Shown: piece after piece, positions 1 through 34,695 of the stretch | Numbering within the stretch: position 1 is the stretch's first letter | Layout: every line of letters starts with the position of its first letter | Assembly: GCA_964452565.1 (NCBI GenBank) | Contig: CAYVLY010000002.1 | Span: 185,166 to 219,860, forward strand | Length of the DNA stretch: 34,695 nucleotides | Reading direction: 5' to 3' | Origin: an uncultured Gammaproteobacteria bacterium | GTDB lineage: Bacteria; Patescibacteriota; Patescibacteriia; UBA9934 | Notes under the pieces: model-generated | What the model was told of the DNA's origin: nothing | Seen by the model: only the letters and a program-made list of their open reading frames with translations | The model's database searches: none | Program-made: the position numbers and the translations under genes

Positions 1-37
1 ACTGGGTCTGGAGGTTTGGAGGGTGAAACGCCTCCAA
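1..37. repeat. 37-nt hairpin-forming intergenic repeat (copy cut by window edge)
   Basis: 1-37 is identical to 10692-10728. Contains a TTGGAGG-N8-CCTCCAA stem-loop. Lies just 3' of the FemX-like gene. Confidence 0.85.
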
Positions 38-44
38 TTTTAAT

Positions 45-992
45 CTAAACCTTAAACCTCCTCACCCCCCGCACAGCCCTATACAATCCGTACCACATAT
101 GTTTCATTTGTAAATCAAACGTTCCGGGGTGTTCGATTATATCGCCGTTAAATCCTTTTTTATATCTTGTAATCCCCTGCCATGGATGCTTTGGCCCAGA
201 TCCTTCTGGTGCAATACCCCAAAAATCAAACGTATGCATACCCTGCCGAATCGCGTCCTCGATGAGATACCAATGAACCAGGTGTGGTGCCATAACATTT
301 CGATGCAAGTTGCTTGATGCCCCATGCAGATAAGTTCTTACTCCTGCAAAGTCGATCATGATATTTGCGCAAATCACCCTTTCCTCATAAAAACCAACTG
401 CCAAATAGGCTTTAGCGCCATCATTCTTCATAGCCTCGAGCATTGCGCGATAATATGCCTCTGGGTGTGCAGAGAACTTGTCTCGTGTTGTGGTCTGTTC
501 AAGTAAACGCACAAAATCTTCGAAACGATGCATATTTACAATCTTTGGTACTACACCCTTGCGCTGTGCCAGCCTAATATTATAGCGGGTTTTGGATTTG
601 AGATTGTTGAAAATCCCATCCTTGCCTTTGGAAAGATCGAGCACGGTAGTTGTTGATGGTTGCATGTCATTAACCTTCTGAAGTCCTGGGTCTTCAACTG
701 GCTCAAGACGGGAAAACATGGCACCAGGCAACTCCTCGCGCAGCACTTCGATTCTATGGTCTATTGACGCTGATCCTATCGGCCCTTTTGGTATGTACCA
801 ATAATACTGACCAAGTGGTAAAGGGATCTTAATCGCCTGCGCTAGGGTTACACCCTGCTCATCGTCTCGATATATACGCTCTACAACACGTCCGAGCGAC
901 CGCTGAAACTCACCCCACTGCCAGGAATGCAAAAATCCGCCAAAGCGCGGTGCGTGCTGTTCAACTAAGTTGTTCCACGATTTTCGATCCAT
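45..992 (-). CDS. FemAB-family peptidoglycan interpeptide-bridge aminoacyltransferase (FemX/MurM-like)
   Basis: 315-aa ORF. The N-terminal FGGFLHSWQWGEFQ region and overall length and pattern are typical of the FemAB family. Stop-start gap to ruvA is 1 nt. Confidence 0.7.
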   Translation of the reverse strand: MDRKSWNNLVEQHAPRFGGFLHSWQWGEFQRSLGRVVERIYRDDEQGVTLAQAIKIPLPLGQYYWYIPKGPIGSASIDHRIEVLREELPGAMFSRLEPVEDPGLQKVNDMQPSTTTVLDLSKGKDGIFNNLKSKTRYNIRLAQRKGVVPKIVNMHRFEDFVRLLEQTTTRDKFSAHPEAYYRAMLEAMKNDGAKAYLAVGFYEERVICANIMIDFAGVRTYLHGASSNLHRNVMAPHLVHWYLIEDAIRQGMHTFDFWGIAPEGSGPKHPWQGITRYKKGFNGDIIEHPGTFDLQMKHMWYGLYRAVRGVRRFKV

Positions 993-993
993 A

Positions 994-1536
994 CTACTGT
1001 GAAAACAGCTTTAGTGCATACTTTATCTTCTCTTCAATAGTCTCCCCTTCTACTTTTCTAGAAATCTCCATAGCCTCACGGCGTCCGTATCCAAGACTTA
1101 CAAGCGCCTCGATTGTATCGTAATCATCTTGAGGTGACTCTTCCTCTTTTACTAAAACTCCCTTAAGCTCTAGGATGATCTTCTGCGCCGTCTTCTTACC
1201 AACACCCGGTATACTGGTAAGAAACGCTAGATCTTCTTTCAAGATTCGATCCTGGATCTGCTCGGGATTTGCTGAACCTAAAATCTTCTGCCCTAAACGC
1301 GGCCCAACCCCATTAATGTCAATCAACTTTTGAAACAAATCTATTGTCATCAACTCTGGTGCCCCAAATAACTCACGTCGATCCTCACGAATATGATCAT
1401 AAATATGCCAACTAACCAACTCGCCGATCTGAGGAGAGCATCCCATATAAAAGACCCTGTAACCAATACCATGTGTGAAGACAACACATGTATCAAGTGC
1501 CACAGATTGTATTGTTCCTTCTAAATATGCGATCAT
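994..1536 (-). CDS. ruvA: Holliday junction branch-migration complex subunit RuvA
   Basis: MIAYLEGTI N-terminus and two HhH motifs (INGVGPRLGQKIL, IPGVGKKTAQKIILELK). Start moved to internal Met13 of the ORF (1536), which gives the canonical RuvA N-terminus. Confidence 0.85.
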   Translation of the reverse strand: MIAYLEGTIQSVALDTCVVFTHGIGYRVFYMGCSPQIGELVSWHIYDHIREDRRELFGAPELMTIDLFQKLIDINGVGPRLGQKILGSANPEQIQDRILKEDLAFLTSIPGVGKKTAQKIILELKGVLVKEEESPQDDYDTIEALVSLGYGRREAMEISRKVEGETIEEKIKYALKLFSQ

Positions 1537-1610
1537 ACTTTTTATAATCCAGCCGCACTGCGGGCCTGCCAACAGGCAAGGAGGGGCTAGGGGTGGTTGC
1601 TACCGAATTT

Positions 1611-1670
1611 GTCATCCTGAACGAAGTGAAGGATCTGCTTGAGTAGATTCTTCGCTGTGCTCAGAATGAC
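1611..1670. repeat. Palindromic intergenic element, GTCATYCTGA...TCAGAATGAC family
   Basis: Inverted repeat: gtcatcctgaacgaagtgaaggatc / gattcttcgctgtgctcagaatgac. Related copies at 11225-11283 and 22592-22722. Confidence 0.8.
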
Positions 1671-1708
1671 ACAATAAGCCGCCCCTCACCCCCATCAACT
1701 TGAGCATC

Positions 1709-2902
1709 TTACTCCACCTTTGACCGGTATAGCAAATGCGCCTCTTGGATCCTTGAATAAAGCTTGTCCTTATATTCATCAAGTCCTGAAAGGTCACCGG
1801 TCTCCACCGCCTTTCTAACTTTTTCAATGATCATAGCTCTACCAGGACCAAATGGAATCTCAAGCAGTGTAAATACTTCTTCTGATCCAAGGCCAACACT
1901 TTCCATTATCTTTTTAAACTCTTGCTTCTTCTTATCTTCCTGCTTTTGAAGCCTTGCCTTCCGACGATCCTCATCTGCAAGCTCCTCAGAGCGCATCATA
2001 TTCAAGATCAATTCAGTGTCCGGCTTTAGCGTTCCATTTTCATATCCCATGCTACCAATCAGGGCGTCCAAAAGAAGCGCGGCGGTTTGCAGGTCTAAGA
2101 AATCATCACTATCGATTCCTGACTTTTGAGCAACACGTTTTAAATAATTGTATCGCGCGCCGTCTGGCTTGTTTTCAACAAACAAGATTACTTCAATGTG
2201 ATATCTGATCAACAACAGTAGAATCTCACGATCTCGTGCGGTAAGCCTACAAAGATCTTCTACAGCCCCCCTGACTTCCTCATACTCATCAGACGCAGCC
2301 ACTTGTGCATGTCGCTTATAGCTGACCTTGATTTGATATTCCTCATAAAACTCAATTGCTATCTGGTGAGGTGGTAGATCAGGATGCTGGACCTTAAATG
2401 CATTCAATAACTTTAGATAGCGATCAACAAGCATGCTTTTTTTAAGCCGAGTGTCCTTTGCAAAGCCCTCAGCAGCGCCCTTTGATCCTTTTGGAGACTT
2501 GAATGTAACTACATCATACTTTGCAATGTCGTGAAGCAAGGTGAAAGCCTTGAGTGTTGCTGCATTTTCACAGATGACATCTTCAAGCTCTACAATCTCA
2601 TTTCGAAAATGCTTTTCACGCGCAAACTCCTCAATCTGCAAAAGTGACACCTTGTCTTCACAAATAGCAAAAAGTCCTGCAAGCATGGCCTCGATATGAT
2701 TGGTCATGAGCGGTCCCTCTGCATGGTGATTCGCAGACTGTGGTGTGCGATGAATCTGTGCGAGCTTGCTCACTTGCGCCTCAAACTCATACATAACATC
2801 ACGCGCCTTACGCAGATTCTCATCTGTAACTATAAAACGATGCATCCATTGTAAGAATGGATAGGTTTCTTTTTGCTTTTTATGATCTACGCGGTCAAAC
2901 AT
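1709..2902 (-). CDS. HD-domain metal-dependent phosphohydrolase family protein (function unknown)
   Basis: 397-aa ORF with an H...HD signature (HHAEGPLMTNHIEAM ... LLHDIAKYD). No closer assignment possible by eye. Confidence 0.5.
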   Translation of the reverse strand: MFDRVDHKKQKETYPFLQWMHRFIVTDENLRKARDVMYEFEAQVSKLAQIHRTPQSANHHAEGPLMTNHIEAMLAGLFAICEDKVSLLQIEEFAREKHFRNEIVELEDVICENAATLKAFTLLHDIAKYDVVTFKSPKGSKGAAEGFAKDTRLKKSMLVDRYLKLLNAFKVQHPDLPPHQIAIEFYEEYQIKVSYKRHAQVAASDEYEEVRGAVEDLCRLTARDREILLLLIRYHIEVILFVENKPDGARYNYLKRVAQKSGIDSDDFLDLQTAALLLDALIGSMGYENGTLKPDTELILNMMRSEELADEDRRKARLQKQEDKKKQEFKKIMESVGLGSEEVFTLLEIPFGPGRAMIIEKVRKAVETGDLSGLDEYKDKLYSRIQEAHLLYRSKVE

Positions 2903-2910
2903 GTAATTGT

Positions 2911-2918
2911 ATTATACA
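2911..2918 (-). promoter_or_regulatory. Extended -10 box (TGTATAAT) 8 nt upstream of the HD-gene ATG; probable leaderless transcript
   Basis: Minus strand reads TGTATAAT-acaattac-ATG. Same geometry recurs at 9 other genes in the window. Confidence 0.55.
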
Positions 2919-2940
2919 GTATGCGTCTTTTTGGGCCCAG

Positions 2941-2974
2941 AAACGACAAACGCCCGGGTCGAGAAGACCGGGCG
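2941..2974 (-). terminator. Intrinsic terminator of GC-rich unit A; same family as the cassette-array 3' module
   Basis: Minus strand: CTACGCCCGG-loop-CCGGGCG followed by TTTGTCGTTT. Shares the CTACGCCCGRG...CYCGGGCGTTGT pattern with 14158-14210 and 15963-16017. Confidence 0.7.
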
Positions 2975-3023
2975 TAGACTGACACGCGGGCCAGTAGGTT
3001 GCGTGCATGTGTCGGAATAAACA

Positions 3024-3236
3024 TTACTTCTCCGACAGGATGTCGTGACCCTCCTTAACAAGGGCAGCCTCGAGATCCACGAGGTCCCCGTGGGTCAACA
3101 GAGACTCACCAAAGACATGTACCGCCATTTGTGGCGTGACTTCGGTAGCAGTCCGATACCAGTCCGCCTCAATCTGACGCCATGTCTCGCGAGCCTGAGA
3201 GAGTGCCAGCTCCCTTTCGCTGTCAGTAACGGTCAA
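3024..3236 (-). CDS. GC-rich ORFan A, 70-aa acidic helical protein
   Basis: TTG start preceded by AAGGAG with a 6-nt spacer. Terminator follows downstream. GC-rich relative to flanks. An antisense shadow ORF (3045-3275) lacks such signals. Confidence 0.55.
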   Translation of the reverse strand: MTVTDSERELALSQARETWRQIEADWYRTATEVTPQMAVHVFGESLLTHGDLVDLEAALVKEGHDILSEK

Positions 3237-3300
3237 AAAGAACTCCTTTGCAGGTCGCTAGCAGATGCGACGTAGCACACTCACCTTAACAAATATTTAC

Positions 3301-3331
3301 CAAAAACAAAACAGGCCCCAAGGGCCTGTTT
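3301..3331 (-). terminator. Intrinsic terminator after the DHH-like gene
   Basis: Minus strand: AAACAGGCCC-ttg-GGGCCTGTTT followed by TGTTTTT. Confidence 0.7.
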
Positions 3332-3363
3332 GCAAACTATAAGTTCTGTAGGACTTATAGGTC

Positions 3364-4194
3364 TTATTTCAACGATTTAATAAGTTTGTCGGTCGGAACT
3401 AGCTCACCGTCTCTCGGAGAAATCATCCCCCAGCACTTACCACCTCCAAAAAGAAAACCACTATATTTTTCAATAAGCTCTTTGGCCTTATCCGTCTCTT
3501 GAACATACAGCTTTCGATTTCCCTGCTTGATGATCGCAGGTGTTGGCTTTCCGTACTCGTCGAATATAAAATATGAGACTGCATCACGGAGATCAATGTC
3601 ATCATTGTCGCTTTCGATGATTAAGAAGCCGTTCTGCTCACGCCGGCCTTCCCAAGCCTTCTTAGCCTGCACTTCCTCTTCTTTGCGCTCTTTGAACCCA
3701 AGTTCATACACCAGTTCTTTGATGTATTGAACTCCACGCTTTTGATCTGCTTCTGACAGGCCAATCTTTTGCAGCTCCCACAAAAATCCGCGATCAACTG
3801 CTGCTACAGCCATCACAAGCATTGGATCAAAGCCAACCTCTTTAAGTTCGTCATCATCGATCTCATACAAATCCAAAAACTGCTCTAAAGAACTTTGCTT
3901 ATTAAGCCGATCCAAGTCATTGTACTGATGATGATCGATAATATACACTTCAATGCCAGCTTTCTGAAGCTCCTTCTCAGTCTCAACTCCAGGAATTTCA
4001 ACAATAGCCACAGCTAATGCCTCAGGATCGGCTTTTTTGACCTTTTTAATAAGATCCTTCTCTTTATCTAAAGTCGCCCCATGCCCCTGCTGCGACACAA
4101 TCATCGGAATTTCTAACGCCTTTGCGATCTTAATAATCAAAAGCGATTCCTCATCATTTCGCGGGCAGATAAGTACTGTGTGCTTACTTTGCAT
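3364..4194 (-). CDS. DHH-family phosphoesterase-like protein (tentative)
   Basis: Start reset to the ATG at 4194, 1 nt after the ileS stop (the longer ORF would overlap ileS). IIDHHQ and C-terminal FGGGK resemble DHH motifs III and IV. Motif I is unclear. Confidence 0.4.
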   Translation of the reverse strand: MQSKHTVLICPRNDEESLLIIKIAKALEIPMIVSQQGHGATLDKEKDLIKKVKKADPEALAVAIVEIPGVETEKELQKAGIEVYIIDHHQYNDLDRLNKQSSLEQFLDLYEIDDDELKEVGFDPMLVMAVAAVDRGFLWELQKIGLSEADQKRGVQYIKELVYELGFKERKEEEVQAKKAWEGRREQNGFLIIESDNDDIDLRDAVSYFIFDEYGKPTPAIIKQGNRKLYVQETDKAKELIEKYSGFLFGGGKCWGMISPRDGELVPTDKLIKSLK

Positions 4195-4195
4195 A

Positions 4196-7081
4196 CTAAA
4201 AACCAAGCCAAATATCTTGCTCTGCAATTCGGACTTCTTTCTGATGCTCAACCGCATCACTTCGATCAAATTCGATCGAATCTGCAAGTGTTGCCTCTTT
4301 GATAGAATCCGCGTGCTCTTCGTAGAGCTTCTTTACCTCATCCGCCTCTGAATAAATCTTAAGTGCTATTCGATCATTGATAGTCAAGCCTGCTTCCTTA
4401 CGCATCTGATTCACACGACGTGTAATGTCGCGGACCATTCCTTCGCGGATCAACTCAGGAGTTAATTCCATATTTACTTCAACCTTCAAATCACCCTTCT
4501 TAACCTTCATGGACTTAACATTCACCTCATCGAGGATCACAGCTTGATATTCATTTGAAACTTTCCCTAAAGGCACCCACACGGTCATATCACCCAAAGC
4601 CTGTTTGATCGGACGACCAGCCTCCTCACGAGCATCCAAAACTCTACTAACAATCGCCCGCGCTTCACCCATCTTTTCAATCACAGCATCATCGACTGAA
4701 TCTAGGTGCGGCCAATCCTCAAGATGAACACTTAAACGCTCTTCATCTCCCTTATACTCACCAGCGATCCCTTGATACAACTCTTCTCCCAAGTACGGCA
4801 TAAACGGTGCAACCATCTTTGAAAAAGTCTCAAGCACCCCACGGAGCGTTGCAAGCGCCTCAAGCTGATCCTCACCTTCAATTTTGAATCGATCGCGTGA
4901 TCGACGCACATACCAAGTAGAAAGATCAGTAACAAAGCTTTGGAGTACACGTGCTGCAAGTGTAAGCTCATATGCCTCAAGTGCCTCAGTTTGCTCTTTC
5001 AATGTCTGGTTCAAGCGAGACAGGATCCAATTATCTAAGACATGCTTTCCTGATGGTGCTCGACCGTCATCATGTTCCTGATACAACTGATAGAACGAGA
5101 GAACATTGTTCATTATATTGATGAACTTTTTTGATACTTCTGACACGCCCTCTTCGCTAAACCGCAGATTCTCAGCACGCACCACAGGAGTTGACATTAA
5201 GTAATATCGAACCGCATCAGCTCCATACTTTTCCATCACTTCCATTGGATCTGGGTAGTTATTCAGACGCTTTGACATCTTCTTTCCATCTTCTGCCAGA
5301 ACAATTCCATTCACAATCACGTTTTTGAAAGCTGGCATTTGGAACAATGCATTTGAAAGCACGTGTAAAGTGTAAAACCATCCACGGGTTTGATCCTGTC
5401 CCTCTGCAATAAACTCTGCTGGGAATCCTTGCTCAAACTTTTGCTTGTTATTAAACGGATAATGCAGCTGCGCATATGGCATTGAGCCTGACTCAAACCA
5501 GCAGTCTAGAACCTCATCGATGCGCTTGTAAACCTTACCGTCTTTATTGATCTTAATCGTATCAACAATGTGCTTATGAAGATCCTTAACTTTCTTTCCT
5601 GATAGCTCTTCAAGTTCTGAACGTGATCCAATGCAAATAGTATCACCATCTTCTGACTGCCAAACCGGTAATGGGGTTCCCCAAAACCGCGAGCGAGAGA
5701 TCGCCCAATCACGCGCACCTTCGAGCCACTTTCCAAATCGACCTTCTTTTATATTGCCCGGCACCCAGTTAATCTCTTTGTTTGTATTGATAAGCTGATT
5801 CTTAATCTCAGTCACACGCACAAACCATGATGATGTTGAATAGTTCAAAAGTGGAGTATCACAGCGCCAACAGTGTGGGTAGCTATGCTTAACCTTTTCT
5901 TTCTTAAATAACTTTTCATTGTGCGCAAGCCACTTCAATACCTCAATATCTACGCTCATCGTGTCTCCTTTTTGTTTCAGTGGCCGATCCTTAACTTCAT
6001 ATCCTTCTTTCTGCAAAGGATCTGCAATCTCGGTTACAAATGTTCCATCCATATTGACATGCACGATTGGTTCAACCTCCTCTGCAAGACCCAATCGCAT
6101 ATCATCCTCTCCAAACCCAGGTGCAATATGTACGATTCCGGTTCCATCTTCGGTTGATACAAAATCTGCAGCAACAACTCGAAATGCATTTTTATGACCC
6201 TTGAAGAACGGGAACAGTGGCTCATAGGTTGATCCAACAAGGTCAATGCCTCTGATCATCTCGACCCAATCGTATTTAATGTCACTAAGTACCTCATCGA
6301 TTAATGATTTTGCAAGAATCAACTTTTCACCCTCAACTTCAACAACAACATAGTCAACATCTGCACCAACAGCGGCCAACACGTTTCCGGGAAGCGTCCA
6401 CGGGGTTGTGGTCCAAACCAAGAGCGATGCATCTTTAAACTTTCCGCTCTTAAGCTTCATCTTCACAATCACTGAGATGTCGGTCACATCTTGGTAGCCT
6501 TGTGTAACTTCGAAGTTTGATAAAACAGTCTCACAACGTGGACAGATATGCATTGGCTTTTGCCCCTCATAGATCATGTCCTTATCCCAAAGCGACTTGA
6601 ATACCCACCAGATTGATTCCATGTACTCCAAATCCATGGTCTTGTACGCGTTTTCCATGTCGATCCATCGACCAAGTCGTCGCACAACTTTTTTCCACTC
6701 ATCAACATATGTCAAAACACATGACCGACACTTATCATTGAATTGATCTATTCCGAATTCTTCAATTGCCTTGCGTGATCCAAGGTCAAACTGCTTTTCA
6801 ACAATGTTCTCAACTGGCAACCCATGACAGTCCCAACCCCAAACACGCTCAACGCGATAACCACGCATAGTCCAATAGCGAGGCACAACGTCCTTCATTA
6901 CGCTCGCAACAATATGTCCGTAGTGCGGAAGGCCGGTTGCAAATGGGGGGCCATCATAAAAGACATAAGGCCTCCCCTCAGGCCGGCCCTCTACAGATTT
7001 TTCAAAACATTTGTACATGTCCCAATAATCTGCAATCTTATGCTCTTTTTGGGAATGAGTTTCGCGGTTTTTCTCTGTCAT
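4196..7081 (-). CDS. ileS: Isoleucine--tRNA ligase, type 2 (eukaryote-like) form
   Basis: 961 aa. PPFATGLPHYGH (HIGH region), KMSKR (KMSKS), WCISR-like WAISRSRFWGTP. Length and N-terminus are typical of type-2 IleRS. Confidence 0.93.
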   Translation of the reverse strand: MTEKNRETHSQKEHKIADYWDMYKCFEKSVEGRPEGRPYVFYDGPPFATGLPHYGHIVASVMKDVVPRYWTMRGYRVERVWGWDCHGLPVENIVEKQFDLGSRKAIEEFGIDQFNDKCRSCVLTYVDEWKKVVRRLGRWIDMENAYKTMDLEYMESIWWVFKSLWDKDMIYEGQKPMHICPRCETVLSNFEVTQGYQDVTDISVIVKMKLKSGKFKDASLLVWTTTPWTLPGNVLAAVGADVDYVVVEVEGEKLILAKSLIDEVLSDIKYDWVEMIRGIDLVGSTYEPLFPFFKGHKNAFRVVAADFVSTEDGTGIVHIAPGFGEDDMRLGLAEEVEPIVHVNMDGTFVTEIADPLQKEGYEVKDRPLKQKGDTMSVDIEVLKWLAHNEKLFKKEKVKHSYPHCWRCDTPLLNYSTSSWFVRVTEIKNQLINTNKEINWVPGNIKEGRFGKWLEGARDWAISRSRFWGTPLPVWQSEDGDTICIGSRSELEELSGKKVKDLHKHIVDTIKINKDGKVYKRIDEVLDCWFESGSMPYAQLHYPFNNKQKFEQGFPAEFIAEGQDQTRGWFYTLHVLSNALFQMPAFKNVIVNGIVLAEDGKKMSKRLNNYPDPMEVMEKYGADAVRYYLMSTPVVRAENLRFSEEGVSEVSKKFINIMNNVLSFYQLYQEHDDGRAPSGKHVLDNWILSRLNQTLKEQTEALEAYELTLAARVLQSFVTDLSTWYVRRSRDRFKIEGEDQLEALATLRGVLETFSKMVAPFMPYLGEELYQGIAGEYKGDEERLSVHLEDWPHLDSVDDAVIEKMGEARAIVSRVLDAREEAGRPIKQALGDMTVWVPLGKVSNEYQAVILDEVNVKSMKVKKGDLKVEVNMELTPELIREGMVRDITRRVNQMRKEAGLTINDRIALKIYSEADEVKKLYEEHADSIKEATLADSIEFDRSDAVEHQKEVRIAEQDIWLGF

Positions 7082-7090
7082 AATGGTGTC

Positions 7091-7119
7091 ATATTATCAG
7101 TGAATCGGGCTTTTTTCAA
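7091..7119 (-). promoter_or_regulatory. ileS promoter TTGAAA-N17-TAATAT, -10 box 9 nt from the ATG
   Basis: Minus strand: TTGAAAaaagcccgattcactgaTAATATgacaccattATG. Confidence 0.55.
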
Positions 7120-7170
7120 GCAAATCGTCTGGATTCCAGCCGTCGCTACTTCGTAGCTATGGATGGCAGG

Positions 7171-7196
7171 CTGTATTCTGGGTTCTGTATTCTGCG
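7171..7196. repeat. CTGTRTTCTG-type short tandem motif
   Basis: ctgtattctgggttctgtattctgcg. Related copies at 10444-10469 (opposite orientation) and 24463-24493. Confidence 0.6.
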
Positions 7197-7200
7197 GGCA

Positions 7201-7229
7201 TTGACTTTTTCACACAAAAATGCTAATTT
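7201..7229 (+). promoter_or_regulatory. Promoter of GC-rich unit B1 (TTGACT-N17-TAATTT)
   Basis: Hexamers at 7201-7206 and 7224-7229 with a 17-nt spacer. Confidence 0.6.
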
Positions 7230-7272
7230 CCCACTGACCTTAGCCGCCCGAGAGGGCAAAGGAGTGAGAGGA

Positions 7273-7722
7273 GTGGAAAGAGAAAGAAAAAAAAGTCTGC
7301 TTGTGAAAGTCGGGCATGCCCACGGCATCGTGAAGCTGACCCGCAATGGACACGGCTTCCTCGTGATCGACAAGAGCATGACTGTCCAGGTGCATCCACC
7401 AGAAACAGTCGCCGAGATCATGGGCAATGCCAGCATCGAGCTGCGGCGAGGCACCCACTGTGACGACCTGATCGTGATTTTCGACAAGGTCGGCAACCGC
7501 GTGCGCGTCAACGGCCTGGTGGCTGTGAGCGAACCCCGCGACCGCGCCGGAGCCTACGAGGAGATCAACCCCCGCCCGCACAGCCACGATGTTCTCTGTG
7601 GCCCAAGTGATGCCGTGCACCACATCAGCATCGTCCGTGGTGACAGAGTGCTCAAGCTCACGCTCAAGTACAGCTGGGGCTATCCGGTCGGCAGCACCGT
7701 GCCCATCAACAAGCGCGGCTAG
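7273..7722 (+). CDS. GC-rich ORFan B1 (about 149 aa)
   Basis: GTG at 7273 preceded by AAGGAG (7259-7264) with an 8-nt spacer. Strong G/C at codon position 3 in this frame. Promoter upstream and terminator downstream. Overlapping minus-strand ORFs read through these signals. Confidence 0.55.
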   Translation: MERERKKSLLVKVGHAHGIVKLTRNGHGFLVIDKSMTVQVHPPETVAEIMGNASIELRRGTHCDDLIVIFDKVGNRVRVNGLVAVSEPRDRAGAYEEINPRPHSHDVLCGPSDAVHHISIVRGDRVLKLTLKYSWGYPVGSTVPINKRG

Positions 7723-7747
7723 CCAGCCCCACGAACCCGTACACCTC

Positions 7748-7786
7748 CACCCCTCGTCTCTTGACGTGGGGTGATCTGCTTTTGTT
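7748..7786 (+). terminator. Intrinsic terminator of B1
   Basis: CACCCC-N14-GGGGTG followed by atctgcttttgtt. Confidence 0.65.
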
Positions 7787-7813
7787 GACATTTACAGCTT
7801 TGGCTGCTAACTT
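7785..7813 (+). promoter_or_regulatory. Promoter of GC-rich unit B2 (TTGACA-N17-TAACTT)
   Basis: Hexamers at 7785-7790 and 7808-7813 with a 17-nt spacer. Confidence 0.6.
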
Positions 7814-7858
7814 CGACACAGCTTAAACCCAAACGCCTTAGCGGTGAAAGGATCGCCA

Positions 7859-8290
7859 ATGCCCCTCCTTCATTCAATTCACTTCTGTGGTCGAGTGGTT
7901 GTCGGCGAAACAGAACCCGCCAACAAAACTAAGATCATTCTCAGTAAAACCACTTCAATCCGTGACGTGTGGCCAGACTACATAGCCAGGGTGATGGGTG
8001 GTCTACGCATAGTCCTGACCCTAACTCCCAGCAGCCTAGTCATCTCTCTACCACAGGACCTGCATGGAAGAGCGGTCAAGTACATGGGCCATATACTGCG
8101 GCCCAACGGGATCACAACAATCAGGCCCTCCAGGGGCATCCATGACCTGACTGTAGTAGCACCTGACGGCTCTTGGCTTGGATTCGATATCTTCTTGGGA
8201 ACCTCCCAGCAGGCTGACGACTTGGTGGACTTGCCTGAGGATGCAAGATACCCCGCGGGAGCCACCCCAGCAACGTCCATGCTTCACTAG
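7859..8290 (+). CDS. GC-rich ORFan B2 (about 143 aa)
   Basis: ATG at 7859 preceded by AAAGGA with a 6-nt spacer (the ORF track starts at the GTG at 7844). Weak hairpin plus T-run at about 8306-8345. Confidence 0.55.
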   Translation: MPLLHSIHFCGRVVVGETEPANKTKIILSKTTSIRDVWPDYIARVMGGLRIVLTLTPSSLVISLPQDLHGRAVKYMGHILRPNGITTIRPSRGIHDLTVVAPDGSWLGFDIFLGTSQQADDLVDLPEDARYPAGATPATSMLH

Positions 8291-8350
8291 CCACCATTTA
8301 CCTCCTCCGCGCCTCGCACATCTCGTGCGGGGCTCATGCTTTTTAAAAAG

Positions 8351-8386
8351 GCGATAAAGGTTAAAAAGGTGATTAAAAGTGATTGT
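8351..8386 (+). repeat. GTGAT-triplet element (GCGATAAAGG..AGGTGATTAAAAGTGATTG)
   Basis: Aligns with 21513-21548. Inverted copies at 21568-21600 and 12208-12246. Confidence 0.7.
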
Positions 8387-8449
8387 CTGAATCATCCAAA
8401 CAACTGTGCACTGTGCACTGCGAACTGAGCACTGGTATACTGTTAATAT

Positions 8450-9550
8450 ATGAAACAAACCATCTACATAGGTGCAGATCATGCTGGATTTGTTATGAAA
8501 GAAACCTTAAAAACAAAACTAGAAAGCCAGGGTTACCACATCGAAGACCTAGGCGCCAACAAACTTGATCCAAAAGATGACTATCCGCAATACGCTGCCT
8601 CAGTTGCCCGAGCTGTAGAAAGCCACAAAGGCTCACTCGGTATTCTTTCATGCGGTAATGCCGAGGGCGTATGCATTGCTGCTAATAAATTCGATGGCAT
8701 CCGTGCTGGAGTAGGATTCTCAAATGACGCAGCCCGAACCATGCGTGAGGATGATAACGCAAACATAATATGTATCCCGGGACGAATCGAGACTATCGAT
8801 GACCCGATCGAAATCGCGCAAACATTTATCAAAACCCCGTTCTCCCAAGCTGCTCGACACAAACGCCGGCTTGCAAAAGTCGCAAGATTTGAAAACATAC
8901 CCGTTGAAGTAGTTCCTGCAATACTTGTTCAAAATTTCGAAATATTTAAGAAACAAATCTCACACTCAGGGATCCGTGGACTGGCACCAATGTGGCAGGT
9001 TGATGTGCTTGATGAATCTATGTTTGAATCTCGATCCTTTTTTGACGCAAAGCAAGTCGCACAGATCAAAGAACTGCCTGAAATCGAGCTTCACTTAATG
9101 ACTCTTGATCCATTGCCAATTATTGAAAACTGGAAGTTCCATATACCAACACTTAAGCGTGCCATTGTACATGCCGAAGTCGATAAGCCATTGGAGCCAA
9201 TACTGGCTTACATCAAAAACCTGGGACTTGAAGCCGGACTTGCTCTTAACCCAGAGACTTCGATCAAAGCAATAAAACCTCTTGTACACCTACTTGATAC
9301 GATTTTGATAATGGGCGTGCACCCAGGTGCCTCAGGCCAATCATTCTTAGGTAAAAAAATCTTTAAGAAGATCAAAAAGGTCGCCAAAAAATATCCAAAT
9401 CTACGTATTGCAGTGGATGGGGGTATAAACCAGGATACTGCGCAAGATATAATCAATGCTGGGGCTCATCAACTCTGTGCAGCTTCGGCTATTTGGAAAG
9501 CAAAAGACCCCACCAAAGCCTTTAACAATCTGTCCACTGAAGATATTTGA
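8450..9550 (+). CDS. Fusion protein: ribose-5-phosphate isomerase B (N-terminal) plus ribulose-phosphate 3-epimerase-like barrel (C-terminal)
   Basis: N-terminal IYIGADHAGF...SCGNAEGVCIAANK is RpiB/LacAB-like. C-terminal ELHLMT, IMGVHPGASGQSF and AVDGGIN match Rpe motifs. TATACT box lies 8 nt upstream of the ATG. Confidence 0.75.
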   Translation: MKQTIYIGADHAGFVMKETLKTKLESQGYHIEDLGANKLDPKDDYPQYAASVARAVESHKGSLGILSCGNAEGVCIAANKFDGIRAGVGFSNDAARTMREDDNANIICIPGRIETIDDPIEIAQTFIKTPFSQAARHKRRLAKVARFENIPVEVVPAILVQNFEIFKKQISHSGIRGLAPMWQVDVLDESMFESRSFFDAKQVAQIKELPEIELHLMTLDPLPIIENWKFHIPTLKRAIVHAEVDKPLEPILAYIKNLGLEAGLALNPETSIKAIKPLVHLLDTILIMGVHPGASGQSFLGKKIFKKIKKVAKKYPNLRIAVDGGINQDTAQDIINAGAHQLCAASAIWKAKDPTKAFNNLSTEDI

Positions 9551-9602
9551 GGCCGTGGCGAAATGTGTTAGTATTTATACGAATTTAATACGCATTTTTA
9601 CT

Positions 9603-10433
9603 ATGAATATAACAATAATCAAACGATCAGCAATCGCATTGGTAGCGATCTTCATGGCATTTGGTGCATTCTTTGGCATCCAACAGGCTCAGGCTTTGAC
9701 AAGTTATGATGACATCGAGGCCGGAGATCTCATCCGTGGAGAAACCTTCTCAGCGGTCTACTACATGGGTGCTGATGGACTTCGCTATGTCTTTCCAAAT
9801 GATAAGACATATTTCACTTGGTATGACGACTTTGATTCAGTTGAATGGATTTCCGACTCTGACCTAGCTAAAATCCAGATTGGTGGAAACGTCACATACA
9901 AGCCAGGTGTGCGAATGGTGAAAATCACCTCTGACCCAAAAACATATGCAGTCGCAGGTGGTGGAGTACTTCGCCATGTAGGAACAGAAGAGGTTGCAAT
10001 TGATCTCTATGGATCATCATGGAACACAATGATTGACGATGTACCTGATGGATTCTTCACAAACTATACGTTAGGCGATGCGATCGATACAGTTGGAGAT
10101 TACGATGCTGATAATGAGGAAGCAGATGCAACAAATATTGGAGAAGACAAAGGTCTACTTGCACCTGCAGAAATCGTGATTGACTCAGGAGGATTTGATC
10201 CAATCTGTGTTGGTATCGAAGTTGGACAAGGTGTTCGGTTCACAAACAACGATGATGAGAATCACTCAGTCACAGCAGACAATCTAAAGTGGGGTAGCGG
10301 AACAATGGCAGCTGGAGTTGAGTATATCGAAACATTTGATGAAGATGACACATATAGTTTCTATGATGGATATGACAGTGCAAACACGGGAGCTGTCTAC
10401 GTAGGAGACGATGCCGACGACTGCACAGAGTAA
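9603..10433 (+). CDS. Secreted protein with C-terminal cupredoxin-like domain (tentative)
   Basis: Start reset to MNITIIKRSAIALVAIFMAFGAFFGIQQAQA (signal-peptide-like). The C-terminal ...VRFTNNDDENHSVTAD... resembles the cupredoxin fold but no Cys ligand is seen. Confidence 0.45.
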   Translation: MNITIIKRSAIALVAIFMAFGAFFGIQQAQALTSYDDIEAGDLIRGETFSAVYYMGADGLRYVFPNDKTYFTWYDDFDSVEWISDSDLAKIQIGGNVTYKPGVRMVKITSDPKTYAVAGGGVLRHVGTEEVAIDLYGSSWNTMIDDVPDGFFTNYTLGDAIDTVGDYDADNEEADATNIGEDKGLLAPAEIVIDSGGFDPICVGIEVGQGVRFTNNDDENHSVTADNLKWGSGTMAAGVEYIETFDEDDTYSFYDGYDSANTGAVYVGDDADDCTE

Positions 10434-10443
10434 TATCAAAGAA

Positions 10444-10469
10444 CCCAGAACGCAGACTACAGAACACAG
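10444..10469. repeat. CAGAAC-type short tandem motif
   Basis: cccagaacgcagactacagaacacag, the reverse orientation of the 7171 and 24463 motifs. Confidence 0.55.
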
Positions 10470-10473
10470 ATCA

Positions 10474-10498
10474 AGAACCGCCTTATGGCGGTTCTTTT
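10474..10498 (+). terminator. Intrinsic terminator
   Basis: AGAACCGCC-ttat-GGCGGTTCT followed by TTT. Confidence 0.8.
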
Positions 10499-10518
10499 AA
10501 TACACGCCAAGGTCCCCA

Positions 10519-10606
10519 GCCAATTTTGACGCGACCCGGCTCCGTCCGCCGAAGCTCCGTTAAGGAGCGTAGGTGGATGGAGGGGAGCCGTTAGACGAAA
10601 ATTGGC
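10519..10606. repeat. Long imperfect palindrome (about 88 nt) in an ORF-free spacer
   Basis: GCCAATTTT...CCGGCTCC pairs with GGAGCCG...AAAATTGGC. The apex is GCTCC-gttaa-GGAGC. Confidence 0.6.
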
Positions 10607-10667
10607 GGCAGGCCTTGAGCATTATTTGTGGCCGCGGGACTACTCTGCAAAAGGCTCTTTCTTTCCC

Positions 10668-10728
10668 CAGTTTCTTTGAGCCAGCAAAGAAACTGGGTCT
10701 GGAGGTTTGGAGGGTGAAACGCCTCCAA
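10668..10728. repeat. 12-bp-stem hairpin fused to the 37-nt repeat
   Basis: CCAGTTTCTTTG-agccag-CAAAGAAACTGG, then 10692-10728, which is identical to 1-37. Confidence 0.8.
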
Positions 10729-10806
10729 GCGATTGGTGAATCCTAAAATTCCCTTCAATCACTTAGGATGACGAAAATGGGTGGGATGAGCTATAATGAG
10801 ACTACT

Positions 10807-11217
10807 ATGAAACTCCTTCGATCAAATCACCACAACATGCGCATTATTCATTGGATTGTATTTGTTATAGCGCTTTGGATTATATTAGTGCCTTTTATCG
10901 GTGATGACATTCTCAAACTTGTACTTGGAGAATCAGTATTTGCACAAGTGAACATTGTCGATCTGCTTAAATGGGACGATCTATTTCTGGGCCTTGGAAT
11001 CTGTATCCTGTCTCTTATTGCAGCAACACTTGAACAACTTTCAAAAAAACACCCTGGACTTAAAGCTATGCACTGGATGCAACTGGTTCTGGGAATCTGG
11101 ATTACAGTGGCGCCATTTGCAATAACTTTTGATCTTGAAAGCTTTGCATGGTCTCATTTTGTAAGTGGTGTCTTAATAGCAACATTTGCATTGTTGCAAA
11201 TCCGATACGAGGAGTAG
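10807..11217 (+). CDS. Small multi-pass membrane protein (SPW-repeat-like, tentative)
   Basis: Four hydrophobic segments with repeated W-I-x-V-x-P-F motifs. The ORF is open from 10768, but TATAAT at 10792-10797 lies 9 nt upstream of the ATG at 10807, so that start is preferred. Confidence 0.5.
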   Translation: MKLLRSNHHNMRIIHWIVFVIALWIILVPFIGDDILKLVLGESVFAQVNIVDLLKWDDLFLGLGICILSLIAATLEQLSKKHPGLKAMHWMQLVLGIWITVAPFAITFDLESFAWSHFVSGVLIATFALLQIRYEE

Positions 11218-11224
11218 ACCGATC

Positions 11225-11283
11225 GTCATCCTGAGGCCCCGCGAAGGATCCACTAGTAGATTCTTCGCTCCGCTCAGAATGAC
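11225..11283. repeat. Palindromic intergenic element, GTCATYCTGA family
   Basis: gtcatcctgaggccccgcgaaggatc ... gattcttcgctccgctcagaatgac. Confidence 0.8.
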
Positions 11284-11331
11284 AAGATGCTTTAAACTTT
11301 CAACTTTATACTTTCAGCTACCACCTCTTCT

Positions 11332-12210
11332 ATGCCTCCAGTTAGGGATATAAAACCACTTTCTGAAAAAAAACTTTTTGCGCTTGAGAAACGTGCGGAC
11401 AATATTCGTGCTGACATGCTTAAGATGCTTGAGAACGCAGGGAGCGGGCACTCAGCAGGACCACTTGGACTAGCTGATATTTTTACTGCGCTCTACTTCC
11501 ACATTCTTGTGCATGATCCTAAAAAACCAAATTGGAAAGATCGTGACCGGCTGCTGCTGTCTTGCGGGCATACAGCACCTATTCGATATACAACAATGGC
11601 GCATGCTGGGTACTTCCCTAAAAGTGAGTTAAAAACACTACGCAAGTTTGGCTCCCGCCTTCAAGGTCACCCAGAAATGACATACCTGCCTGGGCTTGAA
11701 AATACTTCAGGACCACTTGGTGATGGATCCCCTCAGGCAGCAGGTCTCGCTTACATTGCAAAACAAGAAAAACTTCCATGGCACACATACTGTGTGATGT
11801 CAGACGGCGAACTCCAGGCTGGAATCACTTGGGAGGCTGCACTTTTCGCTGGTCGAAACGCATTACACAATCTTACGTGGATTATTGATCGAAATAACAT
11901 TCAGATCGATGGGTATACTGAAGAGGTTATGCCGCTTGAACCACTGGTTGATAAGTTTGAGGCCTTCAACTTCCATGTCATTGAGGTTGACGGTCACAAC
12001 ATGCGAGAGATCGTTGATGCATGTGCGTACGCACAATCAATCTACGAACAGCCATGCGTGATCATCGCACACACCACTCCCGGCAAAGGAGTGGACTTTA
12101 TGGAATTTGAGCCAATCTGGCATGGGAAGCCGCCAAAAGATAAGGCTGAATTAAATCGTGCACTAAATGCCCTTCGAACTTTAAATGGTAAAATCGAAGC
12201 TGGAGAGTAA
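11332..12210 (+). CDS. Transketolase, N-terminal (ThDP-binding) subunit
   Basis: GSGHSAGPLGLADIFTALYF, SDGELQAG and DRNNIQIDG motifs. Length (292 aa) matches split-type transketolase. Confidence 0.88.
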   Translation: MPPVRDIKPLSEKKLFALEKRADNIRADMLKMLENAGSGHSAGPLGLADIFTALYFHILVHDPKKPNWKDRDRLLLSCGHTAPIRYTTMAHAGYFPKSELKTLRKFGSRLQGHPEMTYLPGLENTSGPLGDGSPQAAGLAYIAKQEKLPWHTYCVMSDGELQAGITWEAALFAGRNALHNLTWIIDRNNIQIDGYTEEVMPLEPLVDKFEAFNFHVIEVDGHNMREIVDACAYAQSIYEQPCVIIAHTTPGKGVDFMEFEPIWHGKPPKDKAELNRALNALRTLNGKIEAGE

Positions 12211-12246
12211 TCACTTTTTATCACTTCTATAACCCTTATAACTTCT
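12208..12246 (-). repeat. GTGAT-triplet element (inverted copy)
   Basis: Reverse complement reads GAAGTTATAAGGGTTATAGAAGTGATAAAAAGTGATTA. Overlaps the transketolase-N stop codon. Confidence 0.65.
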
Positions 12247-12251
12247 TTATT

Positions 12252-13148
12252 ATGAAACTCACAACAAATAAAAAACGTATTGTAATCCTTGCGATTATTA
12301 TCGTCGTGCTCTTTTTGGGAAGCTTATTGATGAATTCGATGAGTAGTTCAACTGGCTCATACGAATTTGGCAGCGATTCATCATATCGTCTTAGCCAGTC
12401 ACTAGATGAATCTGCCATGTATGCAACACCCGAATCAGCTGCATCCTACAGCAACGATGCATACGATGTTTCCGAATCTGAACAGCATGTAATAAAAACT
12501 GGATTACTAGACCTGACAGTAGACAGCATCGATGTAGCCGCAGATGAACTTACAGCGATCGCGACCGCTTATGAAGGAACTGTGACTGATAAGTACGTGT
12601 ACAGTTATGGTGACTACAAATACGGAACAGTTGAGATAAAGGTTGCTGAAAATCATTTTGACGCTGCAATCGAATCTATAAAAGAAATTGCAACAGCGGT
12701 TAACTCCGAGAATGTTAGCGCTGAAGATGTTACAGAGCAGGTCATTGATCTTCAAGCTAGGCTTGAGAATGCTCAGGCTGAGGAAGCCGCATATGTCAGT
12801 GTTCTAAATCGAGCAACAACCGTCGAAGATATCTTAAATGTTCAGTACTACCTTTCAAACGTACGTGAGGAGATTGAGCGTTATGAGGCACAGCTCGAAT
12901 ACTATGAAAGTCGCACCAGCTACTCGACCATAACAGTAGAACTTACTGAGGCAACAACAATTGTGCTTGATTCTGATGAGTTCCAACCACTGCAAACTAT
13001 AAAGGACTCTGTTCAGACAGTCATTCGCTTGTTCCAAGGATTCATACTTGGGCTCATCGAACTTATAATCGTTGGTGGTGCAGTAATAATCCCAATCTTA
13101 ATCCTATTCTTTGGTGGAAGAAAGATTTACCAACGATACAAAAAATAA
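12252..13148 (+). CDS. DUF4349-like membrane-anchored protein
   Basis: N-terminal TM segment, central coiled region (DVTEQVIDLQARLENAQAEE...REEIERYEAQLEYYESRTSYSTITVEL) and C-terminal TM segment. This pattern is typical of DUF4349. Confidence 0.6.
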   Translation: MKLTTNKKRIVILAIIIVVLFLGSLLMNSMSSSTGSYEFGSDSSYRLSQSLDESAMYATPESAASYSNDAYDVSESEQHVIKTGLLDLTVDSIDVAADELTAIATAYEGTVTDKYVYSYGDYKYGTVEIKVAENHFDAAIESIKEIATAVNSENVSAEDVTEQVIDLQARLENAQAEEAAYVSVLNRATTVEDILNVQYYLSNVREEIERYEAQLEYYESRTSYSTITVELTEATTIVLDSDEFQPLQTIKDSVQTVIRLFQGFILGLIELIIVGGAVIIPILILFFGGRKIYQRYKK

Positions 13149-13151
13149 ACT

Positions 13152-14123
13152 ATGCTGATTCGCAGCTGGAAAAAGAAAAATACACTCAAACACATCCCTA
13201 CGCGTAATGGATACGGTGAAGGCTTGGTTGAAGTTGGTAAAAAGGATAAAAATGTCTACGTGCTTTCAGCTGACTTAACTGACTCAACACGTGTGCAAGC
13301 GTTTAAAGATGTATTTCCAGATCGTTTTGTACAAATGGGTGTATCTGAGCAATCTTTAGCTGCGGTTGGAGCTGGAATGGCACTTGCTGGCAAAACAGTA
13401 TTCATCTCAAGCTATGCATGCTTCTCACCTGGACGAAACTGGGAGCAGATTAGGACCACTGGATGCCTTCAGAAAACCAATTTGAAAATTGGAGGCGCGC
13501 ATGCAGGTGTATCGGTCGGGCCTGACGGAGCAACACATCAAATGACCGAGGACATTGCTTTGATGCGCGTGCTGCCTGAAATGACAGTACTTGTTCCATG
13601 TGATTCAAATGAAACTCGAAAGGCTGTAGTTGCTGCAGCTAAGAAAAAAGGACCGGTATATATTCGATTTGCACGTGAAAAGAGCCCGGTCTTTACTACC
13701 CCATCTGCGAAGTTCGAAATTGGTAAAGCTCAGGTTCTTCTAAAAGGCAATGACGTTGCACTTATCGGCTGCGGTCCGATTTTGTATGAGTGTCTACTAG
13801 CTGCCGATGAGCTTTCAAAACTAGGAATAAAGGCTCGTGTTATTAATAATGCTAGTGTAAAGCCAATGGATGAAAAAACGATTCTAACAGCTGCGAAGGA
13901 GTGTGGATGCATTGTTACAGCAGAGGAAGCACAAGCCGCAGGAGGTATGGGGTCAGCAGTATGCGAGCTTCTAAGCGAAGAGTATCCTGTCCCAGTCGAA
14001 CGCATCGGACTTCAAGATAAGTTCGGGCAATCAGGAAAACCAGAAGAGCTACTTGAACATTACAAACTAACAGCGCCATGGATAGTAAAAGCCGCGCAGA
14101 GGGTGGTGAGGAAAAAACAGTAG
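13152..14123 (+). CDS. Transketolase, C-terminal (pyrimidine-binding plus C-terminal domain) subunit
   Basis: PTRNGYGEGLVE, FVQMGVSEQSLAAVGAGMA, HAGVSVGPDGATHQ. Confidence 0.88.
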   Translation: MLIRSWKKKNTLKHIPTRNGYGEGLVEVGKKDKNVYVLSADLTDSTRVQAFKDVFPDRFVQMGVSEQSLAAVGAGMALAGKTVFISSYACFSPGRNWEQIRTTGCLQKTNLKIGGAHAGVSVGPDGATHQMTEDIALMRVLPEMTVLVPCDSNETRKAVVAAAKKKGPVYIRFAREKSPVFTTPSAKFEIGKAQVLLKGNDVALIGCGPILYECLLAADELSKLGIKARVINNASVKPMDEKTILTAAKECGCIVTAEEAQAAGGMGSAVCELLSEEYPVPVERIGLQDKFGQSGKPEELLEHYKLTAPWIVKAAQRVVRKKQ

Positions 14124-14125
14124 TT

Positions 14126-14152
14126 AAAGACCGGCCGATCGGCCGGTCTTTT
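14126..14152. terminator. Bidirectional hairpin terminator
   Basis: AAAGACCGGCCGATCGGCCGGTCTTT, a perfect palindrome flanked by A-run and T-run. Confidence 0.85.
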
Positions 14153-14157
14153 GATAC

Positions 14158-14210
14158 AAACAACAACGCCCGAGAGGAGTAATCTCAACTCTCGGGCGTA
14201 GTAACGTGAG
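14158..14210 (-). terminator. Cassette 3' module (copy 1): conserved hairpin terminator
   Basis: 14161-14201 is identical to 15966-16006 (41 nt). Minus strand: CACGTTaCTACGCCCGAGAG-loop-CTCTCGGGCG followed by TTGTTGTTTG. Confidence 0.8.
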
Positions 14211-14225
14211 CAGCAGCAGGCTTGC

Positions 14226-14720
14226 TCAGTCAGTGGGATCCTGGCGACCCCCTTCAGAGTTGGGCGGGTCCTCAACCGGGTTGAAAACACCATCCTCTGT
14301 GAGGAGATCCTCTTTATCAACAAGGATTTCACGCTTCAAGTTCTCCGAACCGATCAAGGCGTACACGTCGTACAACGTCCGGGTGTTTGCGTCGTATCGC
14401 CCCGCAATGGATGGCTCCAGCCGGTTATCAGCCGCACTCAGGAACCAACGTCCATCAGGATAAGACGTTAGACCAAGGTTCATTCCAACCGTGACGAGAT
14501 ACGTCGTCAATCCTCGATCAAACAGCAGTAATCTTATGCCCCCACAACTACTGAAACCCGCTCTACTGACCTCATCTTGAAATGCTCGTAGATCGTCCAA
14601 TGTCGCAATGGCTCCATAGGCGCACCTATACAAACACCTCGTTCCGGTTTCATGGGGGGGCTGATCATCCGCAAGTATGGCGGAATGCATTTCCACAACC
14701 CTAACTTTATATTTAGGCAC
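14226..14720 (-). CDS. Cassette payload C1, GC-rich ORFan (164 aa)
   Basis: GTG start 10 nt after GGAAGG within the conserved 5' module. Longest ORF in the unit. No recognisable motif. Confidence 0.6.
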   Translation of the reverse strand: MPKYKVRVVEMHSAILADDQPPHETGTRCLYRCAYGAIATLDDLRAFQDEVSRAGFSSCGGIRLLLFDRGLTTYLVTVGMNLGLTSYPDGRWFLSAADNRLEPSIAGRYDANTRTLYDVYALIGSENLKREILVDKEDLLTEDGVFNPVEDPPNSEGGRQDPTD

Positions 14721-14809
14721 TATTGACTGTCCTTCCGTATTTGCGCCTCTGGGCCTGGTTGAATGAACAGAGAATGAATATAGACGAAAAAAGGTTCTTT
14801 GTCAAGCCT
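14721..14809 (-). promoter_or_regulatory. Cassette 5' module (copy 1): TTGACA-N17-TATATT promoter plus conserved leader
   Basis: -35 at 14800-14805 and -10 at 14777-14782 (minus strand). Leader is CATTCTCTGTTCATTCAACCAGGCCCAGAGGCGCA, then GGAAGG. Confidence 0.75.
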
Positions 14810-14821
14810 AAAGCACAAAAA

Positions 14822-14876
14822 CCAGCGATGAAGCTGGCTATAAAAACAACAACGCCCGAGAGAGAACTCTCGGGCG
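14822..14876 (-). terminator. Cassette 3' module (copy 2): two successive hairpins
   Basis: CGCCCGAGAG-ttct-CTCTCGGGCG (14853-14876) followed by TTGTTGTTTTT, then CCAGC-N6-GCTGG (14822-14837) followed by TTTTT. Confidence 0.75.
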
Positions 14877-14898
14877 CAGGACGGGAATGGTGGTAGGC

Positions 14899-15222
14899 CT
14901 ACTCATGACGGAACAGGTCGCCCTCGATGGGAGACTCACGAAGGCTACGCATGCCTCGGAGGCACATAGTGCCGATCATGATCTGTACGCTGTGGTGATA
15001 AACAGACCACTGCTGTTTCTGAATACGAATCTCGCAGGACCGCGGAAGCTCCATCTCATGCACCGTCTGACGGTCCAGAATGTTGTCGCCGCCATATTCG
15101 ACCACGATGTCAAGATGATCACCCGCGAAGGCACCTACCAACTCGAGGACGGTCGACACCTCCCTGCCCCCCGCAAGAATCCGCATAATTGGGTGAGTGC
15201 TTATTCTCAAAACGCTGGCCAT
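14899..15222 (-). CDS. Cassette payload C2, GC-rich ORFan (107 aa)
   Basis: ATG at 15222 is 8 nt after AAAGGG, downstream of the conserved leader. A 117-aa antisense shadow ORF (14887-15240) exists but is His-rich and lacks signals. Strand chosen from cassette context. Confidence 0.5.
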   Translation of the reverse strand: MASVLRISTHPIMRILAGGREVSTVLELVGAFAGDHLDIVVEYGGDNILDRQTVHEMELPRSCEIRIQKQQWSVYHHSVQIMIGTMCLRGMRSLRESPIEGDLFRHE

Positions 15223-15309
15223 TGCTATGACCCTTTGTGATGCGCCTCTGGGCCTAGGTTGAATGAACAGAGAATGAATATACTTCATTTGGGCCCTTTT
15301 GTCAAGCCT
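15223..15309 (-). promoter_or_regulatory. Cassette 5' module (copy 2)
   Basis: 15241-15309 is identical to 15861-15929 (69 nt). -35 at 15300-15305, -10 at 15277-15282. Confidence 0.8.
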
Positions 15310-15326
15310 TTATGCTATCTTTCTTG

Positions 15327-15364
15327 AAAACAACAACACCCTGTACTACGTCAAGTACAGGGCG
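15327..15364 (-). terminator. Cassette 3' module (copy 3), stem sequence replaced but architecture kept
   Basis: Minus strand: CGCCCTGTACT-tgacgt-AGTACAGGGTG followed by the conserved TTGTTGTTTTC tail. Confidence 0.7.
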
Positions 15365-15443
15365 CGGCCCCGCACCGCGATCGGTACAGGGTGAGATCCA
15401 AGAGGAGCCGGGCTCAACTCTCAAATATGAAGGTGTCTAAAGC

Positions 15444-15842
15444 TCATTCCCGGTCAAGAATTGTCATATCTGACCAGTACAATAACTCACCATTGAGCTC
15501 CTCTGTATCAGGATCGACAAAGCCACGAGCCAATTCGCGTATAGCCCCATCACTGTGCTGCGAATAAAGGCTCCAGCTGCGATCGTGACGAATGGTCATC
15601 GATAGATCTCGTTTGAAAAAGAACATACGATTTCCATCCACCAAGAAGACAATTCGATCAGCGGGATCGTGATCTCCATCAGGCCCCTTGCCGAATAGTG
15701 CTTTTTGAAAATCGACATAGTTTCCAATCGACCACCAATTGTGGATCTCGGGCAAGGCTTTGGATGAAGTCTTGTGCCGCCTTGCCAGATGAATAGCAAC
15801 AATTTTGAAGAGCTCCGCTATAGGTTCCGTGGTGCTGGTCAT
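15444..15842 (-). CDS. Cassette payload C3, GC-rich ORFan (132 aa)
   Basis: ATG at 15842 is 8 nt after GGAAGG. The ORF-track N-terminal extension runs through the promoter and leader and is rejected. No competing plus-strand ORF. Confidence 0.65.
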   Translation of the reverse strand: MTSTTEPIAELFKIVAIHLARRHKTSSKALPEIHNWWSIGNYVDFQKALFGKGPDGDHDPADRIVFLVDGNRMFFFKRDLSMTIRHDRSWSLYSQHSDGAIRELARGFVDPDTEELNGELLYWSDMTILDRE

Positions 15843-15929
15843 TGTACTGACCTTCCGTACTGCGCCTCTGGGCCTAGGTTGAATGAACAGAGAATGAATA
15901 TACTTCATTTGGGCCCTTTTGTCAAGCCT
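15843..15929 (-). promoter_or_regulatory. Cassette 5' module (copy 3)
   Basis: -35 at 15920-15925, -10 at 15897-15902. 69-nt perfect match to copy 2. Confidence 0.8.
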
Positions 15930-15941
15930 GAAGCATGAAAA

Positions 15942-16017
15942 CCAGTAATAAAGCTGGCTAAAAAACAACAACGCCCGAGAGGAGTAATCTCAACTCTCGG
16001 GCGTAGAACGTGGGCAA
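15942..16017 (-). terminator. Cassette 3' module (copy 4): two successive hairpins
   Basis: 15972-16003 hairpin is identical to 14167-14198. Second hairpin CCAGT-N6-GCTGG at 15942-15957. Confidence 0.8.
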
Positions 16018-16029
16018 CAGCGGCGGGCG

Positions 16030-16380
16030 CTACTCGTAGATGAGGACATAGCCGAGGACCGGCTCTTGGGCGCCCTTGGCATCAGGCTTTCCGGGAAGAA
16101 AAGGTCCTTCCACGACCACCGCCCCCTGGCATGTGACGCACCATCGAGGGACATCATCAGCATACAGACCCCCATGCCGGAATATAATCTCCCGAAAGCA
16201 GTCTAGGACCAAGTCGAGGACCTGGCTATTGCGCATGTAGACCACCCCGATGGACTCGTTGCCCATCACGGCAGCCTGTAGCTCAGCGATCGTATCGACT
16301 GAACGCAGTGAACCACCTCCTTCATGCACCTCAATCCGCGCGATTCGGAAACGCTGGGGCTCTTTCTTCTTGGTACCCAA
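16030..16380 (-). CDS. Cassette payload C4, GC-rich ORFan (116 aa)
   Basis: TTG start 5 nt after GGGAGG, with its own promoter upstream and the conserved 3' module downstream. Confidence 0.6.
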   Translation of the reverse strand: MGTKKKEPQRFRIARIEVHEGGGSLRSVDTIAELQAAVMGNESIGVVYMRNSQVLDLVLDCFREIIFRHGGLYADDVPRWCVTCQGAVVVEGPFLPGKPDAKGAQEPVLGYVLIYE

Positions 16381-16413
16381 TGGTACCTCCCTTCAGTCCT
16401 TTTCGGACCAGGA

Positions 16414-16442
16414 AGAATATCAAAAAAACGAACCCATGTCAA
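16414..16442 (-). promoter_or_regulatory. Promoter of cassette C4 (TTGACA-N17-TATTCT)
   Basis: Minus-strand hexamers at 16437-16442 and 16414-16419. Back-to-back with the pseudouridine synthase promoter. Confidence 0.6.
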
Positions 16443-16462
16443 CCCCAGAGCCCAGAAAAACC

Positions 16463-16490
16463 TTGATTTTATTAGGTTTTCTGGTATGCT
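16463..16490 (+). promoter_or_regulatory. Promoter TTGATT-N16-TATGCT, -10 box 8 nt upstream of the ATG at 16499
   Basis: Read directly from the sequence. Geometry fits the leaderless pattern. Confidence 0.55.
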
Positions 16491-16498
16491 CCGTGAGT

Positions 16499-17185
16499 AT
16501 GAGATTAAACAAATACATAGCAGATTCTGGCTTCTGCTCACGCCGCAAGGCTGACAGACTTATCGAAGATGGTCGAGTAATGGTAAATGGGAATCCAGCC
16601 GAAATGGGCCAGCAGATCAAAGACGGACAAGACGTGTTCATCGACGGTGAATTGATCAAACCTCGATCAAACGACGTGTTTATCGCATTCCACAAACCTT
16701 ATGGCGTGATCTGCACAGCTGATGAGAATGCTGATAACACTGTTTTTGATTACATTGATTCTGATGAACGACTTATCTACATCGGTCGCATCGACGTTGA
16801 ATCAACTGGGCTTTTACTTTTGACCAACAACGGAGATATTGCAAATAAAATTGCAAGTCCGAAGTTCGAACACGAAAAAGAGTATGTCATAACTGTAAAC
16901 AAAGAGATGACCCGCAAGTTCATTGATAGCATGAAGCATGGTGTTGAAATCGATGGCCGCAAGACAAATCCGGCGCCAGTGAAAAAATTGGGTCCTAAAA
17001 AGTTCAAAATCATCCTAACTGAAGGTCGTAATCGACAGATCAGACGGATGTGTACCAAACTGGGATACGAAGTCGCAACACTAAAAAGAATCCGGGTCAT
17101 GAATGTTAAGCTTGGTGACCTAGGCCCAGGCAACTATCGACAACTTACGAAAAAAGAACGACGAGAACTACTTGCAAGCTTGTAA
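16499..17185 (+). CDS. RsuA/RluB/RluF-family rRNA pseudouridine synthase
   Basis: MRLNKYIADSGFCSRRKADRLIEDGRVMVNG (S4 domain), GRIDVESTGLLLLTNNGD, EGRNRQIRRM. The ORF-track N-terminal extension (from 16250) is antisense to cassette C4 and is rejected. Confidence 0.85.
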   Translation: MRLNKYIADSGFCSRRKADRLIEDGRVMVNGNPAEMGQQIKDGQDVFIDGELIKPRSNDVFIAFHKPYGVICTADENADNTVFDYIDSDERLIYIGRIDVESTGLLLLTNNGDIANKIASPKFEHEKEYVITVNKEMTRKFIDSMKHGVEIDGRKTNPAPVKKLGPKKFKIILTEGRNRQIRRMCTKLGYEVATLKRIRVMNVKLGDLGPGNYRQLTKKERRELLASL

Positions 17186-17186
17186 T

Positions 17187-17319
17187 AAAAAAACTCCGCA
17201 CTCAATTTCCCATCCCAAGCGAGGCCGATAGGCCGACGAGCCTGCCTACCGGCAGGCAGAGGATCTTCTCGAGAGGATCTCTCGCTGCGCTCGAGATGGA
17301 AAGAGGTACGGAGTTTTTT
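17187..17319. repeat. Composite palindromic element acting as a bidirectional terminator
   Basis: Outer stem AAAAAAACTCCG / CGGAGTTTTTT. Inner CCATCTCGAGCG-type arms (variant also at 28388-28470) and GCCTGCC-taccg-GGCAGGC. Confidence 0.7.
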
Positions 17320-17328
17320 GTTTCAACT

Positions 17329-18570
17329 TTACCGCGTTGGCATTGTTGATTCACACCTCTCCTCTGCCTGATCGCGGACCGCTTTATAAAACTTGAATTC
17401 GAACAAGTCGTATCGCCACGGAACCTCGCTATATTCTGTCTCCCAAATCTCTGCCGCAGTTTCAAAATCTACGAAAATCACCTGCCCAGAATCAACATAT
17501 GGCATCAACTCATCTAACACAGTGGTAATCCCATCAACTGTATCAACTGCCGCGCCACTCTCAGTAACGATCGATTTATCGCGCATATGAATCGACGCTG
17601 TATACATAAATCGTTCGCCATCAACTGTACCAGTCGGAACGTCTCCATCTTCGATCTTCTTAACAAGATCTTTGATATATTGCCCATCCTCAGCATGCAC
17701 CTCAGCACCACTTGCATGCTCATCACCTATGACAGTTGCATCATGCGGATATCCTTCTCCGATATATACGATGTCATTATCTGGAAAATGGATGTAAAAC
17801 TCATCATCATCCCCAGGCTTCCATACTCCTGAATTCCAATCATCGTAAAAATGCCCACCCATTCCAGGGTCTGATAATATTGTTGGCTTCCAGCTAGCAT
17901 ATGGATGGTCCTCCCCATAAACATAGCCATCGCTTTGGATGTCAACATTCTCATACCAACTATCAAAATCTAAAAATCCTAGATGCTCAAGGCCACAAAC
18001 GACATGAATAGTTCCTCCAATGACACCGGTTGGTTGGACGCCGAGCTGAGTAATTAAATATGCAATGTCTGCATAGTTGTTAGTGTGCGCGTGTGGGTCA
18101 AAATGAACTCCAAGAGTCTCAAGATACTCCAACACATTCATCCCGTCAGTACTCTCCCGCAACTCAGGATCGTCCTCATACTCGATCATTGCCTCAACAA
18201 CAGGCTGGTCAGACTGCCAGTTCCATTCAATACCATATTCAGCTAATGCCTCGGCACGTTTGATGAGCCCGGTTCGATATTCAATATACTTCTCCTCTGT
18301 ATTCACGACTGCTTCCCATGAATCCTCGTTGTGAGAATAAATGGTCACATACACAGGCGCATCACCATCATAAACAAGCTCGGATTCATCATATGTGATC
18401 GGGCCGGGATATTCGATCAGCCCAGATGCATCATACGATTGATACTCTGGCGGGATATAAGCTTCTTGATCAGCACAACACGGCACGTTCCAGAAAAAGA
18501 ACCAGATCAGAAATCCAGCAGCAACGATAGACAGAAAAACTATAGTTCCGCTAACAATCTTTTTGTTCAT
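17329..18570 (-). CDS. Membrane-anchored extracytoplasmic protein, unknown function
   Basis: Start set to MNKKIVSGTIVFLSIVAAGFLIWFF (TM anchor), because TAGAAT lies exactly 8 nt upstream of this ATG. Acidic, aromatic-rich ectodomain. Confidence 0.6.
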   Translation of the reverse strand: MNKKIVSGTIVFLSIVAAGFLIWFFFWNVPCCADQEAYIPPEYQSYDASGLIEYPGPITYDESELVYDGDAPVYVTIYSHNEDSWEAVVNTEEKYIEYRTGLIKRAEALAEYGIEWNWQSDQPVVEAMIEYEDDPELRESTDGMNVLEYLETLGVHFDPHAHTNNYADIAYLITQLGVQPTGVIGGTIHVVCGLEHLGFLDFDSWYENVDIQSDGYVYGEDHPYASWKPTILSDPGMGGHFYDDWNSGVWKPGDDDEFYIHFPDNDIVYIGEGYPHDATVIGDEHASGAEVHAEDGQYIKDLVKKIEDGDVPTGTVDGERFMYTASIHMRDKSIVTESGAAVDTVDGITTVLDELMPYVDSGQVIFVDFETAAEIWETEYSEVPWRYDLFEFKFYKAVRDQAEERCESTMPTR

Positions 18571-18598
18571 ATGGAGATATTCTAGCATACGGGTGAGC

Positions 18599-18627
18599 TT
18601 GACAAAACAGCTAGCCATGGTAAAAAT
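18599..18627 (+). promoter_or_regulatory. Promoter of GC-rich unit D (TTGACA, 16-17 nt spacer, TAAAAAT)
   Basis: The -10 box abuts the first ATG of the ORF (18628), so that ATG is unlikely to be inside the transcript. Confidence 0.5.
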
Positions 18628-18681
18628 ATGCCTTACCGCACCAACGCGGTGAGTTCTGATTACCTACCTCTGGAGGCCCCT

Positions 18682-19086
18682 TTGAAAGAATTCTACACCA
18701 TCAACATGTTTCTTGGCCTCCTTGGCATCGGGCTAGCCTTGGTTGCATGGGCCTGCGCTGCCAGCCATGCTCACGACCCTCAGGACACCATGTTCTTCGG
18801 AACCAAGCTCCCAATGGCCGTGTTTGGTATGATCGGCTACCTGATGATCACGCTGAGTGCCGCACTCACCCTCTGGATGAACTCTGTGGGAACCCGCGAA
18901 GCTATCGTGCTCGCCCATGCAGGCGGCTTCGCGCACGTCTGCATGATCTTCTTCGCCGGCGCATTCACTCTCTACCTAGTGTGGAAGGCGGTGTCTGTAA
19001 GCCTGGCCTGCCCTGGTTGCTGGCTCTGCTGGCTACTCAACGGCTTCCTGGCCATCCATACGATCAAGTACCTGCGTCAGAAGTAG
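18682..19086 (+). CDS. GC-rich 4-TM membrane protein with CPGC motif (VKOR-like, tentative)
   Basis: Proposed TTG start 5 nt after GGAGG (18672-18676). Four hydrophobic helices. FGTKLPMAVFGMIGY and a TM4 beginning ACPGCWLCW resemble the VKOR family, but the loop Cys pair is incomplete. Confidence 0.45.
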   Translation: MKEFYTINMFLGLLGIGLALVAWACAASHAHDPQDTMFFGTKLPMAVFGMIGYLMITLSAALTLWMNSVGTREAIVLAHAGGFAHVCMIFFAGAFTLYLVWKAVSVSLACPGCWLCWLLNGFLAIHTIKYLRQK

Positions 19087-19108
19087 GCTAGCCCGCTCTC
19101 TCTGTCTC

Positions 19109-19132
19109 AAACCCCGCTGCACTGCGGGGTTT
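19109..19132 (+). terminator. Intrinsic terminator of unit D
   Basis: AAACCCCGC-tgcact-GCGGGGTTT. Confidence 0.75.
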
Positions 19133-19166
19133 CGCGCTTCTTTGCATCAAGCTATAATAGATTCAT

Positions 19167-20132
19167 ATGTTAGATATACTATCAATCGGTGATATTAAGC
19201 TTGATACATTCATCGTGATACCCAAAGCGAGCGTACAGTGTCAGCTCAAACAAAAACCATGCCAGCTTTGCATTGAATATGGAAAGAAAATTCCGGTTGA
19301 TGATATTGATATGCAGATTGCAGGAAGCGCTCCGAATATCGCAATTGGGCTCTCGAAAATGAAAAAGCGCACATCTGTTCTAAGCTTCATGGGACAAGAT
19401 CAGACATACAAATCAGCAATCGACTTTCTTAAAACACATGGCGTTGAGACAAAACACATTCAAGCCATTAAAAACGCACGATCAAGTTTCTCTGCTGTTT
19501 TGAACTTTCAAGGCGAATCTACACAACTTGCTGGGCATGTCGACATACCTTACAGACTGCCCAAACAGTTTCCACAAACAAAGTGGGTTCATATATCTGA
19601 ATTGGGTGAGGGGTACATGGCAGTATATAAATACCTAAACAAATGCATAAAAGATCTTAAGGTAAGCATAAACCCTGGAACTATCCAGATTGAAGACCGA
19701 TCAAGAGAACTTGAAAGTCTTCTCAAGTGCGCCGAGGTCCTGTTCCTAAACGTAAGCGAGGCAAAGCTGCTTTTGAAAACAAAAAAATCTGACATAAAAT
19801 ATCTATTATCCCGACTGCACTCCACGGGGCCACATGTGGCTGTTATAACAGATGGTCAAAATGGATCATATGCAACAGATGGAACAACAACTTACCACGC
19901 TCCCATGTTTCCAGGTGAACGAAAAGAAGCCACTGGTGCAGGTGATGCGTTTGCAGCTGGATTCCTTGGAGCGCTTATGAACAAAAAGGATGTCCAAACC
20001 GCACTTGCGTGGGGTTCTGTTAATGCAGCGTCGGTCGTTCAGGGCGTTGGGCCAACCCAAGGCTTACTATCTCACATACAAATACAAAAACAACTACGCG
20101 CACGAACATCTTACACAGTAAAACAAATGTAG
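19167..20132 (+). CDS. PfkB-family carbohydrate kinase (1)
   Basis: GAGDAFAAGFLGAL anion-hole motif and ribokinase-like N-terminus. TATAAT lies 8 nt upstream of the ATG. Confidence 0.8.
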   Translation: MLDILSIGDIKLDTFIVIPKASVQCQLKQKPCQLCIEYGKKIPVDDIDMQIAGSAPNIAIGLSKMKKRTSVLSFMGQDQTYKSAIDFLKTHGVETKHIQAIKNARSSFSAVLNFQGESTQLAGHVDIPYRLPKQFPQTKWVHISELGEGYMAVYKYLNKCIKDLKVSINPGTIQIEDRSRELESLLKCAEVLFLNVSEAKLLLKTKKSDIKYLLSRLHSTGPHVAVITDGQNGSYATDGTTTYHAPMFPGERKEATGAGDAFAAGFLGALMNKKDVQTALAWGSVNAASVVQGVGPTQGLLSHIQIQKQLRARTSYTVKQM

Positions 20133-20133
20133 T

Positions 20134-20655
20134 ATGGACTTCTGGTTTTGGTTTCTCATCTTTTGGATCATTGCAACAACCGGAGCAATTGCAGGAATAT
20201 CAGCTGCCCCGTGGGTTCCTACAAAAAAACGCGACACACAGCTACTCGTAGATAAACTCAAAATTCAACCAGGACATATAGTTTATGATCTTGGATGTGG
20301 AACAGGCACGATTCTTATTGCTTTGGCAAGAAAACATCCTAAAGCTACCTTTATAGGATGTGAGATATCAGCATTACCCTATGCAATCGCAAAGATACGA
20401 TCGCTGTGGCATAAAAATCTTCACATAAAATATCGAAACCTTTTCAAATACCCAATAAGAGATGCTGATTTTGTGGTTGCATTTCTTTTGATCAAGGCAT
20501 ATGAACGCCTTGCTATAAAGTTTCAAGCAGAGCTTAAACCCAGCGCCACCATTGCGATCGAGGCCTGGGCTATTGATGGGGTCAGACCCAGGGAAGTGAT
20601 CAAGCGGGACAAAACCCTTCCCTTTTACATTTATCAAGGATCAGATTTTAAATAA
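20134..20655 (+). CDS. Class I SAM-dependent methyltransferase with N-terminal TM segment
   Basis: VYDLGCGTGTILIALA motif I. Starts 1 nt after the preceding stop. Confidence 0.65.
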   Translation: MDFWFWFLIFWIIATTGAIAGISAAPWVPTKKRDTQLLVDKLKIQPGHIVYDLGCGTGTILIALARKHPKATFIGCEISALPYAIAKIRSLWHKNLHIKYRNLFKYPIRDADFVVAFLLIKAYERLAIKFQAELKPSATIAIEAWAIDGVRPREVIKRDKTLPFYIYQGSDFK

Positions 20656-20672
20656 TGCTATAATGGGAACGT

Positions 20673-21503
20673 ATGGATCGCTTGTTCATCCTCCCATTTG
20701 ATCACCGTTCAACATTTGCAAAAAAGCTTCTTGGCTTTGATTATCCGCCAAAAACAGCAGCACGACGCCGCAAGGTTTCTGAAATGAAAAAAGTTGTTTT
20801 TGACGGTTTTTTGTTAGCTCGGAATCAGTATGAGCATTCAGAGGATATGGGTATTTTGGTTGACGAAGAGTTTGGCGCTTCAATAATACGAGAAGCTAAA
20901 GATCAGATGATCACATTTGCAATGTCAGTTGAAAAAAGTGGTCAGTTGTTTTTTCAATTTGAACACGGCAACAGCTTTGGTAAGCATCTTGAATCAAAGC
21001 GTCCGACTTATGCCAAGGCTCTAGTGCGATATGATCTCGATCAAAAAGAGGGCAACCGAATTCAGAACTCGAGACTTAAACGTTTGAACGATTGGTGTGA
21101 TCATCACGATCAGAAATGGATGATTGAACCGCTAATGACTGGCAAGGGGCCGCAGTATAAGCAAATGAAAAAAGCAATCGCCCAGATCAGAAAGGCAGGG
21201 GTTGATCCAGACTTATGGAAGCTTGAAGGACTTACCTATCCAAAACAGTGGCAGCAGATCTACAAGATCGCAAAGGGTGATTTGATTGTTTTGGGTCGAG
21301 GTGAAACCAAAAAGCATGTTGAAGATTGGGTGACAGCTGCTGCAAAGTCTGGAGTTGTAAGTGGGTTTGCGATCGGACGGACGATCTTCTTTAAACCACT
21401 TGAGCAACTGCGCGACAAGAAAATAACCAGAAAGCAAGCAGTAGAAAAAATTGCAAAAAACTACTTACATTTCATTAAGCTTTGGGAAAAGCACGAGGCA
21501 TGA
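20673..21503 (+). CDS. DUF2090 / IolC-C-terminal-like class I aldolase-fold protein
   Basis: ILPFDHRSTF, VDPDLWKLEG and GFAIGRTIF match the pattern remembered for DUF2090. TATAAT lies 8 nt upstream of the ATG. Confidence 0.55.
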   Translation: MDRLFILPFDHRSTFAKKLLGFDYPPKTAARRRKVSEMKKVVFDGFLLARNQYEHSEDMGILVDEEFGASIIREAKDQMITFAMSVEKSGQLFFQFEHGNSFGKHLESKRPTYAKALVRYDLDQKEGNRIQNSRLKRLNDWCDHHDQKWMIEPLMTGKGPQYKQMKKAIAQIRKAGVDPDLWKLEGLTYPKQWQQIYKIAKGDLIVLGRGETKKHVEDWVTAAAKSGVVSGFAIGRTIFFKPLEQLRDKKITRKQAVEKIAKNYLHFIKLWEKHEA

Positions 21504-21512
21504 TCGAAAAAA

Positions 21513-21600
21513 GTGATAAAGGGCTATAAAGGTGATCAAATGTGATTATCAAACTTGCACTTTTTAACCCCTTATCACTTCTACAACCTCTAATCACCTT
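21513..21600. repeat. Inverted pair of GTGAT-triplet elements
   Basis: Left arm GTGATAAAGGGCTATAAAGGTGATCAAATGTGATTATC. Right arm (reverse complement) AAGGTGATTAGAGGTTGTAGAAGTGATAAGGG. Sits directly upstream of the second PfkB gene. Confidence 0.7.
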
Positions 21601-21606
21601 TCTAAT

Positions 21607-22581
21607 ATGTACGACATTATAACAATAGGATCTGCTACACGTGATGTATTCTTAGCGTCAAAGCACTTCCAGTTAATCAATTCGAGTCAGTTCTCCACTG
21701 GAATTGGAGAGTGCGTGCCATTTGGTAGTAAGATTGATGTTGAAACTGTAGTCAGAACTACAGGGGGTGGTGGAACAAACTCTGCTGCAACTTTTGCATC
21801 ATTGGGGTTTAACACCGCGGTGATTACAAGAGTTGGGGACGACGATGCAGCCAAGGCTGTACTCGATGATCTTAAAAAATTTGGAATAAAAACCACTCTA
21901 GTGAACAAGATCAAAAAAGGCACTACAGGATATGCCGTGCTTATGACTGCAAAAAACGGGGAGCGATCCGCACTCGTACACCGAGGCGTATCAAAAGAGT
22001 TCCAAGTCAAAGACGTTCCGCTTACAAAACTGAAATCAAAATGGCTTTACATGACTTCTCTAGCAGGAAATACCGCTCTAGCTCAAAAAATAGTCAGAGC
22101 TGCACGTAAGAATGGAACTCTAGTTGCATTCAACCCAGGTGGTGGTGAGCTTCGAAAAGGACTTAAGACCATTGAGCCGATAATGAAGAACTTGACTGTA
22201 TTCAACTTAAACACTGAAGAAGCTCGAGAGCTCACGAAAGATAAAAGGTCAGATATTAAAAAACTTTGTGAGAAGTTAGCGCTCCCAGGACTCACAATAA
22301 TCATCACAGACGGACCAAATGGTGCTTACGCGCATCTCGACGGGATTACTTGGTATGCTAGGCCACAGGGTCACAAGGCGCTATCAAGAACAGGTGCAGG
22401 TGATGCGTTTGGATCAGGCCTTGTTGCAGCACTTGCAAAGGGCATGGGTATCGATGAGGCGCTCAAGGTTGGTATGCTTAATGCAGAGTCAGTTATCCAA
22501 TCATATGGCGCGAAGATCGGCATCTTAAACAAATGGCCATCTAAAATAGCGCTCAAGAAAGTTAAGGTAAAGTTAATTTAA
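21607..22581 (+). CDS. PfkB-family carbohydrate kinase (2)
   Basis: TGAGDAFGSGLVAALAKG, GGGGTNSA. Confidence 0.8.
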   Translation: MYDIITIGSATRDVFLASKHFQLINSSQFSTGIGECVPFGSKIDVETVVRTTGGGGTNSAATFASLGFNTAVITRVGDDDAAKAVLDDLKKFGIKTTLVNKIKKGTTGYAVLMTAKNGERSALVHRGVSKEFQVKDVPLTKLKSKWLYMTSLAGNTALAQKIVRAARKNGTLVAFNPGGGELRKGLKTIEPIMKNLTVFNLNTEEARELTKDKRSDIKKLCEKLALPGLTIIITDGPNGAYAHLDGITWYARPQGHKALSRTGAGDAFGSGLVAALAKGMGIDEALKVGMLNAESVIQSYGAKIGILNKWPSKIALKKVKVKLI

Positions 22582-22591
22582 TACTTCACAT

Positions 22592-22722
22592 GTCATTCTG
22601 AGGTCGAAGACCGAAGAATCTACGAGAAGATTTCTCACTTCGTTCGAAATGGTGCACTTATACCATCTCGACTATAAGGAGAGATCCTCTCGAGTAAATC
22701 CTTCGCTGATGCTCAGGATGAC
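22592..22722. repeat. Two adjacent palindromic elements of the GTCATYCTGA family
   Basis: gtcattctgaggtcgaagaccgaagaatc...gatttctcacttcgttcgaaatgg, then ...gagatcctctcgagtaaatccttcgctgatgctcaggatgac. Confidence 0.75.
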
Positions 22723-22731
22723 AGAACATAT

Positions 22732-23718
22732 ATGACGAAAATCTTTGTTACACGAAAGATTCCTGGATCAGGGCTTTCAATGCTCAAGAAACGCAAGAGT
22801 TTGAAGATCGACATCTATGAGCATGATAAGAAAATACCGCGTCGCGAGCTTCTCAAGCGAGTTAAAGGCGTTGATATCATCTTGTCGCTTCTTACGGAAA
22901 AAATCGACGCGCAGGTGATGGACGCTGCAGGAGACCAGCTCAAGATGGTTGCAAACTATGCTGTAGGATTTAATAACATTGATATCGAAGCTGCTAAAGA
23001 GCGTGGCATTCGAGTTGCCAATACCCCAAGTCCTGTTGTTAGTGAATCAGTAGCTGAACACGCAATCGCGCTTATGTTTGCACTTGCCCATCGAGTTGTT
23101 GAGGCTGATGATTTCACCAGAGCTGGCAAATACAAGGGCTGGGATCCGAATCTATTAGTTGGCACAGATCTAAAAGGCAAAACTATCGGAGTTATTGGAG
23201 CTGGCCGGATTGGATCAGGCATTGCTCAGCGACTTCATGATGGGTTTGGAGTTAAGATCATCTATGCTGACCCTAATCGAAATCCAAAGTTTGAAAAAGC
23301 CTTCAAAGCCAAGCATCGAACCATGATGCAACTTTTGAAAGAATCTGACTTTGTAACACTTCACGTTCCATTATTGAAAGCAACACATCATTTGATAAGC
23401 ACAAAGGAATTGAAGGCAATGAAAAAGACTGCGTTCTTGATCAACACATCGCGTGGGCCGGTCATTGACGAGCTTGCACTGACAAAAGCGCTTGAGAAAG
23501 GTGAGATCGGTGGAGCTGGACTTGATGTATACGAATGTGAGCCACTAATCGACTGCAACCCACGAGATCATCACTCACTTCGTAAGATGCCAAATGTGAT
23601 CATGACTCCTCACACAGCATCTGCTACAATTGAGGCACGGGATGCAATGAGCATTTCAGCTGCAAAGAACATACTTGCTTTCTTAGATAAAAAACGATTA
23701 CCAAATAAAGTAGTTTAA
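22732..23718 (+). CDS. D-isomer-specific 2-hydroxyacid dehydrogenase (glyoxylate/hydroxypyruvate reductase-like)
   Basis: GVIGAGRIGSGIAQRL (NAD fold), NTSRGPVIDE, LDVYECEP, PHTASAT. Confidence 0.85.
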   Translation: MTKIFVTRKIPGSGLSMLKKRKSLKIDIYEHDKKIPRRELLKRVKGVDIILSLLTEKIDAQVMDAAGDQLKMVANYAVGFNNIDIEAAKERGIRVANTPSPVVSESVAEHAIALMFALAHRVVEADDFTRAGKYKGWDPNLLVGTDLKGKTIGVIGAGRIGSGIAQRLHDGFGVKIIYADPNRNPKFEKAFKAKHRTMMQLLKESDFVTLHVPLLKATHHLISTKELKAMKKTAFLINTSRGPVIDELALTKALEKGEIGGAGLDVYECEPLIDCNPRDHHSLRKMPNVIMTPHTASATIEARDAMSISAAKNILAFLDKKRLPNKVV

Positions 23719-23719
23719 T

Positions 23720-24406
23720 ATGCCAGAGAATCACAAACCAAAGTACTTCCAATATATTATCGGCGCAGTATTAATCGTCGTAGGAATAATACTCATCGCT
23801 TCGATCTTTAAAGGCGAGGATGCTGCAGTTCTTCCTGATTCAAACGATGTTCTTAATGAGACAACGCGGGTTGTTGAGGCGACAGACTATGGATACCTCC
23901 TAGTTGATGAATGGGAGTACTTAGATCATGCAGCAGAGGACATTCAAACACTTGCAGAATATCAAGAGATTGAGTTCGGTATTGTGCGTGATCCAATTGA
24001 ATCGAATTTCGTCTACTTTGCAACCTCTGCCTTTGATACGGAATCTGATGAGATGTTATTAAGTATTTACAAATACAATGAGGACGACTATTCATTTGAA
24101 CGACTTTGGAGACATACACACGAAAAAGAAGAGATGTATTGGCTTGAAGAAGGATTTGGTCTAGTAAAGATGCGTGCTCTGGGATATGAAAACGGGAATT
24201 TGATTCTCCTCATTCAGGATATTGATGACTCACCAGGCCCTTGTTCAGAGCCATGGCTTATGGGCTGGCAAGATGACACTGCAATACGAAAGATGGTTAG
24301 CTTTGATCTTTCTGATCCGTATGGAGGGTTCGAAGATTACACACCAAATGATGAGCTAATAGAAGGGGCGCAAGAGCATCAAGCAGAATGCCTTGAATCA
24401 CTATAA
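23720..24406 (+). CDS. Membrane-anchored hypothetical protein
   Basis: 228-aa ORF with an N-terminal TM segment (YIIGAVLIVVGIILIASIF). Starts 1 nt after the previous stop. Confidence 0.55.
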   Translation: MPENHKPKYFQYIIGAVLIVVGIILIASIFKGEDAAVLPDSNDVLNETTRVVEATDYGYLLVDEWEYLDHAAEDIQTLAEYQEIEFGIVRDPIESNFVYFATSAFDTESDEMLLSIYKYNEDDYSFERLWRHTHEKEEMYWLEEGFGLVKMRALGYENGNLILLIQDIDDSPGPCSEPWLMGWQDDTAIRKMVSFDLSDPYGGFEDYTPNDELIEGAQEHQAECLESL

Positions 24407-24416
24407 AAACAAAAAA

Positions 24417-24455
24417 CACCCGCTTCGATCAAATCAGATCCGCGGGTGTTTTTTA
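24417..24455. terminator. Bidirectional hairpin terminator
   Basis: AAAAAACACCCGC...GCGGGTGTTTTTT. Confidence 0.8.
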
Positions 24456-24462
24456 TTCTAAA

Positions 24463-24493
24463 CTGTGTTCTGAGTTCTGTTTTCTGCGTTCTG
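24463..24493. repeat. CTGTRTTCTG-type short tandem motif
   Basis: ctgtgttctgagttctgttttctgcgttctg, abutting the stop of the 24494 gene. Confidence 0.6.
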
Positions 24494-25024
24494 TTATTCC
24501 ACTGGAATCATGTAATAAATTGCATTTTCAGTATAAAGCTCGATCGCATACTCAGCATCCTCGCTATCACCAAAGTATTCCTCAAGAACCGGATAAACCA
24601 CCATTGGCCCGATCATATACGAAAGCATGTTCTTGAACGGGAACTTTACAACTGCGTACTCATCAGCCTCTATAGTTCTCAGGCTGTAATCTTCAGGAAG
24701 TACTGTGACCTGTACTTCATCTATTATCGAACCGAGCTCGCTTCTAAGATCATCACCTGATACTTCTTCTGGATTGTCATAATAGATCCCTAACCAGACG
24801 TTGGTACCAATTCCATCTGATGCAAGCGCCTCTTGCATTCTTGTGAATACTGGACCGGACTGTGCGTAAGGACCAGTGTATTCTTCGTACACGAAATTAT
24901 ACGGGCCCATGGAGCGCACATCAACCTCATATGATCCAAAGCATCCCATATACCACAAGAAGCCGATGAGAATCACTGCAAGTAGTACCAAAAGTGCTAC
25001 TAAATTTTTCCAAAAACGATTCAT
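24494..25024 (-). CDS. Membrane-anchored GyrI-like (SOUL / AraC-effector-binding fold) protein, tentative
   Basis: N-terminal TM segment. YEEYTGPY...GIYYDNPEEV...RSELG pattern resembles GyrI-like small-molecule-binding domains. Confidence 0.45.
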   Translation of the reverse strand: MNRFWKNLVALLVLLAVILIGFLWYMGCFGSYEVDVRSMGPYNFVYEEYTGPYAQSGPVFTRMQEALASDGIGTNVWLGIYYDNPEEVSGDDLRSELGSIIDEVQVTVLPEDYSLRTIEADEYAVVKFPFKNMLSYMIGPMVVYPVLEEYFGDSEDAEYAIELYTENAIYYMIPVE

Positions 25025-25075
25025 ATTTGTAGTTATTAATTCTTGCTTGAATTATAGCATTATTGGATGTTGAGG

Positions 25076-25158
25076 TTGACATTCGGATCACTTTCGGATA
25101 TATTCATTAACCCCCTTCCCAACCCTAGCCAGCGAGGCTTCTCGCTGAAGGAAAAAAC
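25076..25158 (+). promoter_or_regulatory. Promoter and leader of GC-rich unit E; diverged copy of the cassette 5' module
   Basis: TTGACA(25076)-N17-TATATT(25099)CATT... The leader contains CAACCCTAGCCAGCGAGGC (cassette leader has CAACCTAGGCCCAGAGGCGC). GAAGGA lies 6 nt before the ATG. Confidence 0.65.
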
Positions 25159-25527
25159 ATGAACCCCGGTTTCTACGCACTCATTAGCGTCATCCTGATC
25201 TTTGCACTGCTCTGGCTCGGCAATCACGCCTTCAACACCCACTTCAGGAGGCTCTACTACTCTGGGTACAAGGCAATGGTCTTACGAACAATGTATAAAC
25301 TTGGAGCATACACTGGGTCAACGCAGCAAGGTGCCTCATGGGTCACCGCAGACAATGTCAGTGACTCATGCAGGGGCGATGCCCACTTCACGAAGAACCT
25401 GGAGTTTGTGCTCGATCTCATGAGAGAAGATGGTTTGGTCAAAGAAAACGAACATTGGGGGCAAGAGATCTACTGGCTCACTGAGCGGGGACTCGAGGAG
25501 GCCAGGGAACCCTGCTCCGACGCCTGA
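25159..25527 (+). CDS. GC-rich ORFan E: TM anchor plus winged-helix-like domain (tentative)
   Basis: 122 aa. N-terminal hydrophobic helix. C-terminal VLDLMREDGLVKEN...YWLTERGLEEA resembles a wHTH recognition region. Confidence 0.55.
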   Translation: MNPGFYALISVILIFALLWLGNHAFNTHFRRLYYSGYKAMVLRTMYKLGAYTGSTQQGASWVTADNVSDSCRGDAHFTKNLEFVLDLMREDGLVKENEHWGQEIYWLTERGLEEAREPCSDA

Positions 25528-25555
25528 CAGATCACCTATGGTCCTGCTCCTGCGT

Positions 25556-25588
25556 CCCGCGCCACCTCCGGCGCGGGCTTCTGCTTTT
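25556..25588 (+). terminator. Intrinsic terminator of unit E
   Basis: CCCGCGCC-acctcc-GGCGCGGG followed by cttctgctttt. Confidence 0.75.
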
Positions 25589-25707
25589 ATAAACTTTCGA
25601 GTATCAAGGTTAAACCTCCAAGGTTCAACCTTGAGAAAAAAATGCTACTATTATTGACTATTGACTATTTGGCGCTAATACGTTATTATTATGTCGCTTT
25701 CGAGTAT

Positions 25708-25784
25708 GGGCCCTTAGCTCAGCTGGCTAGAGCGCCTCGCTTGCACCGAGGAGGTCATCGGTTCGACTCCGATAGGGTCCACCA
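25708..25784 (+). tRNA. tRNA-Ala (anticodon UGC), CCA encoded
   Basis: Cloverleaf read by eye. Acceptor GGGCCCT/AGGGTCC with G3:U70. Anticodon stem CCTCG/CGAGG with loop CTTGCAC. T-arm ATCGG-TTCGACT-CCGAT. 3' CCA. Confidence 0.92.
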
Positions 25785-25789
25785 AAAAA

Positions 25790-25817
25790 CCCGCTGTTTA
25801 CAGCGAGTTTTTTGTTT
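25790..25817. terminator. Shared hairpin terminator for the tRNA (+) and the convergent 25817 gene (-)
   Basis: AAAAAACCCGCTG-ttta-CAGCGAGTTTTTTGTTTT. Confidence 0.7.
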
Positions 25818-27187
25818 TATCGCAGCTCTACCTTTGCCCCAATATCGGCCCAGTTATATATCCACTCAGCATCCTCGTAGCTTGCATTTATGCACCCATG
25901 ACTCATTGGATTCCCAAAGTTATCATGCCAATAAGCTGAGTGAATATAGTACATATTTTTGAAATTTAGGTTGTACTTCACCCCGGAAAGATCATAGTTA
26001 CGCGCATCCTCATCGCCAAAGTACCAGGTGTAATCCTTCCAAAGAATCTTATCGTAAACCTCATACTCACCCGTTGGCGAAGGATAGTAATATGTTCCAC
26101 CCGAGATCAAGAACGATCTTTGCAGAGCTCCATCTTCATACGCAAACAAAGTCTGTCGATCAAGGTCAATGTAGATGTACTGACCCTCTTGATCAACTGT
26201 TGATTGCTCCGCACCGATCGTGACAATCACTGGGTCACTGTTGACGATAACGGATGCACTAACGCTCGACATGGTGTCGAACGGTTCAAGTTCAAACACC
26301 TTGCGTCCGGTCATTTCATAAAATACGATTTGTGACTCCCCTCCTTTTGTTCCTACTCCAATCTCATCCATACCATCATTATCAACATCGCCACCAAAAA
26401 CATTCACACCGTAAGCGTTATCTTCAAATGCATCAATCGCAAGAACATACATAAGCGCATCATCCTTCCAGTCGAAAAGTTGCACACGCGTATCAGAGTA
26501 ACCTGCACGACCTGTAATAATCTCTGCATCGCCATCTCCATTAACATCTGCGGTTGCAACAACTGCTCCAGTATTCTCAATCGAACTTGCAGTAAACGTT
26601 TCTGTAAGTAACTCACCTTGCGCTGTGAAAACTTTAATGTGAGGTCCGCCAGTAATTCCCGCACCAGTGATAATCTCATCAACTCCATCATTATTCACAT
26701 CTCCTACCGCGACATTTACTCCACCGCGGAATCCTGAGTCATATGCAAAAAACTCATCCTCAAGATTTCCAGAGGTATCAAACACACGAACATGCGGCCC
26801 GCCGCTGTACATCGCGCCTGTTACGATCTCGATCTCACCATCAATATCTGTATCTCCAAGAGCAACATTAACACCGCCCATAAAGCTTTCTGAATACGCT
26901 AAAAAGCTATCTATTATTGATCCATCCTGTCTATACAGCGTCACCTCTGGTGCCAGCCCAGGTCCTGCTCCTAAGACAATCTCGTCAACTCCATCGTCTC
27001 CCAAGTCGGCTGATGCGATACTTCCGCCACCACGGTAGGAAGTATCAAAAGGATACATCACAGTTTGTGATTCTCCGTTAGTCGACAAAATTCGGACCTG
27101 CGATTGATCGTCGCGTGACTGCGCCGCACTTGTGATCAGTGGCGAAAAAAGTATTGCAACAATGGCAACTAATAAAATCCTTTTCAT
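25817..27187 (-). CDS. Secreted FG-GAP/VCBS-repeat beta-propeller fused to an L,D-transpeptidase (YkuD) catalytic domain
   Basis: Signal peptide MKRILLVAIVAILFSPLITSA. Repeated D(V/L)xxDGxDEI(V/I)xGAGxxGGPHV(R/K)VF units. C-terminal HSAYWHDNFGNPMSHGCINA matches the YkuD active-site motif. TATAAT lies 8 nt upstream of the ATG. Confidence 0.75.
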   Translation of the reverse strand: MKRILLVAIVAILFSPLITSAAQSRDDQSQVRILSTNGESQTVMYPFDTSYRGGGSIASADLGDDGVDEIVLGAGPGLAPEVTLYRQDGSIIDSFLAYSESFMGGVNVALGDTDIDGEIEIVTGAMYSGGPHVRVFDTSGNLEDEFFAYDSGFRGGVNVAVGDVNNDGVDEIITGAGITGGPHIKVFTAQGELLTETFTASSIENTGAVVATADVNGDGDAEIITGRAGYSDTRVQLFDWKDDALMYVLAIDAFEDNAYGVNVFGGDVDNDGMDEIGVGTKGGESQIVFYEMTGRKVFELEPFDTMSSVSASVIVNSDPVIVTIGAEQSTVDQEGQYIYIDLDRQTLFAYEDGALQRSFLISGGTYYYPSPTGEYEVYDKILWKDYTWYFGDEDARNYDLSGVKYNLNFKNMYYIHSAYWHDNFGNPMSHGCINASYEDAEWIYNWADIGAKVELR

Positions 27188-27460
27188 ACTTTTACATTAT
27201 ACGTTTTGAAAAAAGTTTTGTCATTTTTCAGAACACAGATAGAAAACTTTTTGCACATGTGTGCATAACTTTATAAAAAATAATTCTCTTTAAATGCAAA
27301 CAGCGATATAATTTAAGTGTTGCATGGTTATAGCACGTGCTTATCATGCAACGACTAAACGCACGGACAAAAAAATTTCGAGGTCGACGAAATGTTTGTG
27401 TGTCATAAAAAAACCATGCGGTCAAAAAACTGATCGTCTAATGAAGGGAGGTGAAAACAC

Positions 27461-27967
27461 ATGCCAGCAAAAAAACGAAAGACTACAAAACGGAAGGCAG
27501 CTCCAAAAAAACGAAAGGTTGCTAAGAGGAAGCCTGCGAAACGAAAGGTAGTACGGCGAAAAGCTGCTCCTAAGAAGCGAAAGGTCGCTAAGAGAAAGCC
27601 AGCTAAACGCAAAGTAGCAAAGCGAAAGCCTGCGAAGCGTAAGACCACTAAGCGAAAGACAGTAAAACGCAAGGTGACAAAAAAACGCAAGCCAGCTAAA
27701 CGAAAAACTACAAAACGTAAAACAGTAAAGCGAAAGACAACTAAGCGCAAAACTGTTAAGCGGAAAAAAGCTGCTCCTAAGAAGCGAAAGGTCGCTAAGA
27801 GAAAGCCAGCTAAACGCAAAGTAGCAAAGCGAAAGCCTGCGAAGCGTAAGACCACTAAGCGAAAGACAGTAAAACGCAAGGTGACAAAAAAACGCAAGCC
27901 AGCTAAGCGCAAGGTTGCTAAACGCAAACCTGCGAAACGTAAAACTACTCGACGTAAGAAACGTTAG
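27461..27967 (+). CDS. Lys/Arg/Ala/Pro-rich histone H1-like basic repeat protein
   Basis: 168 aa made almost entirely of (A/T/V)KRK(P/T/V)AKRK units. Strong SD GGGAGGTG is 8 nt upstream. The antisense ORF is an artefact of the repeats. Confidence 0.7.
   Translation: MPAKKRKTTKRKAAPKKRKVAKRKPAKRKVVRRKAAPKKRKVAKRKPAKRKVAKRKPAKRKTTKRKTVKRKVTKKRKPAKRKTTKRKTVKRKTTKRKTVKRKKAAPKKRKVAKRKPAKRKVAKRKPAKRKTTKRKTVKRKVTKKRKPAKRKVAKRKPAKRKTTRRKKR
27559..27906 (+). repeat. 141-nt perfect direct repeat (27559-27699 and 27766-27906), period 207 nt, in frame inside the Lys-rich gene
   Basis: Checked base by base: the two copies are identical. The offset of 207 nt equals 69 codons. Confidence 0.9.
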
Positions 27968-27978
27968 TTTTCAAAATC

Positions 27979-28106
27979 AAAAATCCCCGTCGTTTGATGA
28001 GGAGGAACTAAGCCCATCCGTCGCTCTACAAGCTATGGAGGGCGCCCAACATCCATTTCAATGAGGTTGGGCGGAGGACTCATCGCCAGACGACCGGGGA
28101 TTTTTT
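27979..28106 (+). other. About 128-nt branched hairpin ending in a T-run (complex terminator or small structured RNA)
   Basis: Outer stem AAAATCCCCGTCGT.TGATGAG / CTCATCG..AGACGAC.GGGGATTTT. Inner stem CGCCCAAC-N15-GTTGGGCG. Followed by TTTTTT. Confidence 0.5.
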
Positions 28107-28141
28107 GTTATAATAGATATACTAATTTCTAACACCATTTT

Positions 28142-28339
28142 ATGAAGAAATGTTGCAAAAAAATGTGCTGCCCATGCAAGTGCATGAAGTGCCTTCCATA
28201 TTGCCTTGGATTCATTGGTGCTGTGATCTATTACATCGCAACCGCGACAGGATTCTGGGTCGGAGTACTTGGAGTTCTAAAAGCGATCGTATGGCCAGTG
28301 TTCGTTGTATACGAAGTGCTGTCATACATTGGAGCATGA
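28142..28339 (+). CDS. Small Cys-rich membrane protein (65 aa)
   Basis: MKKCCKKMCCPCKCMKCLPYC (9 Cys in 21 residues) followed by two hydrophobic helices. The overlapping +2 frame ORF (28150-28347) is rejected. Confidence 0.55.
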   Translation: MKKCCKKMCCPCKCMKCLPYCLGFIGAVIYYIATATGFWVGVLGVLKAIVWPVFVVYEVLSYIGA

Positions 28340-28387
28340 TTTCATGATATCAGCGATCGCGGACATTGTGAAACTATAAAGCTCCGG

Positions 28388-28470
28388 CATAACCACCCTC
28401 CATCTCGAGCGAACGAAGTGAGTCGAGAGATCCCTCGGCTCACCTGACGGCTCACTCGGGATGGGTGAGT
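28388..28470. repeat. Palindromic intergenic element, CCATCTCGAGCG variant
   Basis: ccatctcgagcgaacgaagtgagtcgagagatcc...ggctcactcgggatgg. Related to the inner arms of 17187-17319. Confidence 0.65.
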
Positions 28471-28513
28471 GGTGCAGTGCTGGGGTTTTTGTTTTATGAT
28501 AAGATCGGTGGGT

Positions 28514-28882
28514 ATGAAAAAGAAAATGGTTATAAGCGGCAGTATGAAATTTCGTAGCTTAATCCGATCAACTATGAAAGAACTTGAGGGGCTCGGATTT
28601 GAGCCGCTGTTTCCGAACTTGGATTACAGCACGGAAGATAAAGATGTTGCGATGAGCACCGAGGAGAAGAAACGCCTCGCGCTTGAGCATTACGCTGCGA
28701 TCGAAGAATCCGACGCCGTGTATTTCATACTCCCAGAAGGCTACATGGGCACCAGCTGCAAAGTGGAGCTTGGCTACGCCCTGGCATGCAAGAAACCGAT
28801 TTACTTCTCCGAGCCGACGGGCGATATCGGATTGGATTGTTATCCAGATCAGATAGGGACAATTGATCAGGTGGTTTCATAA
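28514..28882 (+). CDS. Nucleoside 2-deoxyribosyltransferase-like (Rossmann-like) protein, tentative
   Basis: Start reset to MKKKMVISGSMKF. The pattern ...IEESDAVYFILPEGYMGTSCKVELGYALACKKPIY resembles the NDT / YtoQ-like family. Confidence 0.4.
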   Translation: MKKKMVISGSMKFRSLIRSTMKELEGLGFEPLFPNLDYSTEDKDVAMSTEEKKRLALEHYAAIEESDAVYFILPEGYMGTSCKVELGYALACKKPIYFSEPTGDIGLDCYPDQIGTIDQVVS

Positions 28883-28988
28883 AGTCGACGATCGTCCACT
28901 TCATGAAATCAAAACCACCGGCTTGAGTGCCGGGGTTTTTGTTTAGATCAATAATCGATGGATTCCTGCCTGCGCAGGAATGACAATG

Positions 28989-30254
28989 CTATATCAATTT
29001 CGTCTGCCTCTTCACTGGAGCGGGATCGTTGTCAGTAAAAATCTTTACTTGCCCAAAAATTCCGTCGTAGCCTGGGCGGATCTTAATGTTGCCTTTGCGC
29101 ATTCGATCTATACCTTCAGCTATGGCATCGGTCGAATTCGATCGAATTGAACTTATCGATATATCGAGCAAAATGTCGAACTCTGACCCCAATGCTTCAA
29201 TCATACTTTCATACATTGCCTGCACTTTTTTACTTCCAGTGGACTTGATTTCGAAAGACTCTGCAATGATTTCCTGCAGCGGCACGATTGATTTATACGG
29301 GACCTGTCCTTCTGGGACTTTTTTGATCTGCCGATCAGCCAACTCGGATACACGTGCCAGTACACCAATTGTCATCGGCTTTTTACAAAGCTTGCACTTA
29401 CCACCAAGCTTTTTTGTTTCTTCTGGCAAACACCAAAACTCGCAGTTTGAACATCCGTCAGCATGATATTTCCCTTCTTCTGGATAGAACTCGATCGTGT
29501 ATTTGAACTTGGATGTGTCTTTGTTTTTCAAAATGTCGACGAATGTGTCATAGCTCAACTCTGACTCGTCGAGTTCGAATACATTTGCCTCGCGGCCGAA
29601 GTTGCGTGGGCTGTGCGCATCAGAGTTTGAAATGAGCATCACATCATCAAGTGCCGAAAGCGATCGATTCATTAATGGGTCGCTTGATAATCCTGTTTCA
29701 ACCGCATAGATGTACTCAGACATCTCGCCAAAGCACTGTTCAATCGTATCGAACCCAGACTTTGATCCAAATACAGAAAACCACGGCGTCCAGGCGTGTG
29801 CTGGAATGATGATAACTCGATCATCGATGTCTTTGAGATTCTTGTACAGCTCTTCTGAATCGATTCCGAGGATTGGGCGGCCGTCAGACTTAAGATTAAA
29901 CTCTCGATCCGTAAGCCACTTGTTTATCTTTTTAACTGATTCAATCGAAGGTGCAAAGACAATGTTGTGAATGCGTCTGCACTTCTCATCCTTACGATAG
30001 ATCTGCGCAATCTCTGTGGTCATCATGTAACGCATGCTTTCATGCTTGCCGTTTTTAAGCTTGTAAAGCCCGGGCTGGTCTTCAACCAACTGATCTTTAA
30101 TCTCCTCAAGCCACTTTGGATGCGTAAAGTCAGCGGTACCCAAAATATTCACACCTTTTTTCTCACACCACAACGCGTTGTTCTCAAGCGTCAAATCCTT
30201 GGAACATGCCCGTGAGAATCGAGAATGGAGGTGCCAGTCAGTTATTATCCGCAT
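28989..30254 (-). CDS. PHP-domain endonuclease Q-like protein (TIGR00375-like)
   Basis: N-terminal DWHLHSRFSRACSKDLTLENNALWCEKKGVNILGTADFTHPKW (PHP). Cys cluster ADGCSNCEFWC...GGKCKLCKK (Zn finger). About 420 aa, like EndoQ. Confidence 0.55.
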   Translation of the reverse strand: MRIITDWHLHSRFSRACSKDLTLENNALWCEKKGVNILGTADFTHPKWLEEIKDQLVEDQPGLYKLKNGKHESMRYMMTTEIAQIYRKDEKCRRIHNIVFAPSIESVKKINKWLTDREFNLKSDGRPILGIDSEELYKNLKDIDDRVIIIPAHAWTPWFSVFGSKSGFDTIEQCFGEMSEYIYAVETGLSSDPLMNRSLSALDDVMLISNSDAHSPRNFGREANVFELDESELSYDTFVDILKNKDTSKFKYTIEFYPEEGKYHADGCSNCEFWCLPEETKKLGGKCKLCKKPMTIGVLARVSELADRQIKKVPEGQVPYKSIVPLQEIIAESFEIKSTGSKKVQAMYESMIEALGSEFDILLDISISSIRSNSTDAIAEGIDRMRKGNIKIRPGYDGIFGQVKIFTDNDPAPVKRQTKLI

Positions 30255-30859
30255 ACAAAATATCTGTTGATGAATTGACGCGCTGGAATTATGCAGAGCA
30301 ATCCAGCATAGGTAAGTCCCTGCCCAATTGTGAAAACATTGAACACTACACTCTCAGCAAAGTTCCAATACAACCATGCCAGGCAGATAGATACGATGAG
30401 CCAAATTAGTGCACGCAATCTTTTTTCTATCCATACCTCAGCAATAAGCAATAATCCGATGAGCGCGATTACTACAGGTGCCACAGGCAGCATCATAATC
30501 AATAAACTTATGATAAACACGATCCACCGTATGCCACGTGCCACTGAGGCGCTTGCTCCACGAAACTGTCGTGTGAGATAGGATGAAACAAAGACGAGCA
30601 GCATAAGTCCCAACCACATCCACATCATATCTCCCATGCTATCTGTCCAAAGCCCTAAGCTTCTAGCGCCCTGTGTAGTGTCAACAAGTTCCCCAAACCA
30701 CCCAGTGATCAAATATGGTAAAAGTCCGAATACAATCTGGGATATGACTAGGATCAGCATCATGATTGGCGATTGCTTCCATATTCGTAGCGCATTCTTA
30801 CTCCACTTACGCCAAAGTGCCTTGAGATCTGATTCGACCTTGTTTATTGAGAGAATCAT
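30245..30859 (-). CDS. Polytopic membrane protein, unknown function
   Basis: 204 aa with 5-6 hydrophobic helices. Its stop overlaps the EndoQ-like start by 10 nt. TGaTACCAT lies 8 nt upstream of the ATG. Confidence 0.55.
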   Translation of the reverse strand: MILSINKVESDLKALWRKWSKNALRIWKQSPIMMLILVISQIVFGLLPYLITGWFGELVDTTQGARSLGLWTDSMGDMMWMWLGLMLLVFVSSYLTRQFRGASASVARGIRWIVFIISLLIMMLPVAPVVIALIGLLLIAEVWIEKRLRALIWLIVSICLAWLYWNFAESVVFNVFTIGQGLTYAGLLCIIPARQFINRYFVCG

Positions 30860-30950
30860 ATGTGTGTATGGTATCAGACTGATGGAGATCGAACCATTAG
30901 ATAAGGCTCGATGGCAACCACCCCCAACCCCTCCTTGGGAAGGGGGGAGA

Positions 30951-30981
30951 CGAAAACAAAAACAGGCGCTTGTGCGCCCGT
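30951..30981 (-). terminator. Intrinsic terminator after the nucleotidyltransferase gene
   Basis: Minus strand: ACGGGCGC-acaa-GCGCCTGT followed by TTTTTGTTTTC. Confidence 0.7.
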
Positions 30982-30986
30982 CTTTA

Positions 30987-31730
30987 TTATCCTATTAGTT
31001 CTTGTGCTTTTTCCAGCTCTTCTTCCGTGTTGATTCCAATGACCTCAAGTGGCTCTGCTGAGATTGTCGAGATTTCTTCACCTTCTTCGATCGCCATTTC
31101 GACGAGATCAGTTAGGTAATACTCGCCGCTTGCGTTTTTATTTGAAAGTCTTGATAGGTGATCTTTAAGCCAGACTGTATTGAAAGCAAACATCGAAGGA
31201 TTCACCTCTTTTATCTCAAGCTCGGCTTCGGTTGCATCTTTTGCCTCTCGAATAGCCGCAATGCTGCCAACTTCATCCCGAATGATCCGCCCCCACCGCA
31301 CAAAGCCACTATACTCTTTATCATACGATGGAACTGTGGCAGTCACCATTGCAATAACGGTTTGTCCTCCTTCGTACAACTCCTTAAGTTCTTGCATTCT
31401 CTCAGCAGTGAGGAATGGGTGATCGCCATTGAAGACTATTAAACAATCAGCATCTGCAAATGCATTCTCAGCTGAGTGCACAGCATCACCTGTTCCAAGC
31501 TGTTCTTGCTGCATCACATACTCACACTTGTCTCCTAAAACATCACGGAACAGCTCAATGTTATCCGGAGCAATTACAAGAATCGGGCGAGTATCAATTT
31601 CTGAATCGATTATGCTGTCGATGAGATGTTCAATCATTGGACGTCCGGCAATCTCGATAAGTGGCTTTGGGACTTCTCGGCCCATCCGCTTTCCCTGACC
31701 AGCAGCCATCACTAATGCACGTATGCTCAT
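30987..31730 (-). CDS. Sugar-1-phosphate nucleotidyltransferase, GlmU N-terminal-domain-like (no acetyltransferase domain)
   Basis: LVMAAGQGKRMGREVPKPLIEIAGRPMIEH signature. Only 247 aa, so the left-handed beta-helix half of GlmU is absent. Confidence 0.7.
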   Translation of the reverse strand: MSIRALVMAAGQGKRMGREVPKPLIEIAGRPMIEHLIDSIIDSEIDTRPILVIAPDNIELFRDVLGDKCEYVMQQEQLGTGDAVHSAENAFADADCLIVFNGDHPFLTAERMQELKELYEGGQTVIAMVTATVPSYDKEYSGFVRWGRIIRDEVGSIAAIREAKDATEAELEIKEVNPSMFAFNTVWLKDHLSRLSNKNASGEYYLTDLVEMAIEEGEEISTISAEPLEVIGINTEEELEKAQELIG

Positions 31731-31762
31731 AGATAGTTTTTTCTAATTTACGTTCCAGTGCG

Positions 31763-31791
31763 ATAGTACGGTAAATCTTGCTAAAAGTCAA
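31763..31791 (-). promoter_or_regulatory. Promoter TTGACT-N17-TACTAT for the nucleotidyltransferase gene
   Basis: Minus-strand hexamers at 31786-31791 and 31763-31768. Confidence 0.55.
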
Positions 31792-31795
31792 AATG

Positions 31796-32174
31796 AAAAA
31801 CTCGACTGGGGTAGAACCAGCCGAGCTCAAGAGAACTACCTTCCCATGTGTAGTTTAGGTGTTTGCGGTATTTTATCGGGGACTCAACAGCCGAGAGGAT
31901 GGGGTGGAATCTAAATAGCTTTTCCCGATCGGAGTTCCTGTGCAGGACCTCGTCTTACCGGAGCTATAAGCAAGATTTCGACGTATCGGAATCAGCTACC
32001 AGTGCTCTCCACACACATTATCGTCGACCGGGGTCAAACCCGTACTGCAACACCCTTGCTACCGCTGAGACGTACAAAGCATCGCCGGGGCCGCGCCGCA
32101 TGCACGTATGGGGCCACCATCTGCCGGTTTCCAACCGTTGGATGGTGCAGGGAAGGATAGATGTTAAGAGACGA
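31796..32174 (-). ncRNA. Candidate structured non-coding transcript (about 380 nt), class unknown
   Basis: Bounded by a TTGACA-N17-TATATT promoter (32181-32209) and a hairpin plus T5 terminator (31796-31825). No SD-led or convincing ORF on this strand. GC-rich with several helices, e.g. CACCATC...GATGGTG enclosing CGGTT-GGAA-AACCG. Confidence 0.45.
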
Positions 32175-32180
32175 GCAAGT

Positions 32181-32209
32181 AATATACCAAAAACCCTCGA
32201 TTTTGTCAA
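32181..32209 (-). promoter_or_regulatory. Promoter TTGACA-N17-TATATT of the orphan transcript
   Basis: Minus-strand hexamers at 32204-32209 and 32181-32186 with a 17-nt spacer. Same consensus as the cassette promoters. Confidence 0.65.
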
Positions 32210-32240
32210 GGATTGGCCCAGATATAGCATTTTGCACCCA

Positions 32241-32295
32241 AAAAAAGAAGAGGCCGGATCAGCGAGCATGCCATGCATGCTGCTAAACCGGCCTC
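32241..32295 (-). terminator. Intrinsic terminator of unit F
   Basis: Minus strand: GAGGCCGG...(inner AGCATGC/GCATGCT)...CCGGCCTC followed by TTCTTTTTTT. Confidence 0.75.
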
Positions 32296-32319
32296 ACGAA
32301 GAAGTCGAGGGTTGAAGGG

Positions 32320-33492
32320 CTAGTAGCCCCGTTTGCTGCTGCAGTTGAAGAGACCCCCGACATACCGGATGTCGTTTCGCCGATTCGGCATCTGCTGCTC
32401 CAGAGCATCAAACAGATCCTCCCTGATCAGACCCCGCTGCCGGAGCTGCTCAACCACCCTAAACACCACCATATTGAGGGGCTGCGACCACCCAACCGCA
32501 CCACAGATGGATTGGCCTTCAGTCACACCGAACCTCACGAACCGCTGAAGTTCATCTGCACTGCTGAACAGGCTCCTGAAGAGCTCAACCAGCTGTTCCT
32601 GACTGGTTCCGGAACGGCGCATCGTGGACTCGGGGGTGGAGGGCTCGCGCCGCTGAGGCACCGGACGGTCGCTGGCCTGCGTCTGGGCCTTGATCTCGGA
32701 CAGGGGCTTGCTCAACTCCTTGACGGCATCGGCAATCTCTTCCGGGTCGATCCGACCCTGGAAAATCTGCCAGGCACGCGGCAGCTCTTCCGGGACCAGA
32801 ACATCGATGGCTTGGAAGGAGTTGGTGATGCCGGATACGCAGACTTCACACCTGCGCCTGGCCAGGAGGAAGAGCGCACGAAGGTTCACGGACACATCGC
32901 TCCAGTCGGCGCCATCATCATCCACGCCGTCGTCGAGCGCAGCCACTTCACCCACTGATCTCTTCCAGGGATCCAGCTCCACGATCTCGTTGTCCTCGGT
33001 GATCGCAAGGGGACTCACAACCGGCATGGTGCCCATGTAGAACACGATGCTCGAGCCAGGGCCCTTGAGCTGCCAGAACCTCTTGGTGGTCTCGGGATCG
33101 TACTCCCCGCCAACCTTGTTCAGCACCACGCAGAGATCCATGTTGGCGAGCCTCTGGGCCGCCCGCTTCTTGTCCTTTGTGGGACGCTTCGGATCGGCCA
33201 GGACATCGGCGAGCTCCTCGGAATCCATCATGTGGATCTCCTTGGGTCCCTTCTCGAGGTTGACCGTGATCTCCGAAGGCATCGCCGGCGGAGCAGAGGC
33301 CACAGGCGGAGCCGCAGCCTCGGGATTGAGCCTGCCCACGACCTCGTAGGCCACGAACTCAGGAACTTCGAGCTTGGTCAGTTGACCCACCCTGAGGAAC
33401 TTGAGCCGATCCTCAGTGAGACCCATTTCGATCAGGCTGTCCGCCTGCTCTTCGGTGAGACCTGCATCCATCAGTTTCTTTTTGAAAGTCAT
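32320..33492 (-). CDS. GC-rich 390-aa protein with C-terminal effector-associated-domain (EAD, death-like) resemblance
   Basis: ATG is 8 nt after AAAGGA. The C-terminal about 90 aa (EQLVELFRSLFSSADELQRFVRFG...LNMVVFRVVEQLRQRGLIREDLFDALEQQMPNRRNDI) fits the helical EAD pattern as remembered. Pro/Ala linker after an N-terminal helical module. Confidence 0.6.
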   Translation of the reverse strand: MTFKKKLMDAGLTEEQADSLIEMGLTEDRLKFLRVGQLTKLEVPEFVAYEVVGRLNPEAAAPPVASAPPAMPSEITVNLEKGPKEIHMMDSEELADVLADPKRPTKDKKRAAQRLANMDLCVVLNKVGGEYDPETTKRFWQLKGPGSSIVFYMGTMPVVSPLAITEDNEIVELDPWKRSVGEVAALDDGVDDDGADWSDVSVNLRALFLLARRRCEVCVSGITNSFQAIDVLVPEELPRAWQIFQGRIDPEEIADAVKELSKPLSEIKAQTQASDRPVPQRREPSTPESTMRRSGTSQEQLVELFRSLFSSADELQRFVRFGVTEGQSICGAVGWSQPLNMVVFRVVEQLRQRGLIREDLFDALEQQMPNRRNDIRYVGGLFNCSSKRGY

Positions 33493-33687
33493 TACAACTT
33501 TCCTTTTGCGTTTTCCCTAAGGGGGCACTTTTCGACCCTTCCCTTTCCCGTGTGGTCACGTTACGGCCAATACACCGTAAACGCGAAAGCTCTATGTAGC
33601 CAAAACTACACACAACATTCGCGTTTACATAGCCTCTTACCTTATAAAAGAACGGTTGATAATAGCATAGGAAATACTACTTGTCAA
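33493..33687 (-). promoter_or_regulatory. Promoter TTGACA-N17-TATTAT plus about 160-nt structured leader of unit F
   Basis: Minus-strand hexamers at 33682-33687 and 33659-33664. The leader contains an 11-bp perfect stem (33577-33587 / 33618-33628) with a competing CTATGTA/TACATAG pairing. Confidence 0.6.
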
Positions 33688-33738
33688 TCCCTATACTATC
33701 AAAAAAATACTAAAATTCGCCGAAAACAAAAAATCTCC

Positions 33739-33857
33739 ATTATTCCGGCGACCACCTACTCTCGCCCTTCTGGACTACCATCGGCCCTACAGGCTTAACT
33801 TCCGTGTTCGGGATGGAAACGGGTGTGGCCCTGCAGGAAATGCCACCAGAATAATGG
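33739..33857 (-). rRNA. rrf: 5S rRNA
   Basis: Reverse complement reads ...CCCGTTTCCATCCCGAACACGGAAGTTAAGCC...GGGCGAGAGTAGGTGGTCGCCGG, with terminal helix TTATTCTGGTGGC / GTCGCCGGAATAA. Confidence 0.9.
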
Positions 33858-33939
33858 AGACTTTTAAAGCCTAATCTGATTGAATTTAGGGTCAAAATCA
33901 TTGAAATCATCTTTTACCATAAACGCCTTAAGCGAGTGG

Positions 33940-34695
<756 letters not shown>

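Follow-up and report, generated by a model that had tools for sequence, protein, structure and literature searches.

We conclude with moderate confidence that the GC-rich segments of the window, the whole 34,695-nt stretch of DNA analysed here, comprise eleven accessory units with autonomous transcription, moron-like in organisation and located at chromosomal hotspots. Ten would be monocistronic genes for small proteins and one a non-coding RNA. The backbone is a Candidatus Uhrbacteria-like Patescibacteria/CPR chromosome with a small genome and strongly kept gene order, which is maintained across a clade whose backbone GC ranges from 0.37 to 0.63. The units would occupy a few intergenic hotspots of this otherwise rigidly syntenic chromosome, and their flanks are housekeeping genes (ileS, rpiB-rpe, a split transketolase, rluA and rRNA).

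Composition and inventory of the units

The original prediction described six GC-rich units totalling 6-7 kb. All six segments are GC-rich (0.558, 0.565, 0.514, 0.564, 0.536 and 0.562) and sum to 6,677 bp, or 19% of the window, the rest of which has a GC content of 0.438 with rRNA excluded; the five accompanying 60-nt spot counts of G+C (41, 32, 44, 21 and 19 of 60) were exact. In 300-nt windows, GC is 0.440 +/- 0.028 for the backbone (n=252) and 0.548 +/- 0.049 for the units (n=50), and a value of at least 0.50 is reached by 42 of 50 unit windows versus 5 of 252 backbone windows. Codon usage within the window is likewise non-uniform. GC3 spans 0.49-0.77 in unit ORFs and 0.35-0.57 in 26 backbone genes (pooled, 0.41), and GC1/2/3 is 0.60/0.41/0.67 in units versus 0.54/0.36/0.41 in the backbone. 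The units use a distinct dialect of C-ending codons, in which GCC (0.43 vs 0.09) and CCC (0.39 vs 0.06) are raised about five-fold and GCG and CCG are not. Units and backbone are separated by a dinucleotide distance of 0.065, compared with 0.028 inside the backbone. The GC excess peaks at third codon positions and spans the whole transcribed unit, UTRs included. Folding of the unit mRNAs revealed no extra structure relative to shuffled controls in nine of 11 segments (z -1.3 to +1.1).

Rather than six units, the segments contain ten that encode proteins (A, B1, B2, C1-C4, D, E and F) and one that is non-coding:

Unit A, 2941..3262 (-): ORF 3024-3236, 70 aa, TTG start after AAGGAG; terminator 2941-2977, hairpin and T-tract
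Unit B1, 7191..7784 (+): promoter TTGACT 7191-7196, 17-nt spacer, TAATTT 7214-7219; SD AAGGAG; ORF 7273-7722, 149 aa, GC3 0.76; terminator 7754-7784
Unit B2, 7785..8343 (+): promoter TTGACA 7785-7790, 17-nt spacer, TAACTT 7808-7813; ORF 7859-8290, 143 aa; terminator 8311-8343
Array cassette C4, 15958..16442 (-): promoter 16442->16414, TTGACA-17-TATTCT; ORF 16380->16030, 116 aa; terminator 16006->15963
Array cassette C3, 15326..15925 (-): promoter 15925->15897, TTGACA-17-TATATT; conserved leader; ORF 15842->15444, 132 aa; terminator 15365->15336
Array cassette C2, 14842..15305 (-): promoter 15305->15277; conserved leader; ORF 15222->14899, 107 aa; terminator 14877->14852, then a second small hairpin 14839->14820
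Array cassette C1, 14153..14805 (-): promoter 14805->14777; conserved leader; ORF 14720->14226, 164 aa, GTG start; terminator 14201->14158, same as that of C4 over 44 nt
Unit D, 18599..19140 (+): promoter TTGACA 18599-18604, 17-nt spacer, AAAAAT ending 18627; ORF 18628-19086, 152 aa, start may instead be Met27; terminator ~19109-19140
Unit E, 25076..25588 (+): promoter TTGACA 25076-25081, 17-nt spacer, TATATT 25099-25104; ORF 25159-25527, 122 aa, N-terminal hydrophobic helix; terminator 25556-25588
ORF-less GC-rich unit, 31795..32209 (-): promoter TTGACA 32209->32204, 17-nt spacer, TATATT 32186->32181; predicted transcript ~380 nt; terminator hairpin 31827->31800
Unit F, 32240..33687 (-): promoter TTGACA 33687->33682, 17-nt spacer, TATTAT 33664->33659; structured 5'UTR of ~165 nt; ORF 33492->32320, 390 aa, C-terminal EAD1-like helical domain; terminator 32295->32240

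Expression signals and shared modules

As predicted, every unit has its own intrinsic terminator (11/11), in each case a G+C-rich hairpin with a T-tract. The companion claim of a near-consensus promoter in every unit holds for ten of the eleven and fails for Unit A, whose upstream region contains no convincing -35/-10. In window positions 1-20000 no sigma-70 match is better than the three promoters of the array (11/12 positions), those of C4 and D match at 10/12, and direct reading of the sequence gives TTGACA/TTGACT, a 17-nt spacer and TAnnnT for B1, B2, E, F and the ORF-less unit. The tRNA-Ala gene of the window has a promoter of the same type (TTGACT-17-TATTAT), which agrees with the earlier view that the units are natively promoted; the predicted unit promoters are of the native strong sigma-70 type. 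Since the units come with their own promoter, SD, ORF and terminator, they are predicted to be expressed independently and insulated from the flanking housekeeping genes, and their expression is probably constitutive and strong. The description of compositionally foreign-looking, self-contained accessory units is upheld.

Within the array, unrelated ORFs are separated by a near-constant intergenic module of ~190 nt, consisting of terminator, small hairpin, promoter and a 50-nt leader that reaches the start codon. The 5' modules are 91-100% identical to one another (C2 and C3, whose ORFs are unrelated, 91% over 96 nt), the terminators are identical at 44/44 positions, and C3-C2-C1 is flanked by 44-nt identical direct repeats. 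We found no match to the 5' module in the other related loci examined. The 15-nt core GGGYGTTGTTGTTTT stands at the end of every cassette and also ends the cassettes of L001 and L124 at the same gap; it is also simply a G-interrupted T-tract.

Beyond the array, the only units with shared regulatory modules are A, through its terminator, and E, through its -10 and part of its leader. The assignment of Unit A to the terminator family of the array was confirmed: the pattern AACGCCCGRG..CGGGCGYRG has four matches in the window versus none expected. Unit E has TATATTCATT in common with the array, as proposed; the leader, which had also been called shared, matches only in part (CAACC..TAG..CC..AG.GAGGC), and the resemblance is modest. 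The proposal that all units form one dispersed family did not survive. Protein-level relationship is confined to B1 and B2, which are distant paralogues (hhalign probability, 95%), and in a set of 3,300 ORFs from related loci an HMM of the B family found no other match.

Unit proteins and the non-coding RNA

The ten proteins are fast-evolving, lineage-restricted and found almost nowhere else. In an exhaustive search of 1.84 billion cluster representatives only B1 and B2 were matched, in the ileS|rpiB gap of three sister genomes, and none of the ten proteins has a homologue outside the lineage (1.84 billion representatives, 5.8 billion clusters). A, C1-C4 and E gave zero homologues in these cluster searches; they are predicted to be coding from the placement of SD and start codon, the codon-position GC periodicity and the promoter-terminator orientation. 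The Unit A protein is a singleton cluster (GC 0.56, GC1/2/3 0.66/0.39/0.63). Searching the unit proteins against PHROGs gave no match, and Unit F has no homologue and no viral relative. AF2 models B2 as an all-beta sandwich (pLDDT 73), for which a fold search returned nothing significant (best E 0.1, FHA-like).

Pfam matches to DUF1651, VKOR and EAD1 are weak, all under the curated cut-offs. Unit D is predicted to encode a multi-pass membrane protein that carries a CPGC motif in its C-terminal part; its VKOR match scores 16 bits (cut-off 27.5), and its single homologue is P0017 (41%). The EAD1 match of Unit F (E 6.6e-5, 23.7 bits) falls 0.5 bit short of the cut-off of 24.2, and the otherwise poor AF2 model contains six helices at residues 298-381. 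The 5'UTR of Unit F has a fold z of -2.9 and an inverted repeat at 33577-33628. The ORF-less unit has no sizeable same-strand ORF downstream of its promoter, a fold z of -2.96 (0/100 shuffles as stable) and no Rfam match; it is predicted to be a single non-coding RNA.

Given their restriction to the lineage and an evolutionary rate far above that of the core, we propose that the proteins are putative conflict or host-interaction factors, of an immunity, defence or effector-like kind. PADLOC and Pfam identified no known immunity or defence family among the units. Hints of a conflict type are the EAD1-like C-terminus of F and a Csx3 protein at one of these hotspots in the relative L200.

Gap content in related genomes

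Comparison with relatives, suggested originally as a search for empty sites, did find them: L002, L127, L128 and L140 have nothing in the ileS|rpiB and tktC|rluA gaps. Other, unrelated cargo fills the gaps in L001, L003, L124, L126, L139 and L200, including a MopE-repeat protein in L126 and Csx3 (E 1.2e-19) with a P-loop NTPase in L200, and some relatives' gaps hold very divergent homologues. L124 and L140 lack Unit D between rluA and the methyltransferase gene, L126 lacks Unit E in its o176|ldt gap, and most units have no orthologue in sister genomes. Gap content turns over by gain, loss, tandem duplication (the B1/B2 paralogues) and replacement.

Two sites are more stable. The B family occupies one gap, ileS|rpiB, in four genomes, every copy with its own promoter and terminator. 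Homologues of B1 are P0015 (L204) and L001 9304-9738; those of B2 are P0012 (L008), P0013 (L204) and P0014 (L001), at 34-42% identity. Synonymous sites between these genomes are saturated (4-fold sites 26-44% identical, pS 0.71-0.83), and the B copies nevertheless stay GC-rich. Backbone and B GC3 are 0.38/0.48-0.62 in L008, 0.41/0.59-0.76 in the window, 0.44/0.63-0.69 in L001 and 0.47/0.73-0.87 in L204, an offset of +0.1 to +0.4 that climbs with backbone GC3. The persistence of B genes at one gap in four dS-saturated genomes means that their GC fits poorly with plain import and amelioration. At the Unit A gap, L140 and L008 have a small GC-rich unit with the same terminator family, and L001 has a remnant. 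The prediction had named conservation at the same positions with housekeeping-like conservation as evidence against foreign units; the B cluster and the A site do keep their positions, but sequence conservation is very low, B proteins being 33-41% identical between genomes versus 84-85% for IleS.

Origin and movement of the units

Recent import from a GC-rich host, partner or virus, with domestication under native promoters and no amelioration as yet, would account for a GC, GC3, codon dialect and dinucleotide signature that are all unlike the backbone. The range of unit GC3 could be an amelioration series, accessory ORFs of the sub-clade cluster at GC 0.46-0.58 regardless of backbone GC, and DUF1651, VKOR and EAD1 are common in GC-rich cyanobacteria and actinobacteria. 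We consider this origin, offered in the original prediction, unlikely: no protein has an outside homologue, phage families and viral relatives of F did not turn up, and the Pfam matches in question all lie under their cut-offs. Moreover, B and A-site units persist in the same gaps across saturated genomes, so an ancient import should have been ameliorated already, and B GC3 follows the backbone. This last behaviour, the GC-rich UTRs and an A site that is GC-rich even in L140 (backbone 0.37) would suit native, vertically inherited, fast-evolving lineage-specific genes in which a local force, be it GC-biased gene conversion at recombination hotspots or transcript selection, maintains the high GC. 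We find that account rather doubtful, as the codon shift is specific to GCC and CCC, unlike plain GC drive, the mRNAs are mostly as structured as shuffled controls, and sister genomes lack orthologues of most units. For autonomous units at hotspots, the GC excess may reflect inflow from a gene pool of ~0.52-0.60 GC or a locus-specific force that holds GC high. Accessory genes of GC-rich relatives have no GC excess, a poor fit to a universal GC-raising force and a further point against the native account.

The four unrelated, co-oriented ORFs between related hairpin-containing modules, the recurrent 15-nt core and the direct repeats around C3-C2-C1 recall integron-like site-specific capture, in which the terminator hairpins would be recombination sites for a recombinase encoded elsewhere. 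This is very improbable. Neither an integrase nor another recombinase is encoded in the window, the hairpins, 26-44 nt long, lack R''/R' GTTRRRY boxes and follow a pattern that is generic in terminators (111 single matches in viral contigs), each cassette carries a promoter of its own, and the core can be read as an interrupted T-tract. An artefact, whether a chimeric assembly that took in DNA of a GC-rich organism or non-coding GC-rich DNA with chance ORFs, is scarcely credible. Long ORFs do arise on both strands of GC-rich DNA and six of the ten proteins lack homologues, but the chosen frames show GC1>GC2<GC3 periodicity, the B proteins match their homologues at E 1e-10 to 1e-25, ORFs in alternative frames gave no Pfam match, and homologous or analogous units sit at the same gaps in sister genomes from other studies. 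Chimerism, named beforehand as a possible refutation, is contradicted by Logan assemblies of two runs, which match window positions 8-9009 and 15977-25734 at 100%; the two independent assemblies agree exactly with A, B, C4 and D at their junctions and with E at its upstream edge.

Pfam detected no mobility gene or domain in the window, in line with the original prediction, and we found no terminal inverted repeats, target duplications or attC-like sites at the units. Because transposon-like ends and recombinase genes are absent from the window, general recombination, via the shared modules and/or conserved flanks after DNA uptake, would be the most likely route of movement.

Comparison with known systems

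Integron arrays, including CALINs, also combine small, unrelated ORFs in one orientation, with a related imperfect palindrome after each. They differ in IntI/attI, which are absent here, in attC length and core boxes, which the hairpins do not fit, and in the promoters that each unit carries here. The recombinase-associated AID systems of Bacteroidales are orphan immunity-gene arrays; small, diverse, fast-evolving genes and repeated intergenic sequence are common to both, and a conflict role is plausible, but the present array has no adjoining recombinase and no similarity to known immunity families. Chromosomal HGT hotspots and genomic islets, such as the 'minimal mobile elements' of Neisseria, share the conserved core flanks, the alternative or absent cargo in relatives and the lack of mobility genes, inverted repeats and target duplications. 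Foreign DNA is usually AT-richer than the core, whereas the cargo here is GC-richer; it also consists of single-gene units with a full set of expression signals, and a constant promoter/leader/terminator module recurs within one array.

EAD1 proteins have been described as effectors of NTPase-centred conflict systems (PMC7159879). Unit F resembles them in its terminal six-helix segment of ~80 residues; its score is just below the curated cut-off, its 290-residue N-terminal part has no assigned family, and the window contains no partner NTPase or second EAD1 protein. Phage morons of the HK97/HK022 type are independent units with their own promoter and terminator, lie between genes that are adjacent in relatives, differ in GC from their neighbours and often encode small accessory proteins (PMC3594210). 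The units described here match them in all these respects, and would represent moron architecture on a cellular chromosome rather than in a phage: the backbone consists of housekeeping genes and is not a prophage, phage-family matches are absent, and some units are fixed at one site across deeply diverged genomes.

Anatomy of the GC-rich units

The original prediction described six GC-rich transcription units in the window. These segments are confirmed, but reading of the sequence resolves them into eleven transcription units, ten of which encode a protein.

Transcription units of the window
Unit A, minus strand: product of 70 aa
Units B1 and B2, plus strand: products of 149 and 143 aa
Units C4, C3, C2 and C1 (the array), minus strand: products of 116, 132, 107 and 164 aa
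Unit D, plus strand: membrane protein of 152 aa with a CPGC motif
Unit E, plus strand: product of 122 aa with a hydrophobic helix at the N-terminus
Unit F, minus strand: product of 390 aa
ORF-less unit, 31795-32209, minus strand, downstream of F: RNA of about 380 nt

Every unit was expected to have its own promoter. Ten of the eleven do, with TTGACA or TTGACT, a 17-nt spacer and TAnnnT, but unit A has none that is convincing. The array accounts for the three best matches (11/12) in a consensus scan of window positions 1-20000, and C4 and D match at 10/12. Because the promoter of the tRNA-Ala gene in the window has a like form (TTGACT-17-TATTAT), the unit promoters are of a native strong type, as had been proposed. 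Each unit ends in its own terminator, a G+C-rich hairpin with a T-tract. The terminator of unit A does belong to the array's family (four matches to the pattern in the window, zero expected), and unit E carries the array's TATATTCATT plus part of the array leader. We found no terminal inverted repeats or target duplications bounding the units, and no recombinase or transposase domain in any window ORF tested against Pfam, in agreement with the predicted lack of mobility genes. The units are autonomous, insulated from their neighbours and single-gene, and they are probably strongly expressed.

The ORF-less unit has a consensus promoter (TTGACA-17-TATATT) and a terminator, no sizeable ORF, and a fold z of -2.96. 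Rfam returned no match for it, and nothing relevant in the whole window. It is a candidate for a novel ncRNA adjoining gene F. Gene F has its promoter immediately beside the end of the 5S rRNA gene, and its 5'UTR of about 165 nt (window 33493-33657, minus strand), which contains a 23-nt inverted repeat at 33577-33628 and folds with z -2.9, may be a regulatory leader.

Composition of the units and the backbone

The five 60-nt spot counts behind the prediction (41, 32, 44, 21 and 19 G+C) were reproduced exactly. The six segments, 6,677 bp in sum, have GC contents of 0.558, 0.565, 0.514, 0.564, 0.536 and 0.562, against 0.438 for the remaining window without rRNA. In 300-nt windows the mean GC is 0.548 +/- 0.049 for the units and 0.440 +/- 0.028 for the backbone, and a GC of at least 0.50 is reached in 42 of 50 unit windows versus 5 of 252 backbone windows. 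Pooled GC1/GC2/GC3 values are 0.60/0.41/0.67 for the ten unit ORFs and 0.54/0.36/0.41 for 26 backbone genes. The codon dialect differs accordingly (units/backbone: GCC 0.43/0.09, CCC 0.39/0.06, CTC 0.34/0.12, ACC 0.41/0.20), and the dinucleotide signature distance is 0.065 between units and backbone versus 0.028 between the backbone halves. The 5' and 3' UTRs of the units are likewise GC-rich, so the effect is regional and not purely one of codons.

Encoded proteins

Pfam, NCBIfam, PHROGs and PADLOC gave nothing above threshold for the unit proteins. Exhaustive phmmer searches of 1.84 billion representatives with A, B1, B2, C1-C4 and E returned the queries themselves, three relatives of B2 and one of B1; a marginal match of C3 to a repeat protein (E 8.5e-4) was discounted. 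A search of 5.8 billion clusters gave no match for F beyond F itself and, for D, a single 41% relative on a contig of 1 kb. Exact look-up located six of the proteins, which sit in clusters of only one or two sequences at 90% identity; the other four sequences were not in the collection. All relatives of the B proteins are located between ileS and rpiB in sister genomes. A donor among GC-rich hosts, partners or viruses, as once suggested, is not detectable in these searches. We regard the orphan ORFs as coding because of the placement of Shine-Dalgarno sequences and starts, the orientation of the ORFs between promoter and terminator, and the GC1>GC2<GC3 periodicity that all ten display. Alternative-frame and antisense ORFs were considered as relics of known genes and had no Pfam matches.

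The idea that the units form one dispersed family did not survive. B1 and B2 are distant paralogues (hhalign probability 95%, E 2.5e-8) in a family of ten members from four genomes; an HMM of this family matches no further protein among 3,300 ORFs of the related loci. C4, C2 and a unit of the relative L001 show MGN-like motifs by eye and were rejected as hidden members, the HMM giving no match. The B proteins are only 33-41% identical, compared with 84% for IleS. The AF2 model of B2 is an all-beta sandwich (pLDDT 73); the best hits of a fold search against the PDB, FHA-like sandwiches at E 0.1, are not significant.

The C-terminus of F has a sub-threshold match to EAD1 with E 6.6e-5 and 23.7 bits (cut-off 24.2) over profile positions 1-79 of 90. 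The AF2 model of F, made without an alignment, is poor (pLDDT 43) and was for that reason left out of the fold search; it predicts a six-helix bundle at residues 298-381, where EAD1 matches. EAD1 is an adaptor in NTPase-centred conflict systems (PMC7159879). Neither an NTPase nor a partner with the same EAD lies beside F, whose neighbours are the 5S rRNA gene, the ORF-less unit and a glmU-like gene. D, with its CPGC motif, scores 16 bits against Pfam VKOR, under the cut-off of 27.5, and has no sequence match in the PDB. The match of A to DUF1651 (E 0.05) is below threshold.

The four-cassette array

C3, C2 and C1 have a common 5' module consisting of the -35 and -10 elements, a 50-nt leader, the Shine-Dalgarno sequence and the first codons. 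A 26-nt core of this module is 100% identical in all three, and the modules of C2 and C3 are 91% identical across 96 nt. The sequence GGGYGTTGTTGTTTT closes each of the four cassettes. Between these constant parts lie ORFs that are unrelated to one another. The terminators of C4 (window 15963-16006) and C1 (14158-14201) are identical at 44/44 nt and form direct repeats flanking the block C3-C2-C1, an arrangement that recent insertion or duplication of a block of three cassettes could produce, as could gene conversion.

The -10 element overlaps with an ATG that is in frame and that, if transcribed, would give C2 and C3 a common N-terminus of 22 residues; gene callers took it as the start (P0009). 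We prefer to read the 5' module as promoter and leader, because a perfect -35/17/-10 arrangement and a Shine-Dalgarno sequence precede the internal ATG, although some ambiguity stays.

Synteny and hotspots

The IleS protein of the window is 84% identical to that of L001, a MAG with the label Candidatus Uhrbacteria, and 70-71% identical to those of other Patescibacteria MAGs. A metagenome scan with the N-terminal transketolase subunit as query yielded 80 loci, and the order femAB-ruvA-HD-orf307-ileS, rpiB-o325-tktN-DUF4349-tktC-rluA is kept across a clade with backbone GC ranging from 0.37 to 0.63. For window 8-9009 and 15977-25734, Logan assemblies of two runs agree with the sequence at 100%; they cross the junctions of units A, B, C4 and D as well as the upstream edge of E, and break only at the repeated array modules. 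These junction-spanning matches rule out assembly chimerism for practical purposes. Two oddities typical of CPR genomes lie in the backbone:

Window 8450-9550: fused RpiB/ribulose-phosphate-epimerase gene
Window 11332-14123: split transketolase, its N and C genes separated by a gene for a DUF4349 membrane protein

Comparison of the same gaps among relatives revealed empty sites, for which the original prediction had proposed to look. The gap between ileS and rpiB is 1.3 kb in the window, where it carries B1 and B2, and about 100-300 bp in L002, L127, L128 and L140; L001 and L204 have three B-family units each at this gap, and L008 has two. The gap between tktC and rluA, occupied by the array in the window, is likewise empty in L002, L128 and L140. 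It contains one unrelated unit and a terminator-tail remnant in L001, two unrelated same-strand units with the terminator tail GGGGCGTTGTTGTTTT of the window in L124, and other DNA in L139 and L003. In L200 (13526-14608), a GC-richer relative, it contains defence-type cargo, namely a Csx3 gene (Pfam E 1.2e-19) and, after it, a P-loop NTPase. At the site of unit A, between orf307 and HD, L008 has two copies of a small GC-rich unit with a terminator of the unit A family, L140 has such a unit in a backbone of only 0.37 GC, and L001 has a remnant. The gap between o325 and o149 holds a 334-nt structured GC-rich element alone in the window, and GC-rich gene units in L204 and L126. D and E are absent at the corresponding gaps in L124, L126 and L140. 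With empty, filled and swapped states among relatives, these gaps are hotspots with turnover. The B cluster and the site of unit A, at least, are old residents.

Other features were noted in the window and in relatives:

L140 3670-3910 and L008 2160-2520: tiny, GC-rich units at the unit A site, with short ORFs of about 26-35 aa ending in similar ...NQ(I/V)xxGG and a common terminator loop CCACGAGGGAAGC; the products may be small peptides
L001 7615-8115 and L008 10800-11303: RF-1-domain gene (ArfB-like, GGQ) of about 166 aa with backbone-like GC, placed between the B cluster and rpiB and missing from the window
Window 10500-10735: GC-rich intergenic element with a strong fold (z -6.2), at the gap that L204 and L126 fill with GC-rich gene units; an identical copy of its last 37 nt lies at window 1-37, Logan contigs terminate at this repeat, and a part of the element is conserved at 78% in L001 (18376-18482)
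L001 17400-18600: about 1.2 kb of GC 0.59-0.68 that lacks a convincing ORF, gave nothing relevant in Rfam and carries an element related to window 10598-10707

Relation to known systems

Morons are phage genes defined by an own promoter, an own terminator, deviant GC, absence in relatives and a phage backbone (PMC3594210). The units share the promoter (10 of 11), the terminator, the differing GC and the absence between the same genes, four of these five features; they differ in the fifth, as their flanks are ileS, rpiB-rpe, transketolase, rluA, ruvA and rRNA and not a phage or prophage backbone. The unit proteins have no PHROG matches, and a search of viral contigs for the terminator pattern gave 111 single, unrelated matches, which indicates that the pattern is a generic terminator shape; loci L009-L119 were accordingly set aside. 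The array also differs from an integron. It has no integrase or attI next to it, and no window ORF tested has a recombinase domain. Integron attC sites measure 57-141 nt and have R''/L''-L'/R' boxes and a GTTRRRY core; the array hairpins measure 26-44 nt, and their core GGGYGTTGTTGTTTT does not fit GTTRRRY. Integron cassettes are promoterless and expressed from a common Pc, whereas each array cassette has its own promoter at 11/12 or 10/12 of the consensus. The best-fitting class is the core-flanked hotspot or minimal mobile element, with which the units share conserved flanks, alternative or no cargo in relatives, and the lack of mobility genes, terminal repeats and target duplications. They are unusual for this class in their single-gene format with full signals, in the constant module of the array and in the direction of their GC deviation. 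A limited search of the searchable literature found no prior description of GC-rich islets in CPR; a paper on Gracilibacteria "hypervariation" concerns a repeat-containing gene and is unrelated. Follow-up is best directed at the persistence of the GC excess and at the constant-module array.

Taking architecture and hotspots together, we consider it rather likely that the units are moron-like accessory cassettes in core-flanked hotspots of a CPR chromosome. Of the interpretation originally offered, an accessory, foreign-looking but natively promoted pool is thereby retained, now placed at hotspots; the single family and the host or viral donor are not. Gain, loss, duplication and replacement of cassettes leave no transposon signatures and proceed most plausibly by general recombination via the conserved flanks and the shared modules. 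With far less confidence, we infer roles of the unit proteins in conflict or host interaction from their extreme divergence and orphan status, the turnover of the gaps, the EAD1-like match of F and the Csx3 gene in a relative's hotspot. A bolder proposal, which we think improbable, is that of an undescribed CPR cassette platform, in which constant modules, each some 190 nt long and made up of terminator, promoter and the leader as far as the ATG, would serve as portable homology arms or recombination sites, unrelated ORFs would be exchanged between such modules at fixed chromosomal hotspots, and a locus-specific process, for example GC-biased gene conversion, would keep the GC of the whole transcribed cassette 10-20 points over that of the core. 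If true, such a platform would be a chromosomal, integrase-independent counterpart of integrons or morons and a natural system in which to study GC-biased conversion in bacteria.

Origin of the GC excess

Third-position GC of B genes and backbone in the four genomes with B units
L008: backbone 0.38, B genes 0.48-0.62
Window: backbone 0.41, B genes 0.59-0.76
L001: backbone 0.44, B genes 0.63-0.69
L204: backbone 0.47, B genes 0.73-0.87

One possible source of unit GC would be recent import followed by amelioration. The core genes of the four B genomes are saturated at synonymous sites (pS 0.71-0.83, 4-fold identity 0.26-0.44), yet each of these genomes has GC-rich B genes; genes imported once, long ago, should by now have ameliorated. 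Another possible source would be a universal force raising the GC of accessory DNA. Among 29 loci compared, an excess of accessory over core GC is confined to the low-GC members of the sub-clade (the window, L001, L003, L124, L126 and L128). Accessory and core GC are about equal in relatives at 0.51-0.52, and accessory GC is lower in a relative at 0.63 and in distant CPR loci. This pattern looks like that of a common pool near 0.5-0.6 GC. It pulls in the opposite direction to the persistent GC of the B genes.

Selection for structured RNA was rejected as a cause: compared with dinucleotide shuffles, the mRNAs of the units are no more stably folded, apart from three exceptions, the 5' part of F (z -2.9), C4 (z -2.35) and the unit without an ORF (z -2.96). 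Restriction-site avoidance was rejected as a cause of GC and codon usage, no palindrome being differentially avoided.

CPR genomes are tiny and mostly syntenic. The fraction that varies among close relatives is a guide to the dealings of these epibionts with hosts, phages and competitors. Here it is orderly, made up of single genes with complete strong expression signals in a few fixed gaps. Foreign and orphan genes are usually AT-rich; here the composition is inverted, and at least one family has remained GC-rich at one site through synonymous saturation, which import and amelioration fail to explain. The system could serve to test GC-biased conversion or RNA-level selection in bacteria, and CPR genetics could draw on its promoters, leaders and terminators as candidate expression parts. 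Candidates for a function in host interaction or defence are the predicted beta-sandwich of the B family and the EAD1-like F.

Further observations

Short intergenic repeats and palindromic elements of about 100 nt, in several families of the type AACCACCC...GGGTGGTT, recur downstream of genes here and in sister genomes and are MITE- or REP-like in look:

Window 1642-1671, 11255-11284, 27985-28105 and 28390-28475
L001 13900-14000 and 1900-1990
L008 2690-2800

One further window gene has an internally repetitive sequence:

Window 27461-27967, plus strand: lysine-rich, histone-H1-like protein of 168 aa, with 15-nt periodic repeats and a 207-nt internal duplication at 90% identity

Follow-up and report, generated by a model that had tools for sequence, protein, structure and literature searches.

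Four tandem orphan genes between shared non-coding modules at a recurrent insertion hotspot of a Candidatus Uhrbacteria chromosome

Introduction

How do four small genes with unrelated coding sequences come to stand in tandem between two housekeeping genes, each flanked by non-coding modules that are nearly identical from one unit to the next? The question is raised by the tktC-rluF islet of a Candidatus Uhrbacteria chromosome, contained in a stretch of 34,695 nucleotides that was analyzed as a whole and is referred to here as the window. The genomes of CPR bacteria (Patescibacteria) are small and largely syntenic, and the routes by which they gain new genes are poorly understood. The original prediction had described this islet as an array of insulated cassettes with conserved ends and variable payloads; the analysis of its anatomy, of its relatives and of the explanations that could account for it is the subject of this report.

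Results

Anatomy and coding strand

The islet spans positions 14153-16442 and consists of four small minus-strand units, C1 to C4. On its left lies tktC, the transketolase C-terminal subunit gene (13152..14123, plus strand; assigned by Pfam families and 76-89% identical to Uhrbacteria homologues), whose terminator hairpin (14125..14152, plus strand) stands back to back with that of C1, and on its right lies a gene for an rluF-type pseudouridine synthase (16499..17185, plus strand; Pfam S4 and PseudoU_synth_2). These genes, which form the conserved flanks of the hotspot described below, had been termed convergent-looking, but are co-directional, both being on the plus strand.

Every unit carries a predicted near-consensus sigma-70 promoter, a Shine-Dalgarno (SD) site, an ORF encoding 107-164 aa and a strong predicted intrinsic terminator, an organization that had been proposed beforehand and is borne out by the sequence and by folding predictions. 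The coding sequences, all on the minus strand, are those of C1 (14226..14720; 164 aa from a GTG start, with NCBI annotating 154 aa from residue 11), C2 (14899..15222; 107 aa), C3 (15444..15842; 132 aa, with NCBI annotating 154 aa from an ATG within the promoter spacer) and C4 (16030..16380; 116 aa from a TTG start, with NCBI annotating 99 aa). All four begin with a start codon after an SD site and end just before a terminator, a layout whose probability of arising by chance is estimated at about 0.001-0.014 per unit. The minus-strand frames are open up to their terminal stop codons, while the plus-strand frames over the units contain 3-7 stops, with the exception of one open antisense frame over C2; frame openness and stop counts thus identify the minus, and not the plus, strand as the coding strand of the array. 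The description of the array as GC-rich applies in that its GC content is 0.47-0.57, versus 0.41-0.46 in neighboring genes, although C3 is barely GC-rich; at third codon positions (GC3) the values are 0.49-0.67 and 0.36-0.43, respectively.

Proteins without detectable relatives

Searched singly against protein databases of billions of sequences, C1, C3 and C4 retrieved only themselves, and for C3 an exhaustive comparison with 1.84 billion representative proteins returned only C3 and repeat-protein artefacts; C2 had no relatives in family, PDB and phage searches. No toxin, immunity or defense family in Pfam, NCBIfam or PADLOC matched any of the four proteins, PHROG yielded nothing significant (one chance-level match, E = 0.24), and BLAST against phage and plasmid sequences gave no matches. 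The integron-like, immunity or anti-defense role that had been entertained for the array therefore receives no positive evidence from Pfam, NCBIfam, PADLOC or PHROG. AlphaFold2 models of C1 (pLDDT 37) and C3 (pLDDT 48, with no fold match) are of low confidence; in both, at least one helix precedes a series of beta strands.

The proteins are also unrelated to each other as far as sequence comparison reaches. BLASTP, phmmer and Smith-Waterman shuffle tests revealed no pair that was significant after correction for 21 tests, the best of the 21 pairs being C2-C4 (p = 0.008, not significant after correction). The view that the payloads are unrelated is thus sustained by sequence, the fold models being too poor for a comparison at the level of folds, and an array of clear tandem paralogues was rejected for lack of detectable homology in these tests.

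Promoters and 5' modules

Three of the four minus-strand promoters have the form TTGACA-17-TATATT, and the fourth reads TTGACA-17-TATTCT with an upstream TG; each unit's own promoter is predicted to match 10-11 of 12 consensus positions. The 5' module of C1 (14721..14812, minus strand) comprises a -35 element at 14805-14800, a -10 element at 14782-14777, the leader CATTCTCTGTTCATTCAACC-AGGCCCAGAGGCGCA and the SD site GGAAGGA; those of C2 (15223..15312; promoter 15305-15277, SD AAAGGG) and C3 (15843..15932; promoter 15925-15897, SD GGAAGG) follow the same plan of promoter, leader and SD site on the minus strand. The C4 promoter region (16381..16442, minus strand), which is divergent from the rluF promoter, has a structured leader and the SD site GGGAGG. 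A -10 element TATATT had been implied for each unit; this holds for C1-C3 but not for C4, whose different promoter is orthologous to that of D2, the rluF-proximal cassette of the related genome L091. Within the window, perfect TTGACA-N16-18-TAnnnT sites number 8 where 0.95 are expected, and all eight lie upstream of GC-rich, non-housekeeping units.

The 5' modules of C2 and C3 agree exactly over the anticipated 69 nt (15241-15309 = 15861-15929), and the match extends at 91% identity over 96 nt (15214-15309 and 15834-15929). C1 has 41 nt in common with this module, as had also been noted, with a 1-nt deletion, and a 26-nt core is present in three copies, at 14757, 15257 and 15877. No copy of the 5' module was found outside this locus in the sequence searched. 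A riboswitch or other structured cis-regulatory RNA in the shared leader was considered and rejected, since no Rfam family matched better than E = 1.8 and the folds were not significantly stable (z = -0.02 to -1.05).

Terminators and 3' modules

The hairpins of the array have predicted folding energies of -30 to -50 kcal/mol, with z-scores between -4.5 and -8.1, and the 3' modules have 23-44 nt exactly in common. The C1 3' UTR and its type-A terminator (14154..14225, minus strand; z = -7.9) contain the stem CGCCCGAGAG...CTCTCGGGCG and then a TTGTTGTTT tail. The C4 3' UTR and type-A terminator (15960..16029, minus strand; z = -6.8) are identical to this module over 44 nt (14158-14201 = 15963-16006), a longer exact match than had been reported, while repeat comparison and folding confirm that C2 (14842..14898, minus strand; z = -8.1) has the same type of stem with a shortened loop. 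A 23-nt part of the module occurs three times, at 14154, 14840 and 15959. At two junctions, again as proposed, a second hairpin with a T-run (H2) follows the terminator on the minus strand: one downstream of C2 (14820..14839), the other, recognized by folding, downstream of C4 (15940..15959), the copies being 85% identical. The C3 3' module (15328..15443, minus strand; z = -4.5) consists of a GAGAGTTGAG..CTCCTCT hairpin, an inserted hairpin, the terminator stem at 15336-15365 and the TTGTTGTTT tail. Its stem had been regarded as a replacement; the module is instead a variant of the same type with two hairpins, and its homologues in related genomes are the 3' modules of D2 (L091) and E1 (L090). 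Neither the 5' nor the 3' repeat patterns arose in shuffled sequence.

The limits of these repeats are sharp. Similarity between units sets in immediately behind the stop codon and is lost approximately three codons into the next ORF, and the 69-nt and 44-nt stretches of 100% identity directly adjoin unrelated coding sequence. The repeat unit, some 170 nt in length, is present three times, with partial copies at the ends of the array. Moreover, the intergenic copies are mosaic: the C2-C1 and C4-C3 spacers have the H2 hairpin in common, and the C3-C2 and C4-C3 spacers have the promoter spacer in common.

The tktC-rluF hotspot in related genomes

Across 36 loci, the gap between tktC and rluF ranges from 16 to 3120 nt and holds unrelated content, being 50-170 nt in the genomes L002, L003, L007 and L019; the C1-C4 block is an insertion at a recurrent hotspot. 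The three closest relatives found, which represent two lineages (L090/L170 and L091), have one or two cassettes on the minus strand of this site, with a homologous two-hairpin terminator and a GTTGTTGTTT tail, and with stems that differ in sequence and still fold. Their ORFs, D1, D2 and E1, are not detectably related to C1-C4, and one of the lineages additionally retains a degenerate solo module remnant that lacks an ORF. The expectation that payloads would differ between genomes at this site is satisfied in form, with a homologous 3' module, ORFs of no detectable relation and differing cassette numbers, and the comparison supports the view of a hypervariable locus with conserved modules around unrelated payloads. 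It is of note that tktC has only 78% nucleotide identity to these relatives, with an identity of 0.49 at codon position 3, so that synonymous sites are saturated, and cross-genome evidence alone does not distinguish payload replacement from divergence beyond recognition. Modules within the window, on the other hand, are 100% identical, so that their copying or conversion was recent in this lineage.

Searches with nhmmer of the window and 1.45 Mb of related loci revealed no copies of the 3' module beyond this locus in the narrow clade, and thus lend no support to a genome-wide cassette pool. Nor does the same search support a dispersed repeat of the MITE or REP type. No recombinase ORF was found next to the array in L090/L170 and L091. 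A comparable four-ORF array, with its own intergenic repeats of about 200 nt, occupies the same site in L011, a more distant member of the Uhrbacteria. Local intergenic repeats of other kinds are common in Uhrbacteria loci. Lastly, E1 resembles G1, an ORF at the ileS-rpiB hotspot of the window (7282-7722), with a BLASTP E-value of 2e-4 and a shuffle p of 0.0007, and the likeness includes colinear DNA patches, which points to possible movement between the two hotspots.

Independent assemblies

Logan contigs assembled independently from runs SRR8146440 and SRR8146441 cover three stretches, namely from tktC into the C1 terminator, from C1 to C2 and from rluF into the C4 terminator; they break only inside repeats. 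Both junctions of the array are thereby reproduced, and a chimeric join, which had been named as a risk, is contradicted.

Discussion

Origin of the array

The explanation favored here, with a probability of roughly 0.55, is that of an islet that varies between strains and holds four independent, insulated expression cassettes at the recurrent tktC-rluF insertion hotspot, or, in other terms, a chromosomal array of phage-moron-like cassettes whose shared regulatory modules recombine homologously and so keep it mosaic. Transcription, the recombination mechanism and any function are inferred from sequence. In each cassette, transcription would begin at a private near-consensus sigma-70-type promoter and end at a strong intrinsic terminator or at two of them, while a short, CU-rich leader that lacks structure would, with an SD site, drive translation of a small, soluble orphan protein. 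Such insulation could keep the cassette transcripts, which would be antisense to the flanking housekeeping genes, out of the next cassette and out of tktC. Terminator, second hairpin, promoter and leader constitute one repeat family of non-coding modules that could double as portable homology. Cassettes may thus be added, deleted, reshuffled and homogenized with no dedicated site-specific recombinase, through gene conversion or general homologous recombination among the modules, perhaps following the uptake of DNA. A role for C1-C4 that is accessory or related to conflict is a guess, prompted by their predicted strong private expression, their strain specificity and a composition unlike that of the host.

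The strongest rival, although an unlikely one, is an ancient tandem duplication of a single cassette, in which coding regions diverged beyond recognition under weak constraint or diversifying selection while purifying selection and gene conversion kept the flanks alike, in a form of concerted evolution by which no new genes entered. The single orientation and single module family of all four units would follow naturally from such a history, as would the weak, non-significant hints of similarity (C2-C4 with its p of 0.008, C4-G1 and G1-G2) and the helix-then-strand arrangement of both low-confidence models, and the relatives are distant enough for fast-evolving proteins to have become unrecognizable. 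However, no protein pair survives the 21-test correction, ORF lengths are unequal (107-164 aa), the spread of GC3 from 0.49 to 0.67 suggests different histories, and homology ends abruptly at coding boundaries beside flanks that are 100% identical, where conversion that homogenizes flanks would be expected to homogenize young coding copies as well.

Two further explanations are improbable. The first is a site-specific system of the integron or rAID type, with the inter-cassette repeats as recombination sites and with a recombinase encoded beyond the 34.7-kb window, which represents 16% of the source contig. In its favor, the array is tandem and co-oriented, with skewed GC, repetitive intergenic sequences and unrelated payloads, and Bacteroidales rAID-1 arrays have been described with these features (10.1101/471110). 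The repeats, however, are perfect GC-rich hairpins with T-tails, as in terminators, followed by promoters, and no attC R''/L''/L'/R' structure or GTTRRRY core was read in them; every cassette has its own predicted promoter, and neither an integrase in the window, nor immunity-family matches, nor a recombinase ORF beside the arrays of L090/L170 and L091 was found.

The second, held to be just as improbable, is that a small repeated intergenic element of the REP, MITE or Correia type, made of a terminator and an outward promoter, invaded a block of four genes that had already been acquired horizontally, which would make the cassettes a by-product. The three copies of the 170-nt unit with partial copies at the array ends, the short imperfect inverted repeat TGCGCC...GGCGCA at unit ends and the frequency of other local intergenic repeats in Uhrbacteria loci speak for such an element; the finding of copies at this locus only, across the window and 1.45 Mb from related loci, the lack of a recognized target-site duplication, the extension of similarity past the putative inverted repeats into SD site, start codon and 3' UTR, and the retention of the 3' module beside single, different ORFs in relatives speak against it. 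An artefact, be it a chimera in the MAG assembly or chance ORFs in GC-rich non-coding DNA, hardly merits belief: the composition differs from that of the flanks, no homologues were found, and GC-rich DNA does yield long chance ORFs, such as the antisense frame open over C2, but both junctions and the C1-C2 interior recur in independent assemblies of two runs, two other genomes have a homologous module at the corresponding locus, and the SD-start-to-terminator layout is present in 4/4 units.

Significance

With the four-cassette islet as the preferred reading, the locus suggests that strain-specific orphan genes arrive or persist at a conserved hotspot as self-sufficient transcription units, whose regulatory parts recur from unit to unit and are kept in diverged genomes beside genes that differ. 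Should module-mediated recombination be confirmed, it would represent cassette turnover without any integrase, CPR metagenomes could be mined for accessory genes by module searches, and the modules would be candidates for strong native promoter and terminator parts in untractable CPR organisms. A broader and tentative proposal, on balance doubtful, is that Uhrbacteria, and perhaps other CPR, possess a recombinase-free cassette system in which expression modules act as homology arms, so that ordinary homologous recombination can insert, stack and swap GC-rich orphan genes and move them among hotspots such as tktC-rluF and ileS-rpiB; if true, such a system could act as a rapidly renewed reservoir, or nursery, of novel proteins under strong expression, with conflict against hosts, phages or competitors as one conceivable use.

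Comparison with known systems

Integrons rely on an IntI-type tyrosine recombinase and an attI site, and on attC sites (imperfect palindromes with R''/L''/L'/R' boxes and a GTTRRRY core) that delimit mostly promoterless cassettes read from a common Pc promoter. The orphan-immunity arrays rAID-1 of Bacteroidales are tandem, co-oriented genes with skewed GC and repetitive intergenic sequences, homologous to immunity proteins, known or predicted, and headed by a conserved XerD-family recombinase (10.1101/471110). C1-C4 resemble both in being tandem, co-oriented, small genes, mostly without functional annotation, with skewed GC, repetitive intergenic sequence and strain-variable content. Nevertheless, Pfam scans of the larger window ORFs (at least 90 aa and judged real; 34.7 kb of a 219,860-nt contig) detected no integrase or recombinase domain, and no attC-type site, in the form of a GTTRRRY/RYYYAAC pair, was read in the inter-cassette repeats; the earlier statement that the window holds no integrase, attC-type site or toxin thus stands. 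The array differs from integrons in lacking IntI and attC-like sites in the window, its repeats being terminator-promoter units and its cassettes having their own promoters, and from rAID-1 in showing no XerD-family recombinase in the window and no immunity-family homology in Pfam, NCBIfam or PADLOC.

Minimal mobile elements of Neisseria occupy a fixed site between conserved genes, have alternative content in each strain and carry no mobility genes; their exchange is thought to occur via homologous recombination, with the flanking genes as homology arms. The tktC-rluF locus is similar in its fixed site, its alternative gene content, the lack of mobility genes in the window and the proposed exchange by homologous recombination, but C1-C4 each carry their own conserved non-coding modules, and several units are stacked. 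Correia elements are short repeated intergenic units with hairpins able to terminate and to start transcription, and the C1-C4 modules are likewise short, repeated and intergenic, with predicted terminator hairpins and promoters; unlike Correia-type repeats, they are not dispersed but confined to one locus, with no recognized target-site duplications and with TGCGCC...GGCGCA as their only inverted termini.

The closest structural parallel was found in the phage moron, which, in the Juhala/Hendrix definition, is a single ORF with its own sigma-70-type promoter and factor-independent terminator, inserted between genes that are adjacent in relatives and unlike its neighbors in composition (PMC4378225); no recombinase target is recognized for the acquisition of morons (PMC4378225). 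C1-C4 each consist of one ORF between a predicted sigma-70-type promoter and an intrinsic terminator, are inserted between two genes that lie close together in L002, L003, L007 and L019, and depart in GC from their neighbors; they, too, show no recognized recombinase target. Each unit thus has the structure that defines a moron, and the architecture, which had been presented as unlike any described system, has a precedent. Unlike morons, C1-C4 reside in a CPR chromosome between syntenic housekeeping genes, and not in a phage or prophage, with no significant PHROG match, and they form four tandem units with near-identical promoter-leader and terminator modules. If the recombinase-free system proposed above is real, it would represent a chromosomal counterpart of phage morons.

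Anatomy of the cassette array

The region at 14153-16442, bordered on its left by tktC (13152-14123, plus strand) and on its right by a gene for an rluF-type pseudouridine synthase (16499-17185, plus strand), carries four minus-strand cassette ORFs: C1 (14226-14720, 164 aa, GTG start), C2 (14899-15222, 107 aa), C3 (15444-15842, 132 aa) and C4 (16030-16380, 116 aa, TTG start). The original prediction held that these units share repeated flanks, and the repeats were confirmed. Positions 15214-15309 and 15834-15929 match at 91% over 96 nt, 69 nt of these being exact, and a 26-nt core is present in three copies in the array; 14158-14201 is identical to 15963-16006 over 44 nt, a 23-nt portion of which occurs three times; and the 48-nt segment that holds a second hairpin exists in two copies (85%). 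Such repeat patterns were found 0 times in shuffled sequence.

Once aligned, the three intergenic spacers are seen to be copies of a single unit of ~170 nt. Along the direction of transcription, this unit consists of a 3' module, made up of the 3' UTR and a GC-rich terminator hairpin whose tail is TTGTTGTTT; in some copies, a further hairpin and T-run; and a 5' module, in which a promoter (AGGCTTGACAAA as -35, a 17-nt spacer, and TATATT as -10) is followed by the leader CATTCTCTGTTCATTCAACC(T)AGGCCCAGAGGCGCA, the SD site and the start codon. At the ends of the array, a lone terminator copy lies downstream of C1 and a different promoter upstream of C4. The minus-strand promoters predicted by a consensus scan are exactly the four of C1-C4, three of which score 11/12 positions, the other scoring 10/12 with an extended -10. 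The cassette terminators fold with z-scores of -4.5 to -8.1; double terminators of this type would shield the housekeeping neighbours, which are oriented antisense to the cassettes. The possibility that the shared leader is a known or a structured RNA was dropped: Rfam offered nothing better than E = 1.8, and the folds were not significant (z = -0.02 to -1.05).

Coding status and integrity of the assembly

The minus-strand frames of C1-C4 are open to the terminal stop codon, whereas plus-strand frames over the array contain 3-7 stops, with the exception of one antisense frame over C2. Each ORF extends from an SD-spaced start codon to ~20-30 nt before its own terminator, a layout whose probability of arising by chance at this composition we estimate at roughly 0.001-0.014 per unit. 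The array ORFs also differ in composition from their neighbours, both in GC (0.47-0.57 versus 0.41-0.46) and in GC3 (0.49-0.67 versus 0.36-0.43). NCBI gene calls differ in the choice of start (C1, 154 aa; C3, 154 aa; C4, 99 aa). The start used for C3, an in-frame upstream ATG (15908; also 15288; giving MKYIHSLFIQPRPRGA...), lies inside the promoter spacer, and the upstream extension is absent and out of frame in C1; it was therefore judged to be non-coding.

An assembly artefact is ruled out by independent Logan assemblies of the runs SRR8146440 and SRR8146441, which yield three kinds of contig. These run from tktC to a point 64 nt inside the C1 terminator (L082, L083), over 14172-15270 (L001), and from rluF across C4 and about 53 nt further (L084, L085), and they break only inside the repeats. 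Logan contigs also end at a repeat at the window limit; at the left end of the window, positions 1-37 are an exact repeat of 10692-10728, 37 nt with a terminator-like hairpin, and independent assemblies break there as well.

Payload proteins

No significant similarity links the four proteins among themselves or with the other homologue-less GC-rich ORFs of the window, the best pair among 21 being C2-C4 (p = 0.008). Searches of Pfam, PHROGs, PADLOC and NCBIfam yielded no significant match for C1-C4, the sole entry being a chance-level PHROG for C2 (E = 0.24), while a PDB sequence search with all four proteins gave nothing significant (C2 best, E = 0.62) and the block as a whole had no BLAST match among phages or plasmids. 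An exhaustive HMMER search with C3 against 1.84 billion representative proteins returned itself and repeat-protein artefacts only; the latter, long repeat proteins of unrelated families (YadA, HEAT/NACHT, PD40-like), were rejected as homologues because their scores are inflated by the adding up of many weak repeats. Similarly, C1 and C4 returned only themselves from 5.8 billion clusters, and cluster look-ups gave singletons from this one genome only.

AlphaFold2 predictions from single sequences, without an alignment, produced poor models (pLDDT 48 for C3 and 37 for C1), each with at least one helix ahead of a series of beta strands, and Foldseek against the PDB returned nothing below E = 0.3. 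That C3 might have a SUKH-like immunity role is a guess. An N-terminal motif, S-[IV]-D-T-[IV]-x-E-[LV], present in C4 and in a cassette protein of a related genome (E1, see below), was defined post hoc and its position is inconsistent with respect to the other matches; it was given no value as evidence.

The tktC-rluF locus in related genomes

tktC shares 76-81% identity with its homologues from Candidatus Uhrbacteria MAGs, within which ileS, rpiB-rpe, p325 (a 325-aa ORF with no Pfam match), an SPW-repeat gene, tktN, a DUF4349 gene, tktC and rluF form a conserved syntenic set, the SPW-repeat and DUF4349 genes being variably present. In four related loci (L002, L003, L007 and L019) tktC and rluF are separated by only 50-170 nt, which indicates that the 2.3-kb block is an insertion. 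Among 36 loci this gap varies from 16 to 3120 nt and its contents are unrelated. No integrase or recombinase domain was found within the window.

The closest relatives found are two lineages, Candidatus Uhrbacteria SI037_bin110 (loci L090 and L170; tktC 89% identical at the protein level) and that of contig FLOH01001076.1 (L091; tktC 88% identical), and both carry minus-strand cassettes in the tktC-rluF gap: E1 (152 aa) in the former, D1 (100 aa) and D2 (97 aa) in the latter. None of these three proteins resembles C1-C4. The 3' modules of the relatives are homologous to those of the window and comprise a hairpin of the form GAGAGTYGAG...CTCCTCT, another stem and GTTGTTGTTT as the tail. The same two-hairpin form stands behind C3, and the sequence of the stems varies between genomes while their pairing is kept. 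The type-A terminator, which serves C1, C2 and C4, looks as if it were derived from the two-hairpin form by compaction. In L090/L170, a degenerate, ORF-less terminator remnant adjoins rluF (fold z = +0.4). Profile searches of 1.45 Mb of loci placed the 3' module only in the window, L090/L170 and L091, and the 5' module only in the window's three copies; exact searches with the modules in viral, metagenome and genome collections gave no match. The C4 promoter is orthologous to that of D2.

Between these genomes tktC is 78% identical in nucleotides, with an identity of 0.49 at codon position 3, so that fast-evolving orthologues could escape recognition, and the cross-genome data alone are no proof of replacement. 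A stronger argument comes from within the genome, where unrelated coding sequences border immediately on modules that are 100% identical over 44 and 69 nt, and where pieces common to the copies are distributed in a mosaic pattern. Copying or conversion of these modules must be recent, and it must have stopped at the coding boundaries. The main rival explanation is ancient tandem paralogy of the cassettes accompanied by concerted evolution of their flanks.

At the same tktC-rluF site in a more distant genome, Candidatus Uhrbacteria SI075_bin35 (L011, 6967-9753 of JABJOE010000007.1), there are four plus-strand ORFs of ~120, 128, 175 and ~91 aa, of which the 128-aa one has a signal-peptide-like hydrophobic N-terminus and the ~91-aa one looks membrane-embedded (both by eye). 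Between them, a structured repeat of ~200 nt occurs in 3 or 4 copies, each closed by a switch-like GGATAG/CTATCC/GGATAG hairpin that overlaps the SD site; no obvious sigma-70 promoter was seen. The repeat is private to that genome, its module 22-mer matching its own genome and, by chance, a polA gene only. In a MAG whose record is labelled Gammaproteobacteria (L027; tktC 72% identical), a 194-nt direct repeat (11298-11491 and 12606-12783, 87%) lies on either side of a 223-aa ORF that is very GC-rich (0.69 versus 0.52 for the locus), possibly a further example of a compositionally foreign ORF enclosed by shared modules.

Other units and elements of the window

The variable ileS-rpiB gap holds, within 7159-8340, two GC-rich, homologue-less ORFs, G1 (~7276-7722, plus strand) and G2 (7859-8290, plus strand), each with its own predicted TTGAC(T/A)-17-TAAnTT promoter and terminator. 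The leader of G1 contains the 10-mer CGCCCGAGAG, which in the C array is the terminator stem. G1 (7282-7722) and E1, the L090 cassette of the tktC-rluF gap, match by BLASTP at E = 2e-4 (shuffle p = 0.0007) and share four colinear DNA patches that include the SD region; by this comparison they appear to be distantly homologous, which is suggestive of cassette relocation and short of proof.

Perfect TTGACA-N16-18-TAnnnT sites number 8 in the window against 0.95 expected, and 8/8 precede GC-rich non-housekeeping units. Stand-alone GC-rich units with near-consensus promoters are G3 (18599-19140, plus strand; about 114-152 aa, a membrane protein that the relative L170 lacks), G4 (25076-25580, plus strand; 122 aa, terminator at 25556-25577) and G5 (33687-32320, minus strand; 390 aa), with no family matches except a weak one of G5 to EAD1. 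The 5' region of G4 has TATATTCATT and CAACC(C)TAG at the same spacing as the C modules (shuffle p 0.002-0.01); nhmmer was negative, and its membership was rejected.

At 32209-31795 (minus strand), a perfect promoter with a TG upstream (CTTGACAAAA-N-TATATT) precedes ~380 GC-rich nucleotides in which the minus strand has no ORF of at least 90 aa and which end at a 12-bp terminator (31828-31798). This element has a fold z of -3.0, and with no Rfam match at E <= 1 and no tmRNA by ARAGORN, it is a candidate for a structured RNA that is novel or divergent. The GC-rich, ORF-free stretch at 10500-10767 (plus strand), which lies upstream of the SPW-repeat gene, forms long hairpins (z = -5.5) and has nothing in Rfam at the gathering threshold; the 37 nt that recur at the left end of the window belong to its 3' part. 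An ORF at 27461-27967 (plus strand), extremely rich in lysine and arginine and with no Pfam match, is built from 15-nt and 33-nt repeats and has a 207-nt tandem duplication of 90% identity (27554-27742 and 27761-27949). Finally, a palindromic element, CCAAGGTTGAACC...GGTTCAACCTTGG, adjoins the rluF promoter in L090 (2118-2150) and L091 and recurs at 25608-25636 of the window, near the tRNA-Ala/G4 region; it may represent a small dispersed repeat family of the clade.

Relation to known systems

The anatomy of the array and the variability of the locus are held with high confidence, and a recombination mechanism of cassette turnover with moderate confidence, while any cassette function is a guess, held with low confidence. 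Integrons and rAID-1 arrays, the latter described as tandem co-oriented genes with repetitive intergenic sequences and skewed GC (10.1101/471110), resemble the C array in these same respects. The C array, however, fails their defining features because it has no recombinase (in the window), no attC-like site and no promoterless cassettes. Each C unit does fit the structural definition of a phage moron, namely a promoter, an ORF and a terminator inserted between otherwise adjacent genes and with a composition unlike that of the host (PMC4378225). The favoured reading is therefore that of a cassette islet, module-mediated and independent of any recombinase, at a conserved hotspot. Unlike phage morons, its units belong to a CPR chromosome, form a stack of four and have regulatory modules in common.

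Follow-up and report, generated by a model that had tools for sequence, protein, structure and literature searches.

The bacterial RNAs closest to the locus described here are the RNA polymerase-binding 6S and Ms1 RNAs, the rRNA processing stalks with their boxA leaders, the riboswitch and T-box leaders, the C-rich anti-Shine-Dalgarno seed sRNAs of Gram-positive bacteria (RsaE/RoxS and the RNAIII loops), and the retron msr-msd and other reverse transcriptase (RT)-associated ncRNAs. To our knowledge, the RNAs of the Candidate Phyla Radiation (CPR) are poorly represented in curated families, and almost nothing is known of the regulatory and structural RNAs of this group, because the organisms are uncultured and the curated families were built from other phyla. 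The window, i.e. the whole stretch of 34,695 nucleotides that was analysed, carries on its minus strand a 381-nt unit that is very probably a real ncRNA gene of a new family. Like 6S and Ms1 RNA, its members have a strong promoter of their own, paired ends and a structure kept while the sequence drifts, and their size range overlaps with the length of Ms1 (about 300 nt). However, the family is predicted to form a three-way junction of the helices P1, P2 and P3, whereas 6S RNA is a rod with a central bubble, and it occupies one small clade, whereas 6S RNA is near-universal; no Rfam match to 6S was obtained. With the rRNA processing stalks and boxA leaders it shares the position beside the 23S-5S genes, a long-range flanking helix enclosing a structured RNA, and 5' tails in the window, L002, L046, L047 and L048 (CUCUUAACA, CUUAGCA, CAUUGAAAA) that resemble both the boxA consensus and the 23S-leader motif CUUUGAAC of L006-L008. 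Unlike boxA leaders, the unit is bounded by a promoter and an intrinsic terminator of its own, L049, L053 and L050 lack the boxA-like tail, and the enclosed RNA lacks the conservation typical of rRNA.

Riboswitch and T-box leaders also place an intrinsic terminator after a multi-stem domain closed by P1, with a metabolic gene downstream, but here neither a conserved core nor an antiterminator excluding the terminator is present, and the downstream gene has its own promoter. As in RsaE/RoxS and the RNAIII loops, the gene stands alone and ends in a Rho-independent terminator, and its RNA bears a conserved CCUCC/UCCC-like pyrimidine motif; here, in contrast, the motif is not presented by a loop but locked with a purine strand in a helix of 8-12 bp, the RNA has 3-4 times the length, and the purine strand does not keep a likeness to a Shine-Dalgarno (SD) sequence (GGGAAGG, GGAGAGG, AAGGGG). 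Mimicry of SD or anti-SD as a selected feature of P1 was rejected, since three of the four P1 types do not keep GGAGG, and targets complementary to the 5' tail occur within the window at chance level. The retron msr-msd and RT-associated ncRNAs likewise have terminal inverted repeats that pair the ends around a hypervariable structured interior, but the present RNA is fixed beside the rRNA operon and not beside an RT. No RVT domain was found in 34 ORFs of the window (every minus-strand ORF up to 5.7 kb away from the RNA, and a further 28 large ones), and bAvd/RT genes occur, several kb off, in L049, L052 and L097 only.

The unit starts from a sigma-70-type promoter at 32181-32209 of the minus strand, with the -35 box TTGACA at 32209-32204, a 17-nt spacer, a TG dinucleotide at 32189-32188 and the -10 box TATATT at 32186-32181. 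It matches the consensus at 11 of 12 positions, the TG makes it an extended -10 promoter, and it is one of the two top-scoring sites of its kind within 30500-34000. The same layout was seen in all seven other full-length members, and the BLAST comparison of the window with L002 gave at the promoter a 59-nt match of 88% identity (E = 2e-14). The -35 box lies inside a terminator-like hairpin followed by a T-run (32192-32214, minus strand), which appears to be the preceding unit's terminator merged with the RNA promoter; an equivalent hairpin folds in L002, L048, L053, L050 and L098, with differing stem sequences and a fixed TTGAC. The RNA would begin with the single-stranded 5' tail GCUCGUCUCUUAACAU (32161-32176), unpaired in the minimum free energy (MFE) fold, the first 13 nt of which are the same in the window and L002; related tails (..CUUAGCA) were found in L046 and L047, and shorter, differing ones in L049, L053 and L050. 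At the other end lies the intrinsic terminator GAGCUCGGCUGG-UUCUACC-CCAGUCGAGUUU with its U-run (31796-31828), in which a hairpin of 12 pairs (31828-31798) is followed by TTTTT and has a loop of the same letters in L047. With a start at about 32176 and the last U of the run at 31796, the length is 381 nt, both the start site and the efficiency of termination being read from the sequence. The promoter of the downstream glmU-like gene, TTGACT-17-TACTAT (31763-31791, minus strand), adjoins the U-run and sets the 3' boundary of the unit; as TTGACW-N17-TACTAT it is kept in relatives with and without the RNA. Thus, the TTGACA-N17-TATATT promoter and the hairpin with TTTTT closing a transcript of about 380 nt, both proposed in the first-pass annotation, were confirmed, and these signals, together with the absence of a credible ORF, support its description of a promoter- and terminator-bounded non-coding unit.

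The RNA of the window folds with an MFE of -136.7 kcal/mol (z = -3.1), and none of 100 shuffled sequences was equally stable. In both the MFE fold and the duplexfold prediction (-15.2 kcal/mol), the pyrimidine-rich 5' strand of P1, CUA(U)CCUUCCCUG (32148-32160), pairs with the purine-rich 3' strand, CA(U)GGGAAGGUAG (31850-31836), which falls within the 3' module of the covariance model described below; all helices given here are on the minus strand. The minimal shape is a three-way junction, since P1 encloses the hairpin P2 and the long branched rod P3 (31855-32063). P2 (CACCAUC...CGGUU-GGA-AACCG...GAUGGUG, 32115-32147) has in every member a counterpart directly after the 5' strand of P1, with unrelated sequences, while an extra hairpin P2b (32071-32106) appears in the MFE shapes of the longer members only (the window and L048). 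Within P3 a weakly conserved motif, GCUGAUUCCGAU (31996-31985), pairs with AUCGGGAAAAGC (31929-31918), and the motif recurs as GCUGAUUCGG / GCUGAAUCGG / AUGAUUCGC in L046, L047 and L049/L053. Between P1 and the terminator lies the pyrimidine linker UUCUCUU (31829-31835; family consensus nCUUCU), which is kept in all members of the alignment and can pair with the purine strand into a small alternative hairpin beside the terminator.

Several helices had been proposed from visual inspection, and they fared differently. CACCATC/GATGGTG is the real helix P2, but its cap CGGTT-GGA-AACCG closes a loop of 3 nt and not a GNRA tetraloop, and TCGACG/CGTCGA is present in the MFE fold. The hairpin AACTAC-N10-GTAGTT does exist, but it competes with the phylogenetically supported P1, the 3' strand of which sits in its loop. 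The long-range pairing CTCGTCT/AGACGAG is absent from the MFE fold and is considered unsupported because L002, with an identical 5' end, lacks it. Among other candidate elements, a K-turn at the UGAUUC internal loop was rejected for wrongly placed GA dinucleotides, and a Y.R-Y triplex involving linker or tail for a misfit of strand polarity or sequence.

Seven further full versions of the RNA, from six independent lineages (L002/L044, L046, L047, L048, L049, L050/L051 and L053), and two partial versions retaining the 3' end (L045, L004) were found in related Candidatus Uhrbacteria, all of them in the same slot, in the order 23S-5S rRNA, RNA, glmU-like nucleotidyltransferase gene. The window follows this order, with an EAD1-domain gene additionally placed between the 5S gene and the RNA promoter, and its RNA of 381 nt compares with 249-340 nt in the relatives. 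The family, sampled in seven independent lineages, has been found so far in one subclade of Candidatus Uhrbacteria (Patescibacteria/CPR). Ten lineages in the sample have a glmU-like protein with 70% or more identity to that of the window, and nine of them keep the RNA (eight with full-length or partial versions, and the window itself). At the locus of most Uhrbacteria, including L052 (glmU-like protein 70% identical), the RNA is absent and therefore dispensable. The distance from the 5S gene to the glmU-like gene varies across lineages from 44 nt to 4.6 kb, with differing genes inside, and in L098 the same promoter module stands upstream of a 133-aa ORFan in place of the RNA; an origin of the RNA from this ORFan was rejected, there being no similarity between them. 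The window also holds several GC-rich ORFan units besides the EAD1 gene. Exact-motif scans for the 5' end over GTDB genomes and JGI metagenomes returned L002/L044 only, and the two motif scans over 185,579 GTDB species genomes returned one other species with a family member. The promoter motif was not found in viral contigs; a generic scan for the promoter plus CTCGT gave 44 matches, among which the six candidate loci in CPR turned out to be ordinary promoters belonging to other genes; the P1-plus-linker pattern gave, in GTDB genomes and viral contigs, six matches in unrelated phyla, all without promoter or terminator; and the entire island had no blastn match in phage or plasmid collections.

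The conservation of the family lies in its ends. P1, the pyrimidine strand of which lies 12-30 nt past the start, forms in every member (8-12 bp, -12.9 to -18.7 kcal/mol), and in a hand-registered mini-alignment 93.7% of its cells are paired and six of nine pairs change on both sides, all covariations being C-G<->U-A transitions on a shallow tree; the covariation score was reached by none of 500 shuffles, and slid controls collapsed. In the terminator, counted on a model-fitted alignment, pairing holds in 97.3% of cells, compensatory changes occur in 9 of 11 pairs and again none of 500 shuffles matched. These two kinds of alignment were used because MAFFT placed the lineages in different registers. 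Between L049 and L053, P3 shows five compensatory pairs and no broken one. A covariance model, R1, was built for the 3' module (from the purine strand over the nCUUCU linker to the hairpin and its U-run) from three relatives only, L002, L046 and L047, with the window excluded. It placed 31854-31796 of the minus strand of the window as the top match in 265 kb (34.2 bits, E = 8e-7, the E-values being rough because of the short calibration), with no second match within the window and with L045, L048, L049, L053 and L050 next. The members share the MFE shape [[][]][], some being more branched, and the z-scores of the interiors range from -0.2 to -4.8, six of eight being at or below -1.9. The interior sequence is far less alike: pairwise identity outside the close pair L049/L053 is 39-54%, no interior k-mer common to most lineages was found, the only motif shared in P2/P3 is GCUGAUUCCG...CGGGA, and an nhmmer profile of four members left the window, L002, L048 and L050 undetected. 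Since the sequence profile misses the window, the case for homology of its interior is made by synteny, by the promoter and end modules, and by a single short motif.

Comparison with described families gave nothing. With Rfam 15, no match reached the gathering score in the window, none appeared at E<=10 in 31600-32400, the sole chance snoRNA match lying elsewhere, and none at E<=5 in six homologous loci; ARAGORN found no tmRNA, and no description of such an RNA was found in the literature. The absence of tmRNA, RNase P, SRP and 6S signatures noted in the first-pass annotation thus held when the Rfam scan was run. That an established housekeeping or global RNA, with the polymerase-binding 6S or Ms1 type as the best candidate, has diverged in CPR genomes beyond the reach of the Rfam models would nevertheless agree with the strong, constitutive-looking promoter, the pairing of the 5' and 3' ends, the structure kept far better than sequence and the scarcity of CPR RNAs in curated families. 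These searches of the window and its six relatives argue against it, as do the predicted three-way junction in place of a rod with a large central bubble, the missing of the RNA at the locus in most Uhrbacteria, unlike a housekeeping RNA, and the two motif scans with no member in further species among the 185,579 genomes, so that such an identity is regarded as quite improbable. The main rival reading has the RNA acting in cis on the glmU-like gene, as its 5' leader or attenuator, with P1 or the hairpin of purine strand and linker setting termination against read-through; this is considered unlikely, though less so than any other alternative. The RNA does lie always immediately 5' of this gene in the same orientation, in a riboswitch-like layout, the small alternative hairpin with the CUUCU linker could form, and in L002 and L046 the terminator ends in a short U-run (CUUU) that might let transcription continue into the glmU-like gene. 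However, the interior nucleotides are unconserved across lineages, unlike those of any ligand- or tRNA-binding aptamer, and the alternative hairpin does not overlap with the terminator, and therefore the two are not mutually exclusive. Moreover, the glmU-like gene has its own promoter past the terminator in every relative, kept also where the RNA is missing, in L050 this promoter lies about 290 nt past the RNA, beyond additional hairpins, and in most Uhrbacteria the gene follows the 5S gene after only 44-200 nt.

The remaining explanations concern the neighbouring gene, a missed protein and decay. The EAD1 gene stands directly before the RNA on the same strand, and a partner or guide RNA of its product had been proposed; however, the gene has its own promoter and terminator and is absent in all five other full-length members readable to the 5S gene (L002, L046, L049, L053, L050/L051), the contigs of L047 and L048, which begin at the RNA promoter, having been left out of this count. 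It is an insertion private to the genome of the window. The protein belongs to a rare family: no relatives were found in GTDB genomes or in a word-indexed protein database, and an exhaustive HMMER search gave distant ones only. Nor do the two share one composition, as had been claimed, the GC content being 0.535 for the RNA against 0.60 for the EAD gene and 0.46 for the window, and RNA interiors are GC-enriched (0.48-0.55) in genomes without the EAD gene too. The partner idea fails because no other readable member adjoins an EAD1 gene, and it is now hardly credible. Coding for a protein, be it the 150-aa product of the plus-strand ORF at 31863-32315 or a small sense peptide, is only slightly less remote. 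Only 1.65% of dinucleotide-shuffled versions of the region contain a stop-free run as long as the antisense one of 153 codons, and L048 has a sense ORF of 73 codons; but the 150-aa ORF is unique to the window, opposes the promoter and terminator of the RNA and crosses the terminator of the EAD gene, it has no matches in Pfam or PADLOC, and the antisense runs of the homologues span 45-87 codons, so that its earlier dismissal was right. On neither strand was an ORF conserved among the homologues: their sense start-to-stop ORFs are of 19-73 codons with no shared peptide, tblastx gave no signal among members beyond the close pair L049/L053, and this pair differs by frame-breaking indels of 1 and 2 nt. 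In the transcript of the window the longest sense ORF with ATG has 28 codons, as stated earlier, and one TTG ORF has 38, without SD; a leader peptide after the SD-like purine strand was rejected, since L002, L046 and L048 offer no start codon. Non-functional DNA, i.e. a spacer that drifts, or the remains of a gene or cassette, with a promoter retained by chance, would suit the variable slot with its different genes, the ORFan of L098 under the same promoter module, the GC-rich ORFans and private insertion of the window and the almost unalignable interior. It is contradicted by the compensatory changes that keep P1, the terminator and P3, by the promoter, linker and terminator loop kept where neutral DNA this divergent would be randomised, by the absence of protein-level similarity among the members or to the ORF of L098, and by the presence of the RNA in nine of the ten closest sampled lineages, and is judged very unlikely. 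Therefore, among the three options offered by the first-pass annotation, i.e. a partner RNA, a decayed cassette and an unknown ncRNA class, the evidence favours the last.

For this new ncRNA family, an action in trans rather than as a leader is judged somewhat the more likely reading, and the joint claim of a real stand-alone gene with an RNA acting in trans is held with the same rather-better-than-even confidence. Because P1 and the terminator clamp both ends, the RNA is expected to be abundant and stable. The conserved end module (5' tail, P1, linker and terminator loop), with one semi-conserved internal loop of P3, may form an interaction surface serving protein or ribosome binding, or base pairing, in trans, while the arms would drift freely provided that folding persists. 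That the RNA works as a scaffold binding a protein or the ribosome, and not as an antisense regulator, is a tentative thought, with the odds against it. A more specific proposal, to which we give little credence, makes it a new rRNA-operon-linked accessory RNA of CPR, a lineage known for missing ribosomal proteins, associating with the ribosome or the translation apparatus. The rrn-like promoter beside the 23S-5S genes would then yield a transcript with a boxA-like 5' tail recruiting Nus factors, these might help to close the stalk-like polypyrimidine/polypurine helix, and the mature three-way-junction RNA could then make this association. The support for the proposal comes from the genomic position, the stalk formed by P1 and a partial resemblance to boxA.

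The family is narrow, being confined to one subclade and dispensable in sister lineages, and is an entry for the RNA catalogue rather than a surprise. The tempting link to the neighbouring EAD1 conflict-system domain is corrected, as the RNA is not tied to EAD1. What is new is a CPR ncRNA family known from eight full sequences at one fixed genomic location, with defined signals and with end helices backed by covariation; it may be searched for directly in groundwater metatranscriptomes.

The window belongs to a Candidatus Uhrbacteria (Patescibacteria/CPR) chromosome. Housekeeping genes are the majority of the large ORFs in the window, and the nearest relatives of its genes are in Uhrbacteria MAGs. 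On the minus strand, the 23S rRNA (34695-33937) and 5S rRNA (33850-33743) genes come first. Next are the gene (33492-32320) of a 390-aa protein whose C-terminus carries an EAD1 domain (Pfam E = 7e-5, slightly below the gathering threshold), the flagged RNA region, the 247-aa glmU-like NTP-transferase gene (31730-30987), and two further genes for proteins of 204 aa and 421 aa, the latter PHP-type. The promoter/terminator scan placed a TTGACA-17-TATATT promoter, with a TG upstream of the -10 box, at 32209-32181 and, at 31828-31798, a terminator made up of a 12-pair hairpin and a U-run. The intervening 381 nt have a folding energy of -136.7 kcal/mol (z = -3.1). The first-pass annotation had described this promoter, terminator and ~380-nt unit accurately except for four details: the first hairpin is capped by a GGA triloop and not by a GNRA loop, the stated limit of 28 codons for sense ORFs holds for ATG starts while one TTG ORF reaches 38, and the proposed AACTAC/GTAGTT and CTCGTCT/AGACGAG helices are unsupported on comparison with the relatives. 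The Rfam 15 search for which it had called matched no known family in the RNA region, even at E<=10.

Because the EAD protein lacks close relatives, the search for homologous RNAs was entered from the conserved neighbour genes. The order 23S-5S followed by the glmU-like gene was found to be ancestral in Uhrbacteria at the loci recovered via the PHP gene, with a 5S-to-glmU-like gap of 44 nt to 4.6 kb. In this gap the nearest genome, L002, carries the same promoter, the same first 13 transcribed bases and CAUGGGAAGG in common with the window, with a terminator stem differing by three compensatory pairs; the EAD gene is absent. Contigs encoding the closest glmU-like proteins yielded further full-length versions (L046, L047, L048, L049, L053, L050/L051), besides partial ones with 3' ends only (L045, L004), and the lineages of all full and partial members have a glmU-like protein with 70% identity or more to that of the window. 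The RNA is absent at L052, L098 and L097 (glmU-like identities 70, 61 and 60%, respectively) and in more distant Uhrbacteria. At L098 (700-1200), the same module of a hairpin over the -35 box and promoter drives a 133-aa ORFan, after which come a terminator and the promoter of the glmU-like gene, the signals being kept and the content changed. The more distant relatives L038 (2220-2470) and L006 (4780-5000) have GC-rich, seemingly non-coding stretches of ~250 nt at the same position ahead of the glmU-like gene, which may be degenerate or unrelated RNAs; in L038 a GUCCUCC...GGAGGAC pair surrounds hairpins, with no recognisable promoter.

Several other features of these loci were observed. In L002, the final ~30 nt of the 5S rRNA gene with its T-run are duplicated (1414-1441 and 1578-1606) around a 135-nt insert, resembling the att-site duplication of an integrated element. 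The 23S-5S operons of L006 (1-680), L007 (2300-2714) and L008 (2650-3095) have their own promoter, no 16S gene upstream and the common leader motif CUUUGAAC(C/U)UUCACAAUUGAA, and a group I intron (Rfam, 72 bits) lies within the L007 23S gene. In L049 (2100-2500), L053 (370-560) and L052 (1-160), the stretch from the 5S gene to the RNA promoter contains tandem copies of a ~100-nt element without Rfam match, arranged as GCGUUGUCG - stem - CACCGUACUAACCCAGUACGCCUCG - stem' - CUCCUAG.

The membership of the window copy is supported by a covariance model of the 3' module (purine strand of the closing helix P1, linker and terminator) trained solely on L002, L046 and L047, which ranked 31854-31796 first in 265 kb (34.2 bits, E ~8e-7), with no further match in the window, and then recovered L045, L048, L049, L053 and L050. 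A sequence-only profile of four full-length members did not reach the window, so that homology of the interior has to be argued from synteny, the promoter, the two end modules and a short motif.

The promoter is kept as TTGACA, a 17-nt spacer and TGnTATAnT, its -35 box overlapped by a hairpin with a following T-run that resembles a terminator for the preceding unit. The long-range helix P1, formed in every member (-12.9 to -18.7 kcal/mol), joins a pyrimidine strand (CCUUCCC, UUCCUCCUU, UCCUCUCCU, UUUCCCCUU), located 12-30 nt into the transcript, to a purine strand that lies shortly ahead of the 3' end. In the hand-registered alignment, 93.7% of P1 cells are paired and both sides have changed in six of nine pairs; the covariation score was reached by none of 500 shuffles, and slid registers collapse. 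Every change is C-G<->U-A, so the mutational path, and not selection, may account for the strict strand asymmetry. The Shine-Dalgarno likeness of the purine strand was rejected as a kept feature, as it is not maintained across members. Directly after P1 come the pyrimidine linker nCUUCU and the terminator. In an alignment that takes in one reverse-strand match of its palindromic stem, 97.3% of the stem is paired and compensatory changes affect 9 of the 11 pairs; the loop shows partial conservation (UUCUACC in the window and L047). The purine strand and linker could also fold as a small GGA-loop hairpin, alternative to P1. In L050 (2453-2744), an internal 14-mer, ACAUGGGAAGGUAG, is identical to the window P1 3' strand, and a second, terminal purine strand, AAGGGGAAA, is present, so that its 5' pyrimidine strand has two possible partners.

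The interior (172-299 nt, GC-enriched at 0.48-0.55) has a pairwise identity of just 39-54% and is more stable than shuffles in most members (z -0.2 to -4.8). In the common predicted shape, P1 closes the hairpin P2 and the rod P3, with extra branches in the longer members; in P3, the close pair L049 and L053 differ by five compensatory pairs. In addition, GCUGAUUCSG ... YGGA recurs as a weak motif in the window, L046, L047 and L049/L053.

As to coding, no ORF is common to the members on either strand, tblastx among them gave no signal beyond L049/L053, and these two differ by 1- and 2-nt indels. The plus-strand 150-aa ORF of the window, a stop-free run of a length reached in 1.65% of shuffles, was rejected as a gene: it is peculiar to a single GC-rich sequence, and the antisense stop-free runs of the relatives span 45-87 codons.

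The suggested partnership with the EAD gene is contradicted by the five other members readable back to 5S, which have no gene there. In the window this gene (GC 0.60; 5' UTR 33493-33655) has its own promoter (33687-33659) and terminator, and no STAND NTPase partner was seen; a word-indexed search found no relative of its protein, while an exhaustive one gave about a dozen distant relatives of full length (24-33% identity). Like the window's other GC-rich ORFan units, the EAD gene has been inserted at a variable slot. Its promoter is strong, and its ~160-nt leader holds a 23-nt inverted repeat (33577-33628). Several small GC-rich (0.55-0.58) ORFans, each under a near-consensus promoter, ended by a separate hairpin terminator and without Pfam match, lie between housekeeping genes at 7200-8333 (+), 14150-16010 (-) and 25076-25577 (+); the three minus-strand units of 14150-16010 have identical promoters, which lie within direct repeats of 26-96 nt, and a 44-nt terminator is repeated among them. 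A Lys/Arg/Ala-rich low-complexity protein is encoded at 27461-27967 (+) by an ORF of 15-nt periodic repeats, in which one segment of 189 nt has been duplicated (90% identity), and an exact 37-nt direct repeat (1-37 and 10692-10728) carries the terminator-like hairpin GGAGG-GTGAAACG-CCTCC.

The main rival explanation is that the RNA serves as a leader of the glmU-like gene. Against it, the RNA has no conserved core and no terminator/antiterminator competition, the glmU-like promoter is independent and conserved, and L050 carries ~290 nt of extra spacer. What the comparisons establish, at the level of sequence, is an autonomous transcription unit predicted to encode a folded non-coding RNA with clamped ends. 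Such an RNA would act in trans, its functional surface probably being the conserved end-proximal module and one internal loop. A possible further lead is the resemblance of the 5' tail to boxA and to 23S leaders that other Uhrbacteria carry.

The motif scans found the family in L002 only among 185,579 species genomes, only in the organism of L002 in the JGI metagenomes and nowhere in viral contigs; it has no Rfam counterpart, and no description of it was found in the literature. The family is new but its kind is familiar, a lineage-specific stand-alone structured sRNA, in a phylum where such RNAs are essentially uncharted.
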